This document shows positions 1 to 64,000 of a stretch of DNA of 64,000 nucleotides, piece after piece. The stretch comes from Mobula hypostoma. Its lineage: Eukaryota. The stretch is taken from the NCBI RefSeq assembly GCF_963921235.1, contig NC_086097.1, forward strand, positions 173,478,001-173,542,000, read 5' to 3'. The notes below the pieces were generated by a model. The model did not search any database. It was not told where the DNA came from and was given only the letters and a program-made list of their open reading frames with translations. Both the position numbers and the translations under genes were made by a program. Positions within the stretch are counted from its first letter, which is position 1. Each line of letters opens with the position of its first letter.

Positions 1-160
1 GCGAGAGAGAGTGAGAGAAAGCAAGCGAGCGAGAGCGCGAGTGTGAGAGAAAGCAAGCGAGAGTGAAAGCAAGCTAGAGCGTGCGAGCGAGAGAAAGCGA
101 GAGCGCTTAAGAGCGCGCGAGCAACCACGAGAGAGAGAGAGAGAGAGAGAGCGCGCGCGC
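1..160. repeat. (GA)n/(GC)n-rich compound microsatellite, probably internal to the hAT-derived element that follows
   Basis: GAGAGA/GCGAGC/GCGCGC runs over the first 160 nt. Confidence 0.85.
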
Positions 161-161
161 T

Positions 162-499
162 ATGGCAGAGTGTTCCAAAAAAATATAAAACGTACGTCAC
201 CTCAGACTACACTAAAGTGTACCCCTGCCTAATAGGAATCAAAATAATGACAGTGTTGCTCGCTGCACTGTTTGCAACAGTGACTTTTCTATTGCCCATG
301 GTGGGTTAAGACTGTAAAAGACATGTTGAGGTGAGTTTAACAGGTGTCATTCGTTCATTAGCATAGCTAACGTTATTTAAACTAGCTGGCTAGCTGCTAA
401 GGAGCTACGCTATTGCAGAGATCCCACCTCTCCCAGAAGTCTCCCACAAATTGATGGTGCTACCTCCCTGAAATGAGTTTTTACAGTGTGGGATGTCTG
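162..499 (+). mobile_element. hAT-derived non-autonomous DNA transposon (right part), carrying a frameshifted first exon of a transposase with a BED-like zinc finger
   Basis: From ATG162, across frameshifts, it reads KYKTYVTSDYTKVYPCLIGIK / DSVARCTVCNSDFSIAHGGL / DCKRHVE (CxxC...H...H), followed by the donor GTGAGT at 331. It ends GTGGGATGTCTG (488-499), with an inverted copy CAGAGATCCCAC at 416-427. CR1 RT sequence begins immediately after. Confidence 0.65.
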
Positions 500-978
500 A
501 AACAGGCCAAAGTCAGCAGGGTTTTCTAAAGGGGAAAATTTGCCTGACAAATCAGTTGGATCTCTTTGAGGAAATAACAGGCAGGATAGGCAAAGGAGAG
601 TCAGTGGATGTTGTTTATTTGTATTTTTGGAAGGCCTTTGACCAGGTACTGCACATGAGGCTGCTTAACAAGATAAGAGCCCATGATATTACAGGAAAGA
701 TATTAATATGGAAAGAAGATTGGCTGACAAGCAGGAGGCAAAGAGTGGGAATAAAGGGGGACTTTTCTGGTTGACTGCAGGTGACTAATGGTATTCCACA
801 GGGGTCTGTGTTGGGACCACTTCTTTTCACATTGCATATCAATTATTTGAATGAAGGAATTAATGGCTTTGTGGCCAAGTTTGCAGATGATACAAAGATA
901 GGTGTGGCGGGGTGGGGGGGGGAGGTAATGTTGAGGAAGTAGGGTGTCTACAGAAGGACTTAGCCAGATTGGAGGAAT

Positions 979-1134
979 AGTCATAGTCATACTTTATTGA
1001 TCCCGGGAGAAATTGGTTTTCGTTACAGTAGCACCATAAATAATAAATAGTAATAGAACCATAAATAGTTAAATAGTAATACGTAAATTATGCCAGTAAA
1101 TAATGAAATAAGTCCAGGACCAGCCTATTGGCTC
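979..1134 (-). mobile_element. 3' tail of a LINE (Rex1/Babar-like) inserted in CR1
   Basis: On the minus strand AATAAA is followed by an (ATGACT)n tail; the CR1 reading resumes at 1135. Confidence 0.55.
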
Positions 1135-1430
1135 AATGGTCAAAGAAGTAGCAGATGGAATATAAATGTGAAGAAGTGCATGGTCATGCACTTTGGCGCA
1201 AGGAATAAAAGTGTGTACTATTTTCTGAATGGCGAAAAAATTAAAAAATCAGTGGTGTGGGGGAATTTGGGAGTCCTTGTGCAGGATTCCCTAAAAGTTA
1301 ACTTGCAGGTTGCGTTGATAGTAAGGAAGGCAAATGCAATGTTAGCATTCATTTCAAGAGGACTAGAATGCAAAAGCAAGGATGTAATGCTGAGGCGTTA
1401 TAAAACATTGGAGAGACCACACTTGGATTA

Positions 1431-1566
1431 CTGCCACCTGATGAAGGGTCACACCCAAAACATCAACTGTTTATTCCTTTCCACAGGTGCTGCCTGGCCT
1501 GCAGAGATCCTCCAGCATTTTGTGTCTGTTGCCTTGGATTTCCAGCGTCTGCAGATTTTCTTGTGT
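1431..1566 (+). mobile_element. Penelope-like 3' terminal module (hammerhead motif plus tail) inserted in CR1
   Basis: CTGATGAAGGGT...GCTGCCTGGCCTGC..CCTCCAGCATTTTGTGT, homologous to 23033-23130; TSD TTGGATTA at 1423-1430 and 1567-1574. Confidence 0.8.
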
Positions 1567-1699
1567 TTGGATTAGTGAGCTGTTTTGGGCCTCTTATCTA
1601 AGAAATATTGTGTTGGCATGCCAGAGGTGGTTCACATGAATGAACCCAAAAATGAAAGGGTTAACATATGAGGAGTGTTTGATAGCTCTGGGCCTGTAC

Positions 1700-2520
1700 T
1701 CACTGTCATAGGAAAGATGCCATTACAATGGAAAGAGTGCAGAAGAGATTTACAAGTATGTTCCCAGGATTCCAGTTGTGAAAAGAGTTTGAGCAGCTTC
1801 AGACTTTATTCACTTGAGCACAGGAAAATGAGTGGCAATCTTATTATCAGCGTCATCATTATCATTTTGTGTTGTGCCGGATGACATGGGAGATCATGGT
1901 CTTGACCATGATTGTTCTTGGAAAATTGTTCTACAGAAGTGGTTTGCCATTGCCATCTTCTGAGCAGTGTCTTTACAAGGTAGGTGACCCTAGCCATTAT
2001 CAATACTCTTCAAAGACTGTCTGCCCTGGTGTCAGCATATAACCAGGACTTGTGATATGCATCAGCGACTCACACGACCATCCACCACCTGGTCCCATGG
2101 CTTCACATGCCCCTGATTGGGGAGCAAAGCAGGAATTACAAGGAGTTCCTTACACATCCTTTGGTAGAGACATATCTCCACCCCACAATCTTAAACAGCT
2201 GTATAATATCATGAGGGGCACAGAAAGGTGAATTTGCAGAGTCTGTTTCCCAGGGTCAGGGAATGAAGAACTGAAGGGCATAGGTGTAAGGCAAGAGGAG
2301 AGAAATGTAATAGGAAATAGAGGGGCAATCTTTTAACCCAGAAGGTGGAATAAGCTGCCAGAGATCAAGTTTGAGGCTAGTACTTTAACAACATTTAAGA
2401 CACTTTGACAGGTAGATTGATAGGAAAGGTGTAGAAGGACATGGGCCAGGCACAGGCAAGTGAGAATCTTGATTGGCATGAACCAGTTAGGCTGAAGGGC
2501 CTGTACCTATACTGCATGAC
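1700..2520 (+). mobile_element. CR1 3' end fragment interrupted by a SINE
   Basis: LQWKECRRDLQ/RLYSLEHRKM region followed by a CR1 3' UTR ending GGGCCTGTACCTATACTG. Confidence 0.7.
1845..2185 (-). mobile_element. SINE with an RTE-type (Bov-A/Sauria-like) 3' segment
   Basis: Minus strand reads GGCAATGGCAAACCACTTCTGTAG...CAATCATGGTC and ends in an (ATG)n tail; homologous copy at 60700-60995. Confidence 0.6.
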
Positions 2521-3059
2521 TTGTGACTTTAAATCAATTTTTCTCCAGAAGTCAAAATGAACAATTTCAATGAATTTTTGAAATTCATCCATCAAGGAAG
2601 ACAGAGCTGATTAATAAGCCGAAATTATCCAACATACAATGAAAAACTGTTGTATAATTAAAGCCTAGAGAACAGAGCACTTCTACATATCAGAAAAAAA
2701 ACAGGATTCTCATCTCCAGACAAAAATAACTTCAGAACGACCTAAGAAAATCTTAAAGATTACGAAAATATTGCCAAGTTAAGACACAGTGAGGTTAAGA
2801 CACTGCAGCAGAAACTAGAACTTAGAGCACTAATTTCAAAGTATTTGCTAATACAGAGGATTCTGATCAACTGGTCCATCAGTTCAGCAGAACAGTTTCT
2901 AACTAGCATCAGTCGTGTGAACTTATGTGGCTGTCAGACACTACACTGTAGAGCAAATACAGTTTTAAACAGCATCACTTAAGTGTGTCTGTGTTCAAAA
3001 AGCAGTGATTTTTCTCACTGATAGTTGGTGAGAAATAAGCAGTAAGGCAATTTTGAATT

Positions 3060-3400
3060 ATTTTGGTCATTGTAGTTTCATGTCCAGTGGAACGAGTAGT
3101 CCCCCCCAAAGTGGGGTCTTCCTTGGTTGCAGTGAATAACCATGAGTTCTTTTGTGGCTTATCATGCCCTTCACTCTCCATAGTGTTGCAGAACAGCCTT
3201 CTTGGCCACTGGATCTCACTGTTGATCTCATCATCCAGTCCTTCGGAACTGACTTCACATGCGAGGCCAGGCATGTCCCTGTTTCATCAGGGTATGAGGC
3301 CCACCAGCTACCTTCACCTGGTTTAGCCCACCGGTTGAAGTGCTGTACCAGAGTGTGGCCACAGTCACTGCAAACAGCTACTTAAGCCACAGGTAACAGC
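3060..3400 (-). mobile_element. Interspersed repeat, probably RTE-clade related
   Basis: GC-richer block abutting a CR1 fragment; resembles RTE 5' regions (recall only). Confidence 0.35.
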
Positions 3401-3404
3401 TGAT

Positions 3405-4150
3405 GCATCTTAATCCTCTGGATGGGCCTCCCATGACCAATTTGGTCAAATGCCTTATTAAAATCCATGTGGGCAACATCCACAGCTCTACCTTCATCAT
3501 TCATCCTCATCACTTCATCGAAATACTCAATCAGGTCAGTAAGACACGACTTGACCCGCACAATTAGAGAGAGCCATGCTGGCTCTACCTAATTAGGCCA
3601 TGGTTTTTCAATACTCATAAATACTATCCCTAAGAATTCTCTCTAGTAACTTCCCTACCACTAATGTGAGACTCACCAGTCTATAGTTTCCAGGATTATC
3701 CCTGGTTCCCTTCTTGAATAATGAAACAACATTTGTTTTTCACCAGTCCTCCAGGACCTTGCCTGTGGCTAGCAAGGACACAAAGATATAGGTCAAGATC
3801 TCAATAATCTCTTCTCTTGCCTCTCCCTATAACCTGGATTATACATATCAGGCCTTGGGGGCTTAACAAACTTAAGGCTCTTTAAGAGACCCGAAGTGAC
3901 TTCTACCTTTACCTTGAAATGCCCTAGCTTATCAATTGGCTCAGTTCTGATCTCTCTATCCTCCACATTCCTTCTTGGAAATACTGATGAAAAGGACCTC
4001 ACCCACATCCAGTGCAACCAAGCAATGTTCGCTCCTTTATCCTTGAGTGCTCCTACCCTCTCTCTAGTTATCCTCTTGCTCTTGATGTATATATAGAATG
4101 CCCTGGGGTCCTCTTTAATCCAATCTGCCAAGGTTTTTTCATGGCTACTC
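3405..4150 (-). mobile_element. CR1 LINE ORF2 fragment
   Basis: IKEDPRAFYIYIKSKRITRERVGALKDKG and KPPRPD motifs; GNYRLVSLT region. Confidence 0.85.
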
Positions 4151-4482
4151 CTACCCTTCAACCATCAGCCTCTTCAATCACTCATCCCAACACTGAACTG
4201 TTCCCGCAACCTATGGACTCACTTTCAAGGACTCTTCATCTCAGGTTCTCAATAGTTATTGATGATTTATTTAGTATTATTATTATTTTGTTTGTTTTTG
4301 TTCTTTTTGTATTGCACATCTTGTTGCCTTTTGCACATAGGTTGGTTGTCCGCCTTGTGTACATTTTTTCATTGATGTCTTGTGTTTCTTTGTATTTACT
4401 ATGAATGCCCACAAGAAAATTATTCTCAGGGTAGTAGATGGTGACATATATATGCCTTGATAATAAATTTATCTTGAACTTT
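4150..4482 (+). mobile_element. Rex1/Babar LINE 3' UTR
   Basis: Ends AGAAAATTATTCTCAGGGTAG...GATAATAAATTTATCTTGAACTTT, the tail type shared with other Rex-like copies. Confidence 0.6.
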
Positions 4483-6069
4483 AAAATAAATAAATCTAAA
4501 TGATTATAAAATGAGCATTTTTAAATGATTATAAAATGAGCATCTTCTAACATGTAAGACAAAACTCACCAACACACGTCACACAATGTAAAGCTCCATT
4601 ACTGAAAATTTATCTACTTTTATAACAGTCACTGAGACCAAGCACAGATGTTAAGAAAACAGAGCACACACAGCAGTAACTTTTAAAGGAAGAGACTTGA
4701 GATGTCATTTGAAAAGTTATGCTTTACATATTATGACTTTCCCCTAAAAACAATCACCATTTATCGTAAACGCTTTCTAATTTGGATTTGTTTTGTTCTT
4801 AAGAATGAGCTTTAATTAGTAGATATGTCTGAAAATTCCCATTTCACATGATATCTCTGAAAAAAAGATGCTACATTTCATGTGGAATCTTTTTTGAAGG
4901 AAAGACTCTTAGAACATGGTTTTCCACATGTGCCCTAACACATTTTCCATACTTCTGAAACTCAAGAGTGTGATGTTCTTTCAAGTTTAGCTGGAACATT
5001 CATTTGCACCATGGAGTCTAGAAATGAGTTGAACATGCAGCCAAGCTGTGCATTTTTCAGCACACAACAAAGCAAAATAGCCATTTTTACTGATTTTATT
5101 TGAAAAGTGCACCCCACCAACTGGAACAAATAGAAATTGGGCATAAAATCAATTCCAGTCACTTAAAACCACAGAGATTTTCTGATGAGATTGACATGTT
5201 TAATTACTCAGTTACCCCCATTCTCCCTGGGACTGGTGATGCCACTATGTCTAACAGATGGGAGCTACAGGCACAGCCGCCAATTTCTTGGGCTCAAAGT
5301 GCATTACTTCAAAAAGACTATCATCCAACCTATGGTTTTATACAGATGAAGGTTTCTATTGTGGGTGAAGATTCTCTGAGACATAAAGAGTTTTTTGGCA
5401 AACTTATTTTGACTGGTTTGCGGTCAATTAGCAGGCAGAAGGAGATTGTAGTGCAAGACATTCTATTTTTAAAGTACAGTTTGAAAATTTTGATTATTTA
5501 TCTTTTGTCAGGATGTTGTATTCTTAGTTGCTTATTTATTAAATAGAAAGTATTCTCAAACATTCAAGATATAGAAAGATATTTCTATAAGTTTAACTCA
5601 TTCCATTGCTATGTCTTGCGTTGGACAACTTCCACAAATGCCAAAAACTAAATTCTTTCCACAATGCTGCAGTACAAGTAATTTCCCTATCCAAAGAGAA
5701 CAATCTACTACATGAAGGTCTACTCAATTAGAAAATTAATACTCAACCCGACTACAGAATTTGTCATTTTTCTCGCAGTGAAAATGGCCTAAAAGGCTTG
5801 GCAGAAAGGCAAAGACAAAACACCTATTACTTGAGTATAAAGGACATGTGTGGGAATAACAAGCAAAGCAATTGGACGCAGATGACTTAATGACCCAGGC
5901 TTACAAAGGCAGCATGGCAAAGTCAGGCTTGGCCTTAGATATTTCAGCAGAAAGTACAGAGCCCTCGTGCCAGGCAGCTATTTCCAGACACACACATTTT
6001 ATATTTCAAATCAAGTTTTTCAATATGCTTTGTAGAACTCCCTCAGTTAATTCAATTTATTCATTAGAT

Positions 6070-6490
6070 CTGTTGGAGGAGCTCAGTGGGTTGAGTAGCA
6101 TCTATTCGGGGGGATAGGGGTATAAAATTGGTGATATTTCAGGTCGAAAGCTTGCATCAGGACTGAATTGATAACTACTCTGTCTTCACTTCCTTGATTC
6201 TGTAGTGCTTTCTAACTAATCACAGCAGATTGAATAAATAATTTAAGAAACAAAAAATGGTACGTATGCATGTATTTAACTTGTCCATACGCACATTATT
6301 TGTTTTGCTCCAGATACAGTAAGAAGTGAGAAGGTGGTAGATGAAAAAGCTGAAGATGAAGGAATCTAATAGGAGAGGACAGTGGGCCATGGAATAAGGG
6401 GAAGGAGGGGAACCAGAGGATGGTGATGGGCAGGTGAGGAGAAGAGAAGAGGTGGGCTGAATGGAGGGTAAGAGAAGGAAGGAGAGGATA
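6070..6490 (-). mobile_element. Penelope-like 3' terminal fragments
   Basis: GGAGGAGCTCAG...GCATCTA...CATCAGGACTG (6075-6165) and purine-rich AGGAATCTAATAGGAGAGG (6310-6490), homologous to 47880-48165. Confidence 0.6.
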
Positions 6491-7891
6491 GAATATCAAG
6501 TAGTCATTTATTATTTCTTCTGAGAGTGAATCACCTCACTACACAGGAATAAAGCAGCTGTCAACAACTGTACAGTGGTGGATTGACAGGTGCAGTGAAG
6601 CATAACCATAAATATTACTTGAAAAGGGCTCAGGTTCCATACTGGATTGTAAACAGAAATTATTCCTAAAGTGAAGGAGACTGACACTGCACTGCCAGTT
6701 GAAGTGAGGATAGGGTATTGGGAAGGCACTACGTATGACAACCATTAAATACAAATTCAAACAGTGGTTTGGCTGTTGACCACTTGCTAACGTGATCTTT
6801 TCTGCTCTACTGAAAACCTCGGCACTATCAGAAGTTGGCCCCACCTATCTACGACCACCAGTGCATTATCTGAATGTCAACCAATGCTAACACATCGAAC
6901 CATTCTGAATAACAGATTGCATAATGGGCAATTAAAATATTCAAGATATTATGAGCCTGTTATTCATCACTCCTAGGATGTCAGGTAGGTAACTTAGATG
7001 TGTCAGCATCTTCGGCACTTAATGTGGGGAAATACAATTCCCAAGCTCTCACATACCCCTAAAGGATTTCTTCATGAAATGACAACATGTCTCCCTCAGA
7101 TAATTATTTTAAAGCACTATGCTTAAAAATAACACTAACTTCATTCTTAAATATGGTGATGTTTCAACTTAATCTAAATATTTTTGTCCCATTCTATATT
7201 TTCACTCTGACAAATATTTAAAAGCTTACTTAAAAGCCAGATCTTCAACTTGACTGACTTGATGACATCATTCCATAATTCCAGAGATCCCTTGAATTGA
7301 TACCACATTGAGAAAGTGGTCGTCTAGGCCACAAAGATCAATAAATCTTTCTGGGCAGCTTACTTTAAGCTGAAATTTTTGAGGAAAGCTTTCTTCTAGA
7401 TGAGCACTGTTGTTTCATTGCTGATAACAAAACGAATTCATCAAATACATAGCATTGTAAGTGGTTTCTTTGGTATTGTTATACTCTTCAGCTGTTAATC
7501 ATTGGCAGAGCAAGGCAAAAATCCTATGGCTTTAGTTCGTACAGTTTGTAATGATTTCCAATAGAAAAAAGGGTTTCCAATTTTACTTTTGTAAATTCCT
7601 AATGAACTTGTTATTACAGAAAATTGAGCCTCACTGATTGACGGATAGGTTATGTCTAATTAGTCTTTGAACAGAAATTAAGAAAGAACAAGTACCTCCT
7701 CGCTGCACTGCAAGTAGAAAAGAACAATATGCATACACCTATTAGGATTTAGATGGTTTGGAACCAATTACATCATGAACTGCAGCACTGCATGCTTATC
7801 AGTGGCAAGTAATTACATTCAGGAGTAAATAACACTACCAGAGACCAGCTGAAAAATTGCGTGCATTACTCCATCTCTGCTTGCTTACGCC

Positions 7892-8719
7892 ATAAGACAA
7901 AAAGACCATAAGATTTTGGAGCAGAATTAGGCCATCTGGCCCATCGAGTCTGCTCCAACATTTCAATATGGCTGGACCACTTAACCTCTTAGCCTTAATT
8001 TCCTGTCTTCTCCCGGTATCCCTTCATGCCCTGGCCAATCAAGAATCTATCAACCTCTGCCTTGAATATACATAATGATTTGGCCTCCACAGCTACCTGT
8101 GGCAACGAATTCCACACATTCCCCACTCTCTGGCTAAAGAAGTTCCTCCTCATCTCTGTTTTAAAATGACGCCCCCACCTCCCCCATCCTGAGGATGCGT
8201 CCTATAATCTCTCCTATGGACTCACCCACCATAGGATAGATCCTCTCCACATCCATTCTATCAAGGCCTTTGACTATTCAATAGGTTTCAATTAGGTCAC
8301 CCCTCATTCGTCTGAATTCCAGTGAAGACAGACTCAGAACCATCAAACACTCTTCATATAGAAAATCATTCAGTCCTGGAATCATTCTCATGAATCTCCT
8401 TTGCACCCTTTCCAGTTTCAGCACATGCTTTCTAAGATAAGGGGCCCAAAATTACTCACAATATTCCAAGTGAGGCCTCACCAGTACTTCATAAAGTCTC
8501 AACATTACATCCTTGCTTTTATATTCGACTCCTCATAAAATGAATGCTAATATCGCACTTGCCTTCCTCACCACAGACTCAACCTACAAATTAACTTTTA
8601 GGGAATCCTGCATAAGGACTCCCAAGTCCATTCACCTCAGATTTTAGTATTTTCTCTCTCTATTTAGAAAATAGTCAACCCTTTCATTTCTTCTACCAAA
8701 GTGCATGACTATTCACTTT
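7892..8719 (-). mobile_element. CR1 3' fragment
   Basis: (CCATAAGA) tail; VRPHLEY and MHFG motifs on the minus strand. Confidence 0.85.
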
Positions 8720-8724
8720 GTAGG

Positions 8725-10087
8725 GAATGTATGGTGTAGGGAAGTGTATGATCATGCACTTTGGTAGAAGGAATAAAGGGGTACATCATTTTCTAAATGG
8801 GATAAAATTCAAAACTCTGAGGTTTGGGAGTCCTTGTGCAGAATTGCCTAAATGTTAATTTGAAGGTTGAGTCTGTCTATCTGAGGCTTCCTTCAGTCAG
8901 AGTTGACCAGGGATGTTGCATTCTGTCGAGATTTGCGAGCCTGGGCAGTACGATATGGAGAGCAAGCTGTTGCCCATGGAGCAAGCTCCATCTCTCCACG
9001 CATTTAATGAACCCAAAGGAATGGCAAACACCGATACAGTTTGGTACCAGCAATGTCACAGGAGCTGCCAGTCAGCACTAAATTCAACCTTAGGTACTCC
9101 AGCTCCGGATCTTTCCCTCAGAGTTTACTCCCAAAGCCTTCCGCATGAGTGGGTATAGCCGCAAGGCAGTGAACGTTTGAGATCAGAGTTCTCCTTCTCC
9201 TAGACGAGCTGCCCACCACGGTTGACGAGCCCCAACTGCCCAAATCGACTGGTTTTAAGGTGCCAGTAACCCACCTTTTTCCCTTCCCTTGGTGGTAGAA
9301 ACGGTTCTGCCCGGCTTAGTAGCTAAGGCACACATGAAGGCCAGGAGCTGGACTTGGTTGTCAGAGGTTATTTGAGGCACGTGCCATTGGGAGCACTTAA
9401 TAGGTAGTTGGAGCTTGTTCCCATTACCACCACCAGGAAGGAAGACAAATGCAATGTTAATATTCATTTCGAGAGAACTAGAATATAAGAGCAAAAACGT
9501 AATGCTGAGGCTTTATAAGGCATTGATTGGATCACACTTCTGAGTACTGTGAGCAGTTTTGGGCCCCTTATCTAAGAAAAGATCTGCAGGCATTGGAGAG
9601 GATCCAGAGCAGGTTGATGAGAATGATTCTGGGAATGGAAGGGAAAGGGTTAACATATGAGGACTGTTTGATGGCTCTTGGCCTGTACTTGCTTGAGTTC
9701 AGAAGAATTGGGAGGGGGGAGTGGATTTCATTGAAATCTATCAAATATTGAAAAGTCTAGATAGAGTAGATGTGGAGAGGATGTTTCCTATTGTGAGTGA
9801 GTCTAGGACCAGAAGGCACAGCCTCAGAATAGAGCAATGTCCATTTAGAACACAGATGAGGAGGATATTATTTTTAGCTGGAGGGAAGTGAATCTGTAGA
9901 ATTTCATTGTTGTGGAGGCCAAATCAATAAGTAAGTTTAAAGCAGAGGTTGATAGTTAAGGTGTCACAAGTTATGGAGAGAAGGCAGGAGAATACTGTGG
10001 AGAGGAATAATAAATCAGCCATGATGGAATGGCTGAGCAGACTCGATGGGATGAATAGCCTAATTCTGTTCCTGTCTTATGGTCTTA
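8725..10087 (+). mobile_element. CR1 3' fragment (head-to-head with 7892-8719), interrupted by a SINE
   Basis: KCMIMHFGRRNKG and YCEQFWAPYLRKDLQALERIQ; ends TCTTATGGTCTTA. Confidence 0.85.
8875..9434 (-). mobile_element. ~560-bp SINE-like insertion in CR1
   Basis: Splits CR1 at GGTTGAGTC|..AGGAAGACAAATGCAATG; its 3' part is homologous to the 3' half of the SINE at 47183-47489. Confidence 0.65.
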
Positions 10088-10089
10088 TC

Positions 10090-10665
10090 ATCACTGCTAA
10101 ACATGTTAAAATTTGTTGTTTTATGGCAAAAGTACCGTACAATACATAAAATATTACTTTAAGTTACAATAAGAAATATTTTATGTAGAGATACAGCATG
10201 GTTTCAGACCTTTCCAACTCAATGAGCCTGCACCACCCTATAAAACCAAGTTGACCAATTAACCTGCTATCCGGTACAACTATGGGAGAAAACAGGAACA
10301 CCCAGAGTAATGGTCAAAGTAAATAAATAGTGAAAAAAAGAGCAAAATAATGAGGTTGTGTTCATGGACCATTCAGAAATCTGATTGCAGAGGGGAAGGA
10401 GCTGTTCTGAAAATACTGAGCTTGTGTAATAATGAAAAGAAGGCATGTCCTAGATGGATGACATCTTCCTGAGTCACCAGCTTTTTAAGATTTCCTCTGT
10501 GGTGGGGAGTGTTGTGCCCACGATGGAGCTGACTGAGTCTACTAACATCGGCAGCTTTTTGTGATCCTGTACATTGCAGCATACCATACCAAGCGTTAAT
10601 GCATCTAATCAGAATGCTCTCCACTGCACAATTGCTAGAGTCTTTAGTGATGTAGCAAAGCTCCA
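10090..10665 (-). mobile_element. Rex1/Babar LINE 3' fragment with a nested V-SINE piece (~10185-10305)
   Basis: CAVESILIRCINAWYG and HLGHAFFSLL motifs. Confidence 0.75.
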
Positions 10666-11396
10666 CAATTTAATAAATACTTTCAATAAAAGACAACTGC
10701 ACTGCACTACCAAGAATTTGAAGATATCAGGAGACCCTTTCGTAAAACTAAAGTGCACAGGAGTTTCAACATTTCATGCACTGATGAGCTCAGTTCCCTT
10801 TATTTTTACTCAATCCTCCTGATAAATTTCGCCATCAAATTTGAGAATTGCATTCTTTTCTAATGTGAAAGCATTTACGTCTCAATTGCAACAATTAAGG
10901 AGGAGGCATGTCGATGGTTCCGGTTCTACAACCACATTTACAACCGTACCATAAAAGGAGCAATGCTGCAGTTATTTCTTTGCCAAGTAATTATGAACAG
11001 CTTTTCTCATCACCTCAGTGTTTCCTTTTCACTTCAAGTAACAGCTCACTAAAAGATGCTACATTTTTAGATCTTATTATCCTTTAATTGCTTGTAGGCC
11101 AAATATCTCACCTTTCCTTCAGGTTAAGGAAAGAGCTGCATCACTGAATGTGATTTGGCCAAACTTACTGCTTTTAACATTGTCACTTGCTTTAAGCCTG
11201 CAACATGGGAGTGAAAAGCTCCATTTTTGTTTGCCATGTAAAAGTCAGGATATTACACTGCAATTTAAATACTTTACATACACTTCCAGGCTCTTTTCAG
11301 CCAAGGTTATTTATATAATTTAACTCCTCAAGCCTGATGTTTATGCTTCACATAAACACTTCTGGCTTTGAATGTAGTACTCCAAAGCTTTATTTA

Positions 11397-11472
11397 CGTG
11401 TGTGTGTGTGTGTGTGTGTGTCTGTGTGTGTGTGTCTGTGTGTGTGTATATATATATACACACACACACACA

Positions 11473-11514
<42 letters not shown>

Positions 11515-11519
11515 TATAT
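11397..11519. repeat. Compound (TG)n-(TA)n-(CA)n microsatellite forming an imperfect palindrome
   Basis: Seen directly. Confidence 0.95.
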
Positions 11520-12574
11520 AATTTTTTTCGTCTTTATTTCTATATGAGCTACTATCCCAGAAAAATCATCATACATTTCGAGAAATGCCACACACAGTGA
11601 GGACCGAAAAAAAGCTCTGTGAAATCAATCTCTCCATTCAGAACATCCAACAGAAGAATGATGAGGGCTACTACTGTGCTGGAAATAAATTGCTCCATGT
11701 CTGATTTGTTGAGGAAATTAAAAGAGATCATTTTTATCCCAGTTTTAACAAGTGGTTTATATTCAGTAGCTTTAGTGTCTCCAGAAACCACTTAGTAGAG
11801 AGAGCAGTGAGTCCTGCTCTCAACGAGGATGATACTGAATCTTAATTCACCGATGATCAAGTTGAAGACAGATATAAACAAAAGATGGTCCATTCTTAAA
11901 CTGGATTTTTTCTGTTTGGTTACGAAGTTCACTCCCAACTCTCATAAGCACTCTCCTCTGGCAGGTTATCATTTACTGTAGGAAGTGGTTAGTAATGCAT
12001 CACTACCTCAAAGAGCAAGTCACTACCCAAGTTTATTATTTTCTGTTCATTAATTTTCTTTGTTTAAACAATGTCAATCACCAGACATTTGTATATAGAT
12101 TTTTAGTATAAATAGCTCATTTTACTGCTAGCTAGAAGGAGATAACCCTCACACCCACAGTAGTATTTTACACTCTTGGAAACTGCCATACTGCAGCAGG
12201 ATTTTCCTTTGAAGTTGCATTTCTGCATGAAGCAAGTTGGTTACAATGAATGAAATCAGTCTGCACTGATTGCAAACACTATAAACAATATTGTTTGACT
12301 TTTACCTTCTGCCAAAAATTAAATGATAGTATTTCACATAAAAGAATACCTGTTTCAATCATTTGGTTTTGTAGTCTCCCAAATGTAAATGAACTGAAGG
12401 CTTTCACGATGAGTTGTACTTGGAAAGAGAACCTAATGGATACTTCAACAACTTATCTTGGTTACACCTTCAAATGTAGCCACTGCTGAAATGCTTAAAC
12501 TGAGCACCACTTAGCACCATATACTTGAATCTACTTACTATTGGCATTGAATTGCTTTTTTTTAAAATTGTCAC

Positions 12575-13790
12575 ACGTACAGCCTAAATCCTTCTGTAGC
12601 CTCTCTACTTTCTCAAAACTACCTGCCCATCCACCTATCTTCATATAGTCTGTAAACTCTGCAACAAAGCCATCAATTCCATCATCCAAATCATTGACAT
12701 ATAATGTAAAAAGAATTTTTAACAACAGGCCCCTGTGGAACACCTCCAGTCACTGGCAGCCAACCAGAAAAGGTATCCTTTATTCGCACTCTTTGCCCCC
12801 TGCCAATCACCGCTGCTTTATCCATGCTAGAATCTTCCATGTAATACCATGAGCTCGTAGCTTATTAAGCAGCTTCATGTGTGGCACCTTGTCAATCCAT
12901 GTACGCAACATCAACTGATTCTCCTTTGTCTATCCTGCTTATTATTTCTTCAAAGAATTCAACAGATTTGTCAAGCAAGATTTTCCCTTGAGGAAACCAT
13001 GTTGACTACAGCCTGTTTCATCATATGCCTCCAAGTACCCTGAGACCTCAACCTTTTGTGTGTGTTGCTCCAACATCTTCCTAACCACTGAGGTCAGTCT
13101 AACTGGCCTATAATTTCCTTTCTTCTTCCTTTCTCCCTTCTTGAAGAGTGGAGTGACACTTGCACTTTTCCAGTCTTCCGAAACCATTCCAGAATCTAGT
13201 GATTCTTGAAAGGTCATTACTAATGCCTCAACAACCTCTTCAGCCACCTCTTTCAAAATCCTGGAGTATACACCATTTGGTCCAGGTGACTTAACTAACT
13301 TCAGACCTTTCAGTTTCCCAAGAACCTTCTCACTAGTTACTGTAACTTCACACACTTCATGGCCTCTGACACCTGGATCTTCTACCATACTGCTAGTGTC
13401 TTCTACATTGAAGACTGATACAAAGTATTTGTTCAGTTCATCTGCCATTTCCTTGTCCCCCATTACTACCTCTCCAGCGTCTGATATCTACTTGCCTCTC
13501 TTTTACACATTATGTATCTGAAGAATATTATTGGCTAGCTCACTTTCAATCCATCTTTACTTTCTTAATGACTTTTAGTTACCTTCTGTGGGTTTTTAAA
13601 AGATTCCCAATCCTCTAACTTCCCACTCATGTTTACTCTATTATATGCCCTTGCTTTGGCTTTTATTTTGGTTTGACTTCTCTTGTTAGACATAGTTGTA
13701 TCAACTTGCCTTTAGAACACTTTTTCCTCTTTGGATATATATATCCTGTGCCTTCTGAATTGCTCAACGAAATAACTGAGATGGCTGAAT
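12575..13790 (-). mobile_element. CR1 LINE ORF2 fragment
   Basis: ORF 12942-13463: KSPGPNG, WKSASVTPLFKKG, GNYRPVRLTS, SQHGFLKGKSCLTNL. Confidence 0.92.
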
Positions 13791-14927
13791 GTTCCAAATA
13801 AGACCATTGCTTAGCTTTAGCCTTTACATTTATTTTGATACTGCTTTCAATCACCTTCAAATCACTACGCTTTCTTTTTTGAAACTAAATTAAACTATTT
13901 ACTTTTCTTATTTAAGCTACATTTAGCTAGTTTTCCATTTCCTTCCTGCCGTCATGACCATTTTTCATGAACAGAGATCACCTAAGATAAGTAAAACCCT
14001 TAAAGGAGATTTCAAAGAAAAATAGGTTATTGACCAACTACAAATTTATTGGCAGCAGATTTTCTGATGGTCAGAACATTACAGAACTTCAATACTAAAT
14101 ATCAAAATATCATGTATTTAATAGGTCATAAAGTTGGTCAAATCTTCCAGCTCTATGATCAACAGTACATTAAAAGGCATACTGTATTAAGAATGTAGCT
14201 CTCAGTTTTACTAGTTTGGCGTCCAAGTTTTTGTTAAATTGTCTGCTTTGAAAACCTGGATTATTTCCAGGCTCCGAATCTGCAGTCTTTATAAATCATT
14301 AAGTGTTGATCTCTCATGGGACTGCACATAACCAACAAAGTCCTCGTGCTATATTCAGGTCACATTGACTTTGAAGGTAAATGGATCAAGGCAGAGGTGG
14401 AAAGGGAATGAGAAATGTGATGGAAGAAAAAGGGAGAGGGAAGAGGATAAGTCAGGACCCAAAACGACAAAAGAAAGGGAAGGGAGAGAGGAGTGAAGGA
14501 ATATAAAGAAAAGTTTTAATGAGATATGAGAATGAACAATCTATGCTGTGCCCTAGTTTACAATATTTTCCAGTTTAGGAGCCAATCTTAAATATGACAA
14601 GGTCCACTTTCAGGAGTTGATTGTTTTTCAGTATAACTCCAAGATGAATTACTGTTGTATGAGTAGCAAATTATTGAATACATTCAAGTGAAAGATGGAC
14701 CTTCTCTTGCTGGGGTGAACTTGTGGACTTGCAAATTACTAAGTAGTTGACAGCCCACTGGATTGGCAGGATGTTACAAAGAGCACAGATTCTTAATAAA
14801 AATAAGCACCAAATGGAAGTCAAGGGCAAAGTGAAATGAGATTAAATTTAATCACTTTAGAGTCATCAACATAGAACACTACAGCACAGAAACAGGCCCT
14901 TGAGTCCATCTAGTCCAAGCCAAAATA

Positions 14928-15405
14928 CAGTACTATGATAAAGTCTTAAGCACATATATATAGCTAGGGTACCTAAGACATTTGTCAATGTGGAGTCAAC
15001 GTGCAAATGCAGTGGGAGCTAAGGATGTTTGGAATGGTGAAGGTAGAGCACCCCGTGATTGGTGTGGGACAGACAGCAGAGAAGGCATGCCGGTGGCACT
15101 CGTGCAGACACACACAGCCCTAAGACACCAGGCAAGGTCATTTGATTCCCAGCACCTGGTATATTGATCATTTCAAAATGTCTCTGTTGTGCTTACTGCT
15201 CCCTCCCCTCTCCTTTCCACTTTTTCAGCAGCCATGATTCCCCTCTCCCTGCCCCCTTCACTCTCTCAGTCCACAACAGAGACCCATATCAGAATCAGGT
15301 TTATCATCATTCACGTCATTATTTTTTGTAGCAGCAGTACAGTACAATACAATACGTAAATCACTACAGTTATATATATGTGCCTAAGACTTTGGAACTA
15401 TACTG
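14928..15405. mobile_element. Tc1/mariner-type MITE
   Basis: TA-flanked; imperfect TIRs CAGTACTATGATAAAGTCTTAAGCACATATATA / TATATATGTGCCTAAGACTTTGGAACTATACTG. Confidence 0.8.
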
Positions 15406-16976
15406 TATTAATCTGCCTTGGCCCATTGATCTGTATCTAGACTATAGGGCTCCACGCCCCTCCCATCCATGTACTTATCCAGATTGCTCTTAAATGTTGA
15501 ATCTACCACTTCCGCTGGTAGCTCATTCCACACTCTCACCACCCTTTGACTGAAAAAAATTCCCCTCATGTTCCCCTTAAATATTTCACTTTTCACCCTT
15601 CACCCATGATCTCTAGTTTGAGTCTCACCTAACCTCAACAGAAAAGCCTGCTTGCACTTACCATTTATACACCTCATAATTTGTTTCCTTCCATCAAATC
15701 TTCCCTCATTCTTCTATACTTCAGGGAATAAAGCCCGAACCTATTCAACCTTTCCTGAAACTCAGGTCCTCCAGTCCTGGCAACAACATCTCTGCATGCT
15801 CTCAATCTGATTGGTATCTTTCCTGTATGTAGGTGACCAAAACTGCACACAATATTCCAAATCTGTCCTCACCAACATCTTAGGCAACTTCAAAATAACA
15901 TTCCTTACCAAAACTTTGATTTATGAAGGCCAATGTGCCAAAGGTTTTCCTTATGATCCTATCTACCTGTGACACTACTTTTAACAAATTATGGATCTGT
16001 ATTCCCAGATCCCTCTATTCTACCACACTCCTCAGGGCCCTACCACTCACCATGTAAGTCCTACCATGGTTTATCTTCTTAAAGTGCAACAACTCACATT
16101 AAATTCCATCTGCCATTTTGTAGCCCCCTTTGCAACTGGTTCAGATCCTGCTGCACAATTTGATAGTCTTCGTCGTTGTCCATTGCATTCCCAATCTTGG
16201 TCTCATCCGCAAATTTACTGATCCACTTTACTACATTATTATCCATATCATTGATATAGATGAAAAACAACAATGCACCCAGCTATGTTCTCTGTGACAC
16301 ACAAGTCACAGGCCTCCAAACAGCGCAATAACTATCTACTACCATTCTCTAGCCTCTCCCGCAAAGACAATATCTTATTCAATTTATACCTCATCTTGAA
16401 CGCCAAGCAACTGGATCTTCTTGACCAATCTCCCATGCAGAACCTTGGCAAAAAGGCCCACTGAAGTCCATGTAGGCAACATTCACTGCCCTGCTTTCAT
16501 CAACTTTCATAGTAACTTCTTGAAAAATTCTATAAGATATGTTAGACACAACTTAACATACACAAAATTATATTGACTATCCCCAATCAATCCCTATCTA
16601 TCCAAATACTTATATATCTGGTCCTTAAGGATACTTTCCAACAGCTTACCACTGATGTCAGGCTCACCCACCTATAATTTCCTGGCTTATTCTTGAAGTC
16701 TTTCTTAAACATCAGAACAACATTAGCTATCCTCCAAAACTCTGGCACTTCGCCGTGGCTAAGGATGGTTTAACTATCTCTGCTAGAACCCCTGCAATTT
16801 CTGCACTAGCCTCCCAGAGGGTCTCCTGGAACACCTTGTCATGCCCTGGGAATTTATTCAACCTAATTTGCCTCAACAGCAAACACCTCCACTTCTATAA
16901 TCTGTATAGGGTCATAAGCTCACTACTGCTTTGCCTCACTTCTGTAGACTCATGTATCCATCTCTCGAGTAAATAC

Positions 16977-18585
16977 AAAAAAAAAGTTTGGGCACCCCTG
17001 GTCAAAATTTCTGTTACTGTGAATAGCTAAGCGAGTAAAAGATGACCTGATTTCCAAAAGGCATGAAGTTAAAGATGACACATTTCTTTAATATTTTAAG
17101 CAAGATTACTTTTTTATTTCCATCTTTTACGGTTTCAAAATAACAAAAAAGGAAAAGGGCCTGAAACAAAAGTTTGGGCACCCTGCACGGTCAGTACTTA
17201 GTAACACCCCCTTTGGCAAGTATCACAGCTTGTAAACGCTTTCTGTAGCCAGCTAAGTCTTTCAACTCTTGTTTGGGGGATTTTCGCCCATTCTTCCTTG
17301 CAAAAGGCTTCCAGTTCTGTGAGATTCTTGGGCCATCCTGCATGCACTGCTCTTTTGAGGTCTATCCACAGATTCTCGATGATGTTTAGGTCGGGGGACT
17401 GTGAGGCCCATGGCAAAACCTTCAGCTTGCACCTCTTGAGGTAGTCCATTGTGGATTTCGAGGTGTGTTTAGGATCCTGTTGTAGAACCCATCCTCTTTT
17501 CATCTTCAGCTTTTTTATAGACGGTGTGATGTTTGCTTCTAGAATTTGCTGGCATTTAATTGAATTCGTTCTTCCTTCTACCAGTGAAATGTTCTCCGTG
17601 CCACTGGCTGCAACACAAGCCCAAAGCGAGATCGATCCACCCCCCGTGCTTAACAGTTGGAGAGGTGTTCTTTTCATGAAACTCTACACCCTTTTTTCTC
17701 CAAACATATCTTTGCTCACTGTGACCAAAAAGTTCTATTTTAACTTCATCAGTCCACAGGACTTGTTCCCAAAATGCATCAGACTTGTTTAGCTGTTCCT
17801 TTGCAAACTTCTGATGCTGAGTTTTGTGGTGAGGACGCAGGAAAAGTTTTCTTCCGGTGACTCTTCCATGCAGGTAATTTTTGTGCAGATATCACTGCAC
17901 AGTAGAACAGTGCATCACCACTCCAGAATCTGCTAAATCTTCCTGAAGGTCTTTTGCAGTCAAATGGGGGTTTTGATTTGCCTTTCTAGCAATCCTATGA
18001 GCAGTTCTCTCGGAAAGTTTTCTTGGCCTTCCAGACGTCAACTTGACCTTCACCATTCCTGTTAACTGCCATTTCTCAATTACATTATGAACTGAGGAAA
18101 CGGCTACCTGAAAACGCTTTGCTATCTTCTTATAGCCTTCTGCTGATTTGTGGGCATCATTTATTTTAATGTTCAGAGTGCTAGGCAGCTGCTTAGAGAA
18201 GCCCATTGCTGCTGATTGTTGAGACAAGGTTTGAGGAGTCAGGGTATTTATAAAGCTTTGAAACTTACATCACCTGGCCTTTCATAACATTGACTGTGAA
18301 CAAGTCATAGCCCTAACAAGCTAATTAAGGTGTGGGACCTTGGTAAAAGTTATCTGAGAGCTCAAATCTCTTGGGGTGCCCAAACTTTTGCAGGGTGCTC
18401 CTTTCCTTTTTTTCACTCTAAAATTGTACAAAACAAAAATAATACACTAATCTTGCTTAAAATGTTGAAAAGAATGTTTCATCTTTAACTTTATGACTTT
18501 TGGAGATCAGTTCATCTTCTACTCACTTAACTATTCACAGTAACAGAAATTTTGACCGGGGTGCCCAAACTTTTGCATGCCACTG
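16977..18585 (-). mobile_element. Tc1-family IR/DR transposon, defective
   Basis: ~200-bp TIRs with repeated AAAGTTTGGGCACCC sites; right end TTTGCATGCCACTG|TA; tip of the left TIR is lost. Confidence 0.93.
17191..18206 (-). pseudogene. Tc1 DD34E transposase pseudogene
   Basis: MGFSKQL...GYKKIAKRF...SGRPRKLS; GGGSISLWAC; QQD(ND deleted)PKH...WASQSPDLNIIENLW; stops and frameshifts. Confidence 0.9.
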
Positions 18586-18809
18586 TACATCTATAGAAGC
18601 CCTTGAGATTTTCCTTCACCTTGTCTGCTGGAGAAACCTCATGTCTCCTTTTAGCCCTCCTGATTTCCAACTTTTAAGTCTTCTCTTACACTTCTTACAC
18701 TCAACTAGTACCTTCCTACCCATACCTGCCATGCACCTGTTTCTTCTTCTTAACCAGGACTTCAATATCTCTTGAAAGCCAAGGTTACAAAAACCTGTTA
18801 GCCTTGCCT

Positions 18810-19070
18810 TGGTCAAAGGAATAAAGGTATACACTATTTTCCAAAACAGGAAGAAAATTCAAAAATTAGAAGTGCAAAGGGCTGAGGATTCCTTGTGTAG
18901 GATTCCCTGAGGGTTAAACTGCAGGTTGTGTAAGTAGTAAGGAAGACAAATAAATGTTAGCATTCATTATGAGAGGACTAGAATAGAAAGCGAGGCTGTA
19001 ATGCTGAGGCTTTATAAGGCATCAGTCAGACTGCACCTGGAGTATTGTGACCAGTTTTGGGCTTCTTCTG
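18810..19070 (+). mobile_element. CR1 fragment
   Basis: CAGACTGCACCTGGAGTATTGTG (RLHLEYC) region. Confidence 0.75.
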
Positions 19071-19074
19071 ATCC

Positions 19075-19445
19075 TCCAAAGAGGACTGACTCATGGCCTC
19101 TGGATTCCTCCTCCTGAGGCCAATAATCAGCTCCTTGGTGTTGCTGACATAGAGAAAGAGGTTGTTGTTGTGGAACCACTCAGCCAGATTTTCATTCCCC
19201 CTCCTACATGCTGATTAATCATCACTTTTGATTCTGCCTACGACAGTGGTGTTGTCAGCAAACTTGAATATGACACTGGAGTTGTACTTAGCCACAAAGT
19301 CATAAGTGTAAAGCGAGTAGAGCAAAGGTCTAAGTATACAGCCTTGTGGTGCACCTGTGCTAATAGAGATGCTGAACATGTTGTTGCCAATCTGAACTGA
19401 CTGGGGGACTGTAATCAAGGAAATCGAGGAACCAATTGCACAAGG
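19075..19445 (-). mobile_element. Rex1/Babar RT fragment
   Basis: STGAPQGCILRPLLYSLYTYD...KFADNTTVVG. Confidence 0.85.
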
Positions 19446-19649
19446 AACAATTTACAAAACAACAGAAAGTAATTCCAGTTTAATTCAAGTATACTACATG
19501 ATCAGCATTATGCAAGTATTTTCACTTTAGCCTTCATCGAGGAAGAAGATGCTGATGAAATCATCCACTGAGATTTTGAATGAGCCAAAAACTGATGACA
19601 TGTAGGTATTAGGCAAGTTATGCTTCAAATAAATAAATCATTTGGTGCA

Positions 19650-21100
19650 AATGGAATCTATCCCAATTTGCTGAATGATGAAATAGGAAACTACATGGTA
19701 AATGGGATTAGTGTAAACGGGGAGAAGGGTCAGCATGAATTTAGTGCTAACATTTCTGTGCTATATGATTCCATGACTCACTGAGTTTGATAAGGTGGTG
19801 GGTACCTAGAATGCATTGCCTGGGGAGGTGGTTGAAGCAGATACGTTTGGGATCTTTTAACAGACATTGTGATTGCACATAAATGTGAGGAAAATGGAAG
19901 GATATGGATATTTATAGGCAGAAGGGATTTGTTTAGTTGGCCATTCAATTATTAATTTAATTGGTTCAGCACAACAGTGTGGACCAAAGGGCCTGTTCCT
20001 GTGTTGTACTGTTCTGTGTTCCAGATGCCACATAATAGGCTTCTTATGAAAATTGAAGACAATGGAATAAAAGTGTTTTTTTTTTCTCGACAAAGAAATG
20101 TATGCAGTAAATTTCCCCAGTGGTCTGTTAAAATAAACGTTAATAATTTGGGTTTCCAGGTTGCTGGTGGCATAAACTGCAATGATACTAGTAAACTTAA
20201 AGAATGTATTGATAGGCTAACGGAATGGGCAAATAGATAACAGATTAAACTCAATGTTGATACTAGTGGGCAGAACAAGGACCAGTGCTTAGGCTCCAGC
20301 TTCCCCCAATTTACGTTGATTTGGTTGAGAAGACCAAATATCATTTTTCGAAGTTTAGTTATAATGCAAAAGTGACAGAGGAGCTGAGGATGTAAATTGG
20401 CTTTGAAGTTATGTAGAGAAGTGGGTGAGTGGACAAGAACACGAGAAATGAATACAATGTGGAACAATCTAGAGTTAACTACTTTCCTGCACAACACAGA
20501 TAAATTGAGTATTTTTCAAATGCTGAGAAATTGGTTATTTTTGATGTTCAAAGGGAATTCATTATACCTGTGTATAACTCACTGAAAGGCAGCATGTAGA
20601 TGAAGTAAGTGACAGGAAGGCAAATGGCATAACAGCTTTGAAGAGGATCAGGATAGAGTACCAAAGGTATCTCACCAGAATATCAGGTGTTGGTGTGAGT
20701 CCACTTAAGAGTTCTGTGTATAGATTTGATTCCCTTACTTTTAAAAAAAGGATATATAAAAGAATAACAAAAGATAAAGAATCTAATTATAGGACACAAT
20801 CCAGTAAGGTGTACAAGAGCACAGAGATCTAGAGTATGAAAGTGGTGACAAGTTGAGAAAACCATGGATAAAGCAAAATAATTAAAAGTGACGCAAAGAA
20901 ATATTTTCCCCAGACAACGAATGGATTAAATGTACAGGTAGATTTAATTTCAGCATTCAGAAAGAAACTCGATTATGTTCTGAAAGGAAAAATATTGCAA
21001 TTCTCTGGAGAGAGTGCAGAGAAATGAGACTAGCTAAAGGGTTCTTGCATAGAGCAGTCCACACACAACAGCCTGAATAACACCCTTCCAGGGTGTATCT
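19650..21100 (+). mobile_element. Cluster of old CR1 fragments
   Basis: CR1 3' end GGGCCTGTTCCTGTGTTGTACTGTTCTG (~19990-20020); IDRLTEWANR and similar degenerate RT remnants. Confidence 0.6.
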
Positions 21101-22000
21101 ATTCCAACATTCATGCTTTGGATGTTCTATTCTCTGATTCAATTGAATTCCAATTCATGGGAATGTAGGAGGAACAAATGGGGCATCTACCAAAATTAGA
21201 AGATCACTGATCACTCTTTTGCATCCTCTAGTGCCTAATTCAGGTATGACATTGCTGAGGTCCAGGAGAATATCAGTTACATATCCTCTCAGCAGAAACA
21301 CTGGGAAAGTCACGAGAAGCACTGGATACCAGGTAATGTCCCTTTAGAAAATAAGGCCTACCAATATTCATTATTTTCTATTATATCCAGTGTCAAAAAA
21401 AACTACTGAATTGCACCATTACAATGGTTCAGAGCAATTTACAATGCTTTGAACGATCACAATTTATGTTTTATTCAGAAAATCTGCATTAAGAAAATAT
21501 TTAGGTCATAAAACTCGTTTCATCAATACAAGTGTGCTACTTCAATATTTTACCGTACTTTGCCAAAATATAGAAAGGTTACTTATTTATGTCCAAATAC
21601 TGGAGCAACATCAGGCCGGAGATATGGATGATCGGATTCAAAAATGGGAAAGTTGCTATCAGGAATTTACCATTCTATCATTATTATCTTGCCAAATCGA
21701 AATACATTCAAATGCATCAAGCAACATTAATTTCCCATACTGCAATAACAGATAAAAAGGAAACTGAACAGAAAATCAAGGCATCTTCATTTCTATCCAA
21801 GTAATGAAGTAAAAAGCCTGTATATGTATATCTGGGTGTGTGTGTGTATATGTCATACACATTATATCTTATATATTTTAATAACAGGTAATATATATCA
21901 TTTGCAAGCAGCTGAGCTCCCGTTACCACAAATTAACTGTTACAAGTATGGAACATGGTTCCTTTTAATCTTAATTCAGACATATATTTAAAAACTTGAG

Positions 22001-22740
22001 ATGTCTTCCTTTTTTAAAGAAAGGGGCTTCCCTCCACTATCAACTCTGCTCTTAAACGCATCTCCCCCATTTCACGTACATCTGCTCTCACTCCATCCTC
22101 CCGCCACCCCACTAGGAATAGGGTTCCCCTGGTCCTCACCTACAACCCCACCAGCCTCCGGGTCCAACATATTATTCTCCGTAACTTCCGCCACCTCCAA
22201 CGGGATCCCACCACTAAGCACATCTTTCCCTCCCCGCCTCTCTCTGCATTCCGCAGGGATCGCTCCCTACACAACTCCCTTGTCGATTCGTCCCCCCCAT
22301 CCCTCCCCACTGATCTCCCTCCTGGCACTTATCCGTGTAAGCGGAACAAGTGCTACACATGCCCTTACACTTCCTCCCTTACCACCATTCAGGGCCCCAA
22401 ACAGTCCTTCCAGGTGAGGCAACACTTCACCTCTGAGTTGACTGGGGTGATATACTGCGTCCGGTGCTCCCGATGTGGCCTTTTATATATTGGCGAGACC
22501 CGACGCAGACTGGGAGACCGCTTTGCTGAACATCTACGCTCTGTCCGCCAGAGAAAGCAGGATCTCCCAGTGGCCACACATTTTAATTCCACATCCCATT
22601 CCCATTCTGACATGTCTATCCACGGCCTCCTCTACTGTAAAGATGAAGCCACACTCAGTTTGGAGGAACAACACCTTATATTCCGTCTGGGTAGCCTCCA
22701 ACCTGATGGCATGAACATCAACTTCTCTAACTTCCGCTAA
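22001..22740 (+). pseudogene. Penelope RT C-terminus/linker plus GIY-YIG endonuclease (one frameshift near 22031)
   Basis: Open frame 22033-22740: RVPLVLTYNP...AFRRDRSL...PCKRNKCYTC...VIYCVRCSRCGLLYIGETRRRLGDRFAEH...LGSLQPDGMN. Confidence 0.9.
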
Positions 22741-23032
22741 GGCCCCACCTCCCCCTCGTACCCCATCTGTTACTTATTTTTATGCACACATTCTTTCTCT
22801 CACTCTCCTTTTTCTCCCTCTGTCCCTCTGAATATACCTCTTGCCCATCCTCTGGGTCCCCCCCCCCATCTTTCTTCCCAGACCTCCTGTCCCATGATCC
22901 TCTCGTATCCCCTTTTGCCTATCACCTGTCCAGCTCTTGGTGCCATCCCTCCCCCTCCTGTCTTCTCCTATCATTTTGGATCTCCCCCTCCCCCTCCAAC
23001 TTTCAAATCCCTTACTCACTCTTCCTTCAGTT

Positions 23033-23068
23033 AGTCCTGACGAAGGGTCTCGGCCTCAAACATCGACT
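23033..23068 (+). ncRNA. Minimal type I hammerhead ribozyme motif (mutated) at the Penelope 3' end
   Basis: AGTC-CTGACGA-AGGGTCTCGGCCT-CAAAC-ATC-GACT: stem I AGTC/GACT and CUGANGA core present; GAAA box mutated. Confidence 0.65.
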
Positions 23069-23229
23069 GCACCTCTTCCTACAGATGCTGCTTGGCCTGC
23101 TGCGTTCACCAGCAACTTTGATGTGTGTTGCAAAAAGAAGCTACTTTTTTCCCCATTCCTCTCTCATAATCGAATCGTTGCCTTTCTACTTCTTCGTTTT
23201 GCTTTTTGGAAAAAATACACATATTGAGA

Positions 23230-23880
23230 TTTTTTAAAATAACTGCAAATTGAAAGCAGTTGGTGTTCAGGGGATTGTCCTTGTACACAAATCAATAAAA
23301 ATTGACATGCAAGCAATCAGGAAGATAATTGTTTGTTGGTCTTTATTGAAGAGAATTTGAACTCAAGAGTAGAAATGACTTGCTTCAGTTAGATAAAATT
23401 GCACTTGCAATATTGTTAACAGATCTGGCTTCCTTATCTTGAGTCCGAGGAAGTGCCGTCAATATTTATAAAACTGATTCCTGATGGAAGATTTGTCATA
23501 TAAGGAGAAATGAAAGAGAAATGAAATGCTCTCTTTCATTAATAAGAACGAGAGGTGATCACAAACAAAATTCTTAAGAGAATGAACAGGATGTGTAAAG
23601 GTTTGATGCTTCCCTTGATGGAGTGAACTTGGATTCATACTGTCAAAAACAGAGGAGTGAAAAGAAGAAATGCCATTACCAAATGGGTAATGAATCTGTC
23701 AAATTCTGTATGCAAACATATTATGGAGGTTTGGTCATTGAGTATATTTTAATGACAGAAAAGAGAACAAGACTTGTGCAGGGAAGCAGCTGTGGGGTAG
23801 GAAGTCAACTACGGTCTTACTGAATGGTTGTCTTATTGAAGGGCCAAGTGGCATTCTGCCGCCTCTATGTCTAAGGTTCT
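23230..23880 (+). mobile_element. Old CR1 3' fragment
   Basis: Degenerate LGVLVH/LQYC regions and CR1-type 3' UTR. Confidence 0.55.
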
Positions 23881-25895
23881 TAGGATCTTCTTTTCTGTAC
23901 CTGATTTAACAATAAATTCATGTTTCCACTTAGTTTAACTGCTGTTCATTCCAAACCCCTTCACTAATATAGATGGAGAGATGCTTAACTGTCTACCAGG
24001 TGCCAGATGCCCTGTAGAGAATATTTCCAGCTACTTGCCATTCATAAAACATACCACATAAAACAGGCAACTATCAGTGTACAAAGTGCCTTTTGTATCA
24101 ATTTGTGGAAAAAAATTTGTCAAGGAATAAATTAATTACACTTTGTGAAATGCAGACTTAGTTTCGTATACACCAAATGCACAACAAACACTATGCCGAC
24201 TGCTATTCTATGATAAACCACAATTATAATAATAATAATAAGCAACAGAATATCACATTTCGGCTGTTTTGCACTGATGGCAGATGATGCTATTCAGACA
24301 AATAGCAACATGATATAAAAATGCTTCACATGGGTTTTGAGAAGGAAACATTTTCTCTGTCTACTCAAAGATTTGCACTCATGTCCCCTGTAAAAGTGGC
24401 ATAAATTTAACTTGATTAATTATGAGTCACACAACAAAGTTAGAGTGAGATTTGCTTTTTCCAACATGTGCAGACATACTTGGCACAAGTCAAAAGCAAA
24501 CAGATGATATTTCTGAAGGAAAAGAACTAGAATCTGTTTAGTTAAGATTCAGAGGCATGCAGATAATATAATTCTCTGAAGATATGATATAAAGCTTGTT
24601 CAGGTGCAGATTTATTTTGCTGGCAGAGTACACGCTCCTTAATTAAACAAATAACTTAACTTTGAACTGCTAGCTCAAGCCTGTTAGCACTTCAAACAAG
24701 TCAACAGTCACTCTTGTAAAAATAAACCACTGCTTTTTCAGAAATAAAAGGAGATGGAAAAAGTAAACGTCACGCTATTCCAATTTAGAACAATGTTGTT
24801 AAAACTTGATATTAATCCGAGTTTGCATTTCATCTTTCAAAAGGCTCTATCTCTGCAGAATGTTGGGTATTACAAATAGCCTAAAATTTATATTGGGGAA
24901 ATACCCCTCTGCATTTTGCTGAATGTTATTAATATTTAGCATAAAAGTGCCATAAAAGTTACTAGGCATGGCTTTCAAAGCTGCAAGTTATGTCTTCCCA
25001 AATAAATGCAAGTTTTCAGAGACAGACAAAGATATCAGAACACAAAACCTGAAATCTGAAGTAAAACAGAAAATGCTGGACATACACAGAACCTGAACAA
25101 TAACTGGCACATATAATTATAGTATTTCTTTGATAAGGTGAATGCCATCAGTTTCTTCTTTAAGTTGTTTATTGATGACATAGGATTTTGTTCACAAGGC
25201 TGTCAAGGGCTACAGAACAAAGGCAATCAAATGTTAAAATAACTGATAAGCCCAGATTTGATTGAATGGCAGAACAAGCTCAGGAGACTGAAAGTCTGAT
25301 TCTACTTCTAACGTTGATCACATATTAGCTCTAAAAGTATCTCCAATATATTCTTCAATTGCACTCTGACCCAGTAAAATTAAATATTCCCATAAAGAAT
25401 ACACTCATTCCCATGATGTAAATATTATTGGCAATAATGGAAAAGCTCTTACACATCATTACAGTCAGTTGCAGTATTCACAGGAGTCTTACAATCTTCA
25501 TTCATTATTGGAATGACTTCAAATTTCAGTATCAGTTGACGTGTATTTGTCAAAAAATTGTACATTTTCTGTTGCTCAGATTGTAAAAGTAAGAAACTTA
25601 GTTATCATTACAACAACAGAAGTGATTCGCATTCATTGAACAATCTCGTCACCTCACTGACGTAAGTGACATCATATAGAAAAACCTTGTATCTTCTGAG
25701 TTCATTACAGAAAAATACAGACTTCTGCCAAAGTACTTACTAATTGCTGCCTATAACTAGCCAATAAACCAGATAACTGACATTATGGAAAAAGAAAATT
25801 CTCATCATTATGTCTGTGCTCATGCTGGAGCTAAACACTGAGTTTAATCTTCTGCTCCTTCACAATATCAAGTTTTAATTTTTTTTAATCATATA

Positions 25896-26718
25896 CAGCA
25901 CCTCAAATAAGTATTCAGCCCCACCAACTATTTTCACACTTTACTTTCTCATTTTCTAAAATTTAAAACATATTGAAGTAGGAGTTTTGAGGTAATCTAT
26001 AAAATATTGTACATCGTGTCAAATCAAAAGAAAAATTCAAAAATCTGTCAACAATTTACTAAAAATTTAAACCCAAAATTGTGAGGGTGAAGAAGTATTC
26101 ATCCCCTTTGTAATTACTATGCTAACTTTCCTCTGGTGCAATACTGTATATTACTTTACCATCTGACCCAATTTGTTGATGTAGAAAATTGGAGGATCAC
26201 CTGCTTTCAATGAATTCATAAAAATAAATACCCCCTCTCTCTGTAAGGTCCAACAGTATAGTAGATTTTCAACAGATTAAACCAAAATGAAGACAAAAAA
26301 GAATTCAAGACAAATCAGACACAGATGGGGAAAAGGTATAAAACCATCTCAAAGGCCCTGAACATACCTTGGCGCTCAGTGCAGTCCATCATGAAAAGGT
26401 AGAAAAAAAATAAAACCACAGTCATACTGCCTAAGTCAAGTCGCCCTTTAAACTTAGTTGCCTGAGAAGAGTAGCACTTGTAAGAGATGTCAACAGTCAG
26501 TCCAAGTGAGCTGCATAACTCAGTAGCTGCAAATGGAGATGAAGTTCATGGCTGCACAATCTCTCAAAGCCTTGCAGAAAATGGCTACTTATGGAAAAGT
26601 GGCAAGGAAGAAGCCCTGGCTCAAAAAAAGCATATCCTTGTCTATAAAGATTTTCCAGAGCATCACTTAGAAGATACTATAAAGATGTGGAAGAAGGTCC
26701 TGTGGTCAGATGAGGCCT
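25896..26718 (+). mobile_element. Tc1 (Passport-like) transposon, 3'-truncated and old
   Basis: TA|CAGCACCTCAAATAAGTATTCAGCCCC left TIR; ATG26287 MKTK...YKTISKALNIP...KMWKKVLWSDE, then it ends. Confidence 0.85.
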
Positions 26719-27782
26719 AATTGGGGGGAAAATCCAACTTGCCACCAACTTTTCAATAAATTTTAATTCTGACTCTAGTCATAGATGCAGATGATATACT
26801 CAAAATCTTAAAATTCTGAAAATCTGAACAAGAGTTGCTTGTCAATTGAACCATCTCCATATTCCATGATTTGCTGTTTATTTTTGGCCTGTTAATTTTG
26901 ATGACAATTTATGAATTATCTATGAGAATGGGAATCATGACACTTTATTTCAAAATATTATTTTAAAATTTAACTGGCAACATATGTTTTTAAGAAAAGT
27001 CAGTTTTAAAGTTACAGATATTGCATTAATTTGCAATATCTCTTCTAGTTCAATAGTCTGTCCATGAACTAATGTTGTGACAAGGTCTCTTTCTGTTGGT
27101 CCAGTTTAGTGCCACCTTTGAGCCATCTAAGTATCACAGAAGCACTATTAGGGAAAATAAACTTGGATATATACGTCAACAACCCTCTAGAAAATTTATT
27201 CCAATAATATGAAGTGTGTGGTGGTTAAAATTAGTAAGTGGAGGTCAAAAGAAATTCAAACTAGAAAAAACAGATTACTCTGAAGGAGTAGATTTTTAAA
27301 AACAGTTTGCATATAAAGTAATTCTTAGCACAATAGAGTCCAGTGACAACACAGAAGCAACTGAAATTTCAAAAACGGGGAGCATGTACAACTATTTTTA
27401 AAAATTAAGCTACTTCTTCATTTCTTCTCTCTTCCCTTATTTCCCCCTCTTACTGAATAGCCCTGTCTTCTCCAATATGCAGTTATTGTTTGCCTTCTAA
27501 TCCTGCTGGATATGAATGCTGCATTTGACACTTACATCACAAGAGATCAATTACTATTATGAAATCTTATAATTATGTAAATTAAGAAATAGGAACGAGA
27601 GGTGGCCCCACAAACCTGCGCCATCATTCACCTCAACTTTCTCACTGATCTCTCCTGTTTACTTCAACCTATTCCAATAACCTACTAGTTTTTCTATTAA
27701 ATATGAATTTCTGCAGCCCTATGACATAAAGAGTTCCAAAAATTCACACTTCTTGGAGTGAAGAAACTTCTCCTCATTACTA

Positions 27783-29366
27783 CAGTGCCTATAAAAAGTA
27801 TTCACCCCCTTGGAAGTTATCATGTTTTATTGTTTTACAACATCGAACCACAGTGGATTTGATTTAGCTTTTTTGACACTGATTAACAGAAAAAGACCCT
27901 TTCATGTCAAAGTTAAAACAGATCTCTACAAAGTGATCTAAATTAATTACAAATACAAAACACAAAATAATCGATAGCATAAGTATTCCCCGCCTCCCCC
28001 CCCTTTAATATGACACACCAAATCATCACTTGTGCAGCCAACTGGCTTTAGAAATCACATAATTAGTTAAATAGAGACCACCTGTGTGCAGTCAAGGTGT
28101 TTCAATTGATTATAGTAAAAATACACCTGTACCTGGAAGGTCCAACTGCTGGTGAGTCAGTATCTGGCAAAACCTATACCATGAAGACAAAAGAACACAC
28201 CAAGCAACTTTGCAAAAAGGTTATTTAAAAGCACACGTCAGGAGATGGATACAAGAACATTTCTAAGTCATTAAATATTCCTCGGAGTACAGTTAAGTCA
28301 GTCATCAAAAAATGGAAAGAATATTGCACAACTGCAAATTTGTCTAGAGCAGGTTACCCTCAAAAACTAAGTGACTGTACAAGAAGGGGAATAGTGAGGG
28401 AAGCCACCAAGAGACCTATAATAACTCTGGAGAAGTCACAAGCTTCAGTGGCTGAGATGGGAGAGGCTACACATACACCTGTTAACCAGGTGCTTCACCA
28501 GTCGCAGCTTTATGGGAGAGTAGCAAAGAGAAAGCCATTGCTGAAAAAAAAACTCATGTGTAATCTCAGCTGGAGTTTGCCAGAAGGCACGTTGGAGATT
28601 CAGAAGCCAGCCAAAAGGTTCTATGGTCTGATGGAACCAAAAATCCAACATTCTGGCCGTGAGAGTAATAGCTATGTTTGGCGTAATCCAAACACCCCAC
28701 ATCACCTAAAACACACCATCTCCACCATGAAGCATGGTGGTGGCTGCATCATACTGTGTGTATGCTTCACTGCAGCATACCTGGAAGGCTAATGAAGGTA
28801 CAGAGTAAGATGAATACAGCAAAATGCAGGGAAATCCTGGAGGAAAACCTGATGCAGTCTGCAGAGAACTGCAACTGGGAAAAGATTTGTTTTTGAGCAA
28901 GACAATGACCCCAAGCGTAAAGCTAAAGCCACACAAGAATGGCTTAAAAACAACAAAGTTAATGTTCTGGAGTGACCAAGTCAGAGTCCAGACCTCAAAC
29001 CAATTGAGAATTTTGGCTGGACTTGAAAAGGGCTGTTCACTCACGATCCCTATGCAATCTTCCAGAGCTTGAGCAGTTTTGCAAAGAAGGATGGGGAAAA
29101 ATTGCAGTGTCCAGATCTGCAAATCTGATAGAGACTGATCCACACAGACTCGAGGCTGTAATTGCTGCAAAGGTGCATCCAGTAAATACTGACTTGAAGG
29201 AGGTGAATAGTTACACAAACAATTATTTTTGTGTTTTATATTTGTAATTAACTTAGATCACTTTGCAGAGGTCTGTTTTCAGTTGATCAGTGTCAGAAAA
29301 AGCCAAATGTTATAAAACATGAAAACTTCCAAATGAGGAGGGTTTGAATACTTTTTATAGGCACTG
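27783..29366 (+). mobile_element. Full-length Tc1 (Passport-like) transposon
   Basis: TA TSD on both sides; perfect 22-bp terminal IR CAGTGCCTATAAAAAGTATTCA / TGAATACTTTTTATAGGCACTG; ~1.58 kb. Confidence 0.95.
28181..29192 (+). pseudogene. Passport-like Tc1 transposase pseudogene
   Basis: MKTKEH...GYKNISKSLNIPRSTVKSVIKKWKEY...REATKRP...LYGRVAKRKPLLK...KHGGGCI...QDNDPK...SQSPDLKPIEN...KY*; several stops and frameshifts. Confidence 0.9.
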
Positions 29367-29665
29367 TATCTCATGCCATAATGATAATGTCCCACATTCT
29401 ACAGTCAGAGAAAAAAATCTCTCATTGCCTTTGCTATCAGTTCTTTTCTAAGTCCTAAATGCTACAATGAGAACAGCTCTTGTTCTTCGAGACTCTCAAG
29501 AGGGAATTGTATATTCATCAGATACTTTAAACCCAAAGAGAAGGATTTCCCTAAAAAAATGCAATTTAATAGCAAAAACAATTCTTATGACTATCCTTAA
29601 AGAGCCAATGTGTTCCTAAACATGCAGTAGTTTCATATCATAGAATGGACCCAAGTGGTTTATCC

Positions 29666-31880
29666 ATAAGACCAAAAGACATAGTATCAAAACTAGGCCC
29701 TTTAGAGTCTGATCTGCCATTCCATCATGGCTGATTTATAAACCATCTCAACCTCATTCTCCTGCATTCTCTCCATAAACTTTGACGCCCTAACTAATCA
29801 AGAACCTGTTACTTTCCACTTTAAGTATACTCAGTGACTTGGCCTCCAAAGCTGCCTGTGGTGATGAATTCCCAATCACTGAAATCAGGCTAACTGGCCT
29901 ATAATTTCCTTTCTTCTGCCTCCCTCCCTTTTTAAAGAATGGAGTGACATTTGCAATCTTCTAATCCTCTGGAAACATTCCAGAACATAGTGATCCTTGA
30001 AAGATCATTACTAATGCCTCCACAATCCCTTCAGTTACCTCTTTCAGAACATTGGAGTGTAGTCTATCTGGTCCAGGTGACTTATCTACCTTGAGACCTT
30101 TCACCTTTCCAAGTGCCTCCTTCTTAGTAATAGCAACTACACTCACTTCTGCCACGACATTCTCAAATTTCAGGCAAACTACACACTAGGGTGAAGACTG
30201 ACTCAAAAAACTGCCATTTTTTGTTCCCCATTACTATCACTCCAGTGGCATTTCCTGGCAGTCCAATAACTTTTCTCACCTCACTTTATTTTTCTGAAAT
30301 AAACTTTTATAGGCAATAGACAATAGGTGCAGGAGTAGGCCATTTGGCCCTTCGAGCCAGCACCGCCATTCCCTGTGATCATGGCTGATCATCCACAATC
30401 AGTACACCTTTCCTGCCTTCTCCCTATATCCCTTGGCTCCACTATCTTTAAGAGCTCTAACTCTTTCTTGAAAGCATCCAGAGAATTGGCCTCCATTCCC
30501 TTCTGAGGCAGAGCATTCCACAGATCCACAGCTCTCTGGGTGAAAAAGTTCTCCCTCAATTCCGTTCTAAATGGCGTACCCCTTATTCTTAAACTATGGC
30601 CTCTGGTTCTGGACTCCCCCAACATCGGGAACATGTTTCCTGCCTCTAGAGTGTCAAATCTCTTAATAATCTTATATGTTTCAAACAGATCCCCTCTCAT
30701 CCTTCTAAATTCCAGTGTATACAAGCCCGGTCGCTCCAATCTTTCAACATATGACAGTCCCGCCATCCCGGGAATTAACCTCGTGAACCTCCACTGCACT
30801 CCCTCAATAGCAAGAATGTCCTTCCTCAAATTTAGAGACCAAAACTGCACACAATACTCCAGGTGTGGTCTCACCAGGGCTCTGTACAACTGCAGAAGGA
30901 CCTCTTTACTCCTATACTCAACTCCCTTTGTTAAGAAGGCCAACATGCCATTAGCTTTCTTCACTTGCTGCTGTACCTGCATGCTTACTTTCAGTGACTG
31001 ATGAACAAGGACACCTAGATCTCATTGTACTTCTCTTTTTCCTAACTTGACACCATTCAGATAGTAATCTGCCTTCCTGTTCTTGCCACCAAAGTGGATA
31101 AACTCACATTTATCCACATTAAACTGCATCTGCCCACTCACCCAATCTGTCCAAGTCACCCTGCATTCTCATAACATCCTCCTCACATTTCACACTGCCA
31201 CCCAGCTGTGTGTCATCTGCAAATTTGCTAATGTTACTTTTAATCCCTTCATCTAAATCACTAATGTATATTGTAAATAGCTGCGGTCCCAGCAACGAGC
31301 CTTGTGGTACCCCACTAGTCATTGCCTGCCATTCTGAAAAGGACCCGTTAATCCCTACTCTTTATTTCCTGTCCGCCAACCAATTTCCTCTCCATGTCAG
31401 TACCCTACCCCCAGTAGCATGTGCTCTAATTTTGCCCACTAATCTCCTTTTGGCAATCTCTTTTATGTTATTGGCTAACTTACCTTCATATTTTACCTTT
31501 TCTCTCCTTATGGCACTTTAGTTGCCTTCTGTTGCTTTTTAAAGACTTTCCAATCCTCTGACTTCTCACTAATTTTTGTTATATTATATGGCTCCCTTTT
31601 GCCTTTGTATTCTCTTTGACTTCCCTGGTCAGCCATGGTTACGTCATTCTCCCTTTAAGTTAACCCTTCCTTGTTGGGATGTACAGCATTTATCCTGCGC
31701 CTACTGAAAAGCTCCCCCAAAGCTCCAGCCATTGTTGTTCTGCCATTATCTCTGCTAGTGTCCCCTTCTAATTTACTTAAGCCGACTTTCATCCCTTTGT
31801 AATTCCCTTTATTCCAAAGTAATATTGATATATCTGACTTTAGCTTCTCTCTCTCAAACTGCAAGGTGAACTCTATCATA
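29666..31880 (-). mobile_element. Older CR1 (3' tail joined to internal ORF2 segments) hosting a younger CR1
   Basis: KSPGPDRLHSNVLKE (29961-30155); WNKGNYKGM (31655-31894). Confidence 0.8.
30311..31446 (-). mobile_element. Young CR1 3' fragment
   Basis: SGVPQGSLLGPQLF...KFADDT; ORF 30389-30982 with RPHLEYCVQFW; (CAATAGA) tail. Confidence 0.93.
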
Positions 31881-32945
31881 AGAACATAAGACATAGGAGT
31901 AGAATTAGGTGTTTTAGCCCATCATTTCTGCTCCACCAATTCATCATTTCTGATTTATTATCCCTCTCAACCCATACTCCTGCCTTCTTCCTGCAACCTT
32001 TGACACCTTGACTAGTCAAGAACCTAGCAACCTCTGCTTTAAATATACTCAATGACTTGATGAACCAAATTACTCTACCGTTATCAACTTGTTTTGTCAT
32101 TTCCTCGGAGAATTCTATCATCCTCATTTGGTATAGTAAATTTATATACAGGTGTGAACTCCAAAAGTTCATAAATCTTTTCTCCAAGAATCCTGTCCAA
32201 TATTTTGCCCACCATGAACTTAAGACTCACTAGTCTATAATTCCAAGAATTATCCCCATTTGTTTCCTGAACAAAGGAATAACATATGCTAATTTCAAAT
32301 CTTCTGGTACTACTCCTGTGACCAGTGACTTCTCATACATAAGTAGTCATGCTGACTATCCATAATTAATCTCGAACTGCAAATTAATCAGAATCCTCAG
32401 AATCCCTTCTAAAAACACTTGCACCACTATAACTCACTACTTTGTAGATGCCTAGACTAACCCTGCTACCATCCTCAAATAAAGGGAAAACATTGCTTTT
32501 CTCCAATTTTCTGCTACTTTGCCTACTGCTAATGAAGACACAAAATTTCTGCCAAAACCAGTCAATCCCTTCTCCTGCTTCCCATGACATCCTAGAATAC
32601 ATCTGGGATTTGGGGGTTGTTAAATTATTATGCATCTCAAGACATCTTTTTGTAATGTTGGTATGCTCCAGGTATCACGGTTCCCTCCCCTGAATTCAAG
32701 AACTTCCACACCCTTCAACAATGTGAACAGGGATGAGAAAGATAAAGGAATATCACAAGGCATTTTATAAATAAATTAAAAACAAGAGAGTAGATAGGAC
32801 TCAAGAACAATGGAGGGATGTTTCAGCTTTACAGTGAAATCAAAGAGGTTTACCAGAATGCTGTCTGGATTAGAGGCTATGAGCTATATAAAAAGAGGTA
32901 CAATGAACTTGGATTGTTTTCCTGGAGCATCAGAGCTGAGGGGTC
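31880..32945. mobile_element. Mixed CR1 fragments (minus strand to ~32740, plus strand ~32830-32945)
   Basis: CATAAGAACATAAGACATAGG tail; NVFPLF...YKVVS remnants. Confidence 0.65.
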
Positions 32946-33234
32946 TGCAATAAACTATAAAAGCCTTGTTCTCATTCTGCATCCATCCATCACAGGTTTC
33001 ATTACGAAATGCTTTGACCCATTTTATTCAAAAACCAAATCAAAAATGCTTACAGAAAAAATTAATACCAATTTAATGATATTCAGTGGCAAAATTACCT
33101 TCCATCGATCCACTTTTCAAAAACTATACAATCTCTCCCATATAAAAGAACTCAAAATGATTTCACCCTAATTAGTTAAGGATATTTGTAATTTGCATTA
33201 TTGTGCCTTGTGATTTTAATCTACTGAATGTGCA

Positions 33235-33560
33235 ATTTATTTATTTCTTCACAGGATGTGGTTACTGCTGGCAATTCCAGCATTTACTATCCATCCCCAT
33301 TTTCCACCGAAATAAGAAGCAGTTAAGAAATAACTATACTGGTTGATCTGAAGCTTCGTAAACCAGACGAGATAAGGACAGCAGACTGTCTTGTCCAGTA
33401 GTTTCATGGTTAACATCACAAAGGCTAACTCTTTTCTTATTTAAAAATATGTTCAGATTTATACAGTTGCTTGAATTTAATTCCCCAGTTGCATGACACT
33501 GGATCAAAGGTCCAGTGCTCTGGTTGTTTGTTAAGTAACTTAACCAGTACACCATTCTGC
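33235..33560 (-). mobile_element. tRNA-derived SINE sharing the 3' tail of a CR1-group LINE
   Basis: Homologous to 43640-43945, 48430-48715 and 53165-54190 (CTGGGGAATTAAATTC, ACCATGAAACTAC, ...CACATCC tail). Confidence 0.55.
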
Positions 33561-33684
33561 CTCTTTAGTCATTCAGGAAATTTATTATAAACTTGATATA
33601 CAGCAGTCTGTTTCGGACTTTGTGTTTAGTTTGTGCCAGAAGACAAATTTACTGCTAGTCCTTCGTAAGCTGGAGACTTCAAAC

Positions 33685-33965
33685 TGCACGGTGGTGAGTT
33701 ATTAACACTTCTGTCTCAGTTTCAGGGACCCAAGTTCAAACATAACCTCCAGTGCCAACTGGGTGGAGTTTCCATTTTCTCATAGTAAATACATGGACTT
33801 TCTCTGGGTGCTCCAGTTTCCTCCTACATCCCAAAGATGTCCACATTGATAGTTTAACTGGCCATTGCAAATAGTCCCTAGTGTGTTGAGTAGTAGAATC
33901 TGGGAAGAGTTGATGCATAGATTAAAATGAGATTACTGTAAATGAGTGTTTAATGGATGAAATGA
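33685..33965 (+). mobile_element. V-SINE (HE1-like)
   Basis: V-domain GTGGAGTTT...TTTCTCTGGGTGCTCCAGTTTCCTCCTACATCCCAAAGA. Confidence 0.75.
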
Positions 33966-34674
33966 AGGGCTATGATCATCGAGGATTGGTCTTATTAAAA
34001 AAAAATACTTGTAACTGGTCTTCTGTACAAAGTTCATAAACAATATACTCAGATCTAGAGAGAGGAATTCCAGAATGAGGTGCAATTCACTGCCCTTGAC
34101 ATCAAAGCAGCATTTGTCTGAGTGTGATATTTAGGATGCCTGGAATAACTGAAACCAACGAGCACCAAAGTAGTAACAACTAGGTCATATCTCATTCCGA
34201 GGACAACTAATGGGGTTCTTGCTCAATCACTCCAGCCCTAGGATATCACTGCAAGAATTCCTTAGGAAAATGTCCCAATTACTCCATCCAGGACATTTTG
34301 CCTATCATAAGGTCACAAGTAGGTATATTCAATCTTGTTAGTGATTCAGTAGGAACAAAGCAATCCCTATCTCCATGCAGCAAGATCCATGCAACACTTA
34401 GCCATGGCTGATAAGTGCAAGCAATATATGTCCCACAATAGCGCTAGGTAATCATCTGCACTGGGACAGAGTCTAACCACCTATCTGTGACACTCAATGG
34501 CATTACCATTGCTGAGTCCCTCACCATCAAATATCCAGCACCTCCACTCAAATGGACCAGCTACAGAAATATTGTCACCACAAGAACAGATTAGAGTCTG
34601 ACTCCTATGGTAATTACAGACTGCCAACACCTTAAAGCCTTTCCATCATCAACAATGTATGCGTCAAGAGCATG

Positions 34675-34883
34675 ATGTGTTATGAAATTTGTTAACTTCC
34701 TAGCAGCAGTATAATACATAATACAGAAAGAAAATAAATACATTGATTAAAGTATATGTATATAGAAATAATTAAAAATAGTTCAAAAGCAGAAATATAT
34801 ATTATTTAACTAAAAAGTGAGGTATTGTTCATGGGTTCAATGTCCAATTAGGAATCGTATGGCAGAAGGGGAAGAAGCTGGTC
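34675..34883 (-). mobile_element. Rex1/Babar 3' tail
   Basis: Matches 56410-56650 (GAAATTTGTTAACTT..GCAGCAGT...TTCAATGTCCA.TTAGGAAT...GAAGAAGCTG). Confidence 0.75.
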
Positions 34884-34896
34884 CTCACTTACCTGG

Positions 34897-35817
34897 ATGA
34901 GTATAGCCCAACAATATTCAAGAGTGAGACGGACCATCATGCACAAGTCCCTGGACAACGGGGGCAAGAACGTTCCCAATGTCGCCCTCACCCTGATGGC
35001 CAGCTTCGTATGTGGCTGCATCAGGTTGTGTGTAGAACCCAGGTATGTGGGCACCAAGTACCACTATGTGCCCAGGTTCTACCTGTCGCCCTGGCTACAA
35101 AGGATGGGTCTGGCCCCACTCCCGCACAACGCCCCAGTCAGCTGGTCATTGCCACCATACCTGTCCTACGTAGCAAAGTTCTTCCAGGAGAATGCCTTTG
35201 ACCACAGGGCCATCAGGCAGTGGTCGACACGTAATGTCCTGCAGGCACTGCAGGAGAAGGACGTGATGGACACAGTGGGGTGGTTCCCTGAGCAGACTGT
35301 CCAGTTCATCTGGCAAAATGCCTCATCGCCAGATCTCATCAACAGGCACAAAGACCTCACCGGGCTGGCGGTGAGAGGGGCCCTCCCAGTCAGAGCCCTC
35401 CTGTACGCCCGGAACGTCGTCTCCGCACCCCACTGCCCACAGGAGGACTGCAGTGAGGAGGAGTCTGTGACCCACCTCTTTGCACACTGTCAGTTCGCAA
35501 AGAGGGTGTGGAGGAGGATGGACGGGCTAGTGTCACGTTTCATCCCCAGCAGCTGCGTAACAGAGGACTCTCTGATCTACGGGCTGTTCCTGGGGACGCA
35601 CACGGAGACCAACATCCAGTGCTGCTGGCAGATCATCAACTTGGTGAAGGACGCTCTTTGGTCGGCCCGAAACTTGATGATCTACCAGCACATGGAGATG
35701 TCCGTGGCAGAATGCTGCCGACTGGCACATTCTCGGCTGCAGGAGTACGTGCTGAGGGACGCACTGAAACTCGGTGCAGCCACCGCAAGGGCCCGGTGGG
35801 GAACGACCACGGTATAG
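34897..35817 (+). CDS. Tx1 ORF2 C-terminal region with CCHC zinc knuckle (zf-RVT); first 9 codons come from the host LINE
   Basis: KSLDNGGKNVPN...LAVRGALPV...CPQEDCSEEESVTHLFAHCQFAKRVW...VKDALWSARN. Confidence 0.8.
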   Translation: MSIAQQYSRVRRTIMHKSLDNGGKNVPNVALTLMASFVCGCIRLCVEPRYVGTKYHYVPRFYLSPWLQRMGLAPLPHNAPVSWSLPPYLSYVAKFFQENAFDHRAIRQWSTRNVLQALQEKDVMDTVGWFPEQTVQFIWQNASSPDLINRHKDLTGLAVRGALPVRALLYARNVVSAPHCPQEDCSEEESVTHLFAHCQFAKRVWRRMDGLVSRFIPSSCVTEDSLIYGLFLGTHTETNIQCCWQIINLVKDALWSARNLMIYQHMEMSVAECCRLAHSRLQEYVLRDALKLGAATARARWGTTTV

Positions 35818-36032
35818 GTTTCTTCACCCGCGGGAGTAGGAGGGGTCAGGTGGCGGGGAGTATAACCCTCAACAATGATGTGGTAAGGTGAACAACTGGA
35901 GTGCCAACGTGGGTGGCCATAAATATGGAAATGTACTGACTTTAATGGAAACGTATGTAAAGGATGGAAAGTTATTGAATGGTTTATTGTATATATTTAT
36001 TTTTGAATAAAGTATATTTTGAAATTAAAAAA
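34924..36032 (+). mobile_element. Tx1/L1-clade non-LTR retrotransposon, 5'-truncated, young
   Basis: TSD ATTCAAGA (34916-34923, 36033-36040); AATAAA plus A-tail; uninterrupted ORF2 C-terminus. Confidence 0.9.
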
Positions 36033-36409
36033 ATTCAAGAAACACAACAAGCAGAACAAAACTGGCCACCCTCCACTCTAAGCATTCATTATCTTCAACT
36101 CCAATGGACATTTCAGCAGTGCATACGTCCACAAAATACATTGTAAATACTCATCCACACTATTCCTTTTGCACCTCCTAAAAGTTAATCTCTTCTAGTA
36201 AGACAGACAAAGGCAATGGGTAGATGATAAATACTGCCAACAGTATCTTCTAATAATCCTGACTTGTATGTATACCACCATTCCCTCACTGTCATTGATC
36301 AACAAAGAGTAGTAGCTGATGGGTGTTTTGTGACTGGCAGTTTGTCAACAGTGTGGTGTCACAGAACTCAGTGCACATTCTTTACTATTCCTTCTGGGCC
36401 CAACACACT

Positions 36410-36943
36410 GATACAATCACAAAGAATGCACACCAGCAGTTATACTTCATTTGGATTTCGAGAAAATTTGGTATGTCACCAAAACCTTACAAATTTCTAT
36501 AGATGTACAGTGAACAGCATTCTGAAAGATTACATCACAGTCTGGTATGGAACACAAGAGGCTGCAGAGGGTTGTAGGCTCAGCCGGATCTATCACAGGC
36601 ATAACTCTCCCCCCATCATCAAGTCCATATTCAAAAGGCAATCCCTCAAGAAGACAACATCTTGGTTAAAAATCCTCACCATCCAGGATATGCCCTCTTC
36701 ACATTATTACCATCAGGGAGGAGGCACAGGAGTTTGAAGATCCACACTCAATGTTTCTTCCCCTTCCATTATCAGATTTCTGAATAGTCCATGTACCCAT
36801 GAATACTGCATCTTTATTCATCTTTTGCACTATTTATTTATTTTGTACCTTGCAGTAATTGTTACTCTCGCACCTTACTGCTGCTGCAAAACAACAAATT
36901 TCATGACCTATGTCAGTGATAAAAAAAAACCCCAATTCTGATT
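36410..36943 (+). mobile_element. Rex1/Babar 3' fragment
   Basis: LTNFYRCTVNSILKDYITVWYG; tail ending AATTCTGATT. Confidence 0.8.
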
Positions 36944-37734
36944 TTAAATTTACCTATGCCAACCAGGGTGCCTGCCAAATTAGCTCAAAGTTCAAAGTAA
37001 ATGTATTATCAAAGTACATATACATCACCACATACAACCATGAGATTTGTTTTTCTTGTGGGTATACACAGTAAATCCAATTAGTCCTATTTGTCTGCGT
37101 TTTACCCATATCCCTCTAAACCCCTCCTTGCCATGTGCTTATCCAAATGTGAATAACATCTTCCTGAAACAAAGACCTCATAAATCTTCTTTGTACTCTT
37201 TCAAAGATATCTTTCCGATTACAGGCTAAGCAAAAGTGTACACTATCCTTCAAGTGCAGTCTCACCAACATCTCGTACAACTGCAAGACTATCTTGTCAA
37301 CATTTAGTCAAAAGTATATTATTTAAGTGTGCCAGTCTGACATATGTATCATAAGGATTGCAGCCTTTGGGCATTGACGTGACAGAAAACAGGGGCAAGT
37401 AACTTCATCTGTCAGCGATCTCTATGCTCCTTCTGTTGAATCAGATTGCAGATGGTGTTGATTTAAACTCTAAATGGGTTCGCAGATCGTCATTCACCCA
37501 CTTTAAAGTGCATCACGCAACAAAATGGAAATTCTCTGGCCAGCTAATGAAATAACAGAAGGAGTACACTGTGCAGAGAAAATTCTGCAGGTAATTCACA
37601 AATTTACAAGCCAACTTTATTCTTTTTCAAATCCATCCATCTAAAATATTGATAACTAAATTTTAAAAACTACAATATGTAGCAATATTTGAAAGACGAT
37701 AACTCATTTTGCTCCTTCAATATTAAACACTGCA

Positions 37735-38550
37735 TTGCAATGATTTAGTTGGACATTGAGTCTCAATGTGGACAAGACCAAGGAAGTGATTGTGGGCTTT
37801 AGGAAGGTGCAAGCTGACAACTGCTCACTGCACATACATAGCTCCTACATGGAGAGTTAGGAACACCAAGTTTCTGGGAGTGCACATAATGGACAATCTC
37901 ACCTGGACTCTCAACACCACCTCTTTGGTGAAAAAACAACACAGCAGCATCTCCACTTCCTGAAGAGATTGATGTAAGTGAGGCATTCCCCCACCATTTT
38001 AACCAATTTTCACAGGAGCACCATCAAGAGAGCCCTGGCCAGCTGTGTCACCATCTGGTACAGGAATCGCAATGCATCTGACTGCAAGTCTCCAGAAAGA
38101 ATTACAAGAAATGCTAAGAGAATCATGAGGGTCTGTCTTCCAACCATTAGAGATATTTATCAGGAATGCTGCGCATGCAGGACCCTTAGCATTCTCAGTG
38201 ATCCCTCCCATCTGTCCAACAATCTCTGATCCCCTACCATCAGACAGGAGGTACCGTATCATCAAGACAAGAACTGTAGGATGGGAAACAGGTTCTTCCT
38301 GCAGTCTGTATGACTACTGAACCCCCTACCAACACCCAAGTATCATTAGGCAATGAAGCACCAGTGATGTTACATTGTTTATTTTTTTAACCTGTATTGT
38401 TTATGCACTTTATTAATTGCTAATTTATTTGTGTTAATATTACTTTATGTGGCATGTGTGTGAGTTATATGTACTGTGCTGTGCACCTTGGTCTGGAGAA
38501 ACATCTCGTTTAGTGGTATATCTGTTTATAGTTGAATGCAACTGAATTTG
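37735..38550 (+). mobile_element. Rex1/Babar 3' fragment
   Basis: LNVDKTKEVIVGFRK, KFLGVHI and LTNFHRSTIKRALASCVTIWY. Confidence 0.85.
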
Positions 38551-40275
38551 CATTTATTAGGTGATCTATTTTCTTGAACTTTAGTATTTAAGTTTTTCTT
38601 GATTGTTAGCCAACTGTAATGTCTTTTGACATAGCATTACACCAGCTAACCACACACATATAATCAATAAAATGTATGAATATAAACATGTTTTTCCCAC
38701 ATGGTCTTGTGAAGAACTTATGAATTAAGAACATGTGATCCTATTTATTAAACATTCCCTATAAGTCATAAACACAAACAATTATATTAATGAATTGAAT
38801 TTATGACAACATATTTACTTTCTGATCAAGTAAAGAATAAACTTAAACAATCTACAACTTCCACGGTCAGCAACTGTAGCAGAAATCTACATAAAACTTC
38901 AATCTAGAATGAGAAAACTATAGTCCAATTTCTGCTGCAAATTTGTTAACAAATTTGATAATCACCGAATTTCATTCAACCTTGACAATGGAAACTTAAG
39001 CTGTACCAGCTGTGTCCACAGGGTGACAGTGTGGTCTTGCAGAATCGTCAAAACATCATTGGCCACAGATATGCAATGAAAACTGCAGTCAGCAAAAGGA
39101 TGGAGGAATGGTGCATAAATTAAACTGCATCCATTAGCTTAACCTAAAATGGATTTAAGAAAGACATCCAAATTTGATAAAATTCAGTTCAGAAAGTTTT
39201 AAGAATATTGACATTTTCTCATAGCAAGCTTTAAGTCTTTGTCTTCATTTTTCAATCTATTAGATGCTCAAGTTATCAAAGTAACTTGCCTAAAGGCAAT
39301 CCAGAGATTCCCCAATATAATTTTAGAACACTTACATTTTATTGTAGCTCCTACCAAAACTATTTTCCAACTGTCACCACTGACCTTATAAGGCAAACAA
39401 TTTACTCCATTTTACAACTGAAATGAATTAGAATTTCACTTGTTCAACACTGGATTTTTATAGCAAGATTCCTCTGGCTGATCTGCCACATGTCAATTCA
39501 AAATAGCATGTGTGTAAATTGTTTAACAGTTCCAGTTAATGGACTATAACTAGCAGTTTGATTTGTGAAATTAAATATTCCTTTTGGCCAAACAGAACCA
39601 CAGCATATTAAAAGTTTTACAGCCATTCTTGAGAAGTCCCTTCAAGACTTGTTCTTACTGGTCACAGCTTGCATACCACAAGGATTCTTACTACCAGCAA
39701 TAACAACTTGACTTTTATAGCTCGGAACCCCTACACCTGCTGAGGTACTCTTAAGATACATTGAAGACTACATCAACAGGTGTAGGAGTAGTTTACTTGA
39801 CAGGATAATCAGCCATGGGAAGTCTCATAGGCCGAGGAGGCCTCCATACAATTTCTGGAGCTAAGATTAATTTTTCCCAAACCAGGTAAGTTACATTTGT
39901 ATTTGAAAAGATACCTGGGTGAGAAAGGCTAGAAAATTACAAGCAGTTTCAAATCTGGCCAAATCCTTATCTTTTACTAAGTAATTGTAGAGTTTAATAT
40001 ACTCAAGACAACAAGTGAAAACATGAAACATAAAACCTTGTGAAATGTAACTTTCGACTTCTGATGAGTAACTTAGTACTCTCTTTATCAAGTTTTAATT
40101 CTTCAATTTGTTTCTTTAGAAAATAAAAATGTCAGAAATGTGTTTGCAATGGATTATGAAGGAGAGTAAGCTGGACTTGTGCCAGAACATTAAAGGTTTC
40201 TCTAGGAAGAACACCACTTACAAGAGCTTAAGGATGGACCAAGTCAGCATGTATGAATGTATTGGACCTGTATTT

Positions 40276-41415
40276 ACATAGAACATAGAACAGTACAGCA
40301 CAATACAGGCCCTTTGGCCCACAATGTTATGCCGACCCTTAAACCCTGCCTCCCATATAACCCCCACCTTAAATTCCTCCATATACCTGTCTAGTAGTCT
40401 GTTAGACTTCAGGAGTGTATCTGCCTCCACCACTAACTCAGGCAGTGCATTCTACGCACCAACCATTCTCTGAGTAAAAAACCTTCCTCTCATATCCCCC
40501 TTGAACTTCCCACCCTTTACCTTAAAGCCATATCCTCTTGTACTGAACAGTGGTGCCCTGGGGAAGAGGCGTTGGCTGTCCACTCTAACTATTCCTCTTA
40601 ATATTTTGTATACCTCTATCATGTCTCCTCTCATCCTCCTTCTCTTCAAAGAGTAAAGCCCTAGCTCCCTTAATCTCTGATCATAATGCATACTCTCTAA
40701 ACCAGGCAGCATCCTGGTAAATCTCCTCTGTACCCTTTCCAATGCTTCCACATCCTTCCTATAGTGAGGTGACCAGACTGGACACAGTACTCCAAGTGTG
40801 GCCTAACCAGAGTTTTATACAGCGGCATCATTACATCACAACTCTTAAACTCTATCCCTCGACTTATGAAAGCTAACACCCCATAAGCTTTCTTGACCAC
40901 CCTATCCACTTGTAAGGCAACTTTCAGGGATCTGTGGACATGTACCCCCAGATCCCTCTGCTCCTCCACACTGCCAAGTGTCCTGCCATTTACTTTGTAC
41001 TCTGCCTTGAAGTTCGTCCTTCCAAAATGTACCACCTCACACTTCTCCGGGTTGAACTCCATCTGCCACTTCTCAGCCCACTTCTGCATCCTATCAATGT
41101 CTCTCTGCAATCTTCGACAATACTCTACACTAGCCACAGCACTATCAACCTTTGTGTCGTCTGCAAACTTGCCAACCCACCCTTCTACCCCCACATCCAG
41201 GTCGTTAATAAAAATCACAAAAAGTAGAGGTCCCAGAACTGATCCTTGTGGGACACCAATAGTCACAACCCTCCGATCCAAATGTACTCCCTCTGCTTTC
41301 TGCAGGCAAGCCAATTCTGAATCCACCTGGCCAAACTTCCCTGGATCCCATGCCTTCTGACTTTCTGAATAAGCCTACCATGTGGAACCTTGTCAAATGC
41401 CTTACTAAAATCCAT
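40276..41415 (-). mobile_element. Young CR1 3' fragment (RT)
   Basis: ORFs 40697-41326 (GVPQGSVLGPLLF, KFADDTK, RPHLEYCVQ) and 40452-40751; (CATAGAA) tail. Confidence 0.95.
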
Positions 41416-43099
41416 TTAAATCTTAGGAACCACAATAATTCAAACATATAATTCTAAATTATTTTCTTGTCCACTAGCCTGCTCATAAGTCAAGCTTATT
41501 TTCTGTGATAAGCAGAGATGAAACAAATTATCCATCCCTTTACAAATTGAACTTTGGAATAGAATCTTTTTATGAGCAGTTACATTTGTCTTTCTGCTGG
41601 GTTGGGCAGGTTTCACCAATTAAATTCAAATTTGAGTTAACAAGGGTAGAATATCAATAAAATCTATGGTCTATTAAATTGCATAAATTGGTAGAGAAGC
41701 TTTTCATGAAACACAACCAGAAAATTGGGAGGTTTGTAAATCTAGTCCCTAGACTGCTTTTCATATTCAGTACAATGAACAAGTATTAAATTTAACTTAC
41801 ATTGAACACCAGACAGGACATACTGTATAACATTAGCCAAACTTACAATCAGACTTTAGACTCCTAAAAAAAAAGGTTGAAGGAATGCAGACTTCTGTAC
41901 AGTTACCATTACTTGCATATTAATAGTTGAAATTACATTCAAACTGCCTTAATAGCATCACTCTTTATGTCTCCAGTGAGACAACTAAAATCACTGCAGT
42001 TGCCCAGATGTTAAGAGTTTTGGAGGGTGGAAACAGAGTGAACTAAAATTTGCTGATATTGTCCCACTAATAAATGTTTCACCAGAAAAACATTGGAGTG
42101 ATGAAGAGCCATTTACAGTGCTATATTCCATAATAAGACTCGAACAAATGCTCTTGGAAAAAAAAAGCAGCATTATTTGTAAACTAGGAGTTATACCCAT
42201 ATCCCTTACTTCCACAGCATTAAGTGAGTGAGGGAGCAGTAAAATTAGTCTTTTAAAACTGCAGCAAGCACTTCAGCTTGACAAGCACACCAATCACAAA
42301 TTATACCACAAATCCATAGGCAACTTTTCTCAAAATTTATGTTAATAGAGTTGAAGAAATTAAACAATATATACCTTACAGTTCTTAAGGATTATACTCA
42401 ATGTAACACCACACTTCTAAACCCAAAAAGTTACATTCATAGTAAAGTAATAGTGATAAAGTCATGCACAGAAACAAGCCCTCTGCCCAGTATCTAAACT
42501 GGTCTTCAAGCACCCAAATACATCATCTTATTTTATTTTTTCATCTGAAATCTATCAATTTTAAACATGATGACAAATACTCTATGGTGTAATATGTTAC
42601 ATTTCTTTGTGATGACTGAAATGTTTATGAGCTAGAAGAATTTCAAATTAGTTGACTAGGTATCAAAATCCAATGAGGACATAAGTTTTCTCTTCTGTGT
42701 TCATATCCAAATCCAGAAGTCGAAACAAACTTATTTCCCATGCACATACTATCTAATCAGATCACAATGTCAACATTGACAGCCGATCTTATTTTTATTA
42801 ACGTACTGAACATAGGTGTCAGTAGTGCACAATTACTGCTGAGCTTACGATTAAGGCAGCCTTGGCAAAGAATACTTGCAGATTGTACAGGTTGCCCCAG
42901 GTGTCTGTTTTTGTGAATCGTTCATACCCTAAACATTCCACAAGTTGGAAATGCAGCTATAGACTAAGTTCGCAGGTGGCAGAAATGCCTGCAACCCTGA
43001 TACCACCCAGCAAATGCACACTGCCGGTCTCCCAAATGCACTTGTATGTACAGCCTTGTACATGAGTTGGGCATTGGGAATCAAAGGACGAGCTGTACG

Positions 43100-43640
43100 T
43101 TCTGTAGTTACAAGCTATCAGTGCTAGAGGGAGCACTAGGCTTCGGTGGTGAGTGGGATGCCAGTCAAGCAGACAGCTTTGTCCTGTACAATGTTTGAAC
43201 CTGGTTTTGGTGGAAACTCGCATGCTCACTTGGGCAAGCGGTGAATACTTTTGACCACCGAATTCTAATCTGATCCTCACTATTGTGCGATTAAGCAACT
43301 CTGGCACTGTGGCTGGTTTTGCATATTAGCATACATGTCTTCCTATGATTCGATCTTGCAAGCTTCATCACAGTTTAGAAATACCTAAAGCTATTCCCAG
43401 TATATCACTCTCCATGCCTCACTGAATAGGTTGGTATGCTTTTTTAATGATAAGGATAGGATGGAGGGATATACTGAGCCACATCACTACAAGGATGCCT
43501 GGCTTAGTTTGCTTTGAATTCATTCCACTTAATATGACGGTACTGCTAAACAACATGACAGAGGTAGGTCCTTTGTATGAAGATGAGATTTTGCAGAAAT
43601 GCCATGGACATATGCACATACACATACAATCCTGAAGATG
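43100..43640 (-). mobile_element. Old CR1-group LINE fragment (same group as 34070-36295)
   Basis: GGATGCCAGTCAAGCAGACAGCTTTGTCCTG...GGGCAAGCGGTGAATAC, the reverse complement of the segment around 34890/36045. Confidence 0.45.
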
Positions 43641-43945
43641 TACAGCAATTAAGTAGCAGTGGATAACAAACCTGCACCACTGATCCAGGGAGAGAAGTTA
43701 AAATCTCACAGTGGCAACTGGAGAAGTTAAGTTAATTGCAAAGATCTGTAATGAAAACCTGACTTAAATAAAGGCAATTGTGAACCTATTGCATTGCTGT
43801 AAAATCTGCTGTCATTGAAGTGAGGAATTTGACTATTATTACCTGGCTTGTCCTGAATGTGATTTCAGACCGACTAATTCCTCATCAGATCAGGGGTCAG
43901 CAGGGAATGGAAAACCAGGCTTTTCCACATCCAATGATTGAATAG
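43640..43945 (+). mobile_element. tRNA-derived SINE (family of 33235-33560)
   Basis: AAATCTCACAGTGGCAACTGG...CACATCCAATGATTGAAT. Confidence 0.5.
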
Positions 43946-44038
43946 AAGTTCAAAATATCAAGTAAATTTATGGCTCCTGTTGGTTTGTTCACCTCCTGCC
44001 TAGTCAAAAAAAAAGCTAACATATGAAGATTGGAAGTA

Positions 44039-44400
44039 CAAGGGGTGATTGATAAGTTCATGGCCTAAGCTAGAAGGAGTCAATTTTAGAAAACCTGGCA
44101 CATTTATTTTTCCTACATTTACACACTTAGTCCAGCGGTCATGGAGCATTAGGGTCCCTTCTTTCTGGAAGTCGGCGTCTTGGACCTCCAGAAAGTGGTC
44201 CACAGCAGGGGTGATTGATAAGTTTGTAGCCCAAGGTAGAAGGAGATGAGTTATTAACTTCAAACTTTCTGCATTTTCACTCAAAGAGTTGAACTGCAAA
44301 GGCATTAACGAGAGCTGTACAACTCATCTCCTTCTACCTTAGGCCACGAACTTACCTGGTGGTCCAAGACACTCTCGTTACATGCACGTGCCATAGGAAT
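44039..44400 (-). mobile_element. Mariner-derived non-autonomous element
   Basis: TA|CAAGGGGTGATTGATAAGTTC TIR; minus strand encodes a mariner C-terminus AVDHFLEVQDADFQKEGTLMLHDRWTKCVNVG; further TIR copies at 44207-44250 and (inverted) 44323-44354. Confidence 0.75.
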
Positions 44401-44504
44401 AGCATATTCAAAGGTCTCAAAGGTACAATTTAATGTCAGAGAAATGTATACAATATACATTCTGAAATGCTTTTTCTTCCAGTTAAGTTCCGGTTAAGCT
44501 GGCA

Positions 44505-45197
44505 CTTCATACAACATTTCCACAGTCGACATCTTCTGGATAGCTCAGGAAACTATTCATTTTGCTTCTTTTATATCTTTTATGTCTATTTTTTGTCTTG
44601 AATCTGTTTTTGGAACTGTTGGAGCCTGTGATTTGCAGTTTAGAGATTGATCCAGAGCTTTGCTGTCTCCGAGAGGATACCGGGAGGTAGAGGCAGCAAA
44701 CACGGGCCTTGTGGTGAGGAGACTGCGGGATGGGGCACGAGCCGATGTTCAACTCCATTTTGCTGATTAAAGCTTCCATTGATCACCAATTAAAGCGATG
44801 AGGGAAATTGAAACATGGTGGCGAATGCAAAAGGTGAGCACCGGTTGCCTGCCTTCTGATGACTGGTGGGATCGCTCTGCTACCGGAAAGGGGAGACCCG
44901 CCTTTTGATCACTGTTGAGATCACTGCTACCGGAGAGGGAAGCCTGTGTGCCTGGAGAATGTTACCCAGGCTTTTCTGCATTTTGGATATGGATATGGAC
45001 TTGGACAATGGACTATGGAATTTTTCCAGTCTTAACGTTTTTTAACATTGTGTTTTTCGCCCAATCTTTTTCTTTTTTGTCTAGGGGAGGGGGATACGAG
45101 GGTTGATTACATTCTTTTCTTTCTTGGTTTCGTGACTACCTGGAGAAGAAGAATTTCAGAGTTGTACACTTTGATTATAAATGGACCTTTGAACTAT
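44505..45197 (+). mobile_element. Non-autonomous retroelement with a Rex1/Babar-type tail
   Basis: GC-rich non-coding body; ends GGAGAAGAAGAATTTCAGAGTTGTA...ATAAATGGACCTTTGAAC. Confidence 0.5.
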
Positions 45198-46091
45198 TTA
45201 GGAAAAAGTGTGATGAAGGTTACAGAAGATCACAGAAAAATGTTAAAACAAAAAAAAATTAAAACAGGACCATTAACCATAACTTAGTCAAATGAGCACG
45301 CAAAATTTAGTGCAGTATAGATAGAAAGTGCAGAGAGGCAAGGCTACGTTTCAGCAGTATTGAATAACCTTGGCTTAATTCAGCAAAAGCTTTATCCTCT
45401 TTCTGTCCATAAAACCTAGACTCTAAATCCATTGTCAGGAATTTTGAACTATTTTCTGAGCTTGAACTAATTACAATTTAAAGGAGACTTAAGAAACAAA
45501 CTGTTTAAGCTGTTGCCAAGTTATTCTTTACTAGCTCATTCAGACCTTATGTGGGTCTGCTGGGATCTTCAAAGGATTTTTTTTTACCAATTAAGTTTAA
45601 ATTTGTGCAAGGAGTGCTGACATTTTTGAAAAGAATAGCTCACAAGACTAACAAAAATTATCCCAGCAATAATCATCAATCTTACTAAAATTACATTGTG
45701 AAAACACCACTAATCCATACACATCAAATCAGCAAAGGTAATAGCATAGAGTCATAATCCTTCGAGGAGTACTCCCAAGAGTTTTGCGTGAAAATGTTTT
45801 CTTCGGTATAGTGTCAGTTAACACATATTTAGTTCATTATTATTTTCACTGTGCGATTATTCATTAGAAGTTATTAAGATCCTTTGAGATGAGTCTCAAC
45901 GAATTCAGAAGGGCTTGACAATTACATTTATTAAAGATCTTCTGTCATATTTAAGTGGAATTTATGGCAATAGTTTACTTGCTTTCTAATCCAATGTAGA
46001 GCAACAGGAATGTACAACAATCACTAGAACTTCAACAAATGCAATAAAATAAACAGAAGTACAACTGAAGCGAAATGGTAAAAAAAAATCA

Positions 46092-46190
46092 TCACACTCA
46101 AAATGCTGGAGGAACTCAGTGGGCCAGGTAGCATCTATGGAAAAGAGTACAGTCCACGTTTTAGGAACAGACCCGTCAGCAGGACTATTT
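46092..46190 (-). mobile_element. Penelope terminal module with decayed hammerhead
   Basis: AAAATGCTGGAGGAACTCAG...CAGTCCACGTTTTAGG...CAGCAGGACT. Confidence 0.75.
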
Positions 46191-46509
46191 CCCACCCACC
46201 TACCCACCACACACGCACTACTCCAACGTTAGGACTCTATATTGATGAAAGAAAGGAATATGTGTACATGTCTCTCATCTTTTTTAATGGTTGGGTTTAC
46301 TTTAAATTGTCCTACCAATCATTTTGGTGTCAACAATTATTCAATGGGTCTGTGGCATTACTGGAGAAATTCGCTACCTGAAATACGGAAATTCAATGTT
46401 CATAGCATTGGGCTGCAGGCCACCGCAGTGGAATATGAGCTGTTGATCCTCTTGTTGAGATGTTACAGTGCAACTTTACAAAATACTGGTTAGGATACAC
46501 TTGAGCACT

Positions 46510-46850
46510 TTCCCATCCCCTTTTCCGTCTCTCACCTCATCTTCTTGCCCACCCATTGCATCCTCTCTAGTGTTCCACACCCCTTTTTCTTTCTTCCATG
46601 GCCTTCTGTCTCTTTCACCAATCAACTTCCCAGCTCTTTACTTCATCCCTCCCCCTTCAGGTTTCACCTATCACCTGGTGTTTCTCTCTCCCTCCCCCCA
46701 CCTTTTAAATCTACTCAAATTTTTTTCTCCAGTTCTGCCGAAGGGTTTCGGCCGGAAATGTCGACTGTACTTTTTTCCATAGATGTTGAGTTCCTCCAGC
46801 ATTCTGTGTGTTTTGCTCAGATTTCCAGCATCTGCAGGTTTTCTCTTGTT
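46510..46850 (+). mobile_element. Penelope 3' UTR plus terminal module with hammerhead motif
   Basis: CAGTTCTGCCGAAGGGTTTCGGCCGGAAATGTCGACTG (46730-46767), then GAGTTCCTCCAGCATT. Confidence 0.8.
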
Positions 46851-47080
46851 TTCAATTCCAGCCGCTACCTGTAGGAAGTTTGTATATTCTCCCCGTGACC
46901 GTGTGGGTTTCCTCCAGGTGCTCCAGTTTCCTCCCACAATCCAAAGACACACCTGTTGGTAGGTTAAATGGTCGTTGTAAACTGTCCCATAATTAGGTTA
47001 GGATTAAATTGGGGAATTACTGGGCAGCGAGGATAAAAGAGCCAGACAACATACTCAAAGCTGTATTTCAAAAATAAAAA
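46851..47080 (+). mobile_element. V-SINE (HE1-like), 5'-truncated
   Basis: TTCTCCCCGTGACCGTGTGGGTTTCCTCCAGGTGCTCCAGTTTCCTCCCACAATCCAAAGAC. Confidence 0.85.
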
Positions 47081-47182
47081 GAAATTTCAGAAGAGTATAG
47101 TCAACGCTTCTGGCTGAGACTCTTCATCAGAAAGGTTCTTCATCAGGAATGTTATTTTCATTAACATTAATAATAATGGATT

Positions 47183-47489
47183 GTTGGCGAGTGGCCAAGT
47201 GGTTAAGGCATCAGTCTAGTGATCTGAAGGTCGCTAGTTCAAGCCTCAGCTGAGGCAGCATGTTGTGTCCTTGAGCAAGACACTTAACTACACATTGCTC
47301 TGCAACAACACCGGTGCCAAGCTGTATCAGCCCTAGTGCCCTTCCCTTGGACAACCTCGGTGGCGTGGAGGGGGGAGACTTGCAGCATGGGCAACTGCCA
47401 GTCTTCCATACAACCTTGCCCAGGCCTGCGCCCTGGAAATTCTTCCAAGGCACAAATCCATGGTCTCACTAGACTAACGGATGCCTTTA
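47183..47489 (+). mobile_element. Full-length tRNA-derived SINE
   Basis: A box TGGCCAAGTGG and B box AGTTCAAGCC; TGTCCTTGAGCAAG core; 14-bp TSD AATAATAATGGATT (47169-47182, 47490-47503). Confidence 0.9.
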
Positions 47490-47877
47490 AATAATAATGG
47501 ATTAAATGCTAAACTATTCGGATTTGAAAAAAAATGTCGTCAATGATTCGATGGAGTTGGGCATCAATCTGAGTGATGAAGAGAACAAAACACTAACAAA
47601 GTATCAGGTTTATCACATAATGAGTTATCTTAAGCTCAACTATAAAATTAGTTCAGTTGCTCGCATTCTCATATCACACATCAGTCACAGTCAAAATCGA
47701 GGTTGGTTCTCCACAGTCTTCACAAAGTGTAATCAATATGACACCCCTCTCAAGTAAATACAAAAGGATTTATGGCTGTATCTTGAAGAAAACTGTTTGC
47801 TTATTACCTACTAACAGTAATACATAAACATAGTTGTTTAGATTCATTGGTATTCTGATTTAACTACTGCATTAGAC

Positions 47878-48425
47878 AACACACACAAAATGCTGGAGGA
47901 AATCATCAAGTTAGGCAGCAACTATGGAAATAAATAAACAGTCAACATTTCAGGCCAAGACTCTTCTTCAGGACTGGAAAGGCAGGAAGAAGATGGCAGA
48001 ATAAAAAGGTGGGCACAGGGGAAGGAGAATAGCTAGAAGGTCATAGGCGAAGCCAGGTGGGTAGGAAAGTTAAAGAGTTGAAGAGGAAGGAATCTGATAG
48101 GAGAGGAGAGTGGACCATAGGAGAAAGGAATAAAGGAGTGTATCTAGGAGAAGGTGATAGGCAGGTGTAGGGCTGTTTGGGGCCCTGAATGCAGGTGAGG
48201 TAGGAGGTGAACGGGCACATGTACCACTTAGGCTGCTTGCAGGGATAAGTGCTGGGAGGAAGACTAGTGGGACATGACGAAAGGATAAGGGAATCATGGT
48301 GGGAGCAATCCCGCAGAAAGTGGGTTATTCGGGGTGGGAGGGGAGGAAAGGTAAAGATATGTTCAGTGGTAGGATCCCTTTGGAGATGACGAAAGTTGCA
48401 GAGGATGATGTGTGGATTAGACTCT
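47878..48425 (-). mobile_element. Penelope-like element with internal deletion (terminal module, 3' UTR, linker fragment)
   Basis: Terminal module as above; GGGCTGTTTGGGGCCCTGAAT and AGGATCCC..TGGAGATGACGAAAGTTGC match the reverse complement of 22170-22410. Confidence 0.8.
47939..47976 (-). ncRNA. Minimal type I hammerhead ribozyme motif, best-preserved core in the window
   Basis: Minus strand: CAGTC-CTGAAGA-AGAGTCTTGGCCT-GAAAT-GTT-GACTG; 5-bp stem I, CUGANGA and GAAA intact, GUU triplet. Confidence 0.65.
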
Positions 48426-48429
48426 GGAG

Positions 48430-48715
48430 ACCCTTACTATTGATTGAGAAATACAAGTTCAAACATGAGTACAAATCCTGCAATGTAGTTGTGGAATTTA
48501 AATTCAAACAGGGATAAAACTTATTTCAGTAACTTGAACCAGGAAAATTACCTGAATATATTATTGGCACTAATGCTTTTCCAAGAAAAGGATTCTGCCC
48601 TTCTTTCCCAATTCATGTGATTTTGACCCCAGAGACACTGGATGGTAGTTTAACAATAAATATTAGTCTAGCCAATAATGCCTACATCCCATGAATGAAG
48701 AAATTAAAAAAAAAT
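48430..48715 (+). mobile_element. tRNA-derived SINE (family of 33235-33560)
   Basis: CATGAGTACAAATCC...GGAATTTAAATTCA...CCTACATCCCATGAATGAAGAAATTAAAAAAA. Confidence 0.6.
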
Positions 48716-49004
48716 CCTTGCACAAGTTTGATGAACCCTTGATTGCGTTTCAAATGTACGTCATTAGCTGCAAATAGTAAAAGGGTATTACATACAGATC
48801 TTCCTCTTATTCTCAAACTTTCACAACTGCTGTCTTGTACACATGCAACCAACCCAACATTAGTTATCACCTTCAGGAACTATAGTTATAATTATAACTA
48901 TAATTAAGTGATCTAATTCTATATACAGACTTTATCCTCAAAACACTTAATGATTTTGTTGTTATAACAGAAGTAGAGGATCATTAAAATACTTAGAGAG
49001 AACT

Positions 49005-49380
49005 GCCACTAATCCTCATCAACAATCAATCACAGAGGACATCTTCAAGAGGTGTTTCCTCATGAAACAGCACCCATCACTAAGGAATTTCACCATCCAT
49101 AACATGCCCTCTTCTCATTACTACAATTGGGGAGGAGGTCTAGAAGCCTGAAGAACCAGCATCAATAATTCAGAAACAGCTTCTTCCACTTTGCCATCAG
49201 GTTTCTGAAGCATCCATGAATCCATGAACACTGCTTCATTATTCCTTTGTTGCACTATTTATTTATTTTTGTAACTTACAGTAATTTAATTTCTTTGCAC
49301 TGTATTGTTAATGCAGCACAACAAATTTCATGGCATGTAAATCAGTGATAATAAATCTGATCTGATTGGATTCTGATTTT
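49005..49380 (+). mobile_element. Rex1/Babar 3' fragment
   Basis: HHP*HALFSLLQLGRR; (TCTGAT)n tail after AATAAA. Confidence 0.8.
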
Positions 49381-50397
49381 GATATCACTATCACTCAGCT
49401 GACTTATCCCCATTGTCTCACCAATGGATAGCGCTATTCAAAATACAGTTGACTCTGTTCCTAGTCAGGAGCTCTCCCAGAGATTGATTTTTGTATATAA
49501 AATGTAACTGCTGTATTTGCCTACAAAACTACACTAAATATTTCACTACTTCTAGAGATTCTAAATAGAGTAGCTATTAATTCAATATACAATCCTAGTC
49601 TGTTGGCATTCTCAGCTACATCACAACATTGAGCATGAAACCCAGAAAGGTTTGTGTGAGAAAAGTCTTTGACCATCAGTCAATACAGCAAAAAGGCTGA
49701 TAATGATGTGGTGGGGTAAAAGACCAAATTCTGCGCTATACAACTCTAGGACAGTGCAGAGAGTCTTAAAGCACTTCAGCAAAAGAAGGCAGGTAATTAA
49801 TTTGGATTGTTCCCCTGGAAGACTATTTTAAGTACTTGGCATGATGTCTCATCACCAGAACATTCAAACAAGCACCAAGGCATCGGACAATTAAAGTCAA
49901 AACGCTATGACATACTGCGCTTGATACGGTTGCAGTAGGGATGAAATCACCATTCATCTCCTCATTTTGAAAGTGAAACATTAGTCTTTAATAAAGTTGA
50001 TCTTCAGTAAATTCACACAGGATCCTCAACCCAACAGGCTGTTCCCAGGAGCTCACAGTGAAATATACATCATCTGCTACTGCAAAACCATGAATTCCAT
50101 CTGCTCAAAATTTACTGCTCTTCCTTTGCAAAGAGGTATCTACCAAGTGCCCCAGATTGGCAGCAGCAAAGGTCCGGTACCACGTGCTTGGGAAAGACAT
50201 AGTTTAGCAGATGTGTGGCCACAGTTTATGGCCCTCTTATCATTTCCTACTGAAGGCTGAAACCTGTGAATGCGAAAATCTCTTCAAACTTTTTTTTGGG
50301 AATGCATCCAAAGGAGGTGACTTGTGTCGCACAGATGTAAAGATAACATTGTAAAATAAATGCAATGAGACACCCTAGTACACCTTTTACTGTATTT

Positions 50398-50670
50398 TGT
50401 TTATTTAGAAATACAGCGCAAAAAAGACCCTTCTAGCCCTTTAACCCATGCTGCCCAGCAATGCACTGATTTAACCCTAACCTAATCATAGGACAATTTA
50501 CAGTGACCAATTAATCCACTAACCAGTACATCTTTGGCTCATGGGAAGAAACAGGAGCACCGAAAGAAAACCCACACAGGAAAGACCATATAAACCTGCT
50601 TTTAGAGGACGCCAGAGATGAACTCTGAACTCCGACGCATCACACTAACCACTAAACCATGGCACCCCAT
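50398..50670 (-). mobile_element. V-SINE
   Basis: TCTTTGG...GGGAAGAAACAGGAGCACC...AAAACCCACAC (reverse of the V-domain). Confidence 0.7.
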
Positions 50671-53164
50671 AAAGGAATGAACATGATCTGTCTTCTACTG
50701 TGAGTATTTAAATTATATGTTTACAAATGTTATGAATAAAGCATAACTTTGAAGAAAACAGATCATGATACTTGGAAATCCTCTAACTTCATCAAAGTTC
50801 AATAGTAGTAATCACAATGAGGAGATGTTCTGTTAGGTAAATAAGAGGTAATTGTTTCTACTGGCAAGAGTGTCATTCAACAGAGAAGACAGATTTAAGA
50901 TAATGAACAAAGTGAAGAGATGAAGAGATTATTTTGGTTGCAAAGAGCAAATTAGGATTATCTGGAATGCCTGTTTGGAGAGTTCATAAGTATTTTTCAA
51001 CAGAGAATAAAGTAAATTTTGGAAAAAGAATTTAAAGAACAGTGTAGAAAGTAGAATGTCACAAAATTAATTAGAACCAACAAGGCACAATATTCCAAAT
51101 TGCCTTCCTCAGTGAATCAAAATTTCCTTTTACGGCCTTCCCATAAATAGAACTCTGAGGATCAAATTGATGTTCTACTTAGCACAGTGTTCTTGAAACT
51201 TTAACCCGTTTGCATGAAGTATGAGATGCCACACATTTTTCTATAATGCTCCACATTATACATTTCTCAACTATTAGTATCACAGTTTCAGGTTGGCAAT
51301 TTGTTGACAGGGTTTGGTACAGTCATTTGTGACAATTGATTATACTACTTAAATAAGTTGTATGAGTATAAAACTGAATAAGCATGCAATTAGCTTACAA
51401 GAGCAAGCATGCGTACAGATGCTGCTATCAAGCAATCATTAGTATTCGGAAACTGTTTTGTCTATCCACATTTCCTCCTGACTGAATCAATCATCCTACC
51501 GATTACTTCAGAATAATCTATATCTTGGAAACACTAATTTGCTAAATAACTAAGGATTTAAATTAATTATATGAGCAATCACACAAACAACTTTTTATTG
51601 ATCCAGATATCTATCATGCACAGCACTTCTCCACCCAATGACAACATAGAACAAATAAACATATTCACAGTGACAAATGCTGGAAAGAGACTCTTAACAC
51701 TCCCAGGGAGGCAGTCAACCCAATAGACTCCGACCCAGTAGGGGGTAACAAGATCACTTTCCATAAAGAGTCATCTAGTATGTCAATCCTCCCACTCAGC
51801 CCAGCATGATAAAACAGCACACAGACTCCAATGTCTGCCACTGCTTTCAAGAAAATATTCTCCTAGCTCTGATGCCCTGCCATTTTAGGCCCTTACTGGG
51901 TGATTCTTCATAGGTGAAGAAGACAAAGGAGTTTTTTTTTGACATGTCCTTTCATGCAGGAAATAGAAGAAGTGAAAACTGAACTCAAAAAGAATGTGAT
52001 AAGAAAGGTGTTAACATTAGACTTGGCTGTAACCAAAGAATTCTTCCAGCAGTCAAACATAAATCAGCAGTATAATCCAATCATGTGGTTACTGACAACT
52101 TTGAGCCTCTCTGTAGCCTATACCTTTATGCCTGTTCTTTATCAAGCAGGTGACAGGTCCAGACCTTTGACATGATAATAAACTGGAATTAATGTTGCCT
52201 TACTTTATCAGTGAGTGAGAACACCAAAAGATTACTAAAGCTGCTTTTTATGCTGCTCCGTGCTGCAGGTTCCCATTTAAAAGACTTCTTGGTCACTGAT
52301 CTTGTTAAGTTTATTTCATGGTTAGTGCCAGTGAAACATCAGAGCAGCAGACAATGACCTATAGCACTAAGCACTTAACATAACTTTAATTCTGGACACA
52401 AGTAGTTGATGAAATAAAAACAGAATGACTATAAAATGTGGTATATAGCAAACTGTACACTGAGGAGCATAGTCCATGTTCACTATTTTCCTTTCTAAAT
52501 AAAAAACAAGGAGATAATTCAGTAGTACATGAAACATTTTGTACTTTATTATTGCTTTAACAGAAAGCAGCAAAACTATGTCAGATAAAAAGTAAACATG
52601 CACACATTATAAGTTCCGCTTTATTCACAGGCTACATTTCAGGTTAAGTTGATAAATGTGATGTACGCATTATTTACCGACAAACATAAATGTATGCTCC
52701 CTTAATGTTCAAATCATCTTTAAATTTCATTGTCAAATATTGATGTACCTATATCAAGTTGTGAATTCTATGCTATTGTTAAGATTACATATCCTCACTC
52801 TTCTCCACAGCACAACAAGATTTCATTGGGAATTAACCTAATTCAGTACAAAAGACACTATAGAATTCATTATTTTTTCCCTTGCAAATTTCAGTTACTG
52901 TTCAGGATAATGTTATGAAAGCAGATGTGGATACAGAAGCAGGCAACTGTAGAACAGGACCACCAATTGGGATATCAACACATATATATTCATAATATTT
53001 TATAGAAATTAAATTCAGTACATTCAATAATTTGTCAGCCACCCAAGTTACGTTTAATGGAGTCCGAGGGGGAACTATGTGTAAGATAATGAAAATAAAT
53101 CACCTCTACATTTAACTCAAACATTTTTCCTAAAAGTAATCAAGTAACATTAAGTATGAGGAGC

Positions 53165-54190
53165 TGGCCCATTTGTGAATAACGGTAAGGTGCCATATTG
53201 GTTAAAAAACTGTGCCATTAATCCAGAAACAGGAATTCAAATCCCACCAGAGTAACTGGGGAATTTAAATCCAGGTAGTAAAATAAACCTGGAATAAAAG
53301 GCTAGTAATAACAACCATGAAATTACTAAACTGTCATGTAAATTCATCTGGTTCTCTGCCACTCAGTATGACCACAGAGGCCACTTCTGGAGCAGACTTG
53401 GAGCCAGACCAGAGCAGCGGGGCCTGAGTCCGAGAGTGAAAAACAAATCATGGTTTAGCCGATTTAAGTGCCAAACCAGATTAAAAGGATCAAGGTGTCA
53501 AGGTTGAGGGCAAATGAAAAACCAGTGTTCAGCTCACCAATCGGTGAGGCTTACTCGCCTCAGCACTAAACTGAGTCAGCAGCGGTGGCCTGCATCCACC
53601 GGCATTCGTCTCAGCGCTAAACTGCCTCCATCAGCATTTCTCTCAGCGCTAAACTGCCTCCATCAGCATTCATCTCAGCGCTAAACTGCATCCATCGGCA
53701 TTCATCTCAGCGCTAAGCTGGCTCTGTGGCTGCAGCCTACAGCTATCATGCTCTTGGACCAGCTTCACTTGCTCCATGGCTGCGACCTGCAGCCATCGGG
53801 CTTCTGGACTGGCTGCAACACTGAACTAGCTCTGTGGACTCACTTTAGAGCACTCTGCAGTTCATGTTCTGTGTGTTATTTGTTGACCTTTTTATTGTTT
53901 GCAGCATGTTTTTTTCCCCACACATTGGGTGTTTGATGGTCTTTGTTCTGTGAGGTCTTTTAATGGGTTCTATTGCATTTCTTTGTTTTGTGGCTGCCTC
54001 AATAAGACAAATCTCGAAGTCGTATATAGCTCAAAGTGGTATATACATACTTCAAAAAAATAAATGAACTTTGAACTTCAATCCTTACAAGGTCTGGCTC
54101 TAGTCAACCCCTTGTTTGCTATGACCCCTACTCTGTATGGTAGCAGGTACTAATTAGAGATGCCAGTGATGCCGACATCCCATAACAAAA
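53165..54190 (+). mobile_element. tRNA-derived SINE split by a ~700-bp non-autonomous retroelement (~53360-54079) with a Rex-type tail
   Basis: GAATTCAAATCCCACC...GGGGAATTTAAAT; resumes ATCCTTAC..GTCTGGC at 54081; the insert ends AATAAATGAACTTTGAACTT. Confidence 0.6.
53590..53717. repeat. Minisatellite, 4 x 32 bp
   Basis: Units CTGC(A/C)TCCATCAGCATTCATCTCAGCGCTAAA start at 53590, 53622, 53654 and 53686. Confidence 0.95.
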
Positions 54191-56381
54191 TTAGAAAATG
54201 GGTACTGAAGATAGATGGCTTTGTACAAACGCAATTAAAAATTTGTTTGTTCAGACACAACACAGGGTGTGTGTTAATTATGACAGCTTACTGATGACCT
54301 GGAAAGTTGAAAGCAAACCTGTGATATCCCTGCAACACTGGATTCAATAGTTAAAGGCATTATGATACTGATAAGCCTAGTTACCAACATTACTGAATTA
54401 TCTAGACTCCCAACATCATATCTGGTTTCCAGCGACTTTAGCACTTGGAATTGACTGAACTTTCAGTATACCTGTGGCCCTGTCTTGGTCAAAGTGTAAA
54501 AGAGCACAATCGGAATGCAAGAAGGAATTTCAAATGGATTAGAATCTGAATAGAGGCTAATAATTTTTGGCCATAAGGATAGACTGTGGAAGGCACCTGA
54601 CAATTATTTTATTTTACAAACTCTGCTTCTAAAAATAATGCATAATTTTCAAAACTACGACGGTTTCATCCTCACTGTGCTACATGCCAATAATAAATCT
54701 GTTCGAATTTTAATGATCCCTACAATTTCTTACCTGAAGGTCACATACACGTAATAACAAATAATCTAATTTTGTTCTGGTCCTGGATCAGATAAAGTCA
54801 GAAAAACATTTACTCTGCCTGGAGGCTCTGGGTCATCACTATCTTGATAATGCTATAACCTTTTCAATTCATGCAGCTCTTGAGTGTTCAAATAAAAGAT
54901 TGTGCAGAGAACTCCATAGAAGTAGTAGTGTCCGATCACCTAACCATCATGTCCTACAACCTGCAGAGTTTTAATCTGAAGTAATGCTCATTTTGCACCA
55001 CTGCAAAGTTTTTGATTGAATAGTTAACTATGCTTCCTTAAAGGATGTCAATCAAATTCTGTAATTAAAAGTAGTGCATGTCGCCCCTGCCTTTCCAGAG
55101 TTAATCAGCCTGAGGTATGCAATATATATTGCAACAGTGTTGAACTCTCAACCCACAGAAGCATGAATCTCAGATTCCAGTTTCAAGTGTCATTCACATT
55201 TGCTTGCTTTCATTACTTATTGAGTGCATTCATCCTGAAACTTTCGAGTTGGTGTGAAGACATTTGCAATGAACCCAAATAACCAATACTCTGAGAATCC
55301 TGTATGGCATGGGGTAAATGGTAGCAGTTAAGACCGTCAGTAATTTAAATGTTTAAACTTTCAATCCTTTCTGGTGTGCTGTCAAGTTAATTAATATTAT
55401 GGGCAGGAATCTATAACCACTAAAAACTAAATCTGACTGTTATTATAGTACAGCCATCAAATAGCCATGCCTCCTGGACAAATACAATATGGCAGAAGCT
55501 ATGTCTATTCCATATCCAATCCAAAAAGCCAACAGTTTTACATTGGTTTGCAATTATGGGTTTAGAATATTGGAAGATTACCACTCTTACAAAAGTGAGA
55601 ACAAGTAACATATCTGAGATGGAAGTTACTTGGAATTATACTATTCCTTCAAATTCCCAGCAGTTTCTTTCAATTTGTAAATAATATCCATTTTTTTCCT
55701 TTTGCAGTTTTATCCCCATTTTCTTCACTGTTTGGTCTGCTGAAAATATAAATAGCCCTTCTTTTAAACCTTTAGCTCAACCATGTTGATTCCTCATCCA
55801 TATCAACTATCCCTATGTCCCAATGAAGTCCAGCCACCTGCTTTCTTTAATTGTTCTGCGCCACCCAAATATGCCAATGCACTTCTTTGCCATTCTTGCC
55901 CATCTTGCAACCAGATTCCCAACAGACTCTGTTGACCCTTTTAATACACAACGTGGTCAGCTGCTGCCTTTAATAGCCTTTCTGCTATTTTTACTGCAAC
56001 AATGCTACTGTCCATAAGGATCTCATGTCTCTAGTTTTGTAGTGTTGAGCACCCACTCCTATCTGAGCTGTCACAACAGCAAGCAGTGCCCATTACTCAA
56101 CTCCATTAACATTCCACACTAAAAGGACTTTGCCAGTTTTATGAGGAGAAGCCACAGAATACATGATCACCAAATCTGTGGTACTTTATAGGCAAACTCT
56201 AGAACAAAGAATTTGTTACTGGAGTTGATGTGAGGTTTTGAATTGAAATTTCAAGCAATATTTAACTTAGGTTCAAAATAAATTAATTTATGATTAATAT
56301 AAACTCAGCCAATAAAATATAATGAATACAGATCAGTTAGCTGAGAGAAATGGATGCACCCCAGAAGAGTGATGCTGAGAC

Positions 56382-57640
56382 GAATCAGAATCAGGTTTAT
56401 TATCACTGGCATGTGACGTGAAATTTGTTAACTTAGCAGCAGCAGTTCAATGCAATACATAATCTAGCAGAGAGAGAAAATAATAATAAATAAAATAAAA
56501 CATAATAATAAATAAGTAAATCAATTACGTACATTGAACAGATTTTTTTTAATGTGCAAAAACAGAAATTCTAAATAGTAAAAAATGTGAGGTAGTGTCC
56601 AAAGCTTCAATGTCCATTTAGGAATTGGATTGCAAAGGGGAAGAAGCTGTTTCTGAATCGCTGAGTGCGTGCCTTCAGACTTCTGTATCTCCTACCTGAT
56701 GGTAACAGCGAGAAAAAGGCATGCCCTGGGTGCTGGAGGTCCTTAATAATGGACGCTGCCTTTCTCAGACACCGCTCCCTAAAGATGTCCTGGGTACTTT
56801 GTAGGCTAGTACCCAAGATGGAGCTGACTAGATTTACAACCTTCTGCAGCTTTTTTCAGTCTTGTGCAGTAGCCCCCTCCATATCAGACAGTGATGCAGC
56901 CTGTCAGAACACTCTTCACAGTACAACTATAGAAGTTTTTGAGTGTATTTGTTGACATGCCAAATCTCTTCAAACTCCTAATAAAGTATAGCCACTGTCT
57001 TGCCTTCTTTATAACTACATCGATATGTTGGGACCAGGTTAGATCCTCAAAGATCCTGACACCCAGGAACTTGAAGCTGCTCACTCTCTCCACTTCTGAT
57101 CCCTCTATGAGGATTGGTATGTGTTCCTCCGTCTTATCCTTCCTGAAGTCCACAATCAGCTCTTCCGTTTTACTGACGTTGAGTGCCAGGTTGTTTCTGC
57201 GGCACCATTCCATGAGTTGGCATATCTCACTCCTGTACGCCCTCTCATCACCACCTGATATTCTACTAACAATAGTTGTATTGTCAGCAAATTTGTCTAT
57301 CGTATTTGAGCTATGCCTAGCCACAGAGTTATGTACATACAGAGTGTAGAGCAGTGGGCTAAGCACACACCCCTGAGGTGTGTCAGTGTTGATTGTCAGC
57401 GACGAGGATATGTTATCACCAATCCGCACAGACTGTGATCTTCCGGTTAGGAAATCGAGGATCCAATTGCAGAGTGGGGTACAGAGGCCCAGGTTCTGCA
57501 ACTTCTCATTCAGGATTCTGGGAATGATGATAATAAATGCTGAGCTATAGTCAATGAACAGCATCCTGAGGTAGGTGTTTATGTTGTCTAGGGTTCTAAA
57601 GCCATATGGAGAGCTATTGAGATTGCATCTGCCATTGACT
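56382..57640 (-). mobile_element. Rex1/Babar LINE, 5'-truncated, relatively young
   Basis: ORF 56884-57564: [10 protein letters not shown]...[14 protein letters not shown]...KFADNTTIV...[15 protein letters not shown]...[13 protein letters not shown]; (TCTGAT)n tail. Confidence 0.93.
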
Positions 57641-58966
57641 GCCTTAAATTGACAATAAAACTTAAAGATGTCATGCCCCTCAAGTTACATTACACGCAAA
57701 ACAGGTTTGATGGTCAGTAAGCCATCTTGATTGTATTCTAGTTTACACACCATTACCAAAAAATGATTTTACTAACATTATGCAACCAACAAACTGAAAA
57801 TGATTACTAGGAAAATTATTGGTATCAATCGACTTGAATTACAAGAGTTTGATGCAATGAAAATAGCTTTCAATGAATCTCTTTTGCATGAATTTTATGA
57901 AGTTTCTTATCAATTAATGTGCTTATTGATATATGTGTGCAGCACATCAGAAAAGTACAAGAACATGTAATCAAATGGACGTGACTCAAGGACAGATGAT
58001 TAGTATTTAGAAAGGACCAATGCCATTTATTTCTAGCAAACTACAACAGATATACTGACACAGTTGATGGCATGAAATCAGAGTGTTTAGCATATGGAGC
58101 ATATTCCACAATGCTGTCAGAATCTCATTTCAATATGTAACATAAGAATACTATCAATAAAATGAACAGTTGTAATCAAGAAGCAAAACAGTTGCAGATG
58201 CAGGGATTCAGAACAATCATAATTCCTACCGAGTATCCAGTTGTTAGAATACTACTTGAACAACTTGGAAATGCCACAATATTGAAATTGATTTGTTAAC
58301 TTCTGTCACTTACAACTGCTATAAAACTGTTTACCAAATTTCAAACTAAACTGCTGCATTCTATATGAGGCATAAGTCAAAGTTTCCATTTTGAAAGATT
58401 AATATTTAATTGCTCAGTATTTTCTAGGGAAAGGATCTTTAGAGACAACATTAATGAAGAAATTAGAGAAGAGCTTAATTAATGCAAATTCTTCCCAAGA
58501 AAGGAAATTAACAACAACAACTGGAATGCATACACAAAAACACAAATGATTCCCTACTGGACAATTGGAGTTGTCTAGATGTTGCATGGTGTGGCAACAA
58601 TTATAATATTTTTGTACATCTGGAATACAACCCTGGCCCAAACACAAAGAGGAAGAGTGAGGAATTTGATATGGGGTAGGGAATGAGTGGGGATCCATGA
58701 GGTAGCTGAGACATATTAAATGGGAAGGGTTGTTAAGGTGGGGCGAGTGGAACGATTAGTGACGACTTAGTGGTTGGGGAAACTAAGATATGAAAAGGAG
58801 GGGAGCAGAGGAAATCTTCATTTCAAAATACCCAACATGCTAATAATAGTCAGCTGAAAGTGAAGCCACAATATTGTTTTTCCAGTGATCAGAAATAAAT
58901 CTATCGGGCATCAGAAGTTTATAGCAGTCAGCTTACACCACCTTTATGTGATAAACAAAACTAATC

Positions 58967-59135
58967 AACACACACATAACGCTAGAGGAACTCCTCAGAT
59001 CAGGCTGTATCAATGGAGAGGAATGGACAGTCAACATTTATTCGTCTCCTTGGATGCTCCTTGACCTGCTAAGTTCCTCCAGCATTTTGTGTGTGTGATG
59101 CTGGATTTCCAGAATCTGCAACACCTCTTGTGTTG
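58967..59135. mobile_element. Inverted pair of Penelope terminal modules
   Basis: ACACACACATAACGCTAGAGGAACT...TCAGG versus TGACCTGCTAAGTTCCTCCAGCATTTTGTGTGTGT. Confidence 0.7.
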
Positions 59136-59344
59136 ATAAATTTGACTACTGTGTAATCAATTTAATTATATTTTAAGTTAATATAGACAAATTCTTAAAA
59201 TGAAAAAGAACAGATTGTGACAATTTGTTTGGTCTATTAAAGGATGTCATTAAAAAGAACCAGAATTCAAAATGAAGGAAAAATTCCCAAGCTTCAGTAT
59301 ATGTCCTATTAATTAATACACAAAATACTATTAAAACAATTAAG

Positions 59345-60112
59345 TTTAATGCTCAAACTAAATTTATTATCGAAGTACATGTATGTCACTATATCCAACC
59401 CTGAGATTCATTATCTTCCAGGCATGCTCAGAAAATCCAAGAAACACTACAGAACATAGAACAGTACAGCACAGCAGCAGGCCACTCCGACCACAATGTT
59501 GTGCTGAATCAGCTGAAAAGCAAACCAAAAGCACCCAAACACTAATCTTTCCTACCTTCACCATGTCCATATCCCTCCATCTTCCTTACATTCATGTGCC
59601 TATCCATATATCTCTTAAAAGGCATCCACAACTCTGAGTTAAAAACTTACTCCTCACAACCCCTCTCACCTTCAAAGCATGACACCTAGTATTACAGATT
59701 ACAACCCTGGGAAAAAGATACTCTCTGTCCGTTCTGTCGATGCCTCTCATAACCTCGTAAACCTCTATCACATCTCAATGTAAGAATCAATGAAAGACCA
59801 CACCCAACAGGATGGACAAAAACTAATGTGCAAAAGACAACAAAATGGCAAATACAAAAGAAAAATATAATTAACTAACTACAAACAAACAAATCAAGCA
59901 AGCAATAAGTATCGAGAACATTAGATGAAGAGACCTTGAAAGAAAATCTATAGTTGTGGGAACAGTTCAGTAATGAGGCAAGTGAAGTTATCCCCTCTGA
60001 TTTAAGAGCCTGATGGATGATGGCGTAATAACTGTTCCTGAACCCTGGAAGTGTAGGTCCTGAGGCTCTTGTACCACCTTCTTGATGGCAGCAGCGAAAA
60101 GGAAGCAGGGCC
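59345..60112 (-). mobile_element. Rex1/Babar 3' end with a nested CR1 3' tail (~59450-59775)
   Basis: AAATTTATTATCGAAGTAC tail; AGAACATAGAACAGTACAGC CR1 tail; GFRNSYY motif. Confidence 0.7.
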
Positions 60113-60699
60113 TGTGTGACAAACAGCACTCAGTGAACGCACCCCTTACACACATGCATTCACACATACACAAACATTGCCTTGTCATTCTGGTGACTGT
60201 ACACACTTCAATGTCTTCCCTGATCTACTCTCATAATTAACCCAATACTCCACACGACACTCCCCCCCCCCACCCCCACTTGCATTGCTGCACACATTCA
60301 GAGTCAGACACTGAAGTTTAGCTTAACTTCATTCTTTATTTCTACTTGAACTCTATGTGTGCGATTGTGTTGAGTGTTCCGCTGTAACATGCTGTTGTCT
60401 CCCCGCAGTTCCGTGGCATCCACTGGGTCCTAAACTGAACTAATGCACCTGAGTTGGCTTTATGGCACCTTTCCTTCCATACACAGTGGAATACTCTATT
60501 TCTTTAGTAATAGGGATATGTAAATCTGTATATGTTGTTTGTATACAGCATTTAAAGTAAATACTTCTGTTCAGTTTGTAATATGATTGCAATTACATTG
60601 TGGGGTGCATCATATTCTAATTCATGTGTAGTCCTAAGTTAACTTTATTGGTAATTAAAGATGGTATGTGTAGTGGGGCAAGGATACATCAATACCAAA

Positions 60700-60995
60700 G
60701 GAGGTGCAACTTCCCTCTGCTAGCCTCTATAATTACCCTTGGGCAAGGTGTAGCACCTGACTAGCACCCTGATCAGGCTCATGTGAAGCCATGGGAGCAG
60801 GTGGTGGATGGTCATATGAGCAGCTGGTACATATTACAAGTCCTGGTTATGCGACCACTGAAGCCAGGCAGATAATCTCGTAAGAGTATTGATGATGGCT
60901 GGGTCACATGTCTTGTAAAGTACTGCCCAGGGGAAGGCAACGGCAAGCCACTTATGTAGAAAAAATTGCCAGAAACAATCATGGTCATGGAGACT
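60700..60995 (+). mobile_element. SINE with an RTE-type 3' segment (family of 1845-2185)
   Basis: GGAAGGCAACGGCAAGCCACTT...AACAATCATGGTC. Confidence 0.65.
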
Positions 60996-61189
60996 TCCAG
61001 AAGTTCACACAAGGCAAGAGTAAGTACAGGGCTATTTTGTGTTTCTTGTAGATAGCTTCTCGTAAATATTGGCATTTTATCACTATTTTCACAAACATTT
61101 GTTTGTTTTTTGATGCACCTAATAAACACTCTTGCACTAAAGTTACTTTGGTAAAATTAAAGGTCACAGCCCATATTTTTAACAGCTTA

Positions 61190-61482
61190 GATGGTGGGGG
61201 TCCTTGATGATTGATGCTGCTTTCCTGCTCCATGTAGATGTACTTTGTAGGAGGACTGAGCCATATCCACTCAGTCTTCTATTCAAAGGCATTGGTGTTT
61301 CCATACCAGGCTGTAATGCAACCAGTCAATATACTCAAACTGCTCTCCACTACATAGAAGTATTTCAAAGTTTTAATTGGTACTTCAAAGTTCAAAGTAA
61401 ATTTATGGTCAAAGTAATTCGGTATATGTCACCAGAAACAACCCTAAGATTCCTTTTCTTACCGGCATACACAGTAAATCCA
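61190..61482 (-). mobile_element. Rex1/Babar fragments
   Basis: GGGGTCCTTGATGATTGATGCTGC; TTCAAAGTTCAAAGTAAATTTAT tail. Confidence 0.6.
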
Positions 61483-64000
61483 AGAAACATAGAAAACACA
61501 CAGCACAATACAGGCTTTTCGGTCCTCAAAGCTGTGCCAAACATGTTCCTACTTTAGAACTACCTAGGATTTACCCATAGCCCTCTATTTTTCTAAGCTC
61601 CATGTACCCATCCAGGAGTCTTTTAAAAGACCCTATCGTTTCCACCTCCACCACCGTCACCAGCAGCCTACTCCACGCACTCACCACTCTCTACATAAAA
61701 ATCTTACCCCTGACATCTCCTCTGTACCTATTTCCAAGCACCTTAAAACTATGCTAGCCATTTCAGCCCTGGGAAAAAGCCTCTGACTATCCACATGATC
61801 AATGCTGCTCATTATCTCGTACAGCTCTATCAAGTCACCTCTCATCCTCTGTCGCTCCAAGGAGAAAAGGCCGAGTTCACTCAACCTATTCTCATAAGAC
61901 ATGCTCCCCATTCCATGCAACATCCTTGTAAATCTCGTCTACACCCTTTCTATGGTTTCCACATCCTTCCTATAGTGAGGGGACCAGAAATGAGCACAGT
62001 ACTCCAAGTGGGGTCTGACCAGGGTCCTAAATAGCTGCAACATTACCTCTCGGCTCTTAAACTCAGTCCCACGACTGATGAAGGCCAATGCACTGTATGC
62101 CTTCTTAACCACAGAGTCAACCTGTGTAGCAGCTTTGAGTGTCCTATAGATTCAGATCCCAAGATCCCTCTGATCCTCTACACTGCCAAGTGTCTTACCA
62201 TTAATGCTATATTCTGCCATCATGTTTGACCTACCAAAATGAACCACCTCACACTTACCTGGGTTGAACTCCATCTGCCACTTCTCAGCCCAGATTTGCA
62301 TCCTATCAATGTCCTGTTGTAACCTCTGACAGCCCTCCACACTATCCACAACACCCCCAACCTTTGTGTCATCAGCAAATTTACTAACCCATCCCTCCAC
62401 TTCCTCATCCAGGTCATTTATAAAAATCACAAAGAGTAGGGGTCCCAGAACAGATCCCTGAGGCATACCACTGGTCACCAGCCTCCATGCAGAATATGAC
62501 CCGTCTACAACTACTCTTTGCCTTCTGTGGGCAAGCAAGTTCTGGATCCACAAAGCAATGTCCCCTTGGATCCCATGCCTCCTTACTTTCTCAATAAGCC
62601 TTACATGGAGTACCTTATCAAATGCCTTGCTAAAATCCATATACACTACATCTATGGCTCTACCTTCATCAATGTGTTTAGTCACATCCTCAAAAAATTC
62701 AATCAGGCTCGTAAAGCACAACCTGCCTTTGACAAAGCCATGCTGACTATTCCTAATCATATTATGTCTCTCCAAACATACATAAATCCTGCCTCTCAGG
62801 ATCTTCTCCATCAACTTACCAACCACTGGAGTAAGACTCATTGGCCTATAATTTCCTGGGCTATCCCTACTCCCTTTCTTGAATAAGGGAACAACATCCG
62901 CAACCCTCCAATCCTCCAAAACCTCTCCCATCCTCATTGATGATGCAAAGATCATTGCCAGAGGCTCAGCAATCTCCTCCCTGACTTCCCACAGCAGCCT
63001 GGGGTATGTCCCGTCCGGTCTCGGTGACTTATCCAACTTGATGCTTTCCAAAAGCTCCAGCACATTCTCAAGCTTTTCAATCCACTGCAAGTCATCCCGA
63101 CAATTCCGAAGATCCTTTTTGGCAGTGATTACTGAAGCAAAGTATTAATTAAGTACCTCCGCTATTTCCTCTGGTTCCATACACACTTTTCCATTGTCAC
63201 ACTTGATTGGTCCTATTCTCTCACATACTTGTAGAATGCATTGGGATTTCCCTTAATCCTGTCCACCAAGGCCTTCTCATGGCCCCTTCTGGCTCTCCTA
63301 ATTTCATTCTTAAGCTCCTTCCTGCTAGCCTTATAATCTTTTAGATTCATATCGGTTCCTAGTTTTTTGAACCTTTCGTAAGCTCTTCTTTTCTTCTTGA
63401 CTAGATTTACAACAGCCTTTGTTGTACAATGGATCTTGTAGCCTACCATCCTTTCCATGTCTCATTGGAATGTACCTACTCAGAACCCCATGCAAATATC
63501 CCCTGAACATTTGCCACATTTCTTCGGTACGTTTCCCTAAGAACATCTCTTTCCAATTTATGCTTCCAAGTTCCTGCCTGATAGCCTCATAATTCCCCTT
63601 ACTCCAGTTAGACGTTCCCCTAATATCCCTCTCCAATGCGATAGTAAAGGAGATAGAATTGCTCTCCAAAATGCTCTTCTACTAAGAGACCTGATACCTG
63701 ACCAAGTTCATTTCCCAATACCAGATCAAGTACAGCCTCTCCTCCTGTAGGCTTACCTACATATTGTCTCAAGAAACCTTCTTGAACACCCCTAACAAAC
63801 CCCACCCCATCGAAACCCCTCACTCTAGGGAGATGCCAATCAATATTTGGGAAATAAAGATCTCCCACCACAACAACCCTGCTATTATTACTCCTTTCCA
63901 GAGTCTGTCTCCCTATCTGCTCCTCGATGTCTCTGTTACTATTGGGTGGTCTATAAAAAACACCCAGGAGAGTTATTGACCCCTTCCTATTCCTAACTTC
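61483..64000 (-). mobile_element. CR1 LINE ORF2 (end of APE endonuclease through RT to the 3' tail), running off the window
   Basis: VGDLYFPNIDW...LDLVLGNE (APE); 312-aa RT ORF 62152-63090 with YMDFSKAFDKV, GMPQGSVLGP, KFADDTK; frameshifts elsewhere. Confidence 0.95.

Follow-up and report, generated by a model that had tools for sequence, protein, structure and literature searches.

Hammerhead-like sites in a 64-kb stretch of ray DNA as probable relic 3' ends of an abundant Neptune-type Penelope-like retrotransposon

Seven hammerhead-like sites lie in the window, the single 64-kb stretch of ray DNA analysed here, to which all site counts refer. They are very probably old 5'-truncated 3' ends (pseudo-LTR or pLTR, with tail) left by a Neptune-type Penelope-like retrotransposon (PLE) that reaches very high copy number in the ray and has a minimal type I hammerhead behind its RT-endonuclease ORF and a mode of spread as proposed below. 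Direct support comes from the unity of the family, the link to the ORF, the clade motifs of the protein, a consensus that is intact from G8 onward, covariation across relatives and the pattern of decay.

An earlier note on this DNA had listed the sites, and all seven were found with their coordinates and strands. Leave-one-out profiles, each built from six copies and used to search for the seventh, recovered them with E-values from 6.8e-9 to 0.022, as compared to 0.92-2.2 for the best match on the reversed window, so that the sites form one family beyond chance. The top five matches of a profile built from 29 outside loci only were five of the seven window sites (E 2.5e-4 to 0.15). No eighth motif-bearing copy was found within the 64-kb window; a weak family match at 12999-13069 (E 0.021) was left out of the count. 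The note gives about one motif per 9 kb, in agreement with the seven sites of the 64-kb window (one per 9.1 kb); such a density reflects a very high-copy repeat and not a dispersed system of functional ribozymes. The statement that the copies fit a consensus did not hold: none matches that consensus at up to three mismatches, and each differs from it at 4-12 scored positions. A family-independent hammerhead descriptor found no intact motif in the window; with one core mismatch allowed its only match, at 54205, is unrelated and at chance level (0-2 in shuffles). Among 17 Rfam matches at E≤5 there was no hammerhead family. The observation made earlier is therefore partly confirmed, while the interpretation, i.e. 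Penelope-like origin, type I minimal anatomy and a palindromic stem III without a loop, is supported by the ORF link, the consensus and the covariation described below.

The copies differ in extent and in damage. The insertion at 1434..1566 (+, 133 bp) consists of a motif (1438-1469; stem I 5' arm cut off; G12A, G16.2A, G1.1A) and a long tail. It is flanked by a target-site duplication of 11 bp, with the left copy at 1423..1433 (+) in a host LINE fragment and the right copy, with one mismatch, at 1567..1577 (+); a paralogous uninterrupted LINE stretch has the target sequence once. Duplications were convincing at this one of the seven insertions searched. A 9-bp repeat at 46372/46863 was rejected because its right copy seems to lie inside a neighbouring repeat. 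The most decayed copy, at 6070..6165 (-, end approximate), has its motif at 6128-6165 (A9C, 12 differences) and a partial tail; about 145 nt upstream of this motif a pyrimidine-rich 3' UTR piece (6312..6502, -) shows 71-74% identity to the other UTRs. The solo copy at 46090..46187 (-) comprises a motif at 46150-46187 (A6C, G12A, C17G) and a short tail. At 46508..46851 (+) a 3' UTR, a motif (46730-46767; A6C, C11.1G, C15.2U) and a long tail with a 12-nt deletion are present, and the adjoining inverted last ORF codons (46375..46480, -) give an inverted 5'-truncated arrangement. The copy at 47091..47152 (-; motif 47099-47132; A15.1G, stem II broken) has a short duplicate of the first core box before the motif and has lost most of its tail. 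The deleted element at 47877..48429 (-) retains an ORF remnant (48169-48429), UTR, motif (47939-47976) and short tail.

The longest run, at 22018-23131, joins ORF, UTR, motif and tail, and ORF remnants also occur at two other copies. It starts with a 5'-truncated ORF remnant of 240 amino acids (22018..22740, +), followed by the pyrimidine-rich 3' UTR or pseudo-LTR body (22741..23031, +), the hammerhead motif (23032..23069, +; G12C, G16.2A), whose C3 at 23037 lies 297 nt behind the stop codon, and a short tail (23070..23131, +) that ends about 62 nt behind stem I. The remnant encodes a CX4CxxC linker and a GIY-YIG endonuclease with a CCHH motif. It matches PF01541 at the cut-off (E 1.2e-4) and is 91% identical to a Mobula hypostoma protein, its closest homologs being ray proteins. 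The linker cysteines C107, C112 and C115 fit the pattern CX2-5CxxC and are conserved in the alignment; of the CCHH residues C150, C153 and H172 are invariant and H188 nearly so. This linker together with CCHH marks Neptune and Nematis (PMC8557442). The protein motifs thus support assignment of the parent to a putative Neptune-type element, with the qualification that the linker also occurs in Nematis and that the window holds no RT domain. Further features shared with the Neptune clade of EN+ PLEs (Arkhipova 2006, as cited in PMC8557442) are the C-terminal position of the GIY-YIG domain, the inverted 5'-truncated piece beside the pLTR and an optional tail of 30-40 bp.

Damage was said earlier to affect most copies; it is present as stated, and extends to all seven. 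A core letter is changed in six of the seven copies. The remaining one, the 47939 copy, keeps all its core letters, but forms only three of four stem II pairs (A-C mismatch) and has U17; the 1438 and 47099 copies lack most of the stem I 5' arm. In a comparison that left out position 7 and the missing stem I arms, 24 of 54 CpG positions were changed as compared to 22 of 193 others (Fisher p=3e-7), 18 of the 24 by C>T or G>A, which bears out the suggested CpG decay. Non-CpG core letters were changed less often than other positions (4/70 vs 18/123), a difference that is not significant (p=0.097) and is biased by the choice of copies. These sites would represent solo, relic pLTR ends that are 5'-truncated, and hardly working ribozymes.

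Public contigs allow the private damage at 46080-46880 to be reverted. In run X1 this holds for 46734 (91%), 46162 (88%), 46175 (92%), 46155 (61%) and 46754 (54%). The loose-end consensus behind 46149 (532, 393 and 50 contigs) is intact from G8 through stem I. For C3-A6 the family consensus is based on the window copies (A6 in five of seven) and two Mobula peptides, not on contigs; in these two Mobula proteins the reading frame runs through the 23033 copy in undamaged form, and the codons containing A6 and G12 are present. Window majority, contig loose ends and Mobula peptides together give a family consensus with the CUGANGA and GAAA boxes, U16.1 and H17. An extra nucleotide after A9, the G10.1-C11.1 pair and the palindromic 15.2-16.2 without loop 3 are all present. 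Relative to a unique spacer, depth reaches 1.9-3.2e5x in the tail and 2.6-3.7e4x in the motif bin, ratios that are not copy numbers. Pattern scans for further ray copies gave none in viral contigs, metagenomes or prokaryote genomes.

In 45 of 73 related loci a motif lies 78-167 nt behind the ORF, compared to 0 of 72 upstream controls; the corresponding 3' UTR stretch is longer in the ray element (297 nt). Stem cells were paired in 84.8%, vs 67.4% after shuffling (0/500), a comparison in which related sequences can beat the shuffle, and slid controls reached at most 39%. Two-sided changes occur in five of five stem I and three of four stem II pairs (36 rows), a signal which comes from 29 outside loci chosen after a filter requiring stem II; the seven ray copies alone contribute one such change. 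Stem covariation, whose lack, like that of the core boxes, would by the note refute the reading, is present. The motif of one related locus (L052) equals the Acropora digitifera Neptune row in Fig. S3/Table S1 of PMC4209133, the layout of which is near-identical to the ray motif. The motif is of the min-HHR kind described by Cervera and De la Pena 2014 (PMC4209133), here found on a ray Neptune family. Shared features are both core boxes, the extra nucleotide between 9 and 10.1, G10.1-C11.1, the palindromic 15.2-16.2 without loop 3, a short helix I and mostly solo copies from truncated elements. Table S1 and Fig. S3 of that paper include no cartilaginous fish. Copy number in the ray seems far above the 4,000-9,000 reported there for coelacanth and Xenopus, judged from rough depth ratios of 1e4-1e5 and not from a true count.

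Every one of the seven motif-bearing copies spans the cut site, so their templates were uncut there. Their 5' ends lie at various points between the ORF and the interior of the motif, with none at the cut site. Among nine ends the tail is short in four and long in three, and contigs have loose ends at 46099 and 46851. A tail hairpin was not established (z -2.2, -0.8 and -0.4 in three copies). We propose that in the parent element the RT-endonuclease ORF would be followed, after about 300 nt, by a minimal type I hammerhead. Since stem III is only a 4-nt palindrome, an active site should need two copies, in tandem or two-pLTR transcripts; the 64-kb window holds neither a full element nor a tandem pLTR pair. 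Self-cleavage and dimer dependence are assumed on the basis of published work on other species, and the element's protein would probably, by analogy with other PLEs, serve as chaperone for cleavage. Nearest-neighbour energies are -19.9 kcal/mol for the double hammerhead, -25.4 for two monomers and -33.7 for an inactive duplex, tertiary contacts being outside the model, and would disfavour an unaided active dimer. Reverse transcription of RNA uncut at the 3' motif would begin past this motif, at either of two start sites separated by about 35-40 nt, and would mostly stop early; such stops could scatter solo motif-plus-tail units genome-wide, which then decay by CpG deamination. The Poseidon PAc element of Anolis (Frangieh et al. 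2024, PMC11167929) has two internal RT start sites downstream of the motif, uncut RNA as the main template and, similarly, genomic copies that span the cut site. It belongs to another clade, and protein-assisted cleavage, demonstrated for PAc, is a prediction for the ray element.

PLE hammerheads may only parasitise PLEs, as suggested in PMC8557442, and cleavage was found unnecessary for insertion in vitro, which hammerhead mutants left unaffected (PMC11167929). The motif might be vestigial or optional; mobilisation would then depend on the tail alone, and A6C lineages, with their core crippled, would have amplified no less than intact ones. We regard this as a serious minority possibility. 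The 46150 and 46730 copies, two of the seven, have in common the A6C transversion as well as similar linkers following the motif; in Mg2+ A6C is crippling for cleavage (PMC7151607), and the further changes of the 46730 copy are predicted to favour a competing hairpin of 6-7 bp. C6 occurs in none of the 29 outside rows. Neither position-6 row (46738, 46179) is among the 40 contig-variant rows listed, whose best share in any run is at least 0.64, and private changes near position 6 have shares of 0.90-1.00; assuming that the rows are ordered by share, more than a third of the depth at position 6 is not A. However, this argument uses absence from the 40 rows (100 more exist), a guessed ranking rule and data subject to reference bias, and the contig data hint only indirectly at an amplified C6 subfamily. 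The chance that two of seven copies share a transversion at some site is 0.1-0.6. Peptide look-ups for the C6 frame gave no match (0/36 and 0/6 candidates scored), and a profile search for C6 peptides returned four proteins, of which the two relevant ones are both of A6 type. Retention of the motif across distant Neptune relatives also counts against a vestigial motif, as it implies selection in most lineages. That transcripts carrying the ORF gave rise to thousands of copies of an A6C sub-lineage of the ray element is a tentative proposal, somewhat less probable than its negation. The same core change is found in the natural A6C hammerhead of phage Bcep176 (PMC7151607, PMC3088659), a single monomeric ribozyme studied in assays, unlike the two damaged retroelement copies of a putative subfamily in the ray.

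As it stands the result is modest, extending a described motif to an unusually abundant ray Neptune family. This abundance is useful for the question of the hammerheads' role: with tens of thousands of copies, core variants and 5' ends could be counted by subfamily to test the need for cleavage, a question for which the A6C lead would matter. If true, this lead would provide natural evidence on the scale of a genome that PLE retrotransposition can do without efficient self-cleavage, or alternatively that a vertebrate retroelement uses a core variant which prefers Mn2+ and has so far been assayed only in a phage.

It is improbable that the units form a non-autonomous, retrozyme- or SINE-like family moving alone as small self-cleaved (circular) RNAs. 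Several copies consist of motif and tail only (98-133 bp), one with a target-site duplication, and animal retrozymes (non-LTR retrozymes, bioRxiv 10.64898/2026.07.22.740005), which derive from pLTRs and share the type I motif, were found in one chondrichthyan genome. Those retrozymes, however, have as their defining feature tandem units that each contain a motif, and none of the seven tandem-repeat rows in the window covers one; the scattered 5' ends and the ORF sequence in three of seven copies also speak against independent units. Literature searches, one of them weak (25 of 2,565 records), found no account of PLE hammerheads in cartilaginous fish beyond this preprint, the supplements of which may list the ray family.

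Retention of some copies as working or host-used ribozymes, e.g. as heterodimers in one transcript, is very unlikely: 46150, 47099 and 47939 do lie on one strand within 1.9 kb and 47939, with its full core, might on paper pair with 47099, but that site would be left with three of four stem II pairs, a stem III containing wobble pairs, and U17; decay tracks CpG mutability and strikes G12 and C17, and a Pfam scan of 26 window ORFs revealed no recognisable host exon. Two more family ends, absent from the earlier list, lie head to head at 58957..59134: in one (58957-59039, -) the motif is reduced to its 3' part and the other (59036-59134, +) is tail only.

By every feature testable here, sequence comparison assigns the motif family to the minimal type I hammerheads of Penelope-like elements (PLEs) and suggests that it works like them; the hammerhead family of these ray Neptune-type elements is a further member of an already known kind. 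Retrozymes consist of tandem units, each with a motif; within the window the motifs form none and do not qualify as retrozymes. A literature search for this motif family in cartilaginous fish returned no paper; PLEs and type I motifs are reported from one chondrichthyan genome in a 2026 preprint (bioRxiv 10.64898/2026.07.22.740005).

The seven motif sites of the earlier note, named here by start and strand as 1438(+), 6128(-), 23033(+), 46150(-), 46730(+), 47099(-) and 47939(-), were all recovered at the positions reported there (7/7). They form one common family, as had been proposed: leave-one-out profiles built from the other six retrieved each copy with E-values of 6.8e-9 to 0.022, the reversed window giving 0.92-2.2, and five of the seven were the top-ranked hits of a profile that used only 29 outside loci. 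The claim that the copies fit the proposed consensus did not hold, since none of the seven matches it at up to 3 mismatches. Searches of the window revealed no intact motif by a family-independent descriptor, no hammerhead match in Rfam and no eighth copy by a covariance model trained on the seven. At 58957-59134, two tail-only family ends face each other head to head, and a weak family match (E 0.021) at 12999-13069 (+) may be a tiny tail scrap within a LINE fragment.

A core letter is altered in six of the seven copies (G12 three times, A6 twice, A9, A15.1 and C17G once each); 47939, with its core letters in place, carries U17 and one mismatched stem II pair (A-C). The suspected CpG decay was confirmed, with changes at 24 of 54 CpG positions vs 22 of 193 others (p=3e-7; the counts exclude position 7, the loop of 1438 and the 5' arm that is absent in both 1438 and 47099). 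The window is CpG-poor (o/e 0.25). The solo copies are best read as dead.

An ORF remnant of 240 amino acids with a GIY-YIG domain (22018-22740) is 91% identical to a Mobula protein and 76% to a Hypanus protein, and is followed 3' by a pyrimidine-rich UTR, the motif and a 62-nt tail; C3 of the 23033 motif sits 297 nt past the ORF stop. ORF remnants are also found upstream of 47939 and, inverted, adjoining 46730, a layout reported for PLEs (PMC8557442); the 46730 copy came from an ORF-bearing RNA. An alignment of 23 sequences shows conservation of a CX4CxxC linker and of the CCHH residues. Such a linker is described as a mark of Neptune and Nematis, Penelope and Poseidon being without it (PMC8557442), and the clade placement is drawn from these linker and CCHH motifs, not from a tree. 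Ray gene models labelled as the host genes STARD3NL, DIPK1C and CHID1 (isoforms) (protein matches P0027, P0002 and P0005) include the element terminus or ORF, through either exonisation or an annotation artefact.

Metagenome loci with related endonucleases, of which the best 80 of 326 were taken, in many cases carry the motif downstream of the ORF. Among these 80, an intact sense-strand motif follows in 25 of the 67 loci with at least 300 nt downstream (controls: upstream 0, opposite strand 3); with one core mismatch allowed, a motif lies 78-167 nt past the ORF in 45 of 73 loci and in 0 of 72 upstream windows. Stem covariation, whose absence the earlier note had named as refuting, is present in an alignment of 36 rows (the seven window copies and 29 hand-picked from 47, near-duplicates dropped): 84.8% of stem cells are paired vs 67.4% after shuffling (0/500 shuffles as good), and slid stems pair at no more than 39%. 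Since the row filter demanded stem II and the rows share ancestry, the excess is support and not a p-value. The L052 motif is identical to the Acropora digitifera Neptune row of PMC4209133. Two loci (L005:1076-1119 and L006:2519-2562) show U3-A8 covariation in the core, a variant reported for Schistosoma Cercyon elements (PMC4209133), and two others (L023 and L078) show the inverted pseudo-LTR arrangement, with a second, antisense motif copy located before the ORF end.

Contigs from four of 24 listed runs were aligned to 46080-46880 at 80% likeness (74,806, 64,738, 6,808 and 4,322 records per run). The motif is covered 1e4-1e5 times as deeply as the unique spacer, a ratio that gives an order of magnitude only. 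In the contigs of run X1, which may be the source sample and does not count as independent support, private damage reverts at 46734 (91%), 46162 (G12, 88%), 46175 (92%), 46155 (C17, 61%) and 46754 (54%). The loose-end consensus behind 46149 is intact from G8 onward: stem II, second box, palindrome, cleavage triplet and stem I all read undamaged. The reading frames of two Mobula proteins run through a counterpart of the 23033 copy that lacks the damage, and their codons fix A6 and G12.

Both 46150 and 46730 have C at position 6, found in 0/29 outside rows. Position 6 is absent from the 40 contig variants shown, each with a share of 0.64 or higher in at least one run, and neighboring private changes have shares of 0.90-1.00. 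If variants are ranked by share, a guess made with 100 further rows hidden and with a reference that favors like copies, letters other than A make up more than one third of the depth at 46738, and this would imply that a C6 subfamily has amplified. Against such a subfamily count the chance of two shared transversions (0.1-0.6) and peptide searches for a C6 reading frame, which found none. The phage Bcep176 hammerhead is described as a natural A6C variant with cleavage reduced in Mg2+, not in Mn2+ (PMC7151607, PMC3088659).

All seven copies retain sequence 5' as well as 3' of the cut site. The 3' ends lie about 62 nt past stem I in four of nine cases, 97-100 nt in three and closer in two; contig loose ends cluster at 46099 and 46851, and the 5' ends of the copies are scattered. 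A 133-bp unit (1434-1566) with an 11-bp target duplication is inserted in a LINE. By analogy with the anole element, reverse transcription would begin in the tail of a template RNA uncut at its 3' motif and stop early; for that element cleavage is reported to require its protein, and core mutants still insert (PMC11167929). Like those described in PMC4209133, the parent motif should cleave weakly and depend on a partner copy to form stem III. Predicted folding energies of -19.9 kcal/mol for the double hammerhead, -25.4 for two monomers and -33.7 for an inactive duplex agree with a motif that would have no active fold when unaided.

LINE and Tc1 fragments are abundant across the window. Tc1/Sleeping Beauty-type transposase fragments are located at 17198-18269 (-) and 28229-28792 (+), and LINE reverse-transcriptase fragments of several kinds at 34852-35817 (+), 40452-41374 (-), 56884-57684 (-) and 62152-63144 (-), one of these four with zf-RVT and one with an ALKBH8_N match. 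The element at 47186-47490 (+) is probably a tRNA-derived SINE; its tRNA-like head scores 26.5 bits with the Rfam tRNA model, below the gathering score, and ARAGORN called 0 genes. Facing (GT)25 and (AC)27 arrays at 11398-11511 form a long perfect hairpin; its microRNA matches in Rfam score under the threshold and are compositional. A minisatellite with 4.2 copies of a 32-bp unit occupies 53590-53724.
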